Part shown: positions 1 through 64,000 of the stretch, in pieces
Layout of the letters: the number at the start of each line of letters is the position of its first letter
How positions within the stretch are numbered: the stretch's first letter is position 1
Source of the DNA: Macrostomum lignano
Lineage: Eukaryota
Reading direction: 5' to 3'
Length of the DNA: 64,000 bases
Assembly (NCBI GenBank): GCA_002269645.1
Contig: NIVC01000201.1
Span: 434,001-498,000 of the forward strand
Translations under genes and position numbers: made by a program
Notes under the pieces: model-generated
The model's input: the letters and a program-made list of their open reading frames with translations, nothing else
Database searches by the model: none
What the model was told of the DNA's origin: nothing

Positions 1-174
1 CGGCCAGGCGGGCCTCCAGCTCGCGCAGCTGCCGTTCTACGCCGGACAGCTTCGTGCGCAGGTCGAACTGCGTCGCAGGATCGTCGGCGGCGGCTTCGCA
101 CAGTCGTCGGCAGAGGTCGCGCGCCTGCGACAGGTCCGACCGGAACGACGCCAGCTCCTCGTCTGTTGGCCGGC
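1..174 (-). CDS. DST/MACF1: Exon (partial, runs off the left edge): spectrin repeat
   Basis: EELASFRSDLSQARDLCRRLCEAAADDPATQFDLRTKLSGVERQLRELEARL. Acceptor tccgcag|GC at 174; an in-frame alternative exists at 162. Confidence 0.82.
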
Positions 175-3100
175 CTGCGGATGATGGTAGATGAGAGTCA
201 CCCCCCGATCTGACATCCCGTCACCACCCGATCTGACATCCCGTCACCACCCGATCTGACATCCCGTCACCACCCGATCTGACATCCCGTCACCACCCGA
301 TCTGACATCCAGTCACCAGCCCGATCTGACATCCCGTAACCCCCCGATCTGACATCCCGTCACCACCCGATCTGACATCCCGTCACCCCCCGATCTGACA
401 TCCCGTCACCCCCCGATCTGACATCCCGTCACCAGCCCGATCTGACATCCCGTCACCAGCCCGATCTGACATCCCGTCACCACCCGATCTGACATCCCGT
501 CACCACCCGATCTGACATCCCGTCACCAGCCCGATCTGACATCCCGTCACCCCCGATCTGACATCCCGTCACCAGCCCGATCTGACATCCCGTCACCAGC
601 CCGATCTGACATCCCGTCACCCCCCGATCTGACATCCCGTCACCAGCCCGATCTGACATCCCGTCACCAGCCCGATCTGACATCCCGTCACCTCCCGATC
701 TGACATCCCGTCACCAGCCCGATCTGACATCCCGTCACCAGCCCGATCTGACATCCCGTCACTTCCCGATCTGACATCCCGTCACCTTCCCGATCTGACA
801 TCCCGTCACCTCCCGATCTGACATCCCGTCACCCCCGATCTGACATCCCGTCACCAGCCCGATCTGACATCCCGTCACCAGCCCGATCTGACATCCCGTC
901 ACCAGCCCGATCTGACATCCCGTCACCTCCCCGATCTGACATCCCGTCACCTTCCCGATCTGACATCCCGTCACCAGCCGATCTGACATCCCGTCACCAG
1001 CCCGATCTGACATCCCGTCACCTCTGACCCCGATCTGACAGCCCGTCACCTCCCCGATCTGACATCCCATCACCTCCCCGATCTGACAGCCTGTCACCGC
1101 CCAACCAACACACCAGCTTCCCCGGCCTCATCCAGTCGATCAACCGCTGCGGGCAGCGCTTCGCCCAGCCGGCCCAGCAGGGCGTAGAAGTCCAGGGTCG
1201 GCTGGCGCAGCTGCTCCAGGGCGGCCGCTCGCTCAGCCAGTCGGCGCCGCAAGTCCTCCAGCGCGGCCAGCAGGTCGGCGAGGCCGGACCGCACGCGGTT
1301 GACGGCCGCCGTCGCTGCCTCCGTCGCGGAATTTTTATCGTCATCGGCAGCCTGCGATGCCAGCAGTTCCAGCAGAGCTATCAGCGCCTCGCAGGTGGCT
1401 CGGAGTTGATCTGCTGCCGGCTGCTTCGAGTCCAGCTCGTCTAGGAGGAGGCTCACCTGCGCGCGGGGAGAGCGCAGTATTGCACAGTTTAGGAATGAAA
1501 TTCACTACAGCTTAGGATGCGTCACGGGCCCAGCCCGTCATCAACTAAGCCCGTCACCACCCCAGCCCGTCACCGCCCCAGCCCGTCACCGCCCCAGCCC
1601 GTCACCGCCCCAGCCCGTCACCGCCCCAGCCCGTCACCGCCCCAGCCCGTCACTAACCTGCTGAGCCTGGGCGCTGGCCAGAGCAGGCGTGGTCACCACG
1701 GGCCCCAGCACAGCCAGCATTCGCTCCTTCTGCGTGACCCAGTGCCGCAGGTTGTCGCACTGAGCTTCCCGGTCGGCCAGCAGCTCCACCAGCCGTCGGG
1801 CAGTCGTGAGTCGCGCCGCCACCCGGCCAATGAGTTCGGACAGTCGAGCAGCCAAACGGCTGGCCGACTCGCCGACGTGTCGAGCTCCGACCACGCCGGC
1901 CGCTGGCCGATTTCGCTGCAGCTGCTCGGCCGAGGCCGTCACGCCGGCCACCAGCGGCTCAACGTCGGCGGCCAGGCTGCGCTGAAAGTCGGCCGCCAGA
2001 CGGACACTTCGCTCCGCCTCCGGCTGGGTGTCGATGACCGAAGACGACGAACTGGAGGCGGCTTCGGCCTCCTTGGCTTCCAGAGCGGCCTGGGCGGCGG
2101 CGTAGGCGGCCCAGAAGCGCTGCAGCTGGTCGGCGGCGCTGTCGATGTCGGCGCTACGGCGGCACAGGGCGTCGCCAATTGAAGCGTAGCGGCCCTGAAG
2201 GTCGTCCAGTTCTTGAGCGATCTCGGACAGCTCTGCCAAGAGTGCGGGACCGGCTGGGTTAAAATTTACAATGTGTACTTTTAAAAAAAATAAACAGATG
2301 TACACAACAAGCGTCGTATTTTACAATCCAACACCCACAAACCACTAGTTTAAGTAGTAGGATATAGAATTAATTACGCTCGTAGATAAATAAACAAACA
2401 CAGCGTGCCAGAAATGTGGAGCATGCTGGAGCACAACAGTGAAGAAAATAAAAACACGATTTGTCTACTTATAGTAGTCCAGAGGTTGGCAAAATCCAGC
2501 CTTTCGGGTGCTTTGAAACTTCCGGCCCGCTCAATGTTTGTCTCTTCTCTCCTCTCTCCCCTCTCTCAGCTCTCCTCTCTTTCCCGCTTATCTCTCCTCT
2601 CTCCCCTCTTTCCCTCTTCTCTCTCCTCTCTCCTCTCTCCCCTCTCTCAGCTCTCCTCTCTTTCCCGCTTCTCTCTCCTCTCTCCTCTCTCCCCTCTCTC
2701 AGCTCTCCTCTCTTTCCCGCTTCTCTCTCCTCTCTCCTCTCTCCCCTCTCTCAGCTCTCCTCTCTTTCCCGCTTCTCTCTCCTCTCTCCTCCCCCTCTCT
2801 TCTCTCGCTCTCGTTTCTCCTCTTGTCTTCTTTCTTATCTCTTTTCTCTAATCTCTAATCTTCTATTTCCTCTCCTTTCCTCTCTCATCTGGCCCCTAGC
2901 CATAAGCTGGATTCTTCATCCGGCCCTTGGGATAAAAAGACCACAACGAGGAAATGAGCATGTGGTACAACATCTAGGAAACTACATGGTGCGTCATTAG
3001 CTTAAAATTTCGGTTACCATGCAACGAGGCCGTGTTGCCAACGCTGCTGCAGATCCCGCTGGACTCGGAGCTGGACACCGGGCTAAGAGGCGACCGCAGG

Positions 3101-6100
3101 AGCGGCGAATTCCTTGCCCAGCCTGCGGTCGTCCAGCGTTATTGATATTTTAAAAAAATATATAATTTACAATGCATGTCGTTCCATCAAGGAAGCCAAA
3201 ATACTACAAGAGCGAAGCTGATCGAATATTTCTATGAAAATATGACAACTACTGTATACCAGTGCGTCGGTGCGTGAGTTTCTGTCAGCTAGTCTTAATA
3301 ATAACTAATGCAAATTTCTATCTGCAGCTAATAGTTTGAGTAATATATCATGCAAAACTGACTCGGCGATTAAAATTTAAATCCATCATTTTTAGAGGGG
3401 GGTGGGGGTGCGTAGCCAGTGGTGTACCAGCGGCCCAGGCTCGATTCCAAGTGCAGTAACATTGATTTGGAGCTAAATTGGAATCTCGGCTTGGGCCAAC
3501 CCCCCCCCCCAAGGCACAGTGAAGTGAAGCTTTTAAAACACTCGATCAGCTGTCAACACATTTTTTGTTTATGGGAAAACCCAACAGTAGCCTCGAACCT
3601 ACAGTTTCAAGATCAGTACATGCAATAAGCCAGAGGTATTTTGTTGCTTGTGATTTTTTTCAGGCTAAAAACCTGGCCTCATAAATCTGAGCGATTCTAT
3701 ATGCCTTTATCATTAAGTCACGTGACTGACTGATTAAGACGAGAAAAGCTAAATGGGCCGTAAATAACACGAAGCAATACTTTCTGTCAGTAGTGTGTTG
3801 TGACTGTTGTGAACATTTTGTTGCAGGACTATGCTAGTTTTGCCCAGGTTGTCCAGATAGTTGCTAGCCTTATTCATTAAACCTCCTTGGTAGACGGCTT
3901 ATTAGCTATTTATTATTATTACTGACTGTCAACAGATCGGACACTCACGCGGCCGTTTCGGACTCATCGGGCTGGCGGAGCCAGCAGCTGCGGCAGCTCC
4001 GGCGCCGCTGCCGTTCAGAGCGACGTCGAAAGCCAGTCCAGCCACCATCAGGCGGTCCATGGCCGGCTGGAACTCCTCGAACTGTCCGGTGAAGTCGTCG
4101 GCTGTTCGACGCTGCGCCGTCAATTCGTCGGCGTCGAGCGCCACAGGCGGCAGGCCGCGCAGGCGGGCCTCGGCCCGGCCCAGCCAGTCGAGCGCCTCCC
4201 GCCTGGCCCGGTCGAACTCGTCAGCCCGCGATCGGCGCAGCTGGAGCTCCTCGGCGCGGGCCTCCATGCGCGAATTGAAATCTGTCCACAGCTGCTCCAC
4301 CTAAATTAGCGAAATCAAAATTAAACAGCATGAGTAACTATGCCTTGGTTTAAAAAGTTAAATGATTCGGCATCTAATTAGTTGCTCAATCCAATGGGGA
4401 ATCAACGAACCTCCTGCCAGGCGTCTCGCACGAACTCTCCGGCAGCTCCGGCCGATTCGGCGGTTGCCGCTCCCTCGGGCTGCTCCGCGGCCTCGCCGGC
4501 GGCGCTTGTCGCCATCCTCAATAGTTCCCTGGCCAGGGTCCGCACGGTGGCCAGGCCGCCCTCGGCCAGCTCCGCCCGCTGCCTGTCTAGTGAGGCCAGC
4601 CGTTCCGACCAGGCGGCGTCTGTCGCGGCGGCGGCCGCCGCGGTCGGCAACGGGGCGGCAAGCGCCGGCACCTGCTGGGCCAGCCAGGCTCGGGTCGGCC
4701 GGGCCGCCGACAGAAACTCCGACAGGCGGTCGCGCGCCGAATCGACGGCGTCTCGACGCTCCGCCAGCCGCCGGGCAACCTCGTCGAATTGACGACGGCA
4801 GGCGTCAGCGCGCTCGCGCAGCTGCCCGGTGGCTGACGCCGAGGCTGGCGACGCGGCCGCCTCCGCCTCTGCCAGGCCGTCCTCGGCCTCCTGCAGCGAG
4901 GCCTGGCGGCACTGCAGCTCCGCCTCCAGCACTTTCACCTGCTGGGCCTGCGGCATTCGGACAACGACGATTTGAGAGATAAAGTACACACGCGCTCCGA
5001 AAGGGGCTTTGGGCATGCTCTTGAGCATTCAGAAGTCAAAAAGTCAAAAAAGGTCATAGAAGGTCAGAAAAGGTCATGAAAGGTTATAGAAGGTCACAGA
5101 AGGTCATGAGAGGTCATAGAAGGTTCTAAAAGGTCATAAAAGGTCATGAAAGCCGCCCCTCTCACCTGCTCATCCAGCAGCTCGGGCCGCAGTCCCACCG
5201 GCCGCATGGCGTCCAGCTGACGGAGCGCCAGCGCCAGCCACTGCTGCAGTCCGGCGATGGCCTCCTGCAGGCCGGAGCAGTGCAGCAGCTGCCGCTGAAG
5301 GCTGGCGCCCAGGTCTGCGCACTCCTGCTTCAGCCGGTCGTGTCGGTTCAGAATGGCGTTCACTTGGTCCTCCGGTTCTGTCGCTGAGGCGGGCTGGCCG
5401 ACCTGCGGGTTCATTCATCAGGGGAGAGGCCATTATGCCTTTCCTTGCCATTCATCCGCAAAAAAGCTTTTTGGGTGCCATTCTCTGAGCCATTAGTCAG
5501 TTCACTTGAGTTTGTCACTCCCGCCATGTCATTTCACTCGAGTTTGTCACTCCCGCCATGTTATTTCACTCGAGTTTGTCACTCTTGCCATGTCATTTCA
5601 CTCGAGTTTGTCACTCCCGCCATGTCATTTCACTCGAGTTTGTCACTCCCGCCATGTCATTTCACTCGAGTTTGTCACTCCCGCCATGTCATTTCACTCG
5701 AGTTTGTCACTCTTGCCATGTCATTTCACTCGAGTTTGTCACTCTTGCCAAGTCAGTTCACTCGAGTTTGTCACTCTTGCCAAGTCAGTTCACTCGAGTT
5801 TGTCACTCCTGCCAAGTCAGTTCACTCGAGTTTGTCACTCTTGCCAAGTCAGTTCGCTCGAGTTTGTCACTCTTGCCAAGTCAGTTCACTCGAGTTTGTC
5901 ACTCCCGCCATGTCATTTCACTCGAGTTTGTCACTCCCGCCATGTCATTTCACTCGAGTTTGTCACTCTTGCCAAGTCAGTTCACTCGAATTTGTCACTC
6001 TTGCCAAGTCAGTTCACTCGAGTTTGTCACTCTTGCCAAGTCAGTTCACTCGAGTTTGTCACTCTTGCCAAGTCAGTTCACTCGAGTTTGTCACTCCCGC

Positions 6101-9100
6101 CATGTCATTTCACTCGAGTTTGTCACTCTTGCCAAGTCAGTTCACTCGAGTTTGTCACTCCTGCCAAGTCAGTTCACTCGAGTTTGTCACTCCCGCCATA
6201 GCAAGCCATCATGGCATTGAGCGCCACAATACCCGATCCCCCTCAACCAGCTCCAAGCCAACCTCATACATTTGAATTCAGAACCCGAAAAGCTCCGCAA
6301 ACCTCATCGGCATTCTCGGCCAGCGCGTCGGCCAGAGCATCCAGAGCCTGTCGCAGCCGTTCAATCAGGCTGTCCAGCGAGAACAAATCCGCGCTGAAGC
6401 CGCGCACTCTCTGCGCCAGCGCGGCCAGCTCCGGCTCGCTGACCGGCCGCTGCTCGGCCAGCCTGGCCAGCTGAGACTCCAGCGCGCCGAGCTGCGAGTC
6501 GGCCTGCCGGCGCAAACCAACGAACTCGCGGGCGAGCTCGGCCGCGGCCTGGCGAGCTCTGAGCAGCTCCCGGCACCGCTCGGACAGCTCCGACTGTCGC
6601 TCCTGGACGGCGCGTACAGCCAGCCGAACCGACGCCTCGGATTCGTGAGCGGTGCCGACAAATTTCGGCTCCTCCTCGCCGGACGACTCCTGAGAGGTGG
6701 CGGCGGCGGCGGCGGCGGCGGCGGACGCGAAGGCCTCCTGAGCGGACTCGAGCCCGCGGGCGCAGTTCACCAGGCGTTGGCCGGCCGCGGCTAGGGCTTT
6801 CATGTCCGGCTGGCGGGCCAGCAGCTCCGCTTCGCAAGCCTTCAAACCGTCGACAATGTCGGTGACGCTGGTCAACTTGGCGGCGTCGGCGTCGGAGTCG
6901 TCAGCGTCGGCGTCGGGATTGGCCGGGCGCCAGGCGGCCTCGGCCAGCTCGGAGAGACGCAGGCCGACCGCCTCCTGCCAGGACTGCGCAGTCTGCAGCC
7001 GGTCGGTCTGCGGATTCGAGGCAAGCCGTGAGACGGTTGGTTGATTTTGGTTACCGAAGTGCCTCATCCGCCCAGACTTTGGCCCCCAATTGGCCCTCAT
7101 AAATCCCACAAGCCCTGGGTACCTCCAAACTCTGGGGCCAAAGTGCCTGGGTTCGATTCCGCAAGCAAATTATTATTTATTAAAAGGCCAGACAGTGGGG
7201 AAGTTAGAGGCCGCTGTACACCCTGTATGAGCATTTGACTGCGTACGAACCTGATTCTCCAGCGCGTCATGCAGAGCCGTGAGCAGTCTCAGTCTGGCGT
7301 CTGACTCGCGTCTGAGCTGCTCCATCAGGGCTCGGCTGACGGTAGCGGCAGCTGTCAGTCTGTCGCGTTGATCTTCGCTAACAGCGTCGGAATATTTGTG
7401 CAGCAGGCTCTCGGTCTGGTAGCACAGCGTCAGCAACGGCTGCTGGCGAGACAGCAACTCGTTATTGATGTCCTGCAGAGATTAACGACTGCGCAAGTCT
7501 GACTCAGGCCTAAACTGGAAGCTGAGCTGGCTACCCGATGTAGTGTACCTCAGTGCATGCAGGCTGCCCAGTGCGGTACCTCAGTGCATGCAGGCTGCCC
7601 AATGCGGTACCTCAGTGCATGCAGGCTGCCCAATGCGGTACCTCAGTGCATGTAGGCTGCCCAATGCGGTACCTCAGTGCATGCAGGCTGCCCAGTGTGC
7701 TACCTCAGTGCATGTAGGCTGCCCAGTGCGATACCTCAGTGCATGCAGGCTGCCCAATAAGGTACCTCAGTGCATGTAGACTGCCCAGTGCGGTACCTCA
7801 GTGCATGTAAGGCTGCCCATCAAGGTACCTCAGTGCATGTAGACTGCCCAGTACGGTACCTCAGTGCATGTAGGCTGCCCAGTGCGGTACCTCAGTGCAT
7901 GCAGGCTACCCAATGCGATACCTCAGTGCATGTAGGCTGCCCAGTGCGGTACCTCAGTGCATGCAGGCTGCCCAGTGCGGTACCTCAGTGCATGTAGGCT
8001 GCCCAGTGCGGTACCTCAGTGCATGTAGGCTGCCCAATGCGGTACCTCAGTGCATGTAGGCTGCCCAGTGCGGTACCTCAGTGCATGTAGGCTGCCCAGT
8101 GCGATACCTCAGTGCATGCAGGCTGCCCAATAAGGTACCTCAGTGCATGTAGACTGCCCAGTGCGGTACCTCAGTGCATGTAAGGCTGCCCATCAAGGTA
8201 CCTCAGTGCATGTAGACTGCCCAGTGCGGTACCTCAGTGCATGTAGGCTGCCCAGTGCGGTACCTCAGTGCATGCAGGCTGCCCAGTGCGGTACCTCAGT
8301 GCATGTAGGCTGCCCAGTGCGGTACCTCAGTGCATGTAGGCTGCCCAGTGCGGTACCTCAGTGCATGTAGGCTGCCCAGTGCGGTACCTCAATAGGCTAA
8401 CCAATGCGATACCTCAATAGGCTACCCAATGCGATACCTCAAAAGGCTACCCAATGCGATACCTCAATAGGCTACGAGTACCTAATCCAGTACTTTAGTA
8501 CTCCAGTACTTCCAGTACATGTACATCAACACACCATTCTAGCCAGTAAGCATGTACGCTTAGGCTCTACATTCGCACATTCAATAAACAACTCCAAACG
8601 CACCTGGTGCTCCTCGAGCATCTGGGCCACCGGCGGCTCCTCCAGGGTGGCCGATGGGAAGGCCAACAGGCGAGCCTGCAGGCTGCGCAGCTTCGCCAAC
8701 TCGCGCTCCAAATCAGTCAACAAGTCGTCGGCGTACTTCTTGGCGTCAACCTAATTGACAGGAATTCAGATTGACAGGTGTGACAGGGTATAGAAGCGGT
8801 GATGGAGAGTGGTGATGGCGCAACAGCGGGAGTGCCGCAATTCGCAGCCGCAACAGAAAAGCAGCGGCAAGAATGATCCGATACAATGGATACTCGTAGC
8901 AGTTCAGATCGAAATCAACAAACTAATCATCACTAAACTACTAAGCTAAACTACGGAATCAAAGGCACACGCTCGTACGGCTATCTGGCTTTAAAGAGGT
9001 ACGCTCGTAGCAGCCTAATCAAGATAATAAAAAAGAAAATAGGAGAAGAGTAAACACATCTCAGTACGGATCAGACAACACAAGCACAGATACTTACCCG

Positions 9101-12100
9101 TCAGAGAGGAATTATTAATACATTTGAAAACAACACAGAAATAGCTGAAAAGCCGGAAATGCCAATGAGAAAGCCAGAGTGGAAGTCGAGTTTGGCCAAT
9201 CGAACTCAGCAAGCGCGGGCAGCAATAGAGGGTTCGCTAAATAATTAAAGCACCATGCCAAACCACAAAAAGCACAACAAATTCACGAAAGCTAAAAGCT
9301 ACAAAAGCCATAAGAAAAGCGACAGCACTTAGTAATTACGACACCAAAGAATCTTACCGAACTCTCCAGTGACACGTATTGCAGAATATCAGAATACGAG
9401 CACTCAACGATTTGACCAAATCCGGACACCAACCCGAGCTCAGAGTGTTACCAGAGAAGGATGAAGTCAGGGAGCGGGAGTCCAAAGGTGAACGTAGAAA
9501 ACTTTGAGAAGTATTGCCTACATTGCTTGGATCAAAAGAGCTCGAACCTCCGATCGCCTCAGCTGAAGATATACTTAGGGAGGAGGGGCGTCTTACAACT
9601 GCACCAGATTGCAGGCCTAGTGGACTGGATTCCAATCGCAACTCCTCAGCCTCCTTAAAAGCTTCCTGTAAATTCTTATCACACTGCTCAGCCGTTCCGT
9701 TGCTTTCCTGGTCTGCGCGCAGCTTGAGCTCTTTGGCTTCGGGCTTCAGCTGCTCTTTTTGCTCCTCTGACAGACGTGATTCGGCGGCCGGTTCCTGTTT
9801 TGCAGTTAATCTCTCAGTCTTTGTGTTCTCTGGTACTGGTTGATTTGGTTCCTGCAATTGTACAGCCAATACGCGGGTTTCAGATTCGACAACCACTGTC
9901 GTTTCCGAACCCTGAGGGCCTGCGCTGAGTTTCTCTTTACTCTCAGTGGCGGTATCGGTTGTGACCTTCGACGGCACGGATGTCGTATCAGCATCCTCAC
10001 TAAGCCTATGCTCTGCATTGTCAATTTTAGGCTGTTCCCGATCGACTAATTCCGTTGGCTTTGAGGATTCAAAGCCTAATGCCTCAGAAGGCTGAGCAGC
10101 CTCTTCTAGCTTTGGCGCTGCAGCGATTTTCTGGTCGCGCGCAGCTCAAGCTCTTTGGTTTCGCTCTTCAGCTGCTCTTGTCGCTCTTCTGACGGACGCG
10201 ACTCGGCGGCCTCCACCTCTGTAAGAGACACCTCGTCCTTGACCTCAGCCTGCCCAGCAGCCCCTTCTGGCTTCGATACTGCACCGCTTTCCTGGTCTGC
10301 GCGCAGCTCGAGCTCTTTGGCTTCGGGCTTCAGCTGCTCTTGTTGCTCTTCTGACGGATGCGACCCGGCGGCCTCCGCCTCTGTTGGAGCCACATCATCC
10401 TTGACCTCAGCCTGCTTAGCAGCCTCTTCTGGCTTCAGTACTGCACCGCTTTCCTGGTCTGCGCGCAGCTCGAGCTCTTTGGCTTCGGGCTTCAGCTGCT
10501 CTTGTCGCTCTTCTGACGGACGCGACTCGGCGGCTTGCGCGTCTGTTGGAGCCACCTCATCCTTGACCTCAGCCTGCTTAGCAGCCCCTTCTGGCTTCGA
10601 TACTGCACCGCTTTCCTGGTCTGCGCGCAGCTCGAGCTCTTTGGCTTCGGGCTTCAGCTGCTCTTGTCGCTCTTCTGACAGACGCGACTCGGCGGCTTGC
10701 GCGTCTGTTGGAGCCACCTCATCCTTGACCTCAGTCTTTTCGGCAGCCTCTTCAGGCTTCAGAGCTTCTCGACTCACCCGATCTGCACGCAGCTCGAGCT
10801 CTTTGTCTTCAGGCTTCAGCTGCTCTTGTCGCTCTTCTGACGGACGCGACTCGGCGGCTTGCGCGTCTGTTGGAGCCACCTCATCCTTGACCTCAGTCTT
10901 TTCGGCAGCCTCTTCAGCCTTCAGAGCTTCTCGACTCTCCCGATCTGCACGCAGCTCGAGCTCTTTGGCTTCGGGCTTCAGCTGCTCTTGTTGCTTTTCC
11001 GACGGACGCGACTCGGCGGCTTGCGCGTCTGTTGGAGCCACCTCGTCCCTGACCTCAGCCTGCTTAACAGCCTCTTCAGGCTTTGGTGCTTCTCGGCTCT
11101 CCTGATCTGCTTGCAGCTCGAGCTCTTTGGCTTCGGGCTTCAGCTGCTCTTGTCGCTCTTCTGACGGATGCGACCCGGCGGCCTCCGCCTCTGTTGGAGC
11201 CACATCATCCTTGACCTCAGCCTGCTTAGCAGCCTCTTCTGGCTTCAGTACTGCACCGCTTTCCTGGTCTGCGCGCAGCTCGAGCTCTTTGGCTTCGGGC
11301 TTCAGCTGCTCTTGTCGCTCTTCTGACGGACGCGACTCGGCGGCTTGCGCGTCTGTTGGAGCCACCTCATCCTTGACCTCAGCCTGCTTAGCAGCCCCTT
11401 CTGGCTTCGATACTGCACCGCTTTCCTGGTCTGCGCGCAGCTCGAGCTCTTTGGCTTCGGGCTTCAGCTGCTCTTGTCGCTCTTCTGACAGACGCGACTC
11501 GGCGGCTTGCGCGTCTGTTGGAGCCACCTCATCCTTGACCTCAGTCTTTTCGGCAGCCTCTTCAGCCTTCAGAGCTTCTCGACTCTCCCGATCTGCACGC
11601 AGCTCGAGCTCTTTGGCTTCGGGCTTCAGCTGCTCTTGTTGCTTTTCCGACGGACGCGACTCGGCGGCTTGCGCGTCTGTTGGAGCCACCTCGTCCCTGA
11701 CCTCAGCCTGCTTAACAGCCTCTTCAGGCTTTGGTGCTTCTCGGCTCTCCTGATCTGCTTGCAGCTCGAGCTCTTTGGCTTCGGGCTTCAGCTGCTCTTG
11801 TCGCTCTTCTGACGGATGCGACCCGGCGGCCTCCGCCTCTGTTGGAGCCACATCATCCTTGACCTCAGCCTGCTTAGCAGCCTCTTCTGGCTTCAGTACT
11901 GCACCGCTTTCCTGGTCTGCGCGCAGCTCGAGCTCTTTGGCTTCGGGCTTCAGTTGCTCTTGTCGCTCTTCTGACGGGCGCGACTCGGCGGCCTCCGCCT
12001 CTGTTGGAGCCACATCATCCTTGACCTCAGCCTGCTTAGCAGCCTCTTCTGGCTTCGGTACTGCACCGCTTTCCTGGTCTGCGCGCAGCTCGAGCTCTTT

Positions 12101-15100
12101 GGCTTCGGGCTTCAGCTGCTCTTGTCGCTCTTCTGACGGATGCGACCCGGCGGCCTCCGCCTCTGTTGGAGCCACATCATCCTTGACCTCAGCCTGCTTA
12201 GCAGCCTCTTCTGGCTTCAGTACTGCACCGCTTTCCTGGTCTGCGCGCAGCTCGAGCTTTTTGTCTTCAGGCTTCAGCTGCTCTTGTTGCTCCTCTGACA
12301 GACGTGATTCGGCGGCCGGTTCCTGTTTTGCAGTTAATCCCTCAGTCTTTGTGTTCTCTGGTACTGGGTGACTTGGTTCCTGCAATTGTACAGCCAATAC
12401 GCGGGTTTCAGATTCGACAACCACTGTCGTTTCCGAACCCTGAGGGCCTGCGCTGAGTTTCTCTTTACTCTCAGTGGCGGTATCGGTTGTGACCTTCGAC
12501 GGCACGGATGTCGTATCAGCATCCTCACTAAGCCTATGCTCTGCATTGTCAATTTTAGGCTGTTCCCGATCGACTAATTCCGTTGGCTTTGAGGATTCAA
12601 AGCCTAATGCCTCAGAAGGCTGAGCAGCCTCTTCTAGCTTTGGCGCTGCAGCGATTTTCTGGTCCGCGCGCAGCTCAAGCTCTTTGGCTTCGGGCTTTAG
12701 CTGCTCTTGTTGCTTTTCCGACGGACGCGACTCGGCGGCCTCCGCCTCTGTTGGAGCCACATCATCCTTGACCTCAGCCTGCTTAGCAGCCTCTTCTGGC
12801 TTCGATACTGCACCGCTTTCCTGGTCTGCGCGCAGCTCGAGCTCTTTGGCTTCGGGCTTCAGCTGCTCTTGTCGCTCTTCTGACGGACGCGACTCGGCGG
12901 CTTGCGCGTCTGTTGGAGCCACCTCATCCTTGACCTCAGCCTGCTTAGCAGCCCCTTCTGGCTTCGATACTGCACCGCTTTCCTGGTCTGCGCGCAGCTC
13001 GAGCTCTTTGGCTTCGGGCTTCAGCTGCTCTTGTCGCTCTTCTGACGGACGCGACTCGGCGGCTTGCGCGTCTGTTGGAGCCACCTCATCCTTGACCTCA
13101 GTCTTTTCGGCAGCCTCTTCAGGCTTCAGAGCTTCTCGACTCTCCCGATCTGCACGCAGCTCGAGCTCTTTGTCTTCAGGCTTCAGCTGCTCTTGTCGCT
13201 CTTCTGACGGAAGCGACTCGGCGGCTTGCGCGTCTGTTGGAGCCACCTCGTCCCTGACCTCAGCCTGCTTAACAGCCTCTTCAAGCTCTGGTGCTTCTCG
13301 GCTCTCCTGATCTGCTTGCAGCTCGAGCTCTTTGGCTTCGGGCTTCAGCTGCTCTTGTCGCTCTTCTGACGGATGCGACCCGGCGGCCTCCGCCTCTGTT
13401 GGAGCCACATCATCCTTGACCTCAGCCTGCTTAGCAGCCTCTTCTGGCTTCGGTACTGCACCGCTTTCCTGGTCTGCACGCAGCTCGAGCTCTTTGGCTT
13501 CGGCTTCAGCTGCTCTTGTTGCTCCTCTGACAGACGTGATTCGGCGGCCGGTTCCTGTTTTGCAGTTAATCCCTCAGTCTTTGTGTTCTCTGGTACTGCT
13601 TGACTTGGTTCCTGCAATTGTACAGCCAATACGCGGGTTTCAGATTCGACAACCACTGTCGTTTCCGAACCCTGAGGGCCTGCGCTGAGTTTCTCTTTAC
13701 TCTCAGTGGCGGTATCGGTTGTGACCTTCGACGGCACGGATGTCGTATCAGCATCCTCACTAAGCCTATGCTCTGCATTGTCAATTTTAGGCTGTTCCCG
13801 ATCGACTAATTCCGTTGGCTTTGAGGATTCAAAGCCTAATGCCTCAGAAGGCTGAGCAGCCTCTTCTAGCTTTGGCGCTGCAGCGATTTTCTGGTCGCGC
13901 GCAGCTCAAGCTCTTTGGCTTCGGGCTTCAGCTGCTCTTGTCGCTCTTCTGACGGACGCGACTCGGCGGCTTGCGCGTCTGTTGGAGCCACCTCATCCTT
14001 GACCTCAGCCTGCTTAGCAGCCCTTCTGGCTTCGATACTGCACCGCTTTCCTGGTCTGCGCGCAGCTCGAGCTCTTTGGCTTCGGGCTTCAGCTGCTCTT
14101 GTCGCTCTTCTGACGGACGCGACTCGGCGGCTTGCGCGTCTGTTGGAGCCACCTCATCCTTGACCTCAGCCTGCTTAGCAGCCCCTTCTGGCTTCGATAC
14201 TGCACCGCTTTCCTGGTCTGCGCGCAGCTCGAGCTCTTTGGCTTCGGGCTTCAGCTGCTCTTGTCGCTCTTCTGACGGACGCGACTCGGCGGCTTGCGCG
14301 TCTGTTGGAGCCACCTCATCCTTGACCTCAGCCTGCTTAGCAGCCCTTCTGGCTTCGATTCTCACCGCTTTCCTGGTCTGCGCGCAGCTCGAGCTCTTTG
14401 GCTTCGGGCTTCAGCTGCTCTTGTCGCTCTTTCTGACGGACGCGACTCGGCGGCTTGCGCGTCTGTTGGAGCCACCTCATCCTTGACCTCAGTCTTTTCG
14501 GCAGCCTCTTCAGGCTTCGGAGCTTCTCGACTCTCCTGATCTGCTTGCAGCTCAAGCTCTTTGGCTTCGGGCTTCAGCTGCTCTTGTTGCTTTTCCGACG
14601 GACGCGACTCGGCGGCTTGCGCGTCTGTTGGAGCCACCTCATCCCTGACCTCAGTCTTTTCGGCAGCCTCTTCAGGCTTCAGGAGCTTCTCGACTCTCCC
14701 GATCTGCACGCAGCTCGAGCTCTTTGGCTTCGGGCTTCAGCTGCTCTTGTCGCTCTTCTGACGGGCGCGACTCGGCGGCTTGCGCGTCTGTTGGAGCCAC
14801 CTCATCCTTGACCTCAGTCTTTCGGCAGCCTCTTCAGGCTTCAGAGCTTCTCGACTCTCCCGATCTGCACGCAGCTCGAGCTCTTTGGCTTCGGGCTTCA
14901 GCTGCTCTTGTTGCTTTTCCGACGGGCGCGACTCGGCGGCTTGCGCGTCTGTTGGAGCCACCTCGTCCCTGACCTCAGTCTTCTCGGCAGCCTCTTCAGG
15001 CTTCGAGCTTCTCGACTCTCCCGATCTGCACGCAGCTCGAGCTCTTTGGCTTCGGGCTTCAGCTGCTCTTGTCGCTCTTCTGACGACGCGACTCGGCTGC

Positions 15101-18100
15101 CTCCGCCTCTGTTGGAGCCACCACGTTCTTTACTTCAGCCTGCTTAGCAGCCCTTCTGGCTTCGATACTGCGCTTCCTGGTCTGCGCGCAGCTCGAGCTC
15201 TTTGGCTTCGGGCTTCAGCTGCTCTTGTCGCTCTTCTGACAGACGCGACTCGGAAGCTTGCGCGTCTGTTGGAGCCACGTCTCCTTGACCTCAGTCCTTT
15301 CGGCAGCCTCTTCAGGCTTCGGAGCTTCTCGACTCTCCTGATCTGCTTGCAGCTCAGCTCTTTGGCTTCGGGCTTCAGCTGCTCTTGTTGCTTTTGACGG
15401 ACGCGACTCGGCGGCTTGCGCGTCTGTTGGAGCCACCTCGTCCCTGACCTCAGTCTTTTCGGCAGCCTCTTCAGGCTTCGGAGCTTCTCGACTCTCCTGA
15501 TCTGCACGCAGCTCGAGCTCTTTGGCTTCGGGCTTCAGCTGCTCTTGTCGCTCTTCTGACGGGCGCGACCGGCGGCTTGCGCGTCTGTTGGAGCCACCTC
15601 ATCCTTGACCTCAGCCTGCTTAGCAGCCCCTTCTGGCTTCGATACTGCACCGCTTTCCTGGTCTGCGCGCAGCTCGAGCTCTTTGGCTTCGGGCTTCAGC
15701 TGCTCTTGTCGCTCTTCTGACGGGCGCGACTCGGCTGCCTCCGCCTCTGTTGGAGCCACCACGTTCTTTACTTCAGCCTGCTTAGCAGCCCCTTCTGGCT
15801 TCGATACTGCACCGCTTTCCTGGTCTGCGCGCAGCTCGAGCTCTTTGGCTTCGGGCTTCAGCTGCTCTTGTCGCTCTTCTGACAGACGCGACTCGGCGGC
15901 TTGCGCGTCTGTTGGAGCCACCTCATCCTTGACCTCAGTCTTTTCGGCAGCCTCTTCAGGCTTCAGAGCTTCTCGACTCTCCCGATCTGCACGCAGCTTG
16001 AGCTCTTTGGCTTCGGGCTTCAGCTGCTCTTGTTGCTTTTCCGACGGACGCGACTCGGCGGCTTGCGCGTCTGTTGGAGCCACCTCATCCTTGACCTCAG
16101 TCTTTTCGGCAGCCTCTTCAGGCTTCGGAGCTTCTCGGCTCTCCTGATCTGCTTGCAGCTCAAGCTCTTTGGCTTCGGGCTTCAGCTGCTCTTGTTGCTT
16201 TCTCCGACGGACGCGACTCGGCGGCTTGCGCGTCTGTTGGAGCCACCTCGTCCCTGACCTCAGTCTTCTCGGCAGCCTCTTCAGGCTTCGGAGCTTCTCG
16301 ACTCTCCCGATCTGCACGCAGCTCGAGCTCTTTGGCTTCGGGCTTCAGCTGCTCTTGTCGCTCTTCTGACGGACGCGACTCGGCGGCTTGCGCGTCTGTT
16401 GGAGCCACCTCATCCTTGACCTCAGCCTGCTTAGCAGCCCCTTCTGGCTTCGGTACTGACCGCTTTCCTGGTCTGCGCGCAGCTCGAGCTCTTTGGCTTC
16501 GGGCTTCAGCTGCTCTTGTCGCTCTTCTGACGGACGCGACTCGGCGGCTTGCGCGTCTGTTGGAGCCACCTCATCCTTGACCTCAGTCTTTTCAGCCTCT
16601 TCAGGCTTCAGAGCTTCTCGACTCTCCCGATCTGCACGCAGCTCGAGCTCTTTGGCTTCGGGCTTCAGCTGCTCTTGTTGCTTTTCCGACGGACGCGACT
16701 CGGCGGCTTGCGCGTCTGTTGGAGCCACCTCGTCCCTGACCTCAGCCTGCTTAACAGCCTCTTCAGGCTTTGGTGCTCTCGGCTCTCCTGATCTGCTTGC
16801 AGCTCGAGCTCTTTGCTTCGGCTTCAGCTGCTCCTGTTGCTCTTCTGACGGATGCGTCCGCCTCTGTTGGAGCCACATCATCCTTGACCTCAGCCTGCTT
16901 AGCAGCCTCTTCTGGCTTCAGTACTGCACCGCTTTCCTGGTCTGCTCGCAGCTCGAGCTCTTTGGCTTCGGGCTTCAGCTGCTCTTGTCGCTCTTCTGAC
17001 GGGCGCGACTCGGCGGCCTCCGCCTCTGTTGGAGCCACATCATCCTTGACCTCAGCCTGCTTAGCAGCCTCTTCTGGCTTCGGTACTGCACCGCTTTCCT
17101 GGTCTGCACGCAGCTCGAGCTCTTTGGCTTCGGGCTTCAGCTGCTCTTGTTGCTCCTCTGACAGACGTGATTCGGCGGCCGGTTCCTGTTTTGCAGTTAA
17201 TCCCTCAGTCTTTGTGTTCTCTGGTACTGCTTGACTTGGTTCCTGCAATTGTACAGCCAATACGCGGGTTTCAGATTCGACAACCACTGTCGTTTCCGAA
17301 CCCTGAGGGCCTGCGCTGAGTTTCTCTTTACTCTCAGTGGCGGTATCGGTTGTGACCTTCGACGGCACGGATGTCGTATCAGCATCCTCACTAAGCCTAT
17401 GCTCTGCATTGTCAATTTTAGGCTGTTCCGATCGACTAATTCCGTTGGCTTTGAGGATTCAAAGCCTAATGCCTCAGAAGGCTGAGCAGCCTCTTCTAGC
17501 TTTGGCGCTGCAGCGATTTTCTGGTCCGCGCGCAGCTCAAGCTCTTTGGCTTCGGGCTTCAGCTGCTCTTGTCGCTCTTCTGACGGACGCGACTCGGCGG
17601 CTTGCGCGTCTGTTGGAGCCACCTCATCCTTGACCTCAGCCTGCTTAGCAGCCCCTTCTGGCTTCGATACTGCACCGCTTTCCTGGTCTGCGCGCAGCTC
17701 GAGCTCTTTGGCTTCGGGCTTCAGCTGCTCTTGTCGCTCTTCTGACGGACGCGACTCGGCGGCTTGCGCGTCTGTTGGAGCCACCTCATCCTTGACCTCA
17801 GCCTGCTTAGCAGCCCCTTCTGGCTTCGATACTGCACCGCTTTCCTGGTCTGCGCGCAGCTCGAGCTCTTTGGCTTCGGGCTTCAGCTGCTCTTGTCGCT
17901 CTTCTGACGGACGCGACTCGGCGGCTTGCGCGTCTGTTGGAGCCACCTCATCCTTGACCTCAGTCTTTTCGGCAGCCTCTTCAGGCTTCGGAGCTTCTCG
18001 GCTCTCCTGATCTGCTTGCAGCTCAAGCTCTTTGGCTTCGGGCTTCAGCTGCTCTTGTTGCTTTTCCGACGGACGCGACTCGGCGGCTTGCGCGTCTGTT

Positions 18101-21100
18101 GGAGCCACCTCGTCCCTGACCTCAGTCTTTTCGGCAGCCTCTTCAGGCTTCGGAGCTTCTCGACTCTCCCGATCTGCACGCAGCTCGAGCTCTTTGGCTT
18201 CGGGCTTCAGCTGCTCTTGTCGCTCTTCTGACGGGCGCGACTCGGCGGCTTGCGCGTCTGTTGGAGCCACCTCATCCTTGACCTCAGTCTTTTCGGCAGC
18301 CTCTTCAGGCTTCAGAGCTTCTCGACTCTCCGATCTGCACGCAGCTCGAGCTCTTTGGCTTCGGGCTTCAGCTGCTCTTGTTGCTTTTCCGACGGACGCG
18401 ACTCGGCGGCTTGCGCGTCTGTTGGAGCCACCTCGTCCCTGACCTCAGTCTTCTCGGCAGCCTCTTCAGGCTTCGGAGCTTCTCGACTCTCCCGATCTGC
18501 ACGCAGCTCGAGCTCTTTGGCTTCGGGCTTCAGCTGCTCTTGTCGCTCTTCTGACGGGCGCGACTCGGCTGCCTCCGCCTCTGTTGGAGCCACCACGTTC
18601 TTTACTTCAGCCTGCTTAGCAGCCCCTTCTGGCTTCGATACTGCACCGCTTTCCTGGTCTGCGCGCAGCTCGAGCTCTTTGGCTTCGGGCTTCAGCTGCT
18701 CTTGTCGCTCTTCTGACAGACGCGACTCGGAAGCTTGCGCGTCTGTTGGAGCCACGTCTTCCTTGACCTCAGTCCTTTCGGCAGCCTCTTCAGGCTTCGG
18801 AGCTTCTCGCTCTCCTGATCTGCTTGCAGCTCAAGCTCTTTGGCTTCGGGCTTCAGCTGCTCTTGTTGCTTTTCCGACGGACGCGACTCGGCGGCTTGCG
18901 CGTCTGTTGGAGCCACCTCGTCCCTGACCTCAGTCTTTTCGGCAGCCTCTTCAGGCTTCGGAGCTTCTCGACTCTCCCGATCTGCACGCAGCTCGAGCTC
19001 TTTGGCTTCGGGCTTCAGCTGCTCTTGTCGCTCTTCTGACGGGCGCGACCCGGCGGCTTGCGCGTCTGTTGGAGCCACCTCATCCTTGACCTCAGCCTGC
19101 TTAGCAGCCCCTTCTGGCTTCGATACTGCACCGCTTTCCTGGTCTGCGCGCAGCTCGAGCTCTTTGGCTTCGGGCTTCAGCTGCTCTTGTCGCTCTTCTG
19201 ACGGCGCGACTCGGCTGCCTCCGCCTCTGTTGGAGCCACCACGTTCTTTACTTCAGCCTGCTTAGCAGCCCCTTCTGGCTTCGATACTGCACCGCTTTCC
19301 TGGTCTGCGCGCAGCTCGAGCTCTTTGGCTTCGGGCTTCAGCTGCTCTTGTCGCTCTTCTGACAGACGCGACTCGGCGGCTTGCGCGTCTGTTGGAGCCA
19401 CCTCATCCTTGACCTCAGTCTTTTCGGCAGCCTCTTCAGGCTTCAGAGCTTCTCGACTCTCCCGATCTGCACGCAGCTTGAGCTCTTTGGCTTCGGGCTT
19501 CAGCTGCTCTTGTTGCTTTTCCGACGGACGCGACTCGGCGGCTTGCGCGTCTGTTGGAGCCACCTCATCCTTGACCTCAGTCTTTTCGGCAGCCTCTTCA
19601 GGCTTCGGAGCTTCTCGGCTCTCCTGATCTGCTTGCAGCTCAAGCTCTTTGGCTTCGGGCTTCAGCTGCTCTTGTTGCTTTTCCGACGGACGCGACTCGG
19701 CGGCTTGCGCGTCTGTTGGAGCCACCTCGTCCCTGACCTCAGTCTTCTCGGCAGCCTCTTCAGGCTTCGGAGCTTCTCGACTCTCCCGATCTGCACGCAG
19801 CTCGAGCTCTTTGGCTTCGGGCTTCAGCTGCTCTTGTCGCTCTTCTGACGGGCGCGACTCGGCGGCTTGCGCGTCTGTTGGAGCCACCTCATCCTTGACC
19901 TCAGCCTGCTTAGCAGCCCCTTCTGGCTTCGGTACTGCACCGCTTTCCTGGTCTGCGCGCAGCTCGAGCTCTTTGGCTTCGGGCTTCAGCTGCTCTTGTC
20001 GCTCTTCTGACGGACGCGACTCGGCGGCTTGCGCGTCTGTTGGAGCCACCTCATCCTTGACCTCAGTCTTTTCGGCAGCCTCTTCAGGCTTCAGAGCTTC
20101 TCGACTCTCCCGATCTGCACGCAGCTCGAGCTCTTTGGCTTCGGGCTTCAGCTGCTCTTGTTGCTTTTCCGACGGACGCGACTCGGCGGCTTGCGCGTCT
20201 GTTGGAGCCACCTCGTCCCTGACCTCAGCCTGCTTAACAGCCTCTTCAGGCTTTGGTGCTTCTCGGCTCTCCTGATCTGCTTGCAGCTCGAGCTCTTTGG
20301 CTTCGGGCTTCAGCTGCTCCTGTTGCTCTTCTGACGGATGCGACCGGCGGCCTCCGCCTCTGTTGGAGCCACATCATCCTTGACCTCAGCCTGCTTAGCA
20401 GCCTCTTCTGGCTTCAGTACTGCACCGCTTTCCTGGTCTGCTCGCAGCTCGAGCTCTTTGGCTTCGGGCTTCAGCTGCTCTTGTCGCTCTTCTGACGGGC
20501 GCGACTCGGCGGCCTCCGCCTCTGTTGGAGCCACATCATCCTTGACCTCAGCCTGCTTAGCAGCCTCTTCTGGCTTCGGTACTGCACCGCTTTCCTGGTC
20601 TGCGCGCAGCTCGAGCTCTTTGGCTTCGGGCTTCAGCTGCTCTTGTCGCTCTTCTGACGGACGCGACTCGGCGGCTTGCGCGTCTGTTGGAGCCACCTCA
20701 TCCTTGACCTCAGCCTGCTTAGCAGCCTCTTCTGGCTTCGGTACTGCACCGCTTTCCTGGTCTGCGCGCAGCTCGAGCTTTTTGTCTTCAGGCTTCAGCT
20801 GCTCTTGTTGCTCCTCTGACAGACGTGATTCGGCGGCCGGTTCCTGTTTTGCAGTTAATCCCTCAGTCTTTGTGTTCTCTGGTACTGGGTGACTTGGTTC
20901 CTGCAATTGTACAGCCAATACGCGGGTTTCAGATTCGACAACCACTGTCGTTTCCGAACCCTGAGGGCCTGCGCTGAGTTTCTCTTTACTCTCAGTGGCG
21001 GTATCGGTTGTGACCTTCGACGGCACGGATGTCGTATCAGCATCTTCACTAAGCCTATGCTCTGCATTGTCAATTTTAGGCTGTTCCCGATCGACTAATT

Positions 21101-24100
21101 CCGTTGGCTTTGAGGATTCAAAGCCTAATGCCTCAGAAGGCTGAGCAGCCTCTTCTAGCTTTGGCGCTGCAGCGATTTTCTGGTCCGCGCGCAGCTCAAG
21201 CTCTTTGGCTTCGGGCTTTAGCTGCTCTTGTTGCTTTTCCGACGGACGCGACTCGGCGGCTTGCGCGTCTGTTGGAGCCACCTCGTCCCTGACCTCAGTC
21301 TTTTCGGCAGCCTCTTCAGGCTTCGGAGCTTCTCGACTCTCCCGATCTGCACGCAGCTCGAGCTCTTTGGCTTCGGGCTTCAGCTGCTCTTGTCGCTTTT
21401 CTGACGGCGCGACTCGGCGGCTTGCGCGTCTGTTGGAGCCACCTCATCCTTGACCTCAGCCTGCTTAGCAGCCCCTTCTGGCTTCGATACTGCACCGCTT
21501 TCCTGGTCTGCGCGCAGCTCGAGCTCTTTGGCTTCGGGCTTCAGCTGCTCTTGTCGCTCTTCTGACAGACGCGACTCGGCGGCTTGCGCGTCTGTTGGAG
21601 CCACGTCATCCTTGACCTCAGTCCTTTCGGCAGCCTCTTCAGGCTTCGGAGCTTCTCGGCTCTCCTGATCTGCTTGCAGCTCAAGCTCTTTGGCTTCGGG
21701 CTTCAGCTGCTCTTGTTGCTTTTCCGACGGACGCGACTCGGCGGCTTGCGCGTCTGTTGGAGCCACCTCGTCCCTGACCTCAGTCTTTTCGGCAGCCTCT
21801 TCAGGCTTCGGAGCTTCTCGACTCTCCCGATCTGCACGCAGCTCGAGCTCTTTGGCTTCGGGCTTCAGCTGCTCTTGTCGCTCTTCTGACGGGCGCGACT
21901 CGGCGGCTTGCGCGTCTGTTGGAGCCACCTCATCCTTGACCTCAGTCTTTTCGGCAGCCTCTTCAGGCTTCAGAGCTTCTCGACTCTCCCGATCTGCACG
22001 CAGCTCGAGCTCTTTGGCTTCGGGCTTCAGCTGCTCTTGTTGCTTTTCCGACGGACGCGACTCGGCGGCTTGCGCGTCTGTTGGAGCCACCTCGTCCCTG
22101 ACCTCAGTCTTCTCGGCAGCCTTTCAGGCTTCGGAGCTTCTCGACTCTCCCGATCTGCACGCAGCTCGAGCTCTTTGGCTTCGGGCTTCAGCTGCTCTTG
22201 TCGCTCTTCTGACGGGCGCGACTCGGCTGCCTCCGCCTCTGTTGGAGCCACCACGTTCTTTACTTCAGCCTGCTTAGCAGCCCCTTCTGGCTTCGATACT
22301 GCACCGCTTTCCTGGTCTGCGCGCAGCTCGAGCTCTTTGGCTTCGGGCTTCAGCTGCTCTTGTCGCTCTTCTGACAGACGCGACTCGGAAGCTTGCGCGT
22401 CTGTTGGAGCCACGTCTTCCTTGACCTCAGTCCTTTCGGCAGCCTCTTCAGGCTTCGAGCTTCTCGGCTCTCCTGATCTGCTTGCAGCTCAAGCTCTTTG
22501 GCTTCGGGCTTCAGCTGCTCTTGTTGCTTTTTCCGACGGACGCGACTCGGCGGCTTGCGCGTCTGTTGGAGCCACCTCGTCCCTGACCTCAGTCTTTTCG
22601 GCAGCCTCTTCAGGCTTCGGAGCTTCTCGACTCTCCCGATCTGCACGCAGCTCGAGCTCTTTGCTTCGGGCTTCAGCTGCTCTTGTCGCTCTTCTGACGG
22701 GCGCGACCGGCGGCTTGCGCGTCTGTTGGAGCCACCTCATCCTTGACCTCAGCCTGCTTAGCAGCCCCTTCTGGCTTCGATACTGCACCGCTTTCCTGGT
22801 CTGCGCGCAGCTCGAGCTCTTTGGCTTCGGCTTCAGCTGCTCTTGTCGCTCTTCTGACGGGCGCGACTCGGCTGCCTCCGCCTCTGTTGGAGCCACCACG
22901 TTCTTTACTTCAGCCTGCTTAGCAGCCCCTTCTGGCTTCGATACTGCACCGCTTTCCTGGTCTGCGCGCAGCTCGAGCTCTTTGGCTTCGGGCTTCAGCT
23001 GCTCTTGTCGCTCTTCTGACAGACGCGACTCGGCGGCTTGCGCGTCTGTTGGAGCCACCTCATCCTTGACCTCAGTCTTTTCGGCAGCCTCTTCAGGCTT
23101 CAGAGCTTCTCGACTCTCCCGATCTGCACGCAGCTCGAGCTCTTTGGCTTCGGGCTTCAGCTGCTCTTGTTGCTTTTCCGACGGACGCGACTCGGCGGCT
23201 GCGCGTCTGTTGGAGCCACCTCATCCTTGACCTCAGTCTTTCGGCAGCCTCTTCAGGCTTCGGAGCTTCTCGGCTCTCCTGATCTGCTTGCAGCTCAAGC
23301 TCTTTGGCTTCGGGCTTCAGCTGCTCTTGTTGCTTTTCGACGGACGCGACTCGGCGGCTTGCGCGTCTGTTGGAGCCACCTCGTCCTGACCTCAGTCTTC
23401 TCGGCAGCCTCTTCAGGCTTCGAGCTTCTCGACTCTCCCGATCTGCACGCAGCTCGAGCTCTTTGGCTTCGGGCTTCAGCTGCTCTTGTCGCTCTTCTGA
23501 CGGGCGCGACTCGGCGGCTTGCGCGTCTGTTGGAGCCACCTCATCCTTGACCTCAGCCTGCTTAGCAGCCCCTTCTGGCTTCGATACTGCACCGCTTCCT
23601 GGTCTGCGCGCAGCTCGAGCTCTTTGGCTTCGGGCTTCAGCTGCTCTTGTCGCTCTTCTGACGGACGCGACTCGGCGGCTGCGCGTCTGTTGGAGCCACC
23701 TCATCCTTGACCTCAGTCTTTTCGGCAGCCTCTTCAGGCTTCAGAGCTTCTCGACTCTCCCGATCTGCACGCAGCTCGAGCTCTTTTCTTCGGGCTTAGC
23801 TGCTCTTGTTGCTTTTCCGACGGACGCGACTCGGCGGCTTGCGCGTCTGTTGGAGCCACCTCGTCCCTGACCTCAGCCTGCTTAACAGCCTCTTCAGGCT
23901 TTGGTGCTTCTCGGCTCTCCTGATCTGCTTGCAGCTCGAGCTCTTTGGCTTCGGGCTTCAGCTGCTCCTGTTGCTCTTCTGACGGATGCGACCCGGCGGC
24001 TCCGCCTCTGTTGGAGCCACATCATCCTTGACCTCAGCCTGCTTAGCAGCCTCTTCTGGCTTCAGTACTGCACCGCTTTCCTGGTCTGCTCGCAGCTCGA

Positions 24101-27100
24101 GCTCTTTGGCTTCGGGCTTCAGCTGCTCTTGTCGCTCTCTGACGGGCGCGACTCGGCGGCCTCCGCCTCTGTTGGAGCCACCTCATCCTTAACTTCAGTC
24201 CTTTCGGCAGCCTCTACAGGCTTCAGAGCTTCTCGGCTCTCCTGATCTGCTTTGCAGCTCAAGCTCTTTGGCTTCGGGCTTTAGCTGCTCTTGTTGCTTT
24301 TCCGACGGACGCGACTCGCGGCTTGCGCGTCTGTTGGAGCCACCTCGTCCCTGACCTCAGTCTTCTCGGCAGCCTCTTCAGCCTTCGGAGCTTCTCGACT
24401 CTCCGATCTGCACGCAGCTCGAGCTCTTTGGCTTCGGGCTTCAGCTGCTCTTCTCGCTCTTCTGACGGGCGCGACTCGGCTGCCTCCGCTCTGTTGGAGC
24501 CACCACGTTTTTATTCAGCCTGCTTAGCAGCCCCTTCTGGCTTCGATACTGCACCGCTTTCCTGGTCTGCGCGCAGCTCGAGCTCTTTGGCTTCGGGCTT
24601 CAGCTGCTCTTGTCGCTCTTCTGACGGACGCGACTCGGCGGCTTGCGCGTCTGTTGGAGCCACCTCATCCTTGACCTCAGTCTTTTCGGCAGCCTCTTCA
24701 GGCTTCAGAGCTTCTCGACTCTCCCGATCTGCACGCAGCTCGAGCTCTTTGGCTTCGGGCTTCAGCTGCTCTTGTTGCTTTTCCGACGGACGCGACTCGG
24801 CGGCTTGCGCGTCTGTTGGAGCCACCTCGTCCCTGACCTCAGTCTTCTCGGCAGCCTCTTCAGGCTTCGGAGCTTCTCGACTCTCCCGATCTGCACGCAG
24901 CTCGAGCTCTTTGGCTTCGGGCTTCAGCTGCTCTTGTCGCTCTTCTGACGGGCGCGACTCGGCTGCCTCCGCCTCTGTTGGAGCCACCACGTTCTTTACT
25001 TCAGCCTGCTTAGCAGCCCCTTCTGGCTTCGATATTGCACCGCTTTCCTGTCTGCGCGCAGCTCGAGCTCTTTGGCTTCGGGCTTCAGCTGCTTTGTCGC
25101 TCTTCTGACGGACGCGACTCGGCGGCTTGCGCGTCTGTTGAGCCACCTCATCCTTGACCTCAGTCTTTTCGGCAGCCTCTTCAGGCTTCTGAGCTTCTCG
25201 ACTCTCCCGATCTGCACGCAGCTCGAGCTCTTTGGCTTCGGGCTTCAGCTGCTCTTGTTGCTTTTCGACGGGACGCGACTCGGCGGCTTGCGCGTCTGTT
25301 GGAGCCACCTCGTCCCTGACCTCAGCCTGCTTAACAGCCTCTTCTGGCTTCAGTACTGCACCGCTTTCCTGGTCTGCTCGCAGCTCGAGCTCTTTGGCTT
25401 CGGGCTTCAGCTGCTCTTGTTGCTCTTCTGACGGATGCGACCCGGCGGCCTCCGCCTCTGTTGGAGCCACATCATCCTTGACCTCAGCCTGCTTAACAGC
25501 CTCTTCTGGCTTCAGTACTGCACGCTTTCCTGCGTCTGCTCGCAGCTCGCAGCTCTTTGGCTTCGGGCTTCAGCTGCTCTTGTCGCTCTTCTGACGGGCG
25601 CGGACTCGGCGGCCTCCGCCTCTGTTGGCCACCTCATCCTTAACTTCAGTCCTTTCGGCAGCCTCTACAGGCTTCAGAGCTTCTCGGCTCTCCTGATCTG
25701 CTTGCAGCTCAAGCTCTTTGGCTTCGGGCTTTAGCTGCTCTTGTTGCTTTTCCGACGGACGCGACTCGGCGGCTGCGCGTCTGTTGGAGCCACCTCGTCC
25801 CTGACCTCAGTCTTCTCGGCAGCCTCTTCAGGCTTCGGAGCTTCTCGACTCTCCCGATCTGCACGCAGCTCGAGCTCTTTGGCTTCGGGCTTCAGCTGCT
25901 CTTGTCGCTCTTCTGACGGGCGCGACTCGGCTGCTCCGCCTCTGTTGGAGCCACCACGTTCTTTACTTCAGCCTGCTTAGCAGCCCCTTCTGGCTTCGAT
26001 ACTGCACCGCTTTCCTGGTCTGCGCGCAGCTCGAGCTTTTTGGCTTCGGGCTTCAGCTGCTCTTGTCGCTCTTCTGACGGACGCGACTCGGCGGCTTGCG
26101 CGTCTGTTGGAGCCACCTCATCCTTGACCTCAGTCTTTCCGGCAGCCTCTTCAGGCTTCAGAGCTTCTCGACTCTCCCGATCTGCACGCAGCTCGAGCTC
26201 TTTGGCTTCGGGCTTCAGTTGCTCTTGTCGCTCTTCTGACGGACGCGACTCGGCGGCTTGCGCGTCTGTTGGAGCCACCTCATCCTTGACCTCAGTCTTC
26301 GGCAGCCTCTTCAGGCTTCAGAGCTTCTCGACTCTCCCGATCTGCACGCAGCTCGAGCTCTTTGGCTTCGGGCTTCAGCTGCTCTTGTTGCTCTTCTGAC
26401 GGATGCGACCCGGCGGCCTCCGCCTCTGTTGGAGCCACATCATCCTTGACCTCAGCCTGCTTAGCAGCCTCTTCTGGCTTCAGTACTGCACCGCTTTCCT
26501 GGTCTGCTCGCAGCTCGAGCTCTTTGGCTTCGGGCTTCAGCTGCTCTTGTCGCTCTTCTGACGGGCGCGACTCGGCGGCCTCCGCCTCTGTTGAGCACCT
26601 CATCCTTAACTTCAGTCCTTTCGGCAGCCTCTACAGGCTTCAGAGCTTCTCGGCTCTCCTGATCTGCTTGCAGCTCAAGCTCTTTGGCTTCGGGCTTTAG
26701 CTGCTCTTGTTGCTTTCCGACGGACGCGACTCGGCGGCTTGCGCGTCTGTTGGAGCCACCTCGTCCTGACCTCAGTCTTCTCGGCAGCCTCTTCAGGCTT
26801 CGGAGCTTCTCGACTCTCCCGATCTGCACGCAGCTCGAGCTCTTTGGCTTCGGGCTTCAGCTGCTCTTGTCGCTCTTCTGACGGCGCGACTCGCTGCCTC
26901 CGCCTCTGTTGGAGCCACCACGTTCTTTACTTCAGCCTGCTTAGCAGCCCTTCTGGCTTCGATACTGCACCGCTTTCCTGGTCTGCGCGCAGCTCGAGCT
27001 TTTTGGCTTCGGCTTCAGCTGCTCTTGTCGCTCTTCTGACGGACGCGACTCGGCGGCTTGCGCGTCTGTTGGAGCCACCTCATCCTTGACCTCAGTCTTT

Positions 27101-30100
27101 CCGGCAGCCTCTTCAGGCTTCAGAGCTTCTCGACTCTCCCGATCTGCACGCAGCTCGAGCTCTTTGGCTTCGGGCTTCAGTTGCTCTTGTCGCTCTTCTG
27201 ACGGGCGCGACTCGGCGGCCTCCGCCTCTGTTGGAGCCACATCATCCTTGACCTCAGCCTGCTTAGCAGCCTCTTCTGGCTTCAGTACTGCACCGCTTTC
27301 CTGGTCTGCGCGCAGCTCGAGCTCTTTGGCTTCGGGCTTCAGCTGCTCATGTCGCTCTTCTGACGGGCGCGACTCGGCGGCCTCCGCCTCTGTTGGAGCC
27401 ACCTCATCCTTGACCTCAGCCTGCTTAGCAGCCTCTTCTGGCTTCGGTACTGCACCGCTTTCCTGGTCTGCGCGCAGCTCGAGCTTTTTGTCTTCGGGCT
27501 TCAGCTGCTCTTGTTGCTCCTCTGACAGATGTGATTCGGCGGCCGGTTCCTGTTTTGCAGTTAATCCCTCAGTCTTTGTGTTCTCTGGTACTGGGTGACT
27601 TGGTTCCTGCAATTGTACAGCCAATACGCGGGTTTCAGATTCGACAACCACTGTCGTTTCCGAACCCTGAGGGCCTGCGCTGAGTTTCTCTTTACTCTCA
27701 GTGGCGGTATCGGTTGTGACCTTCGACGGCACGGATGTCGTATCAGCATCTTCACTAAGCCTATGCTCTGCATTGTCAATTTTAGGCTGTTCCCGATCGA
27801 CTAATTCCGTTGGCTTTGAGGATTCAAAGCCTAATGCCTCAGAAGGCTGAGCAGCCTCTTCTAGCTTTGGCGCTGCAGCGATTTTCTGGTCCGCGCGCAG
27901 CTCAAGCTCTTTGGCTTCGGGCTTCAGCTGCTCTTGTCGCTCTTCTGACGGACGCGACTCGGCGGCTTGCGCGTCTGTTGGAGCCACCTCGTCCCTGACC
28001 TCAGTCTTTTCGGCAGCCTCTTCAGGCTTCAGAGCTTCTTGACTCTCCCGATCTGCACGCAGCTCGAGCTCTTTGGCTTCGGGCTTCAGCTGCTCTTGTT
28101 GCTCTTCTGACGGATGCGACCCGGCGGCCTCCGCCTTTGTTGGAGCCACCTCGTCCTTTACTTCAGCCTGCTTAGCAGCCTCTTCTGGCTTCAGTACTGC
28201 ACCGCTTTCCTGGTCTGCGCGCAGCTCGAGCTCTTTGGCTTCGGGCTTCAGCTGCTCTTGTCGCTCTTCTGACGGACGCGACTCGGCGGCTTGCGCGTCT
28301 GTTGGAGCCACCTCGTCCCTGACCTCAGCCTGCTTAACAGCCTCTTCAGGCTTTGGTGCTTCTCGGCTCTCCTGATCTGCTTGCAGCTCGAGCTCTTTGG
28401 CTTCGGGCTTCAGCTGCTCTTGTTGCTCTTCTGACGGATGCGACCCGGCGGCCTCCGCCTCTGTTGGAGCCACATCATCCTTGACCTCAGCCTGCTTAGC
28501 AGCCTCTTCTGGCTTCGGTACTGCACCGCTTTCCTGGTCTGCGCGCAGCTTGAGCTCTTTGGCTTCGGGCTTCAGCTGCTCTTTTTGCTCCTCTGACAGA
28601 CGTGATTCGGCGGCCGGTTCCTGTTTTGCAGTTAATCTCTCAGTCTTTGTGTTCTCTGGTACTGGTTGATTTGGTTCCTGCAATTGTACAGCCAATACGC
28701 GGGTTTCAGATTCGACAACCACTGTCGTTTCCGAACCCTGAGGGCCTGCGCTGAGTTTCTCTTTACTCTCAGTGGCGGTATCGATTGTGACCTTCGACGG
28801 CACGGATGTCGTATCAGCATCCTCACTAAGCCTATGCTCTGCATTGTCAATTTTAGGCTGTTCCCGATCGACTAATTCCGTTGGCTTTGAGGATTCAAAG
28901 CCTAATGCCTCAGAAGGCTGAGCAGCCTCTTCTAGCTTTGGCGCTGCAGCGATTTTCTGGTCCGCGCGCAGCTCAAGCTCTTTGGCCTCGGGCTTCAGCT
29001 GCTCTTGTCGCTCTTCTGACGGACGCGACTCGGCGGCTTGCGCGTCTGTTGGAGCCACCTCGTCCCTGACCTCAGTCTTTTCGGCAGCCTCTTCAGGCTT
29101 CGGAGCTTCTCGACTCTCCTGATCTGCTTGCAGCTCAAGCTCTTTGGCTTCGGGCTTTAGCTGCTCTTGTTGCTTTTCCGACGGACGCGACTCGGCGGCT
29201 TGCGCGTCTGTTGGAGCCACCTCGTCCCTGACCTCAGCCTGCTTAACAGCCTCTTCAGGCTTTGGTGCTTCTCGACTCTCCCGATCTGCACGCAGCTCGA
29301 GCTCTTTGGCTTCGGGCTTCAGCTGCTCTTGTCGCTCTGCTGACGGGCGCGACTCGGCGGCCTCCGCCTCTGTCGGAGCCACCTCGTACTTTACTTCAGC
29401 CTGCTTAGCAGCCCTTCTGGCTTCGATACTGCACCGCTTTCCTGGTCTGCGCGCAGCTCGAGCTCTTTGGCTTCGGGCTTCAGCTGCTCTTGTCGCTCTT
29501 CTGACGGACGCGACTCGGCGGCTTGCGCGTCTGTTGGAGCCACCTCATCCTTGACCTCAGTCTTTTCGGCAGCCTCTTCAGGCTTCAGAGCTTCTCGACA
29601 CTCCCGATCTGCACGCAGCTCGAGCTCTTTGTCTTCAGGCTTCAGCTGCTCTTGTCGCTCTTCTGACGGAAGCGACTCGGCGGCTTGCGCGTCTGTTGGA
29701 GCCACCTCATCCTTGACCTCAGCCTGCTTAGCAGCCTCTTCTGGCTTCGGTACTGCACCGCTTTCCTGGTCTGCGCGCAGCTCGAGCTTTTTGTCTTCAG
29801 GCTTCAGCTGCTCTTGTTGCTCCTCTGACAGACGTGATTCGGCGGCCGGTTCCTGTTTTGCAGTTAATCCCTCAGTCTTTGTGTTCTCTGGTACTGGGTG
29901 ACTTGGTTCCTGCAATTGTACAGCCAATACGCGGGTTTCAGATTCGACAACCACTGTCGTTTCCGAACCCTGAGGGCCTGCGCTGAGTTTCTCTTTACTC
30001 TCAGTGGCGGTATCGGTTGTGACCTTCGACGGCACGGATGTCGTATCAGCATCCTCACTAAGCCTATGCTCTGCATTGTCAATTTTAGGCTGTTCCCGAT

Positions 30101-33100
30101 CGACTAATTCCGTTGGCTTTGAGGATTCAAAGCCTAATGCCTCAGAAGGCTGAGCAGCCTCTTCTAGCTTTGGCGCTGCAGCGATTTTCTGGTCCGCGCG
30201 CAGCTCAAGCTCTTTGGCCTCGGGCTTCAGCTGCTCTTGTCGCTCTTCTGACGGACGCGACTCGGCGGCTTGCGCGTCTGTTGGAGCCACCTCGTCCCTG
30301 ACCTCAGTCTTTTCGGCAGCCTCTTCAGGCTTCGGAGCTTCTCGACTCTCCTGATCTGGTTGCAGCTCAAGCTCTTTGGCTTCGGGCTTTAGCTGCTCTT
30401 GTTGCTTTTCCGACGGACGCGACTCGGCGGCTTGCGCGTCTGTTGGAGCCACCTCGTCCCTGACCTCAGCCTGCTTAACAGCCTCTTCAGGCTTTGGTGC
30501 TTCTCGACTCTCCCGATCTGCACGCAGCTCGAGCTCTTTGGCTTCGGGCTTCAGCTGCTCTTGTCGCTCTGCTGACGGGCGCGACTCGGCGGCCTCCGCC
30601 TCTGTCGGAGCCACCTCGTACTTTACTTCAGCCTGCTTAGCAGCCCCTTCTGGCTTCGATACTGCACCGCTTTCCTGGTCTGCGCGCAGCTCGAGCTCTT
30701 TGGCTTCGGGCTTCAGCTGCTCTTGTCGCTCTTCTGACGGACGCGACTCGGCGGCTTGCGCGTCTGTTGGAGCCACCTCATCCTTGACCTCAGTCTTTTC
30801 GGCAGCCTCTTCAGGCTTCAGAGCTTCTCGACACTCCCGATCTGCACGCAGCTCGAGCTCTTTGTCTTCAGGCTTCAGCTGCTCTTGTCGCTCTTCTGAC
30901 GGAAGCGACTCGGCGGCTTGCGCGTCTGTTGGAGCCACCTCGTCCCTGACCTCAGCCTGCTTAACAGCCTCTTCAGGCTTTGGTGCTTCTCGGCTCTCCT
31001 GATCTGCTTGCAGCTCGAGCTCTTTGGCTTCGGGCTTCAGCTGCTCTTGTCGCTCTTCTGACGGATGCGACCCGGCGGCCTCCGCCTCTGTTGGAGCCAC
31101 ATCATCCTTGACCTCAGCCTGCTTAGCAGCCCCTTCTGGCTTCAGTACTGCACCGCTTTCCTGGTCTGCGCACAGCTCGAGCTCTTTGGCTTCGGGCTTC
31201 AGCTGCTCTTGTCGCTCTTCTGACGGGCGCAACTCGGCGGCTTGCGCGTCTGTTGGAGCCACCTCATCCTTGTCCTCAGTCCTTTCGGCAGCCTCTTCAG
31301 GCTTCAGAGCTTCTCGACTCTCCCGATCTGCACGCAGCTCGAGCTCTTTGGCTTCAGGCTTCAGCTGCTCTTGTCGCTCTTCTGATGGGCGCGACTCGGC
31401 GGCCTCCGCCTCTGTTGGAGCCACCTCGTCCTTTACTTCAGCCTGCTTAGCAGCCCCTTCTGGCTTCGATACTGCACCGCTTTCCTGGTCTGCGCGCAGC
31501 TCAAGCTCTTTGGCTTCGGGCTTCAGCTGCTCTTGTCGCTCTTCTGACGGGCGTGACTCGGCGGCCTCCGCCTCTGTTGGAGCCACCTCATCCTTGACCT
31601 CAGCCTGCTTAGCAGCCCCTTCTGGCTTCGATACTGCACCGCTTTCCTGGTCTGCTCGCAGCTCGAGCTCTTTGGCTTCGGGCTTCAGCTGCTCTTGTCG
31701 CTCTTCTGACGGACGCGACTCGGCGGCTTGCGCGTCTGTTGGAGCCATCTCGTCCCTGACCTCAGCCTGCTTAACAGCCTCTTCAGGCTTTGGTGCTTCT
31801 CGGCTCTCCTGATCTGCTTGCAGCTCGAGCTCTTTGGCTTCGGGCTTCAGCTGCTCTTGTTGCTCTTCTGACGGATGCGACCCGGCGGCCTCCGCCTCTG
31901 TTGGAGCCACATCATCCTTGACCTCAGCCTGCTTAGCAGCCTCTTCTGGCTTCAGTACTGCACCGCTTTCCTGGTCTGCGCGCAGCTCGAGCTCTTTGGC
32001 TTCGGGCTTCAGTTGCTCTTGTCGCTCTGCTGACGGGCGCGACTCGGCGGCCTCCGCCTCTGTCGGAGCCACCTCGTACTTTACTTCAGCCTGCTTAGCA
32101 GCCCCTTCTGGCTTCGATACTGCACCGCTTTCCTGGTCTGCGCGCAGCTCGAGCTCTTTGGCTTCGGGCTTCAGCTGCTCTTGTCGCTCTTCTGACGGAC
32201 GCGACTCGGCGGCTTGCGCGTCTGTTGGAGCCACCTCATCCTTGACCTCAGTCTTTTCGGCAGCCTCTTCAGGCTTCAGAGCTTCTCGACACTCCCGATC
32301 TGCACGCAGCTCGAGCTCTTTGTCTTCAGGCTTCAGCTGCTCTTGTCGCTCTTCTGACGGACGTGACTCGGCGGCTTGCGCGTCTGTTGGAGCCACCTCG
32401 TCCCTGACCTCAGCCTGCTTAACAGCCTCTTCAGGCTTTGGTGCTTCTCGGCTCTCCTGATCTGCTTGCAGCTCGAGCTCTTTGGCTTCGGGCTTCAGCT
32501 GCTCTTGTCGCTCTTCTGACGGATGCGACCCGGCGGCCTCCGCCTCTGTTGGAGCCACATCATCCTTGACCTCAGCCTGCTTAGCAGCCTCTTCTGGCTT
32601 CAGTACTGCACCGCTTTCCTGGTCTGCGCGCAGCTCAAGCTCTTTGGCTTCGGGCTTCAGCTGCTCTTGTCGCTCTTTTGACGGGCGTGACTCGGCGGCT
32701 TGCGCGTCTGTTGGAGCCACCTCGTCCCTGACCTCAGCCTGCTTAACAGCCTCTTCAGGCTTTGGTGCTTCTCGGCTCTCCTGATCTGCTTGCAGCTCGA
32801 GCTCTTTGGCTTCGGGCTTCAGCTGCTCTTGTCGCTCTTCTGACGGATGCGACCCGGCGGCCTCCGCCTCTGTTGGAGCCACATCATCCTTGACCTCAGC
32901 CTGCTTAGCAGCCTCTTCTGGCTTCAGTACTGCACCGCTTTCCTGGTCTGCGCGCAGCTCGAGCTCTTTGGCTTCGGGCTTTAGCTGCTCTTGTCGCTCT
33001 TCTGACGGACGCGACTCGGCGGCTTGCGCGTCTGTTGGAGCCACCTCATCCTTAACTTCAGTCCTTTCGGAAGCCTCTTCAGGCTTCAGAGCTTCTCGAC

Positions 33101-36100
33101 TCTCCCGATCTGCACGCAGCTCGAGCTCTTTGGCCTCGGGCTTCAGCTGCTCTTGTCGCTCTTCTGACGGACGCGACTCGGCGGCTTGCGCGTCTGTTGG
33201 AGCCACCTCGTCCCTGACCTCAGTCTTTTCGGCAGCCTCTTCAGGCTTCGGAGCTTCTCGACTCTCCTGATCTGCTTGCAGCTCAAGCTCTTTGGCTTCG
33301 GGCTTTAGCTGCTCTTGTTGCTTTTCCGACGGACGCGACTCGGCGGCTTGCGCGTCTGTTGGAGCCACCTCGTCCCTGACCTCAGCCTGCTTAACAGCCT
33401 CTTCAGGCTTTGGTGCTTCTCGACTCTCCCGATCTGCACGCAGCTCGAGCTCTTTGGCTTCGGGCTTCAGCTGCTCTTGTCGCTCTGCTGACGGGCGCGA
33501 CTCGGCGGCCTCCGCCTCTGTCGGAGCCACCTCGTACTTTACTTCAGCCTGCTTAGCAGCCCCTTCTGGCTTCGATACTGCACCGCTTTCCTGGTCTGCG
33601 CGCAGCTCGAGCTCTTTGGCTTCGGGCTTCAGCTGCTCTTGTCGCTCTTCTGACGGACGCGACTCGGCGGCTTGCGCGTCTGTTGGAGCCACCTCATCCT
33701 TGACCTCAGTCTTTTCGGCAGCCTCTTCAGGCTTCAGAGCTTCTCGACACTCCCGATCTGCACGCAGCTCGAGCTCTTTGTCTTCAGGCTTCAGCTGCTC
33801 TTGTCGCTCTTCTGACGGAAGCGACTCGGCGGCTTGCGCGTCTGTTGGAGCCACCTCGTCCCTGACCTCAGCCTGCTTAACAGCCTCTTCAGGCTTTGGT
33901 GCTTCTCGGCTCTCCTGATCTGCTTGCAGCTCGAGCTCTTTGGCTTCGGGCTTCAGCTGCTCTTGTCGCTCTTCTGACGGATGCGACCCGGCGGCCTCCG
34001 CCTCTGTTGGAGCCACATCATCCTTGACCTCAGCCTGCTTAGCAGCCTCTTCTGGCTTCAGTACTGCACCGCTTTCCTGGTCTGCGCGCAGCTCGAGCTC
34101 TTTGGCTTCGGGCTTCAGCTGCTCTTGTCGCTCTTCTGACGGGCGTGACTCGGCGGCCTCCGCCTCTGTTGGAGCCACCTCATCCTTGACCTCAGCCTGC
34201 TTAGCAGCCCCTTCTGGCTTCGATACTGCACCGCTTTCCTGGTCTGCTCGCAGCTCGAGCTCTTTGGCTTCGGGCTTCAGCTGCTCTTGTCGCTCTTCTG
34301 ACGGACGCGACTCGGCGGCTTGCGCGTCTGTTGGAGCCATCTCGTCCCTGACCTCAGCCTGCTTAACAGCCTCTTCAGGCTTTGGTGCTTCTCGGCTCTC
34401 CTGATCTGCTTGCAGCTCGAGCTCTTTGGCTTCGGGCTTCAGCTGCTCTTGTTGCTCTTCTGACGGATGCGACCCGGCGGCCTCCGCCTCTGTTGGAGCC
34501 ACATCATCCTTGACCTCAGCCTGCTTAGCAGCCTCTTCTGGCTTCAGTACTGCACCGCTTTCCTGGTCTGCGCGCAGCTCAAGCTCTTTGGCTTCGGGCT
34601 TCAGCTGCTCTTGTCGCTCTTCTGACGGACGCGACTCGGCGGCTTGCGCGTCTGTTGGAGCCACCTCATCCTTGTCCTCAGTCCTTTCGGCAGCCTCTTC
34701 AGGCTTCAGAGCTTCTCGACTCTCCCGATCTGCACGCAGCTCGAGCTCTTTGGCTTCAGGCTTCAGCTGCTCTTGTCGCTCTTCTGACGGACGCGACTCG
34801 GCGGCTTGCGCGTCTGTTGGAGCCACCTCGTCCCTGACCGCAGCCTGCTTAACAGCCTCTTCAGGCTTTGGTGCTTCTCGGCTCTCCTGATCTGCTTGCA
34901 GCTCGAGCTCTTTGGCTTCGGGCTTCAGCTGCTCTTGTTGCTCTTCTGACGGATGCGACCCGGCGGCCTCCGCCTCTGTTGGAGCCACATCATCCTTGAC
35001 CTCAGCCTGCTTAGCAGCCTCTTCTGGCTTCGGTACTGCACCGCTTTCCTGGTCTGCGCGCAGCTTGAGCTCTTTGGCTTCGGGCTTCAGCTGCTCTTTT
35101 TGCTCCTCTGACAGACGTGATTCGGCGGCCGGTTCCTGTTTTGCAGTTAATCTCTCAGTCTTTGTGTTCTCTGGTACTGGTTGATTTGGTTCCTGCAATT
35201 GTACAGCCAATACGCGGGTTTCAGATTCGACAACCACTGTCGTTTCCGAACCCTGAGGGCCTGCGCTGAGTTTCTCTTTACTCTCAGTGGCGGTATCGAT
35301 TGTGACCTTCGACGGCACGGATGTCGTATCAGCATCCTCACTAAGCCTATGCTCTGCATTTTCAATTTTAGGCTGTTCCCAATCGACTAATTCCGTTGGC
35401 TTTGAGGATTCAAAGCCTAATGCCTCAGAAGGCTGAGCAGCCTCTTCTAGCTTTGGCGCTGCAGCGATTTTCTGGTCCGCGCGCAGCTCAAGCTCTTTGG
35501 TTTCGCGCTTCAGCTCCTCTTGTCGCTCTTCTGACGGACGCGACTCGGCGGCCTCCGCCTCTGTTGGAGCCACATCATCCTTGACCTCAGCCTGCTTAGC
35601 AGCCTCTTCTGGCTTCAGTACTGCACCGCTTTCCTGGTCTGCGCGCAGCTCGAGCTCTTTGGCTTCGGGCTTCAGCTGCTCTTGTCGCTCTTCTGACGGG
35701 CGCAACTCGGCGGCTTGCGCGTCTGTTGGAGCCACCTCATCCTTGTCCTCAGTCCTTTCGGCAGCCTCTTCAGGCTTCAGAGCTTCTCGACTCTCCCGAT
35801 CTGCACGCAGCTCGAGCTCTTTGGCTTCAGGCTTCAGCTGCTCTTGTCGCTCTTCTGATGGGCGCGACTCGGCGGCCTCCGCCTCTGTTGGAGCCACCTC
35901 GTCCTTTACTTCAGCCTGCTTAGCAGCCCCTTCTGGCTTCGATACTGCACCGCTTTCCTGGTCTGCGCGCAGCTCGAGCTCTTTGGCTTCGGGCTTCAGC
36001 TGCTCTTGTCGCTCTTCTGACGGGCGTGACTCGGCGGCCTCCGCCTCTGTTGGAGCCACCTCATCCTTGACCTCAGCCTGCTTAGCAGCCCCTTCTGGCT

Positions 36101-39100
36101 TCGATACTGCACCGCTTTCCTGGTCTGCTCGCAGCTCGAGCTCTTTGGCTTCGGGCTTCAGCTGCTCTTGTCGCTCTTCTGACGGACGCGACTCGGCGGC
36201 TTGCGCGTCTGTTGGAGCCATCTCGTCCCTGACCTCAGCCTGCTTAACAGCCTCTTCAGGCTTTGGTGCTTCTCGGCTCTCCTGATCTGCTTGCAGCTCG
36301 AGCTCTTTGGCTTCGGGCTTCAGCTGCTCTTGTTGCTCTTCTGACGGATGCGACCCGGCGGCCTCCGCCTCTGTTGGAGCCACATCATCCTTGACCTCAG
36401 CCTGCTTAGCAGCCTCTTCTGGCTTCAGTACTGCACCGCTTTCCTGGTCTGCGCGCAGCTCGAGCTCTTTGGCTTCGGGCTTCAGTTGCTCTTGTCGCTC
36501 TTCTGACGGATGCGACCCGGCGGCCTCCGCCTCTGTTGGAGCCACATCATCCTTGACCTCAGCCTGCTTAGCAGCCTCTTCTGGCTTCAGTACTGCACCG
36601 CTTTCCTGGTCTGCGCGCAGCTCGAGCTCTTTGGCTTCGGGCTTCAGTTGCTCTTGTCGCTCTTCTGACGGGCGCAACTCGGCGGCTTGCGCGTCTGTTG
36701 GAGCCACCTCATCCTTGTCCTCAGTCCTTTCGGCAGCCTCTTCAGGCTTCAGAGCTTCTCGACTCTCCCGATCTGCACGCAGCTCGAGCTCTTTGGCTTC
36801 AGGCTTCAGCTGCTCTTGTCGCTCTTCTGACGGACGCGACTCGGCGGCTTGCGCGTCTGTTGGAGCCACCTCGTCCCTGACCCCAGCCTGCTTAACAGCC
36901 TCTTCAGGCTTTGGTGCTTCTCGGCTCTCCTGATCTGCTTGCAGCTCGAGCTCTTTGGCTTCGGGCTTCAGCTGCTCTTGTTGCTCTTCTGACGGATGCG
37001 ACCCGGCGGCCTCCGCCTCTGTTGGAGCCACATCATCCTTGACCTCAGCCTGCTTAGCAGCCTCTTCTGGCTTCGGTACTGCACCGCTTTCCTGGTCTGC
37101 GCGCAGCTTGAGCTCTTTGGCTTCGGGCTTAAGCTGCTCTTTTTGCTCCTCTGACAGACGTGATTCGGCGGCCGGTTCCTGTTTTGCAGTTAATCTCTCA
37201 GTCTTTGTGTTCTCTGGTACTGGTTGATTTGGTTCCTGCAATTGTACAGCCAATACGCGGGTTTCAGATTCGACAACCACTGTCGTTTCCGAACCCTGAG
37301 GGCCTGCGCTGAGTTTCTCTTTACTCTCAGTGGCGGTATCGATTGTGACCTTCGACGGCACGGATGTCGTATCAGCATCCTCACTAAGCCTATGCTCTGC
37401 ATTTTCAATTTTAGGCTGTTCCCAATCGACTAATTCCGTTGGCTTTGAGGATTCAAAGCCTAATGCCTCAGAAGGCTGAGCAGCCTCTTCTAGCTTTGGC
37501 GCTGCAGCGATTTTCTGGTCCGCGCGCAGCTCAAGCTCTTTGGTTTCGCGCTTCAGCTCCTCTTGTCGCTCTTCTGACGGACGCGACTCGGCGGCTCCAC
37601 CTCTGTTAGAGACACCTCGTCCTTGACCTCAGCCTGCCTAGCAGCCCCTTCTGGCTTCGATACTGCACCGCTTTCCTGGTCTGCGCGCAGCTCGAGCTCT
37701 TTGGCTTCGGGCTTCAGCTGCTCTTGTCGCTCTTCTGACGGACGCGACTCGGCGGCTTGCGCGTCTGTTGGAGCCACCTCATCCTTAACTTCGTCCTTCA
37801 GCCTGCTTAACAGCCTCTTCAGGCTTTGGTGCTTCTCGACTCTCCCGATCTGCACGCAGCTCGAGCTCTTTGGCTTCGGGCTTCAGCTGCTCTTGTCGCT
37901 CTGCTGACGGACGCGACTCGGCGGCCTCCGCCTCTGTCGGAGCCACCTCGTACTTTACTTCAGCCTGCTTAGCAGCCCTTCTGGCTTCGATACTGCACCG
38001 CTTTCCTGATCTGCGCGCAGCTCGAGCTCTTTGGCTTCGGGCTTCAGCTGCTCTTGTCGCTCTTCTGACGGACGCGACTCGGCGGCTTGCGCGTCTGTTG
38101 GAGCCACCTCATCCTTGACCTCAGTCTTTTCGGCAGCCTCTTCAGGCTTCAGAGCTTCTCGACACTCCCGATCTGCACGCAGCTCGAGCTCTTTGTCTTC
38201 AGGCTTCAGCTGCTCTTGTCGCTCTTCTGACGGAAGCGACTCGGCGGCTTGCGCGTCTGTTGGAGCCACCTCGTCCCTGACCTCAGCCTGCTTAACAGCC
38301 TCTTCAGGCTTTGGTGCTTCTCGCTCTCCTGATCTGCTTGCAGCTCGAGCTCTTTGGCTTCGGGCTTCAGCTGCTCTTGTCGCTCTTCTGACGGATGCGA
38401 CCGGCGGCCTCCGCCTCTGTTGGAGCCACATCATCCTTGACCTCAGCCTGCTTAGCAGCCTCTTCTGGCTTCAGTACTGCACCGCTTTCCTGGTCTGCGC
38501 GCAGCTCGAGCTCTTTGGCTTCGGGCTTCAGCTGCTCTTGTCGCTCTTCTGACGGGCGCAACTCGGCGGCTTGCGCGTCTGTTGGAGCCACCTCATCCTT
38601 GTCCTCAGTCCTTTCGGCAGCCTCTTCAGGCTTCAGAGCTTCTCGACTCTCCCGATCTGCACGCAGCTCGAGCTCTTTGGCTTCAGGCTTCAGCTGCTCT
38701 TGTCGCTCTTCTGATGGGCGCGACTCGGCGGCCTCCGCCTCTGTTGGAGCCACCTCGTCCTTTACTTCAGCCTGCTTAGCAGCCCTTCTGGCTTCGATAC
38801 TGCACCGCTTTCCTGGTCTGCGCGCAGCTCGAGCTCTTTGGCTTCGGGCTTCAGCTGCTCTTGTCGCTCTTCTGACGGGCGTGACTCGGCGGCCTCCGCC
38901 TCTGTTGGAGCCACCTCATCCTTGACCTCAGCCTGCTTAGCAGCCCTTCTGGCTTCGATACTGCACCGCTTTCCTGGTCTGCTCGCAGCTCGAGCTCTTT
39001 GGCTTCGGGCTTCAGCTGCTCTTGTCGCTCTTCTGACGGACGCGACTCGGCGGCTTGCGCGTCTGTTGGAGCCATCTCGTCCCTGACCTCAGCCTGCTTA

Positions 39101-42100
39101 ACAGCCTCTTCAGGCTTTGGTGCTTCTCGCTCTCCTGATCTGCTTGCAGCTCGAGCTCTTTGGCTTCGGGCTTCAGCTGCTCTTGTTGCTCTTCTGACGG
39201 ATGCGACCGGCGGCCTCCGCCTCTGTTGGAGCCACATCATCCTTGACCTCAGCCTGCTTAGCAGCCTCTTCTGGCTTCAGTACTGTACCGCTTTCCTGGT
39301 CTGCGCGCAGCTCGAGCTCTTTGGCTTCGGGCTTCAGTTGCTCTTGTCGCTCTTCTGACGGGCGCAACTCGGCGGCTTGCGCGTCTGTTGGAGCCACCTC
39401 ATCCTTGTCCTCAGTCCTTTCGGAAGCCTCTTCAGGCTTCAGAGCTTCTCGACTCTCCCGATCTGCACGCAGCTCGAGCTCTTTGGCTTCAGGCTTCAGC
39501 TGCTCTTGTCGCTCTTCTGACGGACGCGACTCGGCGGCTTGCGCGTCTGTTGGAGCCACCTCGTCCCTGACCTCAGCCTGCTTAACAGCCTCTTCAGGCT
39601 TTGGTGCTTCTCGGCTCTCCTGATCTGCTTGCAGCTCGAGCTCTTTGGCTTCGGGCTTCAGCTGCTCTTGTCGCTCTTCTGACGGATGCGACCCGGCGGC
39701 CTCCGCCTCTGTTGGAGCCACATCATCCTTGACCTCAGCCTGCTTAGCAGCCTCTTCTGGCTTCGGTACTGCACCGCTTTCCTGGTCTGCGCGCAGCTTG
39801 AGCTCTTTGGCTTCGGGCTTCAGCTGCTCTTTTTGCTCCTCTGACAGACGTGATTCGGCGGCCGGTTCCTGTTTTGCAGTTAATCTCTCAGTCTTTGTGT
39901 TCTCTGGTACTGGTTGATTTGGTTCCTGCAATTGTACAGCCAATACGCGGGTTTCAGATTCGACAACCACTGTCGTTTCCGAACCCTGAGGGCCTGCGCT
40001 GAGTTTCTCTTTACTCTCAGTGGCGGTATCGATTGTGACCTTCGACGGCACGGATGTCGTATCAGCATCCTCACTAAGCCTATGCTCTGCATTTTCAATT
40101 TTAGGCTGTTCCCAATCGACTAATTCCGTTGGCTTTGAGGATTCAAAGCCTAATGCCTCAGAAGGCTGAGCAGCCTCTTCTAGCTTTGGCGCTGCAGCGA
40201 TTTTCTGGTCCGCGCGCAGCTCAAGCTCTTTGGTTTCGCGCTTCAGCTCCTCTTGTCGCTCTTCTGACGGACGCGACTCGGCGGCCTCCACCTCTGTTAG
40301 AGACACCTCGTCCTTGACCTCAGCCTGCCCAGCAGCCCCTTCTGGCTTCGATACTGCACCGCTTTCCTGGTCTGCGCGCAGCTCGAGCTCTTTGGCTTCG
40401 GGCTTCAGCTGCTCTTGTCGCTCTTCTGACGGGCGCAACTCGGCGGCTTGCGCGTCTGTTGGAGCCACCTCATCCTTAACTTCAGTCCTTTCGGAAGCCT
40501 CTTCAGGCTTCAGAGCTTCTCGACTCTCCCGATCTGCACGCAGCTCGAGCTCTTTGGCTTCGGGCTTCAGCTGCTCTTGTCGCTCTTCTGACGGGCGCGA
40601 CTCGGCGGCCTCCGCCTCTGTTGGAGCCACCTCGTCCTTTACTTCAGCCTGCTTAGCAGCCCCTTCTGGCTTCGATACTGCACCGCTTTCCTGGTCTGCG
40701 CGCAGCTCGAGCTCTTTGGCTTCGGGCTTCAGCTGCTCTTGTCGCTCTTCTGACGGACGCGACTCCGCGGCTTGCGCGTCTGTTGGAGCCACCTCATCCC
40801 TGACCTCAGCCTGCTTAACAGCCTCTTCAGGCTTCGGAGCTTCTCGGCTCTCCTTATCTGCACGCAGCTCGAGCTCTTTGGCTTCAGGCTTCAGCTGCTC
40901 TTGTCGCTCTTCTGACGGGCGCGACTCGGCGGCCTCCGCCTCTGTTGGAGACACCTCGTCCTTTACTTCAGCCTGCTTAGCAGCCCCTTCTGGCTTCGAT
41001 ACTGCACCGCTTTCCTGGTCTGCGCGCAGCTCGAGCTCTTTGGCTTCGGGCTTCAGCTGCTCTTGTCGCTCTTCTGACGGACGCGACTCCGCGGCTTGCG
41101 CGTCTGTTGGAGCCACCTCATCCCTGACCTCAGCCTGCTTAACAGCCTCTTCAGGCTTCGGAGCTTCTCGGCTCTCCTTATCTGCACGCAGCTCGAGCTC
41201 TTTGGCTTCCGGGTTCAGCTGCTCTTGTCGCTCTTCTGACGGGCGCGACTCGGCGGCCTCCGCCTCTGTTGGAGACACCTCGTGATGTTTTATTGGCTTC
41301 AATTGTACAGCTAAAACCAAAGTCTCTGAATAGGTCACAGTGGCTGGTTGATTGTCTTTATCGGTTTCTATATTATTTTTTTCAGAAGTACGAATGAGTG
41401 ACGGTGAGGAAAGGAATGATTTGGAGGTTGGCGTTGGTGGATTGGGAGCCTGGATTTGGTCAGTTCGCCGTGACGTACTTTTCTGAGAATACTGCTGGTC
41501 ACTGTAGTCAGAGATACTTTGTACTGGCTGTTTGAATGGAAGCAAATTGTTTGGTTTGAAAAATTAGGCAAAGGTGAGTCGTAATACAAGTAAGCACTAG
41601 TGTTACGCTTTTTAGTTAGCAGTTTTTTACAATAGTAAGTGGAACTCATTGTAATTGTTAAGAAGCTATTAACAGTTAAAGTTATTCTAGATTTTAGAAC
41701 ACACCAATGTTTTTTTACAAACCTGGGTGCTGAATCCAACGGGAAATTGACCTGGATCCAGTTTTTGACCGTGAAACTCGTGGCTTGCGTGACTCAAATG
41801 CTGGATAGCTAAACTACTGAGACTATTCTGTTCCATGGATGCGGCTGACATCCGCCTAACTGTTTGACTATATGCACGATCGTCAGTGTCTAAACTGCCG
41901 CCTTTCGTATCGGTGTCTTTGCTAATACTGACCCCGGCATCGCCATCTGAGGCCGATGGTGAAGTCTGATTGGAATTTCGATTGTCAAGCTTCTTGGCAC
42001 CACTGGAATCTGCAGCTGCTTCAGGAACTCCAGTTTTATCTGCAAAGTGGTATTTAGGCATTTTGTATTAGATACTGATAGTCACAGACCAATACTGAAA

Positions 42101-45100
42101 AAAAATAATTTTGCTTACCTTCATGGACACTTTGCATAGCGTCCAGTGTAGTATCTTTGTCACTTCGAAAAGAAAACTTCGGTTCATCCAACTCATCAAC
42201 TTCTCTGTTTTCACTGTCTTTGATGTTTGGTCGGCCAAATAACTCTGAATCATCTTTCTTATTGGAGTCTGTGATCTCGGTTGAACTAGCGATAGAAATT
42301 GAATCACCAGCATTTGATGATTCCTTATGTGCATCTTTCGTGGCTTGGGATGATTCATCTTGATCAAGTCTAGTTAAACCAGATTCAAGTACAAGTTGTT
42401 GCCTTTGTGAAGCTTCGGATTGCTCTTCGGATGTTTTAACAATGCCTGATTCTTCGCTCTTTCCGAAGTCTTCTGCAGCAGAGTCGCTAGAATTTGCAGC
42501 TGCCTTCTCGGCACTAAGCTGCTCAGAGTCTTGTTCTTCTCTAGAAATCTCTGGTTGTTCAACTGCATCAGAATCAACAACAGTGAAATCCTTATCTGCA
42601 TTTAATGTATAAAGCGTTGAATCTGATTCCTTTATCGATGTTAGGTCTTTGGGTAGCTCTGAAACGTCTTTTGGTGAATCTGAGCCTGCCTTAGAGTCGT
42701 TAGAACTCGGGGAAGCACCAGTTGGTCTTTCTAAATTCGAGGATTCAGTTGGGGAATCCTGAAGACTTGATCGATGTGACCGTTGATGTTGGTGTGCGTC
42801 GGCATCTGTATCTGGCTGCATTTGAGCAGTTTCTCGAACTTCATGGCTGGAAGTTTCCCCCTCTTCGACAAGCGCGTCAGTTGATAGCGATGTTGCTGCT
42901 TCGGATACCTGTTCAGCCTTGCCAGCATCGGTCTTCTGCTGTTGCGATAATGCGTCCAATTGGAAAGAATTGCGTGTTTGTAAGTCTGCTACCGTTTCTG
43001 AGCCTACTTTAGATTCTGTACCAGCTTTATCGCCAGACGCACTAATTCCTGCAATCTGGTTCTGACTGACTGAGAGTGATTGATTGGCACTAATCGCTGA
43101 AAGAAGATCCGAAGCATTTGTTGGCACTTCGCGATGCCCCGGCCCTTTAATTTGCGAAACATCCAGCTGCAACTTCAGAAAGCCTGATCGCAGAGCTTGA
43201 GAAAATGACATAGAAGGGAGGTGCAAGCTTTTATGCTCAATTAAATCACCAGATTCTCTGTCAACGACATTCCGTTCCAATGCGTCGAGTAGCGGCAGCT
43301 CAATGCGGGTTACTGGATCAACTAAACACGAGTTGTTCAAGTCAATCAGGCCCATGTCTAAGCAATCGCTAAACTTCAATTGTTGGCCTGATATTGTGTC
43401 GAAAAATAGTAGAACCGGTGAAAATCCTATGGCCTGAACTTCGGCAACTGCTTGCTCTCTGTAAGTCTGAGTTTTGTAATCCTCGGAAACGGCTACATTT
43501 TTCGAACTGTGCACTGTCTCTGCGATGCTGGAAGCCAGTTCGCTGCTACACTTAACACTATAAGTACCGCTATGAGCAGCATTAGAGTCAGACAAGCAAG
43601 CCACGCTTTCTGGGTCAGCGAATGTTTCAGAAGGCTGTGTAGGAATATAAAAAGCATTTCATACATGTGCATGATGCTTATTTTGAATGTTGCAAGCTTT
43701 ACGCTTGTCAGGTTACTATTAATAGTATTAAGTGGAACGGAAATAATAAGGCGGAAAAGTACTCATAGCAAATACCTGCTACTTCATTATGTGGTGAACT
43801 ATAAATATATAAATATATATAAATGACTAGAAATGTTAAGAAGCTACATATATTCACCTTAACCTGTTAAATTCTGGTAGTAGATTATCATTGCAGTAGC
43901 TATGTGCTAGATATTTTACGAAATGTGAGCATAAGTATAATTTGTTAATACCCAAAAGACAAAACATTGGAGAAACATATCGGACTAAATACGGGTTGCC
44001 AACCTTAAATCAATATCTTACCTTATCAGACTGAGGCGAACCGGGTGCGATACCGACTGCAAAGGCGTCGCCACTTCCAGAACGCTCGATATCTGCTGGG
44101 GGAGCGAAGAAAGTTTCAAGTGTAAAAACAATATCAAACAGCTTCAAAGTAGTAATAAAAATTAAAACGAATCCATTACCTTCAGATGCATCTCGCACAG
44201 TATCACCTTTGGAAACGAATTCATCGTACGTTGAAACACTTTCTGCCCTCATCGATTCTGTAACCTGAAGCTTCCCTCGAAGTAGCTCCGCTTCATCCTG
44301 GGTCAGCAGTCCTCGACGTACGGCTTCATCAATTGAGATCTGCTCGCCACTTCTCGGGTCTGTGACGGTTCCGGACTTTGTGTCTAACGATTTGCTCATC
44401 TCGTCGAACGGTGGTTTGGAGGCCTCCTTCAGCTTCAGAGCCTCTTCTTCTGACAACAGACCTCGTCGTGCTGCCTCGTCGATTGATAGCTGCTCGCCAG
44501 TTCTCGAGTCTGTTACCAAACCACTCTTCTTATCCAATGAGTTGCTCAAGTCTTCAAACGAAGGTTGTACCTTCAGTTTGAGTCTTTCGGCTTCATCACT
44601 ACTGAGTAATCCACGACGTACGGCTTCATCAATCGAGATCTGCTCGCCACTTCTCGGGTCTGTGACGGTTCCGGACTTTGTGTCTAACGATTTGCTCATC
44701 TCGTCGAACGGTGGTTTGGAGGCCTCCTTCAGCTTCAGAGCCTCTTCTTCTGACAACAGACCTCGTCGTGCTGCCTCATCGACTGATAGCTGCTCGCCAG
44801 TTCTCGAGTCTGTTACCAAACCACTCTTCTTATCCAATGAGTTGCTCAAGTCTTCAAACGAAGGTTGTACCTTCAGTTTGAGTCTTTCGGCTTCATCACT
44901 ACTGAGTAATCCACGACGTACGGCTTCATCAATTGAGATCTGCTCGCCACTTCTCGGGTCTGTGACGGTTCCGGACTTTGTGTCTAACGATTTGCTCATC
45001 TCGTCGAACGGTGGTTTGGAGGCCTCCTTCAGCTTCAGAGCCTCTTCTTCTGACAACAGACCTCGTCGTGCTGCCTCGTCGATTGATAGCTGCTCGCCAG

Positions 45101-48100
45101 TTCTCGAGTCTGTTACCAAACCACTCTTCTTATCCAATGAGTTGCTCAAGTCTTCAAACGAAGGTTGTACCTTCAGTTTGAGTCTTTCGGCTTCATCACT
45201 ACTGAGTAATCCACGACGCACGGCTTCATCAATCGAGATCTGCTCGCCACTTCTCGGGTCTGTGACGGTTCCGGACTTTGTGTCTAACGATTTGCTCATC
45301 TCGTCGAACGGTGGTTTGGAGGCCTCCTTCAGCTTCAGAGCCTCTTCTTCTGACAACAGACCTCGTCGTGCTGCCTCATCGACTGATAGCTGCTCGCCAG
45401 TTCTCGAGTCTGTTACCAAACCACTCTTCTTATCCAATGAGTTGCTCAAGTCTTCAAACGAAGGTTGTACCTTCAGTTTGAGTCTTTCGGCTTCATCACT
45501 ACTGAGTAATCCACGACGTACGGCTTCATCAATTGAGATCTGCTCGCCACTTCTCGGGTCTGTGACGGTTCCGGACTTTGTGTCTAACGATTTGCTCATC
45601 TCGTCGAACGGTGGTTTGGAGGCCTCCTTCAGCTTCAGAGCCTCTTCTTCTGACAACAGACCTCGTCGTGCTGCCTCATCGATTGATAGCTGCTCGCCAG
45701 TTCTCGAGTCTGTTACCAAACCACTCTTCTTATCCAATGAGTTGCTCAAGTCTTCAAACGAAGGTTGTACCTTCAGTTTGAGTCTTTCGGCTTCATCACT
45801 ACTGAGTAATCCACGACGTACGGCTTCATCAATCGAGATCTGCTCGCCACTTCTCGGGTCTGTGACGGTTCCGGACTTTGTGTCTAACGATTTGCTCATC
45901 TCGTCGAATGGTGGTTTGGAGGCCTCCTTCAGCTTCAGAGCCTCTTCTTCTGACAACAGACCTCGTCGTGCTGCCTCGTCGATTGATAGCTGCTCGCCAG
46001 TTCTCGAGTCTGTTACCAAACCACTCTTCTTATCCAATGAGTTGCTCAAGTCTTCAAACGAAGGTTGTACCTTCAGTTTGAGTCTTTCGGCTTCATCACT
46101 ACTGAGTAATCCACGACGTACGGCTTCATCAATCGAGATCTGCTCGCCACTTCTCGGGTCTGTGACGGTTCCGGACTTTGTGTCTAACGATTTGCTCATC
46201 TCGTCGAACGGTGGTTTGGAGGCCTCCTTCAGCTTCAGAGCCTCTTCTTCTGACAACAGACCTCGTCGTGCTGCCTCATCGATTGATAGCTGCTCGCCAG
46301 TTCTCGAGTCTGTTACCAAACCACTCTTCTTATCCAATGAGTTGCTCAAGTCTTCAAACGAAGGTTGTACCTTCAGTTTAAGTCTTTCGGCTTCATCACT
46401 ACTGAGTAATCCACGACGTACGGCTTCATCAATCGAGATCTGCTCGCCACTTCTCGGGTCTGTGACGGTTCCGGACTTTGTGTCTAACGATTTGCTCATC
46501 TCGTCGAACGGTGGTTTGGAGGCCTCCTTCAGCTTCAGAGCCTCTTCTTCTGACAACAGACCTCGTCGAGCTGCCTCGTCAATCGACAGCTGCTTGCCAG
46601 TTCTCGAGTCTGTTACCAAACCACTTTTCTTATCCAATGAGTTGCTCAAGTCTTCAAACGAAGGTTCTACCTCCATTTTGAGTCTTTCGGCTTCATCACT
46701 ACTGAGTAATCCACGACGTACGGCTTCATCAATCGAAATCTGCTCGCCACTTCTCGGGTCTGTGACGGCTCCGGACTTTGGGTCTAACGATTTGCTCATC
46801 TCGTCGAACGGTGGTTTGGAGGCCTCCTTCAGCTTCAGCGCCTCTTCTTCTGACAACAGACCTCGTCGTGCTGCCTCATCAATCGAAATTTGCTCACTAG
46901 TTTTTGGGTCCATCAATAAACCAGTCCTCTTGTTTAATGATTCTTTCAGGTATTTTAGAGTGTCTTTTGCGCTTGTTTCTGATTGTGAAATAATTTGACT
47001 AGACTCTGTGATGGTAGTATTTTCTGCACTTAGTGATGATTGATGATAATCAATCGAAGTCCTCTCATCACGAGTCTCTGACTGCGAAAACTCTACTGAG
47101 CTGCTGTTAGTGTAGTGTTGAGAGTTCTCTCGTCGAGAGTTCTCAACACTAGTATTTTCGTATAATTGCACGGAAGCATCAGTTTGTGTCTGATTTTCAT
47201 TTGAGACTTGTGATTCATTGATATCAGTGTCATTTTGCATATGCTTATCTTGAAAGTGAAGCTCTGATATGGCCTCACTCCCTGTAGCGATTCGATCATC
47301 GATTTCCCATGTGGCGTACCGCTCCTCTTCTAATTCTATGTCCAACGCATCAATTGTCTCTTCTGGTGGCGTCGGTTCTGTCTGCTCCGTTACTTCTTTG
47401 AAGAAAACACCAGTTTCGATTAATTCTGACCGGTGCGTACTAGCAAACGAAATAGTAGTCTCTTTCGTCTGCTCCTGAGCTACGCTACTAGCTTCTGTCG
47501 TCGTTGCTTCGGAAAGTAAGACTTCCTCAGAGGCAATTCGTTTAGCATTCAGCCGATCAGTAATATCCAGAGCATCTGAATTGCTTGCAGCACTTTCTAT
47601 GTCCACTTCTTCCACCTTGAAGTCTGTATTCTCTTGGGCTTGCATAGTTACCTTAGAAACAGTTTTAGTGGTGACATCTAGGGAACTAACTGTAACGTCT
47701 TCAAAGCTTTCCTTGACACTTTGTTCCATCTTCTTTGCTTCAGAAGAGCTAATAATCTCGGTAGTGATTACAACTTCATCAGGCTTTGGCTTCATCTTGT
47801 CTTTGAGTTTCTTTGACTCGGAAGGAGACAGAAGTCTCTTTGCTAATGCCTCATCGATTGTCAGCTCTTCACCAGTTCTAGGATCAGTGACAGTGCCACT
47901 CGCTGGGTCAAGCGAATTCGCAACATCTTCGAACTTCGGCTTTACTTGACTTCGCAGATTCTTCGCTTCTGCTGGAGTCAGTACTTTGTTTGCAATCGCA
48001 TCGTCAATGGTCATCTCCTCCCCGGTCCTGGGGTCAAAGACCGTGCCAGCTATCGGATCTAGCGAATTCGCCACGTCCTCGAACTTCGGTTTGACCTTCT

Positions 48101-51100
48101 CTTTAAGCTTTTTGGCTTCTGAAGGCGTCAAAAGTTTCTTGGCAAGCGCATCATCAATGGTCAATTCTTCACCAGTTCTGGGATCCGAAACGGTACCATC
48201 CATGGGATCTAAAGAATTTGCGACGTCCTCAAACTTGGGCTTAACCTTATCGCGCAGCTTTTTAGCTTCGCTAGGCGTTAGAACATTGTTAGCAAGCGCG
48301 TCATCGATAGTCAGTTCATCCCCAGTTCTGGGATCCGCGACAGTTCCGCTCACCGGGTCCAAAGAATTTGCAACGTCTTCAAATTTAGGCTTTACCTTCT
48401 TTCGCACTTTTTTGGCTTCGGCTGGGGTTATAAGCTTTTTCTTTAGTGCGTCGTCAATTGACAATTCTTTGCCAGTTCTAGGATCGGTCACCGTACCGTC
48501 CATGGGATCCAGAGTTTTTTCGATTTCTTCGAATTTTGGCTTTACTTTGTCCCTTAGTTTCTTTGTTTCGGACGGCGATAAAAGTTTTTTGGTCAGCGCA
48601 TCATCAATGGACAATTCTTCCCCAGTTCTGGGATCCGTAATGGTACCCGAGTTGGGATCCAGAGAATCAGCCAAGTCAGAAAACTTCGGCTTCACCTTAT
48701 CTTGAAGCTTTTTTGCTTCGCTTGGAGACAAGAGTTTTTTTGATAACGCCTCTTCAATCGGCACGTTCTTTCCGGTTGCTGGATCCGCAACGGTGCCTTT
48801 GCTGGGATCGAAAGATTTCCTGAGATCGCGGAAGGAAGGCTTCGCAGCCTTTGCTGCAGGCGGACTAGACAAGTTGCTGGTACTGGGGGTTTGCTGTACA
48901 GGAGCCTCAGTAGACGGCTGAGTAGGCTGTGCAGAAATCTCTGCGGACGGGACAGCTGACTGTCCGGGAGTCTTTTGAACCGGTGCGACAGGCGCGCTTT
49001 CAGGCTTTGCTTCGACAGGAGCCTAAAAAAATTTAAACGAATTTCATATTATCATTGAAACGGCCCACACAGGATTGTCGCTATTTAAAATAACAATATT
49101 TTGTTATTGTTTTAACACCCTATTTTTGACCATCACATACCAACCTAACGCACAGATTCAATAGTATATAAAGGACGATCCAAAAATCAGACTAACCACT
49201 AGCTTTACGAACCAATCAGACTATCCCCAAATTCACCAGCCTAGCCCTAGATTTACCAGCCAATCACACACTAGACCTAGATTCACCAGCCAATCACAGA
49301 CTAGCCCTAGATTTACCAGCCAATCACAGACTAGCCCTAGATTCACCAGCCAATCACAGACTAGCCCTAGATTCACCAGCCAATCACAGAGTAGCCATGG
49401 ATTCACCAGCCAATCACAGACTAGCCCAAGATTTACCAGCCAAACACAGACTAGCCATAGATTCACCAGCCAATCACCTACTAGCCATAGATTCACCAGC
49501 CAATCACAGACTAGCCATAGAATCACCAGCCAATCACAGACTAGCCGTAGAATCACCAGCCAATCACAGACTAGCCATAGAATCACCAGCCAATCACATA
49601 CTAGCCATAGATTCACTAGCCAATCACATACTAGCCATAGAATCACCAGCCAATCACAGACCACTCTGACAGTAAAAAGCCTAAAAATTTTCCTCACCTC
49701 TTGTCGCGGTTCGGCACTGGTCGCAGTTTTCTGCTGCTCCCGCTGAGCGACATCCGGCGGCATGGGATTCGGGCTGGACAATCCGATCTCCTCCTCGATG
49801 GTACGCGCGTGACAGCTGTCGAATTGGTTACCAAGCGGCGGCGGCGACCGCCGGCTGTAGGGCGCCACCCGGACGAGGCCCTCCGAGATGGCGTCGGCCA
49901 GAGTGGACACGTCGCCGGTGACCGAGTCCATGTAGGTCGCCCGCGTGGCGTCGATTAGCCCGAGGTCGAGGGCCTCGCTAGGTGGCAGCATGCACCGCGA
50001 TTTCGCGTCGTAAATGGATTGCACCTGCACAGGGGGCCGGGGTTGCAGCATTAGTTAGTTGAAATTGTTTTTTAATGCATGCACACGTTCGAGACACGAT
50101 ATTAACTAAAATGATTAATCCACTCTATAAGTGGATTACTTATAGAGTGGATTTTGCACAAATTTATTGTCAATTCAAAGAGGCAAGATTAAATAAAAAT
50201 CTAGAGCCTCCATATAAACACGCATCTCACCAGTATAATTGGCGCCCAGACTGGTCTGTCTAATGGTCAAAACTAATATTACAATTTATTACTTCATTGG
50301 TCAATTTGTACATCAGGATCCGAGTAGGAAGAGGGAATGGGGGTGTGGGGGCGAAGCCCCCACTTACAACGACAGACAATTTTATTTTACACTCATAGAC
50401 TCGTTCGTTTTCTAAAATGATATCCCGGTAAATTGCTTTATTGTCTATTTCAAACAATGACCGGTCATTGCTTTAATGTCATTGCCTTAACGCAAAATTA
50501 CCATAGACATTTTGAACAATGACACCCAGACTTTGGATTTTCTTCCACAAACCGAAAAAAATCGTAAGCAATATAGAAACCTTACAGCTCGTTGCATGAA
50601 GTCTTTAGCTGCTTCTCGCGTGAATTTCGTGTCTTAGAAAACAATTTATGAGCTGCATGGTTTTGCGCGTAAATACACTGCGGAGTTGTGGAACTTTTCA
50701 ATTGTTCGACACAAACACAAAAACATGCTATACTAAAATTTCTGCTATTTTTGTGTATAAAAACGAATAGATCCTATCTTTACAAAGTATTGTACGCGCA
50801 CAACTATCCTCCAAAATGTTTCCAAGAAAAGAGGTTTTCCGCCTTCTATTTTAGTTGGCCTTGCTTTCTCTCACACAGATTTTGCAAAAGAAACTGTTTT
50901 ATCAGGTAAAATACTTATTGTCTACGGCTAAACCGGGTGGCGCAGAAGTAACTATACACCTTTAAACTTTAGTCTATGTTAAGGTGTATAGTTACTAACC
51001 CGATGAAAACGGTACCCAGGCCAAGCAGCGTCTCAGAGTCACTTGCATCGCCCCATAGTCGTTTCAGAGTCGTTGCAGATGACACGGGTAAAAAAGGAAA

Positions 51101-54100
51101 GATGTGACTCTTGACGCCTTTAAAACGAGAAGATGCCACGGCGCGAGTCGCAAAAAATTATCACAGAGTTGCCTAAAAGTCACTTTGAGACTGATTATTG
51201 ACTGCGACTCTCAAGCAACTCTGGCGCGACGCAAGTGACTCTGGAGAGACTCTAGCGACTCTGGAGAGACTCTAGCGACTCTGGAGAGACTCTAGCGACT
51301 CTGGAGAGACTCTAGCGACTCTGGAGAGACTCTAGCGACTCTGGAGAGACTCTAGCGACTCTGGAGAGACTCTAGCGACTCTGGAGAGACTCTAGCGACT
51401 CTGGAGAGACTCTAGCGACTCTGGAGAGACTCTAGCGACTCTGGAGAGACTCTAGCGACTCTGGAGAGACTCTAGCGACTCTGGAGAGACTCTAGCGACT
51501 CTGGAGAGACTCTAGCGACTCTGGAGAGACTCTAGCGACTCTGGAGAGACTCTAGCGACTCTGGAGAGACTCTAGCGACTCTGGAGAGACTCTAGCGACT
51601 CTGGAGAGACTCTAGCGACTCTGGAGAGACTCTAGCGACTCTGGAGAGACTCTAGCGACTCTGGAGAGACTCTAGCGACTCTGGAGAGACTCTAGCGACT
51701 CTGGAGAGACTCTAGCGACTCTGGAGAGACTCTAGCGACTCTGGAGAGACTCTAGCGACTCTGGAGAGACTCTAGCGACTCTGGAGAGACTCTAGCGACT
51801 CTGGAGAGACTCTAGCGACTCTGGAGAGACTCTAGCGACTCTGGAGAGACTCTAGCGACTCTGGAGAGACTCTAGCGACTCTGGAGAGACTCTAGCGACT
51901 CTGGAGAGACTCTAGCGACTCTGGAGAGACTCTAGCGACTCTGGAGAGACTCTAGCGACTCTGGAGAGACTCTAGCGACTCTGGAGAGACTCTAGCGACT
52001 CTGGAGAGACTCTAGCGACTCTGGAGAGACTCTAGCGACTCTGGAGAGACTCTAGCGACTCTGGAGAGACTCTAGCGACTCTGGAGAGACTCTAGCGACT
52101 CTGGAGAGACTCTAGCGACTCTGGAGAGACTCTAGCGACTCTGGAGAGACTCTAGCGACTCTGGAGAGACTCTAGCGACTCTGGAGAGACTCTAGCGACT
52201 CTGGAGAGACTCTAGCGACTCTGGAGAGACTCTAGCGACTCTGGAGAGACTCTAGCGACTCTGGAGAGACTCTAGCGACTCTGGAGAGACTCTAGCGACT
52301 CTGGAGAGACTCTAGCGACTCTGGAGAGACTCTAGCGACTCTGGAGAGACTCTAGCGACTCTGGAGAGACTCTAGCGACTCTGGAGAGACTCTAGCGACT
52401 CTGGAGAGACTCTAGCGACTCTGGAGAGACTCTAGCGACTCTGGAGAGACTCTAGCGACTCTGGAGAGACTCTAGCGACTCTGGAGAGACTCTAGCGACT
52501 CTGGAGAGACTCTAGCGACTCTGGAGAGACTCTAGCGACTCTGGAGAGACTCTAGCGACTCTGGAGAGACTCTAGCGACTCTGGAGAGACTCTAGCGACT
52601 CTGGAGAGACTCTAGCGACTCTGGAGAGACTCTAGCGACTCTGGAGAGACTCTAGCGACTCTGGAGAGACTCTAGCGACTCTGGAGAGACTCTAGCGACT
52701 CTGGAGAGACTCTAGCGACTCTGGAGAGACTCTAGCGACTCTGGAGAGACTCTAGCGACTCTGGAGAGACTCTAGCGACTCTGGAGAGACTCTAGCGACT
52801 CTGGAGAGACTCTAGCGACTCTGGAGAGACTCTAGCGACTCTGGAGAGACTCTAGCGACTCTGGAGAGACTCTAGCGACTCTGGAGAGACTCTAGTGACT
52901 CTGGAGAGACTCTAGCGACTCTGGAGAGACTCTAGCGACTCTGGAGAGACTCTAGCGACTCTGGAGAGACTCTAGCGACTCTGGAGAGACTCTAGCGACT
53001 CTGGAGAGACTCTAGCGACTCTGGAGAGACTCTAGCGACTCTGGAGAGACTCTAGCGACTCTGGAGAGACTCTAGTGACTCTGGAGAGACTCTAGCGACT
53101 CTGGAGAGACTCTAGCGACTCTGGAGAGACTCTAGCGACTCTGGAGAGACTCTAGCGACTCTGGAGAGACTCTAGCGACTCTGGAGAGACTCTAGCGACT
53201 CTGGAGAGACTCTAGCGACTCTGGAGAGACTCTAGCGACTCTGGAGAGACTCTAGCGACTCTGGAGAGACTCTAGCGACTCTGGAGAGACTCTAGCGACT
53301 CTGGAGAGACTCTAGCGACTCTGGAGAGACTCTAGCGACTCTGGAGAGACTCTAGCGACTCTGGAGAGACTCTAGCGACTCTGGAGAGACTCTAGCGACT
53401 CTGGAGAGACTCTAGCGACTCTGGAGAGACTCTAGCGACTCTGGGGAGACTCTAGCGACTCTGGGAGACTCTAGCGACTCTGGAGAGACTCTAGCGACTC
53501 TGGAGAGACTCTAGCGACTCTGGGGAGACTCTAGCGACTCTGGGGAGACTCTAGCGACTCTGAGGCCGTAGAGCCGCATCTGAGTCGTGCTAGAGCTCGT
53601 AACTAACGGCAAGATACTCCGCAATCTGTGCTATCCCGAAGCTTCTGAAGAAGCGCCCGGGCCTCCGAAGTCCCGGTGAGAGCGCTGGAAATACGGCTGA
53701 TCAAATACTTCAATCAAGGAAAGATCAGCGCGTGCGCACTCGAGCAACAAAGCATTCGACAGGTTCTACAGCTAGAAACATTGCAGCAACTCTTTGCCAC
53801 GGCCACCCAATGCAAACCTCCAATGGCGGCTCTCGCCGGTTTCTGAACCGCTCGATCAGCAGCAGGCCGTCGCGACCCACGGTAATCACCGTGGCGAACA
53901 GGCTGCGCCGGCGGATGGCATCGGCGAAGCTGACTCGACTCTGCGTTGTCGGATCCTTCATCGTGCCAGACTCCAGGTCGATGTCGCCGTTAATGAGCAT
54001 CTGCGAGGTGATGTGCAGCTCCAGGCCGGTGCCGCGGTGCTCGTGCCAGATGCAGTCAATGATGCAGTTTCTCTCGCCGGGAATTGGCTCGCCGATTTCT

Positions 54101-57100
54101 GCAGCCTCGTCGGCTGGCGGAGCCACCGCTGCTCGGGAGGGCGGCGGCTGCTGCTGCTGCTGCTGCGGCGGCGGTGGTGGCGGTCTTCGTCGCCGGCCGG
54201 TTGCCGGTGGCAGACGCGGAACCGCCGATTCACTGAGCATTTGAGACGCCATCGATGAGACAGCGTCTTCCTCAACCGAGTCTCCTGTTTCGTCTGTTTC
54301 TTTTGCTGCTGCTGCTGCTTTGGCTACGATGGGCGTGGAATGCAGCTGGTTAGCCGGCTCTCTGCTCTCTACTAGCGGCTGCTCTGCACTCTGCTCCGCC
54401 CGAGCGGGGCTGGCGTTTTGTGTGCGCAGCGACAGACCCGAGTCAGCCGAGGTGAGGCCGCCCCCAAACTCGTACTCAGGCCCCGTTGAGCTCGCGGTTG
54501 AGGCCGGGGCGCTGGGCCGCACAATGGCCTCACTGTCGGCCTCCCCCTCCGACGGGGCGACCCGCCCAGCCAATGGCTGCTTGGCCAGCACGGCCGCCTC
54601 CTCTGCCAGTACGGAGCGGTGCTGCTGCACTTCGGGCGGGCGCCGGGTCAGCACGGCCGCGTCCTGACCGATGAGTCCGTCGGCGACGGCCTGCCGCAGG
54701 CTGATCCGCCGGCCGGTGCGGTGGTTCACATAGACGCCCTGGTCCGGGTCCACAATGCCCAGCTTCACCGCCTCTTCGAATGTCACGGCCTCCTGCGTGA
54801 CAGGGTTCAGCACCGAGGCCGGTCCGGCCAGCCGAGCCCGAGAGACCCGAGCCCGGTCCAGCGGCCGCATCACCACGCTGGAGGTGAGCAACACCGGGCA
54901 GGACAGCTGCATGAGCAGCATAGCCTTGTCAGCTGTCAGCAGGCTGCCGCTTGCCGCCTCCTGAATAGTGTACACCGCGCCGCTTTGCGAGTCCACAACC
55001 TGGCCCTGCCTGGCGTCGAACACGCCGGCCTGAGCAGCCTCCAGGACCGTCAGCTCGGCGCCGTCCGACTGTTGGTGCCGCCGCAGCCCGGAGCCGGCGT
55101 TCAGCGCGGCAGCCGCCTGCTCGCTCACCAGGCCGCGATGCACCGCAGTCGCCAGAGGGAGGCCGCAGAACCGGCCGGCAGCCAGGTCCACCTGGCCCCG
55201 CTGCACGGCAGTTGCTAGGGGCAACCGAACAGCCGTCGCACTGACCGCCACGGCATCGGGAAACGGCACGGCGACCTCCTCGCTGTGCAGCAGGACTCGC
55301 GACTCGGCCAGGGCGACGGTCAGCGGCTGCGGCTCCGGCTGGCACTGAAGGCGGCAGTCCGCGGTCAGGAGGCCTCGTTGAAGCGCTTCGCTCAGGCTGA
55401 CGGATTGTCGCTCGATGCCGCCGCCCGTGGAGCTGGCGCAGTCCAGCACCAGCGCTTTCTGCTCGCGGTCGATGACGCCGTCGCTAAGCAACCGCGGCAG
55501 GTCAGCGCCATCGTTTTCGCCGTTTCCAGATTGCAGAAGTCCCTGCAATGGTGGTGTGGCCAGTTGTTTAACACATGTAGCAGCTAAGCATCATGCTTAA
55601 AATAGACCTAGATTTTGGGACTGTGTGCACTCTGGAGGAGGCCTGTGTGCACCCGGGAGGAGGGCTGTGTGCACTCTGGAGGAGGCCTGTGTGCACCCGG
55701 GAGGAGGGCTGTGTGCACCCGGGAGGAGGGCTGTGTGCACCCGGGAGGAGGGCTGTGTGCACCCGGGAGGAGGGCTGTGTGCACCCGGGAGGAGGGCTGT
55801 GTGCACCCGGGAGGAGGCCTGTGTGCACCCGGGAGGAGGCCTGTGTGCACTCTGAGAAGCGAGTCCTAAGTGGGAATTATTTTAAACCTCTCATGGACCC
55901 GCCGGCGCCTACCGAACTCAACGCCTCCCCGGGCGTCAACGGCGGCAGCAGCAGGCCGCGCCGCCTCGCCTCCGGGAAGTCCAGCCAGTCGCCGGTGTTG
56001 AAATCCCGCATTCTCCCGGTCGCCAAATCGACCACTCCGGCTGAGCAGGCCTCTGCAAGCGTCATTTTGCCTGCGTCTGACGATGCGACAACCTCCTTGA
56101 CGCCGGTGTCCAGCAGGGAGCCGGCCCCGGTCGCGGCCTGGGCGAAGGTGAGCAGCCGGCCTGAGCAGGGGTCGAGGACGCCGCCAGGCCGGGCCAGCCC
56201 GCTGTCCAGCAAGCGGCTCAGGCCCAGCCGAACTGACGCCGAGTCGGCGCCGCCAAAATGGCCGCGAGTTCGAGCCCGCACCAGCCCCGCATCGTCGGGA
56301 TCGGCCGAGTCGACAGTCTGCAGTTGCTGCTGCTGCTCCGAGGCCTCCTTGACTGCGCTGGCAGCCGGATCGAGTCCTGCCGGCTGCAGGATGCCGGTCC
56401 GCAGGCTGGCGATGGCGGCCTCGGCGCCGGCCACGCAGGCCGCGTAGTCGGCGTTGACGCGGGCGAGCTCCTCCGCCAGCTGCTGCGCGTTGCCGCCGCT
56501 TCCGCCGCCGCCGCCGTCGACAGCTTCGTAGCGTTGCGCGGCCGCGGCCAAGGCGCCGCCGGCGGTGTTCAGAGCGTCAATGTCCGGCCGGGCGGAGCGC
56601 AGGCTCTGGCGCAGGGCCAAGGCCCGTTCAAATGACCGGCAGAGCGGCTCCAGTGAGGAGTGGGCAGCGGGGCGGCCGGCGGACTGCAGGTTGCGCAGCT
56701 TCTGCCGGCAGCCGGCCAGCCAGACGGCGCAGTCCTGCACCAGCTGCTGGTAGGCGACGAAGTCACCGGAGCAGGCGCGCAGAGTGCGCAGGCGCGGCTC
56801 CAGCGATGCTGACAGATGGCGCCGACACCTGGCGACTGTGGCGTCGGCTGCCGCAGAGGCTGTCGAGGCTGCTGCGGCAGCAGCGGAGGACTGCTGAGCT
56901 GCTCGCTGCTGCTTGCTGATGCAGTCTTGCAAGGCTTCGTTTAAGCTGGCTTGGGTTTTCTGCAAACAGAGCAATAATTGGGTGACGGTCAGGCCCGGCT
57001 TGCTATTTGTACACACAGTCAGTCCCGGCTTGCTATTTGTACACACATTCAGGCCTGGCTTGCTATTTGTGCACACAGTCAGTCCTGGCTTGCTATTTGT

Positions 57101-60100
57101 ACACACAGTCAGCTTGCTATTTGTACACACAGTCAGTCCTGGCTTGCTATTTGTACACACAGTCAGTCCCGGCTTGCTATTTGTACACACAGTCAGCTTG
57201 CTATTTGTACACACAGTCAGCTTGCTATTTGTACACACAGTCAGTCCCGGCTTGCTATTTGTACACACAGTCAGTCCTGGCTAGCCATCATCCGCTACAA
57301 GCTCACCGTGAGCGCCTCCAGGCTGCGGTCCATCTGCGCTTGGGTCAGCGGAAATCCGGCCACCTCGGTGAAAGCGAGGGCCTCGGCAGCCGTCAGGCGA
57401 ATCTCCAGTTCGGCCACGGCGTCGCTGAGGCTGCCGTTACGGGTGTCGGCGGAGTCTTCCGCTTGGCTGCCGGCCAGCGAGCTCTGGCAGGAGCGCCGGC
57501 AGAGCTCCAGCTCGGCGCGCAGCTTCTTTGACGCTTCATCGTCGTTGATACTTTCCGTGGCCTCGTCCGTCAGCTGCTGTTCAACTTCGCGTTCAACGGC
57601 CGCCAGAGCCGCTCGCCGCTGCTCAGCCGACGTCGCAAGCGTCGACGAAGACCGGCTGCCGCTGCGCAAGCCGGCCAGGCGGCTCAGCAGGTGGCGCCGT
57701 CGTAGGGCGAGCCGGCGCCGGCGCCACAGGGCAGCGGCGGAGGCCGCCTCGGTTTGGAGGCTGCGCGCCGCGGACACGGCGGCCGACCAGGGGTGCGCAG
57801 GCAGACGGCCGGCAGCCAGCAGGTTGTTGTTGCCGTTGTGCTTGCAGTCGACGATGTCACGGCGGACGACGAAGGCGACACCTACACATTGGACCGTCGA
57901 TGCGGTGCAGAGCGACTGTCAGATTGGTGGGCAGGCTGGACCACTGGCACAGCAGCTGGCCGCTCAGGCTGCCCGGGTTGCCATCAAAAACTGCTGGCGC
58001 AAGCAGGGCTTGATGAGGCGCGGAGGCTGCGAGCTGCAAGGGCGAGGATGGGGTGGGGGTGGCGGATGCGGGCACAGTGCTGAGAATGTGTAAATGTAAA
58101 TGAGAGCCTTTGCAGCCCGCAGCCGTGTTTCTTCCGACTCAGTGTGTGAGCGCGTGCGTGCTCAGGGGCTTGCCGAAAGCGACTCACCCAGTTGGCCTCG
58201 CCAGCCGCCCGGTCCAGCTGCTCCCGCAGGCCGTCCACCGCTCTCAGCCGGCTGGCTGTGGATTCGGCCGACTGGCCGGGCCGCTGGTCGAGAAATTCGG
58301 TGCCAAGTCGGCGGGTGATGTCGGCCAGGCTGGCCCGGACGCGCCTCGCCCCGGCGGAGTGGGCGGCAGCGGCCGCGGCGGCTTCGGTCTGGTGCTGCAG
58401 GCAGCCGGCCAGGCTGAGGTGGGCGGCCCAGCGCTCCTCCAGGCGGCGCAGGCAGGCCTCGGCCGGGTGCGCGGCGGCTGGCGAGCCGGAAGTGGAGCGG
58501 CCACCGGCAGCTGCGTAGCGGCGAATCAGGCGGGCCCCGGAGGTCACCGCGGCGGCGAATTTCGCCTCTCGATCTTCGAGCTCGGATACGGTGGACTGCG
58601 GGCGGGATTTGGCTAGGATTAGCGAATTTTGAGATTAGTGCGCATAGACTGGATTGACAAGAACACAGGTAAATATCATACCTGAAGTCGCTGGAGACAG
58701 CCCTGTGGGGGAGAGGAAAAGGCGGCAGTTGTAGTTTAAATTTTGTTAGCAAATCGCTGCGAGTTTCAGAAAGCTTAAAAAATAATTTTAAAAAATGACA
58801 CCGGATGTCCTGTATGCCATGTATGGCTTGTAATATATGATATAGGATTCGCAGTGGGAGAGTGGGAGAGGTAAGTGAGAGATCCCAACCAGCCGGACAG
58901 TGGGAGAGTGGGAGAGGGAAGTGAGAGATCCCAACCAGCCGGACGGGGGTGGGAGAGGGAAGTGAGAGATCCCAACCAGCCGGACAGGGGGTGGGAGAGG
59001 GAAGTGAGAGATCCCAACCAGCCGGACGGGGGGGTGGGAGAGGGAAGTGAGAGATCCCAACCAGCCGGACGGGGGGTGGGAGAGGGAAGTGAGAGATCCC
59101 AACCAGCCGGACGGGGGGTGGGAGAGGGAAGTGAGAGATCCCAACCAGCCGGACGGGGGGTGGGAGAGGGAAGTGAGAGATCCCAACCAGCCGGACAGTG
59201 GGAGAGTGGGAGAGGGAAGTGAGAGATCCCAACCAGCCGGACGGGGGGCGGGAGAGGGAAGTGAGAGATCCCAACCAGCCGGACGGGGGGTGGGAGAGGG
59301 AAGTGAGAGATCCCAACCAGCCGGACAGGGGAATGGGCACGCGGTCGCGCACCTTTAAATAGGCCTCAACGTCGGCGACCTCGGCCAGCCGCAGCTGCCT
59401 CCGCTGCAGCCGCAGCACGCGGGTTTCGCGCTCGTCCAGCCAGGCCAGAAGAGACGCCGCGGACTCGGCGAAGGCCAGCCAGGCCTCCAGATGGCGAAGT
59501 CGACGCTGCGCGGCGCCGGTCAGATCGGTGCAGGCCGCTTCCAGCTCCGTCAGCAAGGCGGCGTAGGTCGCTCGGTCCGACTCCGGCAGGCCGTCACCGA
59601 TAGCGCCGCAGGCCGCCGCTTCGGCCACCGTGTCGTTGGCGGATTGGCAGAACTCCCGCTGCCAGTCGACTTGACGCCGAAGCTCGTCAAGGCCAGCAAT
59701 GTCTTCTTGAGCGGCAGCGGCGGCGGCAGCGGCGGCCATGGTGGCGGCCTCCGCCCGATCCAGCTGTTCACGCCGCTCCCTTACGCGGCCCATGCAGCGG
59801 CGGATCGGCGAGAAGGCGGGCGAGTCCGAGAAGGCCCGGCTGACGCTCGTCACGTCTCTGTAGTGCTGCCGCTCCAGCCGGCGGTGCTGCTGGCCGCGGT
59901 GCTGCTGCTGAAGCAGGCGAATCCGCGGCGCCAGGCTGTCAACGAGACGGTGCAGCTCCAGGTAAGCCAGGTGGGCGGTGCACAGCGAGTGGTACAGCTG
60001 CTCGGCGCGGCCGTAGCGCTCATCTCGCAGGCGCTGGATCCGCTCGAACAGGCGATTGACGGCCTCGCCGGCTTTGGAGACACCCCTGGCCAAGCGGTCC

Positions 60101-62499
60101 ATGGCGGACTCGGCGTCCATGGCGTCCAGGCTGCTGCTGGCCGAGGCGGCCGCGGAGGACAAACTGGCGCGGAGGTGGCGCTCCGAGTCGCCGAGGTCGG
60201 CCAGGCGGGCCTCCAAGGCGCCGATGTCAGTCCTGGCGGCCTCGGCCAGCCTGTGCAGGCGCTCAAGCCGCTGCCTGTGCAGCTGAGCGGAGCGGCAGCG
60301 ATCGCGGGCGAGGGCCAAGCAGCGCTCGGCTTGGCGGCCCAGCTGGTCCGGGTGCGCACCGGCCTCCAGCTGCTGCTGGCGCCGCCGCTGATGCTGAGGG
60401 ACAGCGGCTGAGGCCGCCTGAGACAGGCGGTCGTAGCGCTGGCGGAGATCCTGCAGCTGCACGCTGGTGCGCTCCGAGATCTTTGGGAAGGAGGAGGGTA
60501 GGGATGGTGCTCTCAGGGTAGGCTCAGTCACTCATTTAGTCACTCAGTCATTGCTTAATCAGCCACTCCATCGCTGACTCAATTACCTCACTCTCTCATT
60601 GAGTCAGTCACTCAGCCACTAACTCAGCCAGTCACTCAGTCAGTCCCTCAGCCACTAACTCAGCCACTAACTCAGTCAGTCACTCAGCCACTAACTCAGC
60701 CAGTCACTCAGTCAGTCACTCAGCCACTAACTCAGTCAGTCACTCAGCTACTAACTCAGCCACTAACTCAGCCACTAACTCAGTCACTCAGCCACTAACT
60801 CAGACATAACTCAGCCACTAACTCAGTCAGTCACTCAGCCACTAATTCAGTCAGTCACTCAGCCACTAATTCAGTCAGTCACTCAGCCACTAACTCAGTC
60901 AGTCACTCAGCCACTAACTCAGTCAGTCACTCAGCCACTAACTCAGTCAGTCACTCAGCCACTAACTCAGTCAGTCACTCAGTCAGTCACTCAGCCAGTC
61001 ACTCAGCCAGTCACTCAGCCAGTCACTCAGCCACTAACTCAGTCAGTCACTCAGTCAGTCACTCAGCCACTCCCTCACCTCAGTGAGCAGGGCTTGAGCC
61101 GCTTCCGCATTGACCCGCGCCTGAGTCAGGCCAGTTGGCGGGTCGCCGGCCGCGGCGGCTTCCTTGGCCGCCCGCTGCAGCCAGGCGGACAGCTCGGAGG
61201 CGGCTTCCCGATACGCCAGCTCCTCCCGCTTGTTCGCCTCTTCCTCGGCGTCGCCGTCGCGCTCGTCACCGGCCTGGCTGCGGCCGATCGGCCTGTCGGC
61301 CAAGGCGTCGTAGAGCGCGCTGAGGTAGGTGATGAGCGACAGGTCGTCGGCGTGCGGCGTGTCCACGTCTTCGGGCTCGAGGAGGCGGGCGACGCCCAGG
61401 TGGCGCTCGTTGATGTCGAAGGCCAGGCGCAGCCGCTCCGCGTTGGACAGCCGGCTGGTCCGCTCCGGATCGATGAGGTCCGGCCTGGGGGCGGGTGCGA
61501 CAGCTGACTGGCTTTGACCGCGACTTTTGGGATGCAGTTAAGGCTGCGCCTGCCCATACCTTGTATGAGCTGTTTCCTTGGGTTCTCCACTTTCCACCTC
61601 CTTTCTCTAGGCCTCCTCTCACCCTACCTCTCCTCTCACCTTACCTCTCCACTCACCCTACCTCTCCTCTCACCCTACCTCTCCACTCACCCTACCTTTC
61701 CTTTCACCCTACCTCTCCTCTCACCCTACCTCTCCTCTCACCCTACCTCTCCTCTCACCCTACCTCTCCTCTCACCACACCTCTCCTCTCACCCTACCTC
61801 TCCTCTCACACTACCTCTCCTCTCACCCTACCTCTCCTCTCACCCTACCTCTCCTCTCTACCTCTCCTCTCACCCTACCTCTCCTCTCTACCTCTCCTCT
61901 CACCCTACCTCTCCTCTCACCCTACCTCTCCTCTCACCCTACCTCTCCTCTCACCCTACCTCTCCTCTCACCCTACCTCTCCTCTCACCCTACCTCTCCT
62001 CTCACCCTACCTCTCCTCTCACCACACATCTCTCACCCTACCTTTCCTCTCACCCAACCTCTCCTCTCATCCTACCTCTCTTCTCACCATACCTCTCCTC
62101 TCACCCTACCTCTCCTCTTACCCTACCTCTCCTCTCACCCTACCTCTCCTCTCACCCTACCTCTCCACTCACCCTACCTCTCCTCTCACCTCCCTCTCAC
62201 CCTACCTCTCCTCTCACCCTACCTCTCCTCTCACTCTACTTCACTCTACTTTTCCCTCTCCTTCTCCGTCCCTCTCACCTGGCTCTGTGCAGCAGACACA
62301 CAAATGCTCTGCCATCCTGCCAGCAGGAGGTGAAGTTGGTCACCGACAGTCCATAGGGCGCCAGCTCGGCTCTGCACCAGGCCAGCAGGAAGTCTCTCAC
62401 AGCTCGATTGTCGTCCAACTGCTGCTGCTGCTGCTGCGGCTGCTGCTGCCGCTGCAGAGAGCCGGATGCTGTGGAGAAGCTGGGCAGAATCTCCGATAT
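1..62499 (-). CDS. DST/MACF1: Spectraplakin (shot/VAB-10/MACF1/dystonin family), partial multi-exon gene, both ends outside the window
   Basis: Spliced translation gives CH2 (LLAWC...VTNFTSCWQDGRAF..LLHRARPDLID...AFDINERHLGVARLLEPEDVDTPHADDLSLITYLSALYDAL), plectin-like plakin spectrin repeats, plectin-type repeats and then tandem spectrin repeats. All junctions are GT-AG, and phases match except inside exon 57307-58033 and at about 9.36 kb. Confidence 0.93.
197..1097. repeat. Intronic minisatellite, 21-24 bp unit (cccgatctgacatcccgtcacca[g])
   Basis: Direct tandem copies fill almost all of intron 175-1113. Confidence 0.95.
1114..1456 (-). CDS. DST/MACF1: Exon: spectrin repeat
   Basis: VSLLLDELDSKQPAADQLRATCEAL... 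Acceptor cgcgcag|GTG, donor GCT G|GTGTGT. Phase 0 to 1. Confidence 0.85.
1529..1653. repeat. Intronic minisatellite, 16-17 bp unit (cccagcccgtcaccgc[c])
   Basis: Tandem copies abut the 5' splice site at 1657. Confidence 0.9.
1658..2253 (-). CDS. DST/MACF1: Exon: spectrin repeats
   Basis: LAELSEIAQELDDLQGRYASIGDAL...NLRHWVTQKERMLAVLGPV. Acceptor aacccag|CC, donor CAG|GTTAGT. Phase 1 to 0. Confidence 0.87.
2541..2890. repeat. CT-rich low-complexity tract with a roughly 52-bp unit (about 4 copies)
   Basis: cctctctcagctctcctctctttcccgctt recurs at about 2560, 2641, 2693 and 2745. Confidence 0.85.
3018..3122 (-). CDS. 105-nt S/P-rich exon inserted within a spectrin repeat
   Basis: Acceptor accgcag|GC, donor G|GTAACC. 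Phase 1/1, RWARNSPLLRSPLSPVSSSESSGICSSVGNTASLH. Isolated GC-rich island in an AT-rich intron; not in the ORF track. Confidence 0.75.
3949..4300 (-). CDS. DST/MACF1: Exon: spectrin repeat ending in SPMSPKRP
   Basis: VEQLWTDF...EALDWLGRAEARLRGLPPVALDADELTAQ. Acceptor atttag|GTG, donor CCG C|GTGAGT. Phase 0 to 1. Confidence 0.88.
4411..4947 (-). CDS. DST/MACF1: Exon: spectrin repeats
   Basis: AQQVKVLEAEL...CRRQFDEVARRLAERRDAV...FVRDAWQE. Acceptor ccgcag|GCC, donor GAG|GTTCGT. 179 codons. Confidence 0.86.
5031..5150. repeat. Intronic 10-bp tandem repeat (aggtcaNNNa-like)
   Basis: aggtca recurs with period 10 from 5051 to 5146. Confidence 0.9.
5166..5402 (-). CDS. DST/MACF1: Exon: spectrin repeat
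   Basis: LNRHDRLKQEC...LQEAIAGLQQWL...RPVGLRPELLDEQ. Acceptor ccgcag|GTC, donor CAG|GTGAGA. 79 codons. Confidence 0.88.
5497..6197. repeat. Intronic minisatellite, 32-bp unit (actcgagtttgtcactcttgccaagtcagttc)
   Basis: About 22 copies in two alternating variants. Confidence 0.95.
6303..7007 (-). CDS. DST/MACF1: Exon: spectrin repeats
   Basis: TDRLQTAQSWQEAV...EAELLARQPDMKALAAAGQRLV...RPVSEPELAALAQRVRGF. Acceptor tccgcag|ACC, donor GAG|GTTTGC. 235 codons. Confidence 0.86.
7251..7472 (-). CDS. DST/MACF1: Exon: spectrin repeat
   Basis: DINNELLSRQQPLLTLCYQTESLLHKYSDAVSEDQRDRL...LENQ. Acceptor tctgcag|GAC, donor CAG|GTTCGT. 74 codons. Confidence 0.85.
7543..8480. repeat. Intronic minisatellite, 31-bp unit (tacctcagtgcatgtaggctgcccagtgcgg)
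   Basis: About 27 copies, decaying to a roughly 25-bp unit at 8390-8480. Confidence 0.95.
8604..8750 (-). CDS. DST/MACF1: Exon: first spectrin-repeat rod exon
   Basis: VDAKKYADDLLTDLERELAKLRSLQARLLAFPSATLEEPPVAQMLEEHQ. Acceptor caattag|GTT, donor CAG|GTGCGT. 49 codons. Confidence 0.82.
8971..9014 (-). CDS. Candidate 44-nt microexon
   Basis: Long pyrimidine tract ctcttctcctattttcttttttattatcttgattag|, donor AGC|GTGTGC. Open in phase 1 to 0 (CYERTSLKPDSRTS). Confidence 0.35.
9098..9144 (-). CDS. Candidate 47-nt microexon
   Basis: Acceptor cttttcag|, donor CGG|GTAAGTA. Open in phase 2 to 1 (YFCVVFKCINNSSLT). No homology support. Confidence 0.35.
9358..41527 (-). CDS. Apparent single giant exon (about 32.2 kb, about 10,700 aa) of 54-aa/141-aa tandem repeats, broken by many 1-nt indels
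   Basis: Acceptor ccattcaaacag|CCA at 41527 (phase 0), donor CG|GTAAGA at 9357. The same repeat reading frame is recovered throughout (ORFs of 790, 2656, 813 and 1100 aa), and I saw no intron-like sequence in between. Confidence 0.8.
9700..41285 (-). repeat. Coding tandem array: 162-bp (54-aa) unit with 11 interspersed 423-bp (141-aa) units
   Basis: Unit e.g. APTDAQAAESRPSEERQEQLKPEAKELELRADQESGAVSKPEGAAKQAEVKDEV. Long units anchored near 9790, 12320, 13550, 17185, 20840, 27545, 28620, 29850, 35130, 37175 and 39865. Confidence 0.95.
41723..42039 (-). CDS. Exon: S/D-rich low-complexity linker
   Basis: Acceptor ctttgcag|AT, donor CAG|GTTTGT. Phase 1 to 0, consistent with both neighbours. Confidence 0.75.
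42119..43634 (-). CDS. Exon: S/E/D/K-rich low-complexity region with one plectin-like repeat cluster
   Basis: Open for 505 codons; contains FDTISGQQLKFSDCLDMGLIDLNNSCLVDPVTRIELPLLDALERNVVD. Acceptor tattcctacacag|CCT, donor GAA G|GTAAGC. Phase 0 to 1. Confidence 0.8.
44022..44095 (-). CDS. 74-nt exon of the central block
   Basis: Acceptor ccccag|CAG (NAGNAG, alternative end 44092), donor AAG|GTAAGA. Phase 1 to 0 bridges its neighbours exactly. Confidence 0.72.
44180..49022 (-). CDS. 4.8 kb exon: two arrays of 50-aa plectin-like repeats separated by an S/T/E-rich spacer
   Basis: Uninterrupted ORF of about 1614 aa extending to acceptor tttttag|GCT at 49022; donor GAA G|GTAATG. Repeat core LDPxSGTVTDPRTGEELSIDEAxxxxLL. 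Phase 0 to 1. Confidence 0.85.
44290..46950 (-). repeat. Coding tandem array: 300-bp unit (two 50-aa plectin-like halves), about 9 near-identical copies
   Basis: Sequence lines repeat every 300 nt (44341, 44641, 44941 ... 46441). Confidence 0.95.
47790..48845 (-). repeat. Coding tandem array: 7 diverged 50-aa plectin-like repeats
   Basis: KPKFEDVANSLDPxxGTVxDPRTGEELTIDDALxKKLLTPSEAKKLxxKV x7, with many synonymous differences. Confidence 0.9.
49233..49660. repeat. Intronic minisatellite, 30-bp unit (ctagccctagattcaccagccaatcacaga)
   Basis: About 14 copies starting about 35 nt behind the donor at 49697. Confidence 0.93.
49698..50024 (-). CDS. DST/MACF1: Exon: plectin-type repeat
   Basis: VQSIYDAKSRCMLPPSEALDLGLIDATRATYMDSVTGDVSTLADAISEGLV. 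Acceptor gtgcag|GTG, donor GAG|GTGAGG. 109 codons, phase 0/0. Confidence 0.87.
51237..53561. repeat. Intronic satellite, 20-bp unit (gactctggagagactctagc), about 116 nearly perfect copies
   Basis: Only a few variant copies (about 52895, 53075, and the right end). Confidence 0.97.
53818..55542 (-). CDS. DST/MACF1: Exon: plectin-type repeat region with low-complexity P/Q/A linker
   Basis: VSLSEALQRGLL, LTVLEAAQAGVFD, VLNPVTQEAVTFEEAVKLGIVDPDQGVYVNHRTGRRISLRQAVADGLI, MKDPTTQSRVSFADAIRR. Acceptor ttgcag|GGA, donor GAG|GTTTGC. 575 codons. Confidence 0.87.
55612..55855. repeat. Intronic minisatellite, 22-bp unit (ctgtgtgcacccgggaggaggg)
   Basis: About 11 copies in intron 55543-55912. Confidence 0.92.
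55913..56959 (-). CDS. DST/MACF1: Exon: end of plakin domain (SR9-like) and first plectin-type repeats
   Basis: YQQLVQDCAVWL...AEELARVNADY, then GVLDPCSGRLLTFAQA, MTLAEACSAGVVDLATGRMRDFNTGDWLDFPEARRRGLL. Acceptor ttgcag|AAA, donor TCG|GTAGGC. 349 codons. Confidence 0.85.
56990..57280. repeat. Intronic minisatellite, 30-bp unit with 24-bp deletion variant (cttgctatttgtacacacagtcag[tcccgg])
   Basis: About 10 copies in intron 56960-57306. Confidence 0.92.
57307..58033 (-). CDS. DST/MACF1: Exon: plakin SH3-like region and SR5-SR7, with an internal +1 frame break near 57860-57920
   Basis: Acceptor ttgcag|CTC GCA (LAASAPHQALLAP...GQLLCQW). The downstream frame (VGVAFVV...SAARSLQTEAASAAALW...SLEALT) is offset by 1 nt. 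Donor ACG|GTGAGC. Confidence 0.75.
58188..58595 (-). CDS. DST/MACF1: Exon: plakin domain, about SR4-SR5
   Basis: STVSELEDREAKF...HPAEACLRRLEERWAAHLSLAGCL...REQLDRAAGEANW. Acceptor ccgcag|TCC, donor TGG|GTGAGT. 136 codons, phase 0/0. Confidence 0.85.
58851..59330. repeat. Intronic minisatellite, about 43-bp G-rich unit (gggagagggaagtgagagatcccaaccagccggacgggggggt)
   Basis: About 11 copies with a variable G-run, starting about 20 nt behind the donor at 59352. Confidence 0.92.
59353..60480 (-). CDS. DST/MACF1: Exon: plakin domain, about SR1-SR4
   Basis: AHPDQLGRQAERCLALARDR...RLERLHRL and GVSKAGEAVNRLFERIQRLRDERYGRAEQLYHSL parallel plectin SR1/SR2 as I recall them. Acceptor ccaaag|ATC, donor AAG|GTGCGC. 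376 codons, phase 0/0. Confidence 0.88.
60522..61070. repeat. Intronic minisatellite built from tetramers (agtc/actc/agcc/acta), main unit 24 bp
   Basis: agtcagtcactcagccactaactc and shuffled variants. Confidence 0.92.
61079..61484 (-). CDS. DST/MACF1: Exon: C-terminal half of CH2 and start of first plakin spectrin repeat
   Basis: RPDLIDPERTSRLSNAERLRLAFDINERHLGVARLLEPEDVDTPHADDLSLITYLSALYDAL. Acceptor ccccag|G, donor GAG|GTGAGG. Phase 2 to 0. Confidence 0.92.
61611..62250. repeat. Intronic minisatellite, 17-bp unit (ctacctctcctctcacc)
   Basis: About 37 copies just behind the donor at 62278. Confidence 0.93.
62279..62499 (-). CDS. DST/MACF1: Exon: CH1-CH2 linker (polyQ) and N-terminal half of CH2
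   Basis: Acceptor ccgccag|ATA TCG GAG (ISEI, cf. plectin HFQ|ISDI), donor AG|GTGAGA. Encodes ISEILPSFSTASGSLQRQQQPQQQQQQLDDNRAVRDFLLAWCRAELAPYGLSVTNFTSCWQDGRAFVCLLHRA. Phase 0 to 2. This frame is not in the ORF track. Confidence 0.9.
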
Positions 62500-62656
62500 C
62501 TGGCGGGCAAGAGAGGCGTCTCAATTTTCTATTCTGCTTGAGTAAAAACCATCCGGAGAAAAAATCTAACGATTTAGCCGGAATAAACAAAACTTTGTGA
62601 TAATTAAGAACAAAATTTCTTTTAACGTCCATTTCTAAAGATGCAAAATATCAAAG

Positions 62657-64000
62657 CTGCAGATAACATGGTGTCCCTACACTGCCAATCCTGAGCATCT
62701 GCAGATAACATGGTGTCCCTACACTGCCAATCCTGAGCAGCTGCAGATATCATGGTGTCCCTACACTACCAATCCTGAGCAGCTGCAGATATCATGGTGT
62801 CCCTACACTGCCAATCCTGAGCAGCTGCAGATATCATGGTGTCCCTACACTGCCAATCCTGAGCATCTGCAGATATCATGGTGTCCCTACACTGCCAATC
62901 CTGAGCAGCTGCAGATATCATGGTGTCCCTACACTGCCAATCCTGAGCAGCTGCAGATATCATGGTGTCCCTACACTGCCAATCCTGAGCAGCTGCAGAT
63001 ATCTCAGGTGTCCCTACACTGCCAATCCTGAGCATCTGCAGATATCATGGTGTCCCTACACTGCCAATCCTGAGCAGCTGCAGATATCTCAGGTGTCCCT
63101 ACACTGCCAATCCTGAGCAGCTGCAGATATCTCAGGTGTCCCTACACTGCCAATCCTGAGCATCTGCAGATAACATGGTGTCCCTACACTGCCAATCCTG
63201 AGCAGCTGCAGATATCTGAGGTGTCCCTACACTGCCAATCCTGAGCAGCTGCAGATATCTCAGGTGTCCCTACACTGCCAATCCTGAGCAGCTGCAGATA
63301 ACATGGTGTCCCTACACTGCCAATCCTGAGCAGCTGCAGATATCTATCATGGTGTCCCTACACTGCCAATCCTGAGCAGCTGCAGATATCTCAGGTGTCC
63401 CTACACTGCCAATCCTGAGCATCTGCAGATATCATGGTGTCCCTACACTGCCAATCCTGAGCAGCTGCAGATATCTATCATGGTGTCCCTACACTGCCAA
63501 TCCTGAGCAGCTGCAGATATCTCAGGTGTCCCTACACTGCCAATCCTGAGCATCTGCAGATATCATGGTGTCCCTACACTGCCAATCCTGAGCAGCTGCA
63601 GATATCTCAGGTGTCCCTACACTGCCAATCCTGAGCAGCTGCAGATATCATGGTGTCCCTACACTGCCAATCCTGAGCAGCTGCAGATATCTCAGGTGTC
63701 CCTACACTGCCAATCCTGAGCAGCTGCAGATATCTCAGGTGTCCCTACACTGCCAATCCTGAGCAGCTGCAGATATCTCAGGTGTCCCTACACTGCCAAT
63801 CCTGAGCAGCTGCAGATATCTCAGGTGTCCCTACACTGCCAATCCTGAGCAGCTGCAGATATCTCAGGTGTCCCTACACTGCCAATCCTGAGCAGCTGCA
63901 GATAACATGGTGTCCCTACACTGCCAATCCTGAGCAGCTGCAGATATCTATCATGGTGTCCCTACACTGCCAATCCTGAGCAGCTGCAGATATCTCAGGT
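62657..64000. repeat. Intronic minisatellite, 42-46 bp unit (ctgcagatatcatggtgtccctacactgccaatcctgagcag), runs off the right edge
   Basis: About 31 copies with atcatgg/atctcagg/aacatgg/atctatcatgg variants. Confidence 0.95.

What the first reader, a model, noticed from the sequence alone, without database searches (positions are those of the whole stretch)
1..62499. All-in-one giant spectraplakin: CH + plakin + plectin repeats + disordered array + spectrin rod, over 16,000 aa in this window
Seen: the summed exons give about 48.3 kb of CDS with both ends still outside the window. Established: plectin repeats and spectrin rods are split between isoforms in C. elegans (VAB-10A vs VAB-10B) and combined in MACF1b, BPAG1b and long Shot isoforms of roughly 7,000-9,000 aa. 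Inference: the full-inclusion isoform would be about twice that size, approaching the titin class.
Basis: partly seen in the sequence, partly recalled or inferred. Interest (0 to 1): 0.8.

Follow-up and report, generated by a model that had tools for sequence, protein, structure and literature searches.

The report
Giant flatworm spectraplakin with repeat exon
The window holds most of one Macrostomum lignano cytoskeletal linker (spectraplakin) gene, in which a single exon of about 32 kb encodes thousands of residues of acidic 54-residue repeats between the filament-binding repeats and the spectrin rod; if fully spliced in it would be the largest protein of its family, but no transcript has been seen and this assembly breaks the repeat's reading frame.

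Summary
The observation largely holds. On the minus strand I built a 23-exon model (62499 to 1) in which every intron is GT-AG and no stop occurs outside the array. The order is CH2, plakin domain, about 30 plectin repeats, a 31,931-nt exon of 54-aa acidic repeats, then a spectrin rod. The exons sum to 47,793 nt, about 15,930 codons. Both ends lie outside the window.

The organism is Macrostomum lignano. Published fragment models use the same junctions for every block boundary except array to rod.

- The array is not translatable as written. 45 of 172 repeat intervals are off-frame and 6 more contain stops. These come from 53 deletions against 5 insertions, most of one base and mostly in short same-base runs. 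An independent contig (Mlig_3_7) carries an unbroken 2,734-codon ORF over the array's end, so I read these as assembly errors.
- Array length is uncertain. The damaged zone is three copies of a 3.65-kb unit, and the other assembly has different block sizes.

The array is coding: N/S is 1.25 against 3.34 expected under neutrality. The rod's best named foreign matches are MACF1, Shot and dystonin.

Whether one transcript includes everything is untested; the exon phases also allow skipping. EF-hand and GAR domains are outside the window. I rate it a new variant of a known kind.

The parts
62279..62499 (-). E1: N-terminal half of the CH2 domain (…NFTSCWQDGRAFVCLLHRA-)
   Evidence: AG acceptor and GT donor, in frame. 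Identical to P0002. CH1 lies upstream in L001.
61079..61484 (-). E2: C-terminal half of CH2 and the start of the plakin domain
   Evidence: Pfam CH E 3.8e-6, 27.5 bits against a cut-off of 26. Junctions match P0002.
59353..60480 (-). E3: plakin-domain spectrin-like repeats, including the RLERLHRLAE and LRDERYGRAEQLY motifs
   Evidence: Colinear phmmer alignment to Larimichthys plectin and insect plakins, E 1e-41 to 1e-36. Weak Pfam Spectrin_4 hit.
58682..58702 (-). E4: 7-codon micro-exon (GCLQRLQ)
   Evidence: Present in P0002. Flanked by AG and GT.
58188..58595 (-). E5: plakin domain, continued
57307..57915 (-). E6: plakin domain. A shortened, degenerate stretch sits at the SH3 position, followed by the conserved post-SH3 helix.
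   Evidence: Aligns to P0003 residues 758-869, directly after its SH3. Pfam SH3_10 was not detected.
55913..56959 (-). E7: end of the plakin domain and the first degenerate, GC-rich plectin-like repeats
   Evidence: Weak Pfam Plectin hit. Junction to E8 matches P0001.
53890..55542 (-). E8: degenerate plectin repeats plus a Pro/Gln-rich stretch
   Evidence: Pfam Plectin E 7.1e-19. In frame.
49698..50024 (-). E9: plectin-like repeat exon
   Evidence: Canonical junctions, phase 0.
44180..49022 (-). E10: main plectin-repeat exon. It holds 7 and then about 19 repeats at a strict 50-aa period, separated by a Ser/Thr/Glu-rich linker. The second block is 8.6 copies of a 300-nt unit at 98% identity.
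   Evidence: Pfam Plectin E 1.4e-169. TRF. Repeat spacing. AF2 pLDDT 84.7 with a β-hairpin and helices per unit. The top six PDB fold hits are all plakin repeat domains.
44022..44095 (-). E11: short linker exon
   Evidence: Same junctions as in P0087.
42119..43634 (-). E12: linker exon. It holds one or two plectin-like repeats and then an acidic, Ser-rich, low-complexity stretch.
41723..42039 (-). E13: linker exon
9597..41527 (-). E14: single array exon of 31,931 nt. It holds about 178 copies of a 54-aa (162-nt) unit rich in Glu, Ala, Lys, Gln and Pro, arranged in 12 blocks separated by 11 copies of an 87-aa spacer. Net charge is about -7 per unit.
   Evidence: TRF. Block map and composition. 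Coding signature: third-position diversity is twice that of first position, and N/S is 1.25 against 3.34 neutral. Clean-zone frame has 0 stops in 2,691 codons. Frame breaks. Intact 2,734-codon ORF in L002. AF2 pLDDT 55. The acceptor is shared with P0087. The donor at 9597 is inferred.
8604..8750 (-). E15: first rod exon
   Evidence: In-frame join to E14. P0083 starts inside this exon.
7251..7472 (-). E16: rod
   Evidence: Junctions identical to P0083.
6303..7007 (-). E17: rod (spectrin-like repeats)
   Evidence: Weak Pfam Spectrin and Spectrin_Anc-1 hits..
5166..5402 (-). E18: rod
4411..4947 (-). E19: rod
   Evidence: Weak Pfam Spectrin hit..
3949..4300 (-). E20: rod
1658..2232 (-). E21: rod
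1114..1456 (-). E22: rod
1..174 (-). E23: rod exon that runs off the window. P0083 and P0085 continue it for at least 750 more residues.

Best explanation
The window is the central 62.5 kb of one spectraplakin gene of the flatworm Macrostomum lignano, on the minus strand.

Shown here:
- 23 exons are joined by canonical introns into one frame.
- The encoded order is CH2 (CH1 is just upstream), a plakin domain, about 30 plectin (plakin) repeats at a non-canonical 50-aa period, Ser/Asp/Glu-rich linkers, one exon of about 32 kb holding about 178 acidic 54-aa repeats punctuated by 11 spacers, and then the start of a MACF1/Shot-type spectrin rod.
- The array shows a protein-coding substitution pattern.

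Inferred:
- The roughly 58 small indels that break the array's frame in this window are consensus errors of the assembly, left in its most self-similar zone.
- The gene makes at least one isoform in which the array sits in series between the plectin-repeat module and the rod.
- The N-terminal actin-binding domain binds F-actin, and the plectin repeats bind intermediate filaments (which this species has).
- The rod leads to a microtubule-binding C-terminus outside the window.
- The mostly disordered polyanionic array, with one short helix per unit, acts as a very long compliant spacer or entropic spring, analogous to titin's PEVK region.
- Shorter isoforms that skip the array and/or the plectin block are likely to coexist, as in other spectraplakins.
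For: One frame:
- E1 through the start of E14 gives 4,919 codons, 13 GT-AG introns and no stop.
- Plectin repeats to array gives 3,033 codons and no stop.
- The end of the array through the rod gives 1,280 codons, 9 GT-AG introns and no stop.

Independent gene models share these junctions: P0002 and P0001, P0086, P0087 and P0088, and P0083.

Species and locus: L001 and L002 from Mlig_3_7 match the window at 96.5-99.4%.

Domains:
- Pfam CH and Plectin.
- Plakin-domain alignment, E 1e-41.
- Post-SH3 segment.
- Plectin-repeat fold: pLDDT 84.7, and the top PDB hits are the desmoplakin, envoplakin and plectin repeat domains.
- For the rod, an exhaustive HMMER search gives a Haliotis MACF1-like protein with CH, SH3_10, spectrin, EF-hand and GAS2 domains (E 2e-30), plus Drosophila shot, Bombyx MACF1 and Anopheles dystonin-like proteins.

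Array is coding:
- Codon-position diversity is 0.080, 0.111 and 0.175.
- N/S is 1.25, against 3.34 under neutrality and 5.16 and 2.47 in the wrong frames.
- The proposed frame has 0 stops, against 79 and 172 in the other frames.

Frame breaks are artefacts:
- There are 53 deletions against 5 insertions, mostly inside short same-base runs, each with 0-3 mismatches to the nearest intact unit.
- No frameshift occurs in the 15.9 kb of non-array exons.
- L002 has one unbroken 2,734-codon ORF over the array's end. 25 of its 28 gaps against the window are bases missing from the window.

Disorder: AF2 mean pLDDT is 55, with one helix per unit. Composition is E 22.6, A 16.4, K 8.7, Q 8, P 8%.

Intermediate filaments exist in this species (PMC4016567).
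Against: - No RNA evidence of any kind was available. No gene model spans the array-to-rod junction, so the donor at 9597 is my inference.
- As written, the window cannot be translated through about 30% of the array.
- Array length is unreliable. The damaged zone is three copies of a 3.65-kb unit that differ mostly by 1-nt gaps. L002's block sizes (at least 25, 8, 5, 10, 1) differ from the window's (…40, 21, 21, 6, 14, 1). The species carries about three subgenomic copies of most loci (PMC10733133).
- EF-hand and GAR domains were not seen.
- Pfam spectrin hits in the window's rod exons are below cut-off.
- SH3 was not detected.
- The spring function is an analogy based on composition only.
Confidence: 0.72

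Rival explanations
1. The gene is the same, but the isoforms are modular and there is no all-in-one product. The array and/or plectin exons would be cassette exons or alternative terminal exons. The proteins actually made would then be (a) a Shot/MACF1a-like form with ABD, plakin domain and rod, and (b) a VAB-10A-like form with ABD, plakin domain, plectin repeats and perhaps the array, ending in the Ser-rich read-through tail. The 16,000-aa species would be absent or rare.
For: - E3-E10 all start in phase 0. E10-E13 sum to 6,750 nt. E14 begins in phase 0, as does its successor E15. Every skipping pattern therefore stays in frame.
- Reading through the E14 donor stays open for 80 codons and then stops at 9357.
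- Reading through the E11 donor stops after 3 codons.
- Alternative use of the plakin-repeat region is the rule in Shot, and VAB-10A and B have mutually exclusive ends (PMC2173965; PMC2199363, listed).
Against: - There is no canonical AATAAA near either candidate end. The only hits in the block lie inside coding repeats.
- Drosophila does make the full ABD, plakin-repeat and rod isoform.
- The array's 3' junction to the rod is canonical and in phase.
Confidence: 0.4
2. The frameshifts are real. This copy's array, in one of roughly three subgenomic paralogues of a neopolyploid, would be decaying. The locus would then be a pseudogene or would encode only truncated products.
For: - 45 off-frame intervals and 6 with stops, as the window is written.
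- The species carries multiple paralogous copies of most loci.
- A diverged second copy exists, P0088.
Against: - No frameshift or stop occurs in 15.9 kb of non-array exons or in 13 kb of clean array.
- Indel events outnumber substitutions against the nearest intact unit. They are more than 10:1 deletions and mostly in short same-base runs.
- The near-identical Mlig_3_7 contig is in frame.
Confidence: 0.1
3. The array is real and coding but is over-expanded by misassembly. The true exon would be several kb to more than 10 kb shorter, so the protein would still be large but nearer 10,000-12,000 aa.
For: - There are three tandem 3.65-kb copies at 96-98% identity whose differences are mainly 1-nt gaps.
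- Block structure differs from the Mlig_3_7 contig.
- Chimerism and excess or missing copies are documented for assemblies of this genome.
Against: - The copies also differ by substitutions: 45 mismatches in 5.5 kb against L002.
- Tandem higher-order repeats are expected in a real array.
- L002 starts inside the array and so gives no upper bound.
Confidence: 0.3
4. The 162-nt array is a non-coding intronic satellite that only mimics an ORF.
For: - Nearly every other intron of this gene holds a minisatellite.
- The period is a multiple of 3, and the GC-rich composition gives few stops.
Against: - The substitution pattern is codon-position specific. N/S is 1.25 against 3.34 neutral, and the signal appears only in the proposed frame.
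- The proposed frame has 0 stops, against 79 and 172 in the other frames.
- The array is entered and left in phase through canonical splice sites.
- Gene models run from the plectin repeats into it.
Confidence: 0.03

Closest known systems
Drosophila Short stop (Shot), long plakin-repeat isoform (8,846 aa)
   Same: - The order is ABD, plakin domain, plakin repeats and spectrin rod.
- The plakin repeats sit in a very large exon inserted between the plakin domain and the rod.
- The repeats are spaced out rather than packed into 4.5-repeat globular domains (PMC2173965; here).
- The rod is homologous: D. kikkawai shot scores E 3e-28.
   Different: - The window's gene has an additional exon of about 32 kb, holding roughly 10,600 aa of acidic 54-aa repeats, between the plakin repeats and the rod. 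Shot has nothing comparable.
- The plectin repeats have a strict 50-aa period in recently homogenised arrays.
- The SH3 is degenerate.
- Inclusion in mRNA has been shown for Shot but not here.
Vertebrate MACF1b and BPAG1b/dystonin-b
   Same: A spectraplakin with plakin repeat domains placed between the plakin domain and the spectrin rod. The best named foreign matches to the rod are annotated MACF1 or dystonin.
   Different: - The vertebrate proteins have canonical 38-aa repeats in plakin repeat domains, and no disordered tandem array.
- Identity is only about 22-26%.
- EF-hand and GAR domains were not examined here.
C. elegans VAB-10A and VAB-10B
   Same: One locus carries both plectin repeats and a spectrin rod. 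The exon phases and a read-through tail here would permit mutually exclusive A-like and B-like products.
   Different: No polyadenylation signal or transcript end has been shown here. All blocks can also be joined in frame, which is not reported for vab-10.
Titin PEVK region and similar disordered spring segments of giant cytoskeletal proteins
   Same: It works alike in principle. It is a long tandem array of short units rich in Pro, Glu, Lys and Ala, predicted to be mostly disordered, and placed in series within a filament-linking protein.
   Different: There is no sequence relationship. The unit is 54 aa with one predicted helix, and the array is strongly acidic (about -7 per unit). Any mechanical role is untested.

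Membership tests
Spectraplakin (MACF1 / dystonin / Shot / VAB-10) | N-terminal actin-binding domain made of two calponin-homology domains | tested here: met
   CH2 is in the window (Pfam E 3.8e-6; aligned to plectin and insect CH2). CH1 is not in the window, but it is present just upstream on the matching Mlig_3_7 contig, in model P0002.
Spectraplakin (MACF1 / dystonin / Shot / VAB-10) | Plakin domain: a run of spectrin-like repeats after the ABD | tested here: met
   Colinear phmmer alignment over about 660 residues to Larimichthys plectin and two insect plakins, E 1e-36 to 1e-41. E 1e-25 in the database search. The post-SH3 segment also aligns.
Spectraplakin (MACF1 / dystonin / Shot / VAB-10) | SH3 domain embedded in the plakin domain | tested here: inconclusive
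   No Pfam SH3_10 hit in E6. A shortened stretch of about 43 aa occupies the expected position, immediately before the conserved post-SH3 helix.
Spectraplakin (MACF1 / dystonin / Shot / VAB-10) | Dystrophin-type spectrin-repeat rod | tested here: met
   An exhaustive HMMER search with rod model P0084 gave, as its best named foreign hits, Haliotis MACF1-like (E 2e-30; it carries CH, SH3_10, spectrin, EF-hand and GAS2 domains), Drosophila shot, Bombyx MACF1 and Anopheles dystonin-like. Pfam Spectrin hits on the window's exons are below cut-off.
Spectraplakin (MACF1 / dystonin / Shot / VAB-10) | C-terminal EF-hand pair and GAR (GAS2) microtubule-binding domain | not testable with these tools
   These lie beyond the window. 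P0085 extends the rod by at least 750 aa without reaching them.
Spectraplakin (MACF1 / dystonin / Shot / VAB-10) | All modules belong to one transcription unit | not testable with these tools
   Only indirect support is available: same strand, canonical in-phase junctions throughout and overlapping fragment models. There are no RNA data.
Plakin repeat proteins (plectin, desmoplakin, envoplakin) | Plakin (plectin) repeat motif: a β-hairpin followed by two helices | tested here: met
   Pfam Plectin E 1.4e-169 with 22 stretches. The AF2 model has pLDDT 84.7 and an E-E-H-H pattern per unit. The top six Foldseek PDB hits are plakin repeat domains, E 6e-6 to 4.5e-4.
Plakin repeat proteins (plectin, desmoplakin, envoplakin) | Repeats of about 38 aa packed into globular 4.5-repeat plakin repeat domains | tested here: not met
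   The period is a strict 50 aa, with an extra short helix per unit. The global TM-score to solved plakin repeat domains is only about 0.2, despite significant local matches. This resembles Shot's non-clustered repeats.

The most novel reading that the evidence does not exclude
The full-inclusion mRNA is made. M. lignano would then produce a single polypeptide of about 17,000 aa or more (roughly 1.9 MDa). In it, a mostly disordered polyanionic array of about 10,000 residues, encoded by one exon of about 32 kb, sits in series between an intermediate-filament-binding plakin-repeat module and a spectrin rod. To my knowledge this would be the largest spectraplakin, the first with a built-in PEVK-like spring, and one of the longest animal coding exons. 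It occurs in a model animal with RNAi and transgenesis.
Probability: 0.4. Interest if true: 0.7.

Novelty: new variant of a known kind. Interest (0 to 1): 0.55.

Why it matters
Spectraplakins are the conserved linkers between actin, microtubules and intermediate filaments. Known isoforms top out at about 9,000 aa and consist of folded modules. A member with a tandem array of several thousand disordered acidic residues spliced in series would add a new mechanical element, a long compliant tether, to this family. It would nearly double the family's size record, and it could be tested in a transparent flatworm that has RNAi and transgenesis.

The locus also matters for annotation. It is currently split in public databases into at least eight fragment models. 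Some carry misleading names such as 'Glutaredoxin domain-containing' and 'UCH domain-containing'. The array is absent from all but the first unit or two.

The case is also a caution that long coding tandem arrays in long-read assemblies can carry dense one-base deletions that hide giant ORFs.

Tried and rejected
- Pfam on the rod exons, the array and the linker exons gave only sub-threshold spectrin hits or nothing. Rod identity had to come from the exhaustive HMMER search.
- A homology search with the rod (word-index tool) returned only M. lignano models.
- A homology search with the array returned only three M. lignano fragments covering the plectin-to-array junction. No relatives of the 54-aa repeat were found elsewhere.
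- The contig look-up for P0085, meant to reach the EF-hand/GAR end, found nothing on record.
- Literature searches for Macrostomum with spectraplakin or plectin found 0 papers. Spectraplakin with planarian found nothing relevant.
- A poly(A)-signal scan found no AATAAA near the candidate alternative ends. A cluster in intron 8 (50076-50477) looks like plain AT-rich intron sequence.
- Rfam and tRNA scans of the window found nothing.
- The long plus-strand ORFs, for example 44362-46998 (878 aa) and the 208-aa series across the array, are rejected as antisense artefacts of the repeats.
- Small introns inside the array as an explanation for the frame changes are rejected. The changes are 1-nt indels, and the same sequence is continuously open in L002.
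- My first exon table was off by one base at each donor and gave 12 stops.

Full report
**What is in the window**

All long ORFs of interest lie on the minus strand. The sequence is eukaryotic. GC-rich exons are separated by introns, and nearly every intron carries its own minisatellite.

A database search with the translated N-terminal exons found two Macrostomum lignano models at 89-93% identity overall. They are essentially identical wherever the gene models agree. P0002 is BOX15_Mlig001914g1, which has CH1 and CH2. P0001 has a CH domain and plectin repeats. The next hits were plectin and spectraplakin N-termini from insects and fish, at E 1e-25 to 1e-21.

The contig carrying P0002 is NIVC01004408.1, from assembly Mlig_3_7. 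It matches window 64000-51274 at 96.5-99.4% and ends inside the 20-nt minisatellite at 51210-53562. The window is therefore M. lignano, from the same or a near-identical copy of that locus. CH1 lies just upstream of the window.

**Gene model**

I placed splice sites by eye and with a simple phase-aware scan. I then checked them by translation.
- E1 (62499) through E13 and the first 2.2 kb of E14 give 4,919 codons, 13 GT-AG introns and no stop.
- The plectin exon through four short introns into the array gives 3,033 codons and no stop.
- The end of the array through nine introns into the rod gives 1,280 codons and no stop. One search contained an off-by-one error, which one search corrects.

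Independent fragment models use exactly these junctions:
- P0002 for E1-E5, including the 7-codon micro-exon E4.
- P0001 for E7-E8.
- P0086, P0087 and P0088 for E10-E14.
- P0083 for E15-E23.

No model spans E14-E15. That junction (donor at 9597, acceptor at 8750) is my inference.

**Domains**

- CH2: Pfam E 3.8e-6, above the cut-off.
- Plakin domain: one colinear phmmer alignment of about 660 residues to Larimichthys plectin and two insect plakins, E 1e-36 to 1e-41. It includes the conserved RLERLQRLAEK-type and LRDGRYPQA-type motifs.
- The segment after the SH3 position also aligns. The SH3 itself was not detected and looks shortened.
- Plectin repeats: Pfam E 1.4e-169 in E10 and 7e-19 in E8.

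In E10 the repeats form two blocks, of 7 and about 19 units, at a strict 50-aa period. The second block is 8.6 copies of a 300-nt unit at 98% identity.

A four-repeat segment folds confidently from a single sequence (pLDDT 84.7). Each unit forms a β-hairpin and helices. The top six PDB matches are the plakin repeat domains of desmoplakin, envoplakin and plectin, at E 6e-6 to 4.5e-4. Global TM-scores are only about 0.2, so the motif is shared but the globular 4.5-repeat packing is not. This is the situation described for Shot's 33 spaced repeats in its 10,497-nt exon (PMC2173965).

**The array (E14, 41527-9597)**

The array holds about 178 units of 54 aa (162 nt). They fall into 12 blocks separated by 11 copies of an 87-aa spacer. 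Composition is E 22.6, A 16.4, K 8.7, Q 8.0 and P 8.0%, with a net charge of about -7 per unit. AF2 gives a mean pLDDT of 55, with one helix over the conserved SEERQEQLKPEAKELELRAD core and the rest unstructured.

The array is coding:
- Among 73 distinct in-frame units, diversity at codon positions 1, 2 and 3 is 0.080, 0.111 and 0.175.
- Non-synonymous to synonymous differences are 1.25, against 3.34 expected under neutrality and 5.16 and 2.47 in the two wrong frames.
- In the clean zone 37553-29480 the proposed frame has 0 stops in 2,691 codons. The other two frames have 79 and 172.

**Frame breaks**

The window's array is not one ORF. The repeat's frame changes 45 times, and six more intervals carry compensating indels with stops. 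The damage is confined to 39.3-37.7 kb and 27.2-13.9 kb.

Comparing each off-length unit with its nearest intact unit shows 53 deletion events against 5 insertions. Most are single bases inside short same-base runs. Each unit has only 0-3 mismatches. The 15.9 kb of non-array exons have no frameshift at all.

The Mlig_3_7 contig NIVC01000790.1 (L002) covers the array's end and the rod. There the repeat frame changes once in 49 units, and a single ORF of 2,734 codons runs to the end of the array. Against its best-matching window segment (25139-19589, 98.7% identity), 25 of 28 gaps are bases missing from the window. I conclude that the breaks are consensus errors in the hardest-to-polish zone. 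I put this at about 85%.

**Array length is uncertain**

- The damaged zone contains three tandem copies of a 3.65-kb higher-order unit at 96-98% identity, whose differences are mostly 1-nt gaps.
- L002's block sizes (at least 25, 8, 5, 10, 1) differ from the window's (…40, 21, 21, 6, 14, 1).
- The genome is neopolyploid, with about three copies of most loci, and its assemblies contain chimeric and mis-represented copies (PMC10733133).

The true exon could be shorter, or could differ between copies.

**The rod**

Pfam hits on the window's rod exons are sub-threshold. An exhaustive HMMER search with rod model P0084 found 95 proteins at E of 0.001 or better. The best named ones are:
- Haliotis MACF1-like, E 2e-30, which carries CH, SH3_10, Spectrin_3/4, spectrin, EF-hand and GAS2 domains.
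- Drosophila kikkawai shot.
- Bombyx MACF1.
- Anopheles dystonin-like.

P0085 shows the rod continuing for at least 750 aa beyond the window. The EF-hand and GAR end could not be reached.

**One product or several?**

No RNA data were available. The phases are permissive. E3-E10 all start in phase 0, E10-E13 sum to 6,750 nt, and E14 begins in phase 0, as does its successor E15. Skipping the array, the plectin block or both therefore stays in frame.

Reading through the E14 donor gives an 80-codon Ser-rich tail and a stop at 9357. Reading through the E11 donor stops after 3 codons. Neither has a nearby AATAAA. Both a Shot-like full-inclusion isoform and a VAB-10-like split therefore remain possible.

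**Verdict**

Three of its points go beyond the evidence:
- the continuous open frame, which this assembly breaks;
- the exact size;
- the existence of the all-in-one isoform.

The locus is a spectraplakin by four of five testable defining features. Its distinctive trait is a giant exon of acidic repeats that is under coding constraint. I found no relative of this exon outside this species and no mention of it in the literature. I rate it a new variant of a known kind, of moderate to high interest, pending transcript and long-read confirmation.

Noticed in passing
window 197-1102, 5495-6198, 7545-8391, 49237-49661, 51210-53562, 55621-55850, 56988-57282, 58862-59331, 60610-61077, 61613-62239, 62655-64000: Nearly every intron of the GC-rich parts of the gene carries its own private minisatellite, with units of 17-42 nt and up to 118 copies at 99% identity. 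The Mlig_3_7 contig NIVC01004408.1 ends inside the 20-nt array.
   Followed up: partly
window 41528-49022 compared with the rest: There is a sharp composition break inside one gene. Exons E10-E13 have GC 0.42-0.50 and introns 10-13 have GC 0.30-0.32. E1-E9, the array and the rod have GC 0.60-0.67. The plectin-repeat block may have a different history from its flanks.
   Followed up: no
window 9357-9596: If the array exon's donor is not used, the frame stays open for 80 more codons (a Ser-rich tail, RRPSSLSISS…) before a stop. This is a possible alternative terminal exon, reminiscent of plakin C-terminal tails. No AATAAA lies nearby.
   Followed up: partly
window 50076-50477 (intron 8): A cluster of four AATAAA and two ATTAAA lies on the gene strand within 400 nt, just upstream of E9. 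It reads like plain AT-rich intron sequence, but it could mark an alternative 3' end after E8.
   Followed up: partly
window 14003-24322; L002 1-9000: There are three tandem copies of a 3.65-kb higher-order unit (21 repeats plus a spacer) at 96-98% identity, differing mostly by 1-nt gaps. The other assembly has different block sizes. This could be real copy-number variation between subgenomic copies, or a misassembly.
   Followed up: partly
P0086, P0087, P0088 (UniProt A0A1I8… models of M. lignano): Fragment models of this gene carry misleading automatic names ('UCH domain-containing', 'Glutaredoxin domain-containing'). P0088 is a second copy with the same plectin-to-array architecture, visibly diverged from the window (57% identity over the aligned array stretch). 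It is presumably a subgenomic paralogue.
   Followed up: partly
window 58682-58702: There is a 7-codon micro-exon (GCLQRLQ) inside the plakin domain. It has good splice signals and is present in P0002.
   Followed up: yes
window 44362-46998 (+) and the 208-aa ORF series across 10155-36933 (+): There are long antisense ORFs, up to 878 aa, opposite the plectin and array repeats. They are repeat-driven artefacts, not genes.
   Followed up: partly
L001 32744-40488 compared with window 59038-51274: In this unique region the Mlig_3_7 contig lacks 30 bases relative to the window, 25 of them inside exons. This probably explains the frame-shifted stretches in models P0001 and P0002.
   Followed up: partly

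What the first reader, a model, noticed from the sequence alone, without database searches (positions are those of the whole stretch)
9358..41527. Apparent 32 kb single coding exon: about 10,700 aa of a 54-aa acidic, PEVK-like repeat inside a spectraplakin
Seen: a phase-0 acceptor at 41527, a donor at 9357, and about 165 copies of a 54-aa unit in between with no intron-like sequence. A representative unit has 11 E, 3 D, 10 A, 8 K+R, 5 Q and 4 P, no aromatics or Cys, and net charge about -6. Established: vertebrate BPAG1b/MACF1b and fly Shot have large central exons, and titin PEVK is an entropic spring. As I recall, the largest human coding exons (TTN about 17 kb, MUC16 about 22 kb) are shorter than this. 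Inference: a largely disordered spacer of about 4 micrometre contour length (10,700 aa x about 0.38 nm) between the actin/plakin head and the spectrin rod. That would make it a titin-like elastic spectraplakin. I do not recognise this unit from any known spectraplakin.
Basis: partly seen in the sequence, partly recalled or inferred. Interest (0 to 1): 0.9.

Follow-up and report, generated by a model that had tools for sequence, protein, structure and literature searches.

The report
Giant acidic repeat exon, flatworm spectraplakin
A flatworm (Macrostomum lignano) cytoskeletal linker gene carries a roughly 32 kb block of about 177 copies of a 54-amino-acid acidic repeat that looks like real coding sequence. 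The copy in this window is riddled with sequencing-type frameshifts, and its expression and function are still unproven.

Summary
The array is real. It lies on the minus strand at 41527-9358, with about 177 units of 162 nt (54 aa) and 11 in-frame 87-codon spacer modules. It sits between plectin-repeat exons and spectrin-repeat exons of a Macrostomum lignano gene (Mlig_3_7, scaffold NIVC01000201.1).

It is not one open reading frame as assembled. There are 79 indels and 49 frame switches, and the longest open stretch is 2745 aa. Of the indels, 70 are deletions, 73 are 1 nt long, and 82% of the 1-nt events lie in homopolymers. No unit carries a substitution-derived stop. A second assembled copy (NIVC01000790.1), 98.7% identical, stays open for 2734 aa and restores an in-frame junction at the 9357 donor. 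The breaks are therefore most likely PacBio consensus errors.

Unit variation shows pN/pS of 0.41 in the coding frame only. A profile search of 1.84 billion proteins found the unit only in M. lignano.

The sequence is predicted to be mostly disordered, with one short helix per unit. It is PEVK-like in composition only.

The best reading is a lineage-specific, optional (phase 0-0) giant cassette exon that encodes an acidic spacer. Expression, inclusion, true copy number and elasticity are all untested.

The parts
9358..41527 (-). Giant tandem-repeat exon as assembled (32,170 nt). It holds about 177 units of 54 aa, 11 spacer modules, a head and a tail. Restoring every unit to 162 nt gives about 32,247 nt, or about 10,749 codons (estimate).
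41207..41527 (-). Head of the exon: 107 codons, unique and related to the second half of the spacer module (ETLVLAVQLKP). The acceptor cag|CCA at 41527 is in phase 0. A UniProt model uses an alternative in-frame acceptor at about 41293.
29394..37628 (-). Longest uninterrupted open stretch of the array in the window (2745 aa, including 3 spacers).
14003..24322 (-). Three copies of a super-repeat with a period of about 3.5 kb (21 units plus a spacer), 96-98% identical. It lies inside the larger of the two zones dense in frameshifts (about 13.9-27.0 kb; the other is about 37.7-39.3 kb).
39812..40234 (-). Interval containing a spacer module (one unit plus 87 non-repeat codons). The other ten are at 37122-37544, 35079-35501, 29796-30218, 28564-28986, 27493-27915, 20787-21209, 17129-17550, 13499-13919, 12266-12688 and 9738-10159.
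9358..9737 (-). Unique Ser-rich tail of the exon, ending at the donor G|GTAAGA. The window lacks one G of a G4 run at 9435. With that G, as in the second copy, the exon ends ...ILQYVSLESS in phase 0.
8751..9357 (-). Inferred intron (607 nt, 43% GC) between the array exon and the first downstream exon.
8607..8750 (-). Next exon (VDAKKYADDLLTDLERELAKL...MLEEHQ), starting in phase 0. Its frame is confirmed by the annotated protein P0003, which begins at the internal Met.
1094..7457 (-). Downstream GC-rich exons of the spectrin-repeat rod, separated by introns that contain satellites.
41528..41722 (-). Intron upstream of the array (195 nt, 30% GC).
41723..42040 (-). Exon just upstream of the array (…KTGVPEAAADSS…GFSTQ). 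It ends in phase 0 and is present in UniProt A0A1I8GYN2.
42054..43634 (-). Unique acidic, Ser-rich region between the plectin repeats and the array. It has no Pfam match.
44010..48872 (-). Plectin/plakin-repeat region: 50-aa modules carrying 26 DPxTG-type motifs. It includes a 300-nt higher-order repeat of 8.6 copies at 98% identity (44310-46880).
53725..55548 (-). Further upstream coding sequence containing plectin repeats.
59400..60531 (-). Candidate plakin-domain exon. The matches to the Spectrin_4 family and to the plectin plakin domain are weak.
61055..61366 (-). Exon whose start aligns with the C-terminal end of the CH2 domain of actin-binding domains (alpha-actinin-2, plectin, MACF1).

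Best explanation
The window is part of Macrostomum lignano scaffold NIVC01000201.1. It carries the central part of a spectraplakin-type gene on the minus strand.

Region 41527-9358 is a lineage-specific, protein-coding tandem-repeat exon. It has about 177 units of 54 aa, interrupted by 11 spacer modules of 87 codons, for about 10,750 codons in all. It lies directly after the plakin-repeat region and before the spectrin rod.

The roughly 49 frame switches in the window are uncorrected PacBio consensus errors, mainly homopolymer deletions in a repeat that short reads could not polish. They are not biological decay.

Both exon borders are in phase 0. The exon can therefore be included or skipped without changing the frame, like the optional plakin-repeat exon of Drosophila shot.

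The encoded segment is a strongly acidic, Pro-punctuated polyampholyte. It is predicted to be mostly disordered, with one helix of about 20 residues per unit. When included, it most likely acts as a very long flexible spacer or entropic tether between the actin- and intermediate-filament-binding head with its plakin repeats and the spectrin rod.

Shown here: the array, its periodicity, its coding-type constraint, the error signature, the gene context and the restriction to one lineage.

Inferred: splicing into one mRNA, full inclusion, disorder, and the spacer or spring function.
For: Source and assembly method:
- One search identifies GCA_002269645.1, scaffold NIVC01000201.1.
- (PMC5730564) gives the method: PacBio reads, Canu 1.4, Pilon polishing.

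Array structure.

Error signature:
- There are 79 indels, of which 70 are deletions and 73 are 1 nt long.
- 82% of the 1-nt events lie in runs of 2 or more bases (baseline 39%), and 44% lie in runs of 3 or more (baseline 8.5%).
- Units with an indel differ by 0-3 substitutions, mostly 0-1, from the nearest intact unit, apart from one unit with 6.
- No genuine unit has a substitution-derived stop codon.
- The second copy, L002 (NIVC01000790.1), is 98.7% identical to window 25139-19589. It has one frame break in 9.3 kb and a 2734-aa open frame. In 25 of the 28 gaps between the two copies the window is the shorter one.

In-frame junction: L002 has the extra G at window position 9435, so the exon ends ...LESS in phase 0 before VDAKKY....

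Coding constraint:
- pN/pS is 0.41 in the ELELR frame and 0.97-1.10 in the other two sense frames.
- Third-position diversity is about twice first-position diversity.

Gene models:
- UniProt A0A1I8GYN2 and A0A1I8GMD7 read from the upstream exons into the array.
- The RNA-seq-based GenBank annotation places several sense-strand CDS fragments inside the array.

Gene context:
- Plectin repeats score E = 6e-170.
- The downstream continuation P0005 matches the spectrin family at 60.9 bits.
- A CH2 tail is present upstream.

Lineage restriction: a profile of 56 units found only three M. lignano proteins among 1.84 billion representatives.

Disorder:
- Mean hydropathy is 0.355 against a Uversky boundary of 0.46. 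The fraction of charged residues is 0.42 and net charge per residue is -0.13.
- The AlphaFold2 model has mean pLDDT 54.6, with one helix per unit and coil elsewhere.

Precedent for an optional large exon at this position: the shot exon of 10,497 nt (PMC2173965).
Against: - No reads or transcripts could be examined. The error interpretation, the copy number and the splicing are therefore all indirect.
- The neighbouring 300-nt plectin higher-order repeat (98% identical copies, 2.6 kb) has no frameshift at all, and neither does 8.2 kb of the array itself. The error rate would have to be very uneven.
- An open frame in a tandem repeat is weak evidence on its own. The antisense mirror frame is also open, with pN/pS of 0.46.
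- No database model joins the array to the spectrin exons. P0003 starts at a Met inside the 8750 exon.
- The annotated models within the array are short and carry 'introns' spanning many units. These could be mapping artefacts or real internal splicing.
- The two assembled copies have different block structures: 8, 5 and 10 units between spacers in L002, against 21, 6 and 14 in the window. The assembled length is therefore not secure.
- The AlphaFold2 run used no alignment, so low confidence is only weak evidence of disorder.
Confidence: 0.6

Rival explanations
1. The array is coding and transcribed, but the full 10,750-codon exon is rarely or never included. Either it is usually skipped (41723 joined to 8750, which keeps the frame), or only a few units are kept through splicing between repeat units. 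On this reading the micrometre-scale protein does not exist as such.
For: - Both borders are in phase 0, so skipping keeps the frame.
- The equivalent shot exon is optional.
- The RNA-seq-based GenBank models in the array are short CDS fragments (153-603 aa) that span 9-16 kb with 'introns'.
- UniProt models disagree on the acceptor, using 41527-type versus 41293.
Against: - Purifying selection acts on all unit types across the array, and there are no nonsense substitutions in about 177 units. That would be hard to maintain if most units were never translated.
- Introns called inside repeats are a typical artefact of mapping short reads (inference).
Confidence: 0.25
2. The array exon ends a plectin/VAB-10A-like isoform (actin-binding domain, plakin domain, plakin repeats, then an acidic tail). 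It is not joined to the spectrin rod, so it is a C-terminal tail and not an internal spacer.
For: - No model links the array to the 8750 exon. P0003 starts inside that exon.
- If the donor is not used, the frame closes shortly afterwards. The window has TAA at 9354-9356, and L002 closes 21 codons later.
- From memory: C. elegans vab-10 makes separate plakin-repeat and spectrin-repeat isoforms.
Against: - A strong GTAAGA donor sits exactly where the corrected frame reaches phase 0. It matches a phase-0 acceptor whose upstream codon is a stop.
- No canonical AATAAA signal was seen in the 600 nt after the donor (by eye).
Confidence: 0.15
3. The copy in this window is a decaying homeolog or haplotype, and its frameshifts are real. 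The gene is functional only in another copy.
For: - M. lignano DV1 is a hidden polyploid with 180 Mb of duplicated blocks at 95% identity or more.
- A second copy is largely intact where this one is broken.
- Other repeats in the same window are frameshift-free.
Against: - The ratio of indels to substitutions is 28:45 over 5.5 kb, with a 25:3 bias towards the window being shorter. The indels are concentrated in homopolymers, and there are no nonsense substitutions.
- This is the pattern of PacBio CLR consensus error, not of neutral decay.
- The flanking unique exons are intact.
Confidence: 0.1
4. The assembled length is substantially wrong, either over-expanded or collapsed. The true array differs from 32 kb by more than about 25%.
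For: - The array contains 3.5 kb super-repeats at 96-98% identity.
- The second scaffold breaks inside the array and has a different block order.
- The assembly used 2015-era PacBio reads and was described as difficult.
Against: - The window has no Ns, and the array lies inside a 791 kb scaffold.
- Units are diverged (mean 87% aa identity) and spacers are irregularly placed, which gives long reads something to anchor on.
Confidence: 0.3
5. The array is a non-coding intronic satellite that happens to have an open frame.
For: - Tandem repeats make up 15% of this genome.
- Almost every intron in the window carries a minisatellite.
- Frames on the opposite strand are also partly open.
Against: - The period and the spacers are multiples of three.
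- pN/pS is 0.41 in the frame that joins the flanking exons.
- The unique head and tail are in frame, and both ends have splice sites.
- GC content is 59%, like exons, against 30-43% in the adjacent introns.
- Independent gene models read into the array.
Confidence: 0.04

Closest known systems
Drosophila Short stop (Shot) plakin-repeat exon and the gigantic Shot isoforms; mammalian MACF1b/BPAG1b
   Same: A very large, optional exon sits between the plakin domain and the spectrin rod of a spectraplakin. In shot it is 10,497 nt and gives isoforms of up to 8,846 aa (PMC2173965). The M. lignano gene also has a plakin-repeat region at this position.
   Different: The array here comes in addition to the plakin repeats and is about three times longer. 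Its 54-aa unit is unrelated to plakin repeats (hhalign probability 0.5%) and to any Pfam family. It is predicted to be disordered, not globular.
Titin PEVK region (PPAK and poly-E motifs)
   Same: Both are long, proline-punctuated, Glu-rich, low-complexity segments inside a giant cytoskeletal protein. Both suggest an entropic-spring role (the titin side is from established knowledge).
   Different: The unit here is 54 aa, not about 28. P+E+V+K is 44% and Ala is 16%. Pfam gave no hit of any kind, PPAK included. AlphaFold2 predicts one helix per unit. Elasticity has not been tested.
Giant isoform-specific exons of ankyrins (Drosophila Ank2-XL, about 1200 kDa; vertebrate giant ankyrin-G with a 7.8 kb exon)
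   Same: A lineage-specific giant exon turns an ordinary cytoskeletal adaptor into a megadalton protein with a long extended region (PMC6703079; PMC12798937).
   Different: The gene family is different and there is no sequence similarity. Function is shown by genetics for the ankyrins, and nothing has been shown for this array.
Chironomus Balbiani ring genes and mucin VNTR exons
   Same: Both have protein-coding tandem-repeat exons of tens of kb. The BR genes are about 40 kb long, internally repetitive and have only four introns (PMC4192438). Mucins each have one large VNTR exon (PMC13345508 abstract). Copy number probably varies between alleles, as between the two assembled copies here.
   Different: Those are secreted, glycosylated proteins. 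This array is an internal segment of an intracellular cytoskeletal cross-linker.

Membership tests
Spectraplakin (Shot / MACF1 / dystonin / VAB-10) | N-terminal actin-binding domain made of two calponin-homology domains | tested here: inconclusive
   Only one exon (61366-61055) is in the window. Its first 25-65 residues align with the C-terminal end of CH2 in alpha-actinin-2 (E = 0.006), plectin (E = 0.27) and MACF1 (E = 0.39). Pfam gave no hit. The rest of the domain would lie beyond the window.
Spectraplakin (Shot / MACF1 / dystonin / VAB-10) | Plakin domain (spectrin-like repeats with an SH3 insert) | tested here: inconclusive
   The Spectrin_4 match is 16.9-18.2 bits, below the 24.2-bit cutoff. 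The plectin plakin domain 2odv matches at E = 0.05.
Spectraplakin (Shot / MACF1 / dystonin / VAB-10) | Plakin (plectin) repeats | tested here: met
   PF00681 scores 551 bits (E = 6e-170, 22 stretches) in 44010-48872, and 68 bits in 53725-55548.
Spectraplakin (Shot / MACF1 / dystonin / VAB-10) | Long spectrin-repeat rod downstream | tested here: met
   The window exons alone are weak (17-19 bits). The M. lignano protein P0005 covers 75% of the concatenated downstream window exons at 82% identity and continues beyond them. It scores 60.9 bits against a 29.9-bit cutoff for PF00435.
Spectraplakin (Shot / MACF1 / dystonin / VAB-10) | C-terminal EF-hands and a GAR (Gas2-related) microtubule-binding domain | not tested
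   These would lie outside the window, and no retrieved model reached the 3' end of the gene.
Titin-type PEVK segment | PPAK-type motifs of about 28 residues or poly-E motifs, with P+E+V+K making up most residues | tested here: not met
   The unit is 54 aa. P+E+V+K is 44%. A 2745-aa stretch of the array had no Pfam hit of any kind.
Titin-type PEVK segment | Intrinsically disordered and entropically elastic | not testable with these tools
   Only predictions are available. The sequence falls below the Uversky boundary, and the AlphaFold2 model has low confidence with one helix per unit.
Protein-coding tandem-repeat (VNTR-type) giant exon | Unit length is a multiple of three, the frame is kept across units, and there is selection at the protein level | tested here: met
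   Units are 162 nt and spacer-containing intervals are 423 nt. Open stretches reach 2745 aa in the window and 2734 aa in L002. pN/pS is 0.41. There are no nonsense substitutions. In the window the frame is kept overall only if the 79 indels are errors.
Protein-coding tandem-repeat (VNTR-type) giant exon | Transcribed and spliced into mRNA as one exon | not testable with these tools
   The evidence is indirect only: RNA-seq-derived CDS fragments in the GenBank annotation and predicted UniProt models that enter the array.
Degenerate plakin repeat | Profile similarity between the 54-aa unit and the gene's own 50-aa plectin-type modules | tested here: not met
   hhalign of A1 against A2 gives probability 0.5% and E = 0.11 over 10 columns.

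The most novel reading that the evidence does not exclude
The exon is intact in vivo and fully included in at least one isoform. That would give a spectraplakin of well over 15,000 residues, with about 1.2 MDa from the repeat alone. It would be the largest cytoskeletal cross-linker described. Its lineage-specific acidic tether has a contour length in the micrometre range and works as an entropic spring or spacer coupling actin and intermediate filaments to microtubules in a soft-bodied flatworm.
Probability: 0.25. Interest if true: 0.8.

Novelty: new variant of a known kind. Interest (0 to 1): 0.5.

Why it matters
If the exon is expressed in full, it would roughly double the size record for spectraplakins. 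Shot reaches 8,846 aa (PMC2173965).

It would also be a natural example of a megadalton disordered tether built into a cytoskeletal cross-linker. M. lignano has RNAi and transgenesis, so the question 'does linker length or elasticity matter for spectraplakin function?' could be tested directly.

It is also a practical warning. In UniProt and GenBank this gene is split into mis-named fragments, and the long-read assembly carries about 80 frame-breaking errors in this exon. Giant repeat exons like this one are systematically missed by annotation.

If instead the exon is usually skipped, it is an example of a tolerated VNTR expansion in an optional exon of a very repeat-rich genome. That would be of modest interest.

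Tried and rejected
- **Homologues of the unit.** A word-index search and an exhaustive HMMER profile search of 1.84 billion representatives returned only M. lignano proteins. A PDB profile search gave nothing meaningful. Pfam gave nothing.
- **Orthologues of the flanking parts in other species.** Searches with the spectrin exons and with the plakin-domain exons returned only M. lignano models. Orthology to Shot or MACF1 therefore rests on domain content.
- **PDB searches with single exons** were weak.
- **More genomic copies.** Look-ups for P0002, P0004, P0005 and P0006 found no record.
- **Literature.** No paper in the library mentions Macrostomum together with spectraplakin or plectin.
- **Is the unit a degenerate plakin repeat?** Rejected.
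- **Are the frame breaks introns?** Rejected. The breaks are single-base changes inside units that are otherwise intact.
- **A false alarm in my own analysis.** The 33 'stops' are artefacts of forcing spacer sequence onto the unit model. They come as 3 per spacer across 11 spacers, and they are not real nonsense codons.

Full report
**1. Source**

The 220-aa protein P0001, encoded at window 28011-27352, is a called gene on NCBI GCA_002269645.1, scaffold NIVC01000201.1 (791,733 nt). By arithmetic from those coordinates, the window corresponds to record positions 434001-498000. This is the Macrostomum lignano Mlig_3_7 assembly. It was built from PacBio reads with Canu 1.4 and polished with Pilon using Illumina and RNA-seq reads (PMC5730564). 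The authors describe a genome in which tandem and simple repeats make up 15%, with about 180 Mb of duplicated blocks at 95% identity or more, because the DV1 line is a hidden polyploid.

**2. The observation**

Tandem Repeats Finder reports a 162-nt period, with 324- and 486-nt higher orders, from about 10.1 to 41.3 kb.

An anchor search found 176 unit starts. The spacings were 162 nt (112 times), 161 (30), 160 (9), 159 (4), 163 (4) and 421-423 (11), plus a few others. That makes about 177 units.

The 421-423-nt intervals contain an in-frame, non-repeat spacer of 87 extra codons (…KIAAAPKLEEAAQPSEALGFESSKPTELVD…TTVVVESETRVLAVQLQEP…). It occurs 11 times at irregular intervals. The first 107 codons of the exon resemble the second half of this spacer.

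The consensus unit has 13 E, 3 D, 10 A, 9 K+R, 5 Q and 5 P, no aromatic residues or Cys, and net charge -7.

Both proposed borders look like real splice sites. At 41527 the sequence is caaacag|CCA, in phase 0 with the exon that ends ACC CAG|gt at 41723. At 9357 it is TTCG|gtaaga.

**3. The region is not one open frame as assembled**

Six-frame analysis shows that the coding register changes 49 times. The longest open stretches are 2745 aa (37628-29394), 1155, 867 and 796 aa.

I aligned every unit of abnormal length to its nearest intact unit. This gave 79 indel events:
- 70 are deletions and 9 are insertions.
- 73 are 1 nt long.
- 82% of the 1-nt events lie in runs of 2 or more identical bases, against a baseline of 39%.
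- 44% lie in runs of 3 or more, against a baseline of 8.5%.
- The affected units differ from an intact unit by 0-3 substitutions, mostly 0-1, apart from one unit with 6.

Read in register, no genuine unit contains a stop codon created by substitution. The 33 'stops' listed in that call are an artefact of aligning spacer sequence to the unit.

The frameshifts cluster at about 37.7-39.3 kb and 13.9-27.0 kb. The second zone contains three copies of a super-repeat with a period of about 3.5 kb, 96-98% identical.

**4. A second genomic copy settles most of this**

The downstream protein P0003 is encoded on another scaffold, NIVC01000790.1 (24,048 nt), fetched as L002. Upstream of the spectrin exons, L002 carries the last 9.3 kb of the same array.

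That stretch has a single 161-nt unit and an open frame of 2734 aa. It is 98.7% identical to window 25139-19589, which is heavily frameshifted. In 25 of the 28 gaps between them the window is the shorter sequence.

In the unique tail, L002 has GGGG where the window has GGG (window 9435). With the extra G the exon ends …GFGQIVECSYSDILQYVSLESS in phase 0, directly before the GTAAGA donor. That fits the phase-0 exon VDAKKYADDLLTDLERELAKL… at 8750.

Together with the assembly method, the most economical reading is uncorrected PacBio consensus error in a repeat that short reads cannot polish.

One caveat remains. The error rate would have to be very uneven. 8.2 kb of the array and the neighbouring plectin higher-order repeat (98% identical copies) have no frameshift at all. 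I put the alternative, a truly decaying homeolog, at about 10%.

**5. Is it coding?**

An open frame in a tandem repeat proves little, and the opposite strand is also partly open. The evidence for coding comes from elsewhere:
- Among 87 distinct intact units, pN/pS is 0.41 in the ELELR frame and 0.97-1.10 in the other two sense frames. The antisense frame that shares wobble positions mirrors this at 0.46. Third-position diversity is about twice first-position diversity.
- Unit and spacer lengths are multiples of three.
- The unique head and tail are in frame.
- GC content is 59%, against 30% and 43% in the flanking introns.
- Two UniProt M. lignano models read from upstream exons into the array. 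A0A1I8GYN2 (P0002) uses an alternative in-frame acceptor at about 41293. A0A1I8GMD7 (P0006), from a diverged copy, links plectin repeats, the unique region and the sequence that follows a 41527-type acceptor.
- The GenBank annotation was built from StringTie/TACO transcripts and TransDecoder ORFs. It places at least seven sense-strand CDS fragments within 20 kb of the array.

This is indirect evidence of transcription. It does not show that the exon is included whole.

**6. Gene context (5' to 3' on the minus strand)**

- An exon whose start aligns with the C-terminal end of CH2 in alpha-actinin-2, plectin and MACF1 (61366-61055, E = 0.006-0.4).
- Weak plakin-domain matches at 60.5-59.4 kb.
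- Plectin repeats at 55.5-53.7 kb and 48.9-44.0 kb (PF00681, 551 bits).
- A unique acidic, Ser-rich region at 43.6-41.7 kb.
- The array.
- GC-rich exons that M. lignano models P0003-P0005 splice into a spectrin-repeat protein. The continuation P0005 matches PF00435 at 60.9 bits.

This is the order seen in Shot-type and MACF1b-type isoforms. EF-hand and GAR domains would lie outside the window and were not tested. No database model spans the junction from the array to the spectrin exons.

The upstream exon ends in phase 0 and the downstream exon begins in phase 0. Skipping the array therefore preserves the frame, as with the optional 10,497-nt plakin-repeat exon of shot (PMC2173965).

**7. What the unit is**

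- It has no Pfam family and no PDB relative.
- It is not related to the gene's own plectin modules (hhalign probability 0.5%).
- Among 1.84 billion representative proteins, only three M. lignano sequences match a profile of 56 units.
- Its physical chemistry points to disorder. Mean hydropathy is 0.355 against a Uversky boundary of 0.46, the fraction of charged residues is 0.42, net charge per residue is -0.13, and Pro is 8%.
- AlphaFold2, run without an alignment, gives mean pLDDT 54.6. It predicts one helix of about 20 residues per unit (SEERQEQLKPEAKELELRADQES), and low-confidence coil elsewhere, including the spacer.
- P+E+V+K is 44% and Ala is 16%, so 'PEVK-like' is an analogy of composition and not membership.

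**8. Mechanism**

My best-supported account is a lineage-specific cassette exon that inserts a very long, acidic, flexible tether between the filament-binding head with its plakin repeats and the spectrin rod. Only the sequence properties are shown. The function is inferred.

The arithmetic is correct. A relaxed disordered chain of this length would be far more compact. Using the denatured-protein scaling Rg of about 0.19 x N^0.6 nm, which I recall from memory, Rg comes to about 50 nm and the end-to-end distance to about 0.1 micrometre.

Rival readings are rare or partial inclusion, a C-terminal tail of a plectin-like isoform, real decay of this copy, a wrong assembled length, and a non-coding satellite. 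They are listed with their tests in the Rival explanations section.

**9. Size claims**

The two assembled copies differ in block structure. The last blocks have 8, 5 and 10 units between spacers in L002, and 21, 6 and 14 in the window. The second scaffold also ends inside the array. Either copy number varies between homeologs or the assembly is uncertain there, so the figure of 32 kb is provisional.

A repeat exon of this size is unusual but not without precedent. The Chironomus Balbiani ring genes are about 40 kb long, internally repetitive, and have only four introns (PMC4192438). Megadalton isoforms made by giant exons are also known for ankyrins.

**10. Verdict**

The array, its unit and its borders are real, and the coding interpretation is well supported. 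The claim of a single open exon needs the qualification that the window copy carries about 79 probable assembly errors. The spectraplakin context is largely supported.

The PEVK and elastic-spring reading is a reasonable but untested analogy. No paper in the library links Macrostomum with spectraplakin or plectin. The public models of this gene are fragments with spurious names, so the feature appears to be undescribed.

I rate it a new variant of a known kind, with interest 0.5.

Noticed in passing
window 197-1102, 1520-1653, 2591-2791, 5495-6198, 7545-8391, 49237-49661, 51210-53562, 55621-55850, 56988-57282, 58862-59331, 60610-61077, 61613-62239, 62655-64000: Almost every intron of this gene carries its own distinct minisatellite. 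Unit sizes are 17-52 nt, with up to 118 copies of a 20-mer at 99% identity (51210-53562). Some of them inflate the mechanical ORF list with spurious ORFs.
   Followed up: no
window 44310-46880 (minus strand): The plakin-repeat region is itself recently expanded. A 300-nt higher-order unit (two 50-aa plectin-type modules) is present in 8.6 copies at 98% identity, with no frameshift. Older, more diverged 150-nt modules lie at 47851-48647.
   Followed up: partly
window 1-8750 and 53700-61400 compared with 42054-48872: GC content differs strongly between exons of one gene. The spectrin-rod exons are 68-72% GC and Ala-rich. The plectin-repeat and unique exons are 44-48% GC. The array is 59% GC.
   Followed up: no
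L002 (NIVC01000790.1) 1-9327 compared with window 9358-25139: A second, near-identical partial copy of the locus ends inside the array and has a different block structure. L002 5573-6952 corresponds to window 19589-11668, about 6.5 kb less. This is either copy-number variation between homeologs or an assembly difference.
   Followed up: partly
UniProt A0A1I8GYN2, A0A1I8GMD7, A0A1I8GMD8 (P0002, P0006, P0007): The public M. lignano models of this gene are fragments named 'UCH', 'Glutaredoxin' and 'PH domain-containing protein'. None of those domains is detectable with Pfam. P0006 has only a plectin repeat.
   Followed up: yes
window 43250-42600 (minus strand): Model P0002 skips about 650 nt that lie inside a continuous 516-aa ORF, while P0006 retains the equivalent sequence. 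This is either an alternative intron inside coding sequence or a prediction artefact.
   Followed up: no
window 10155-11105, 21908-23230, 40230-41285 (plus strand): Long antisense ORFs (306-440 aa) run through the array, and the antisense mirror frame shows pN/pS of 0.46. This is the expected consequence of shared wobble positions, not evidence of a second gene.
   Followed up: yes
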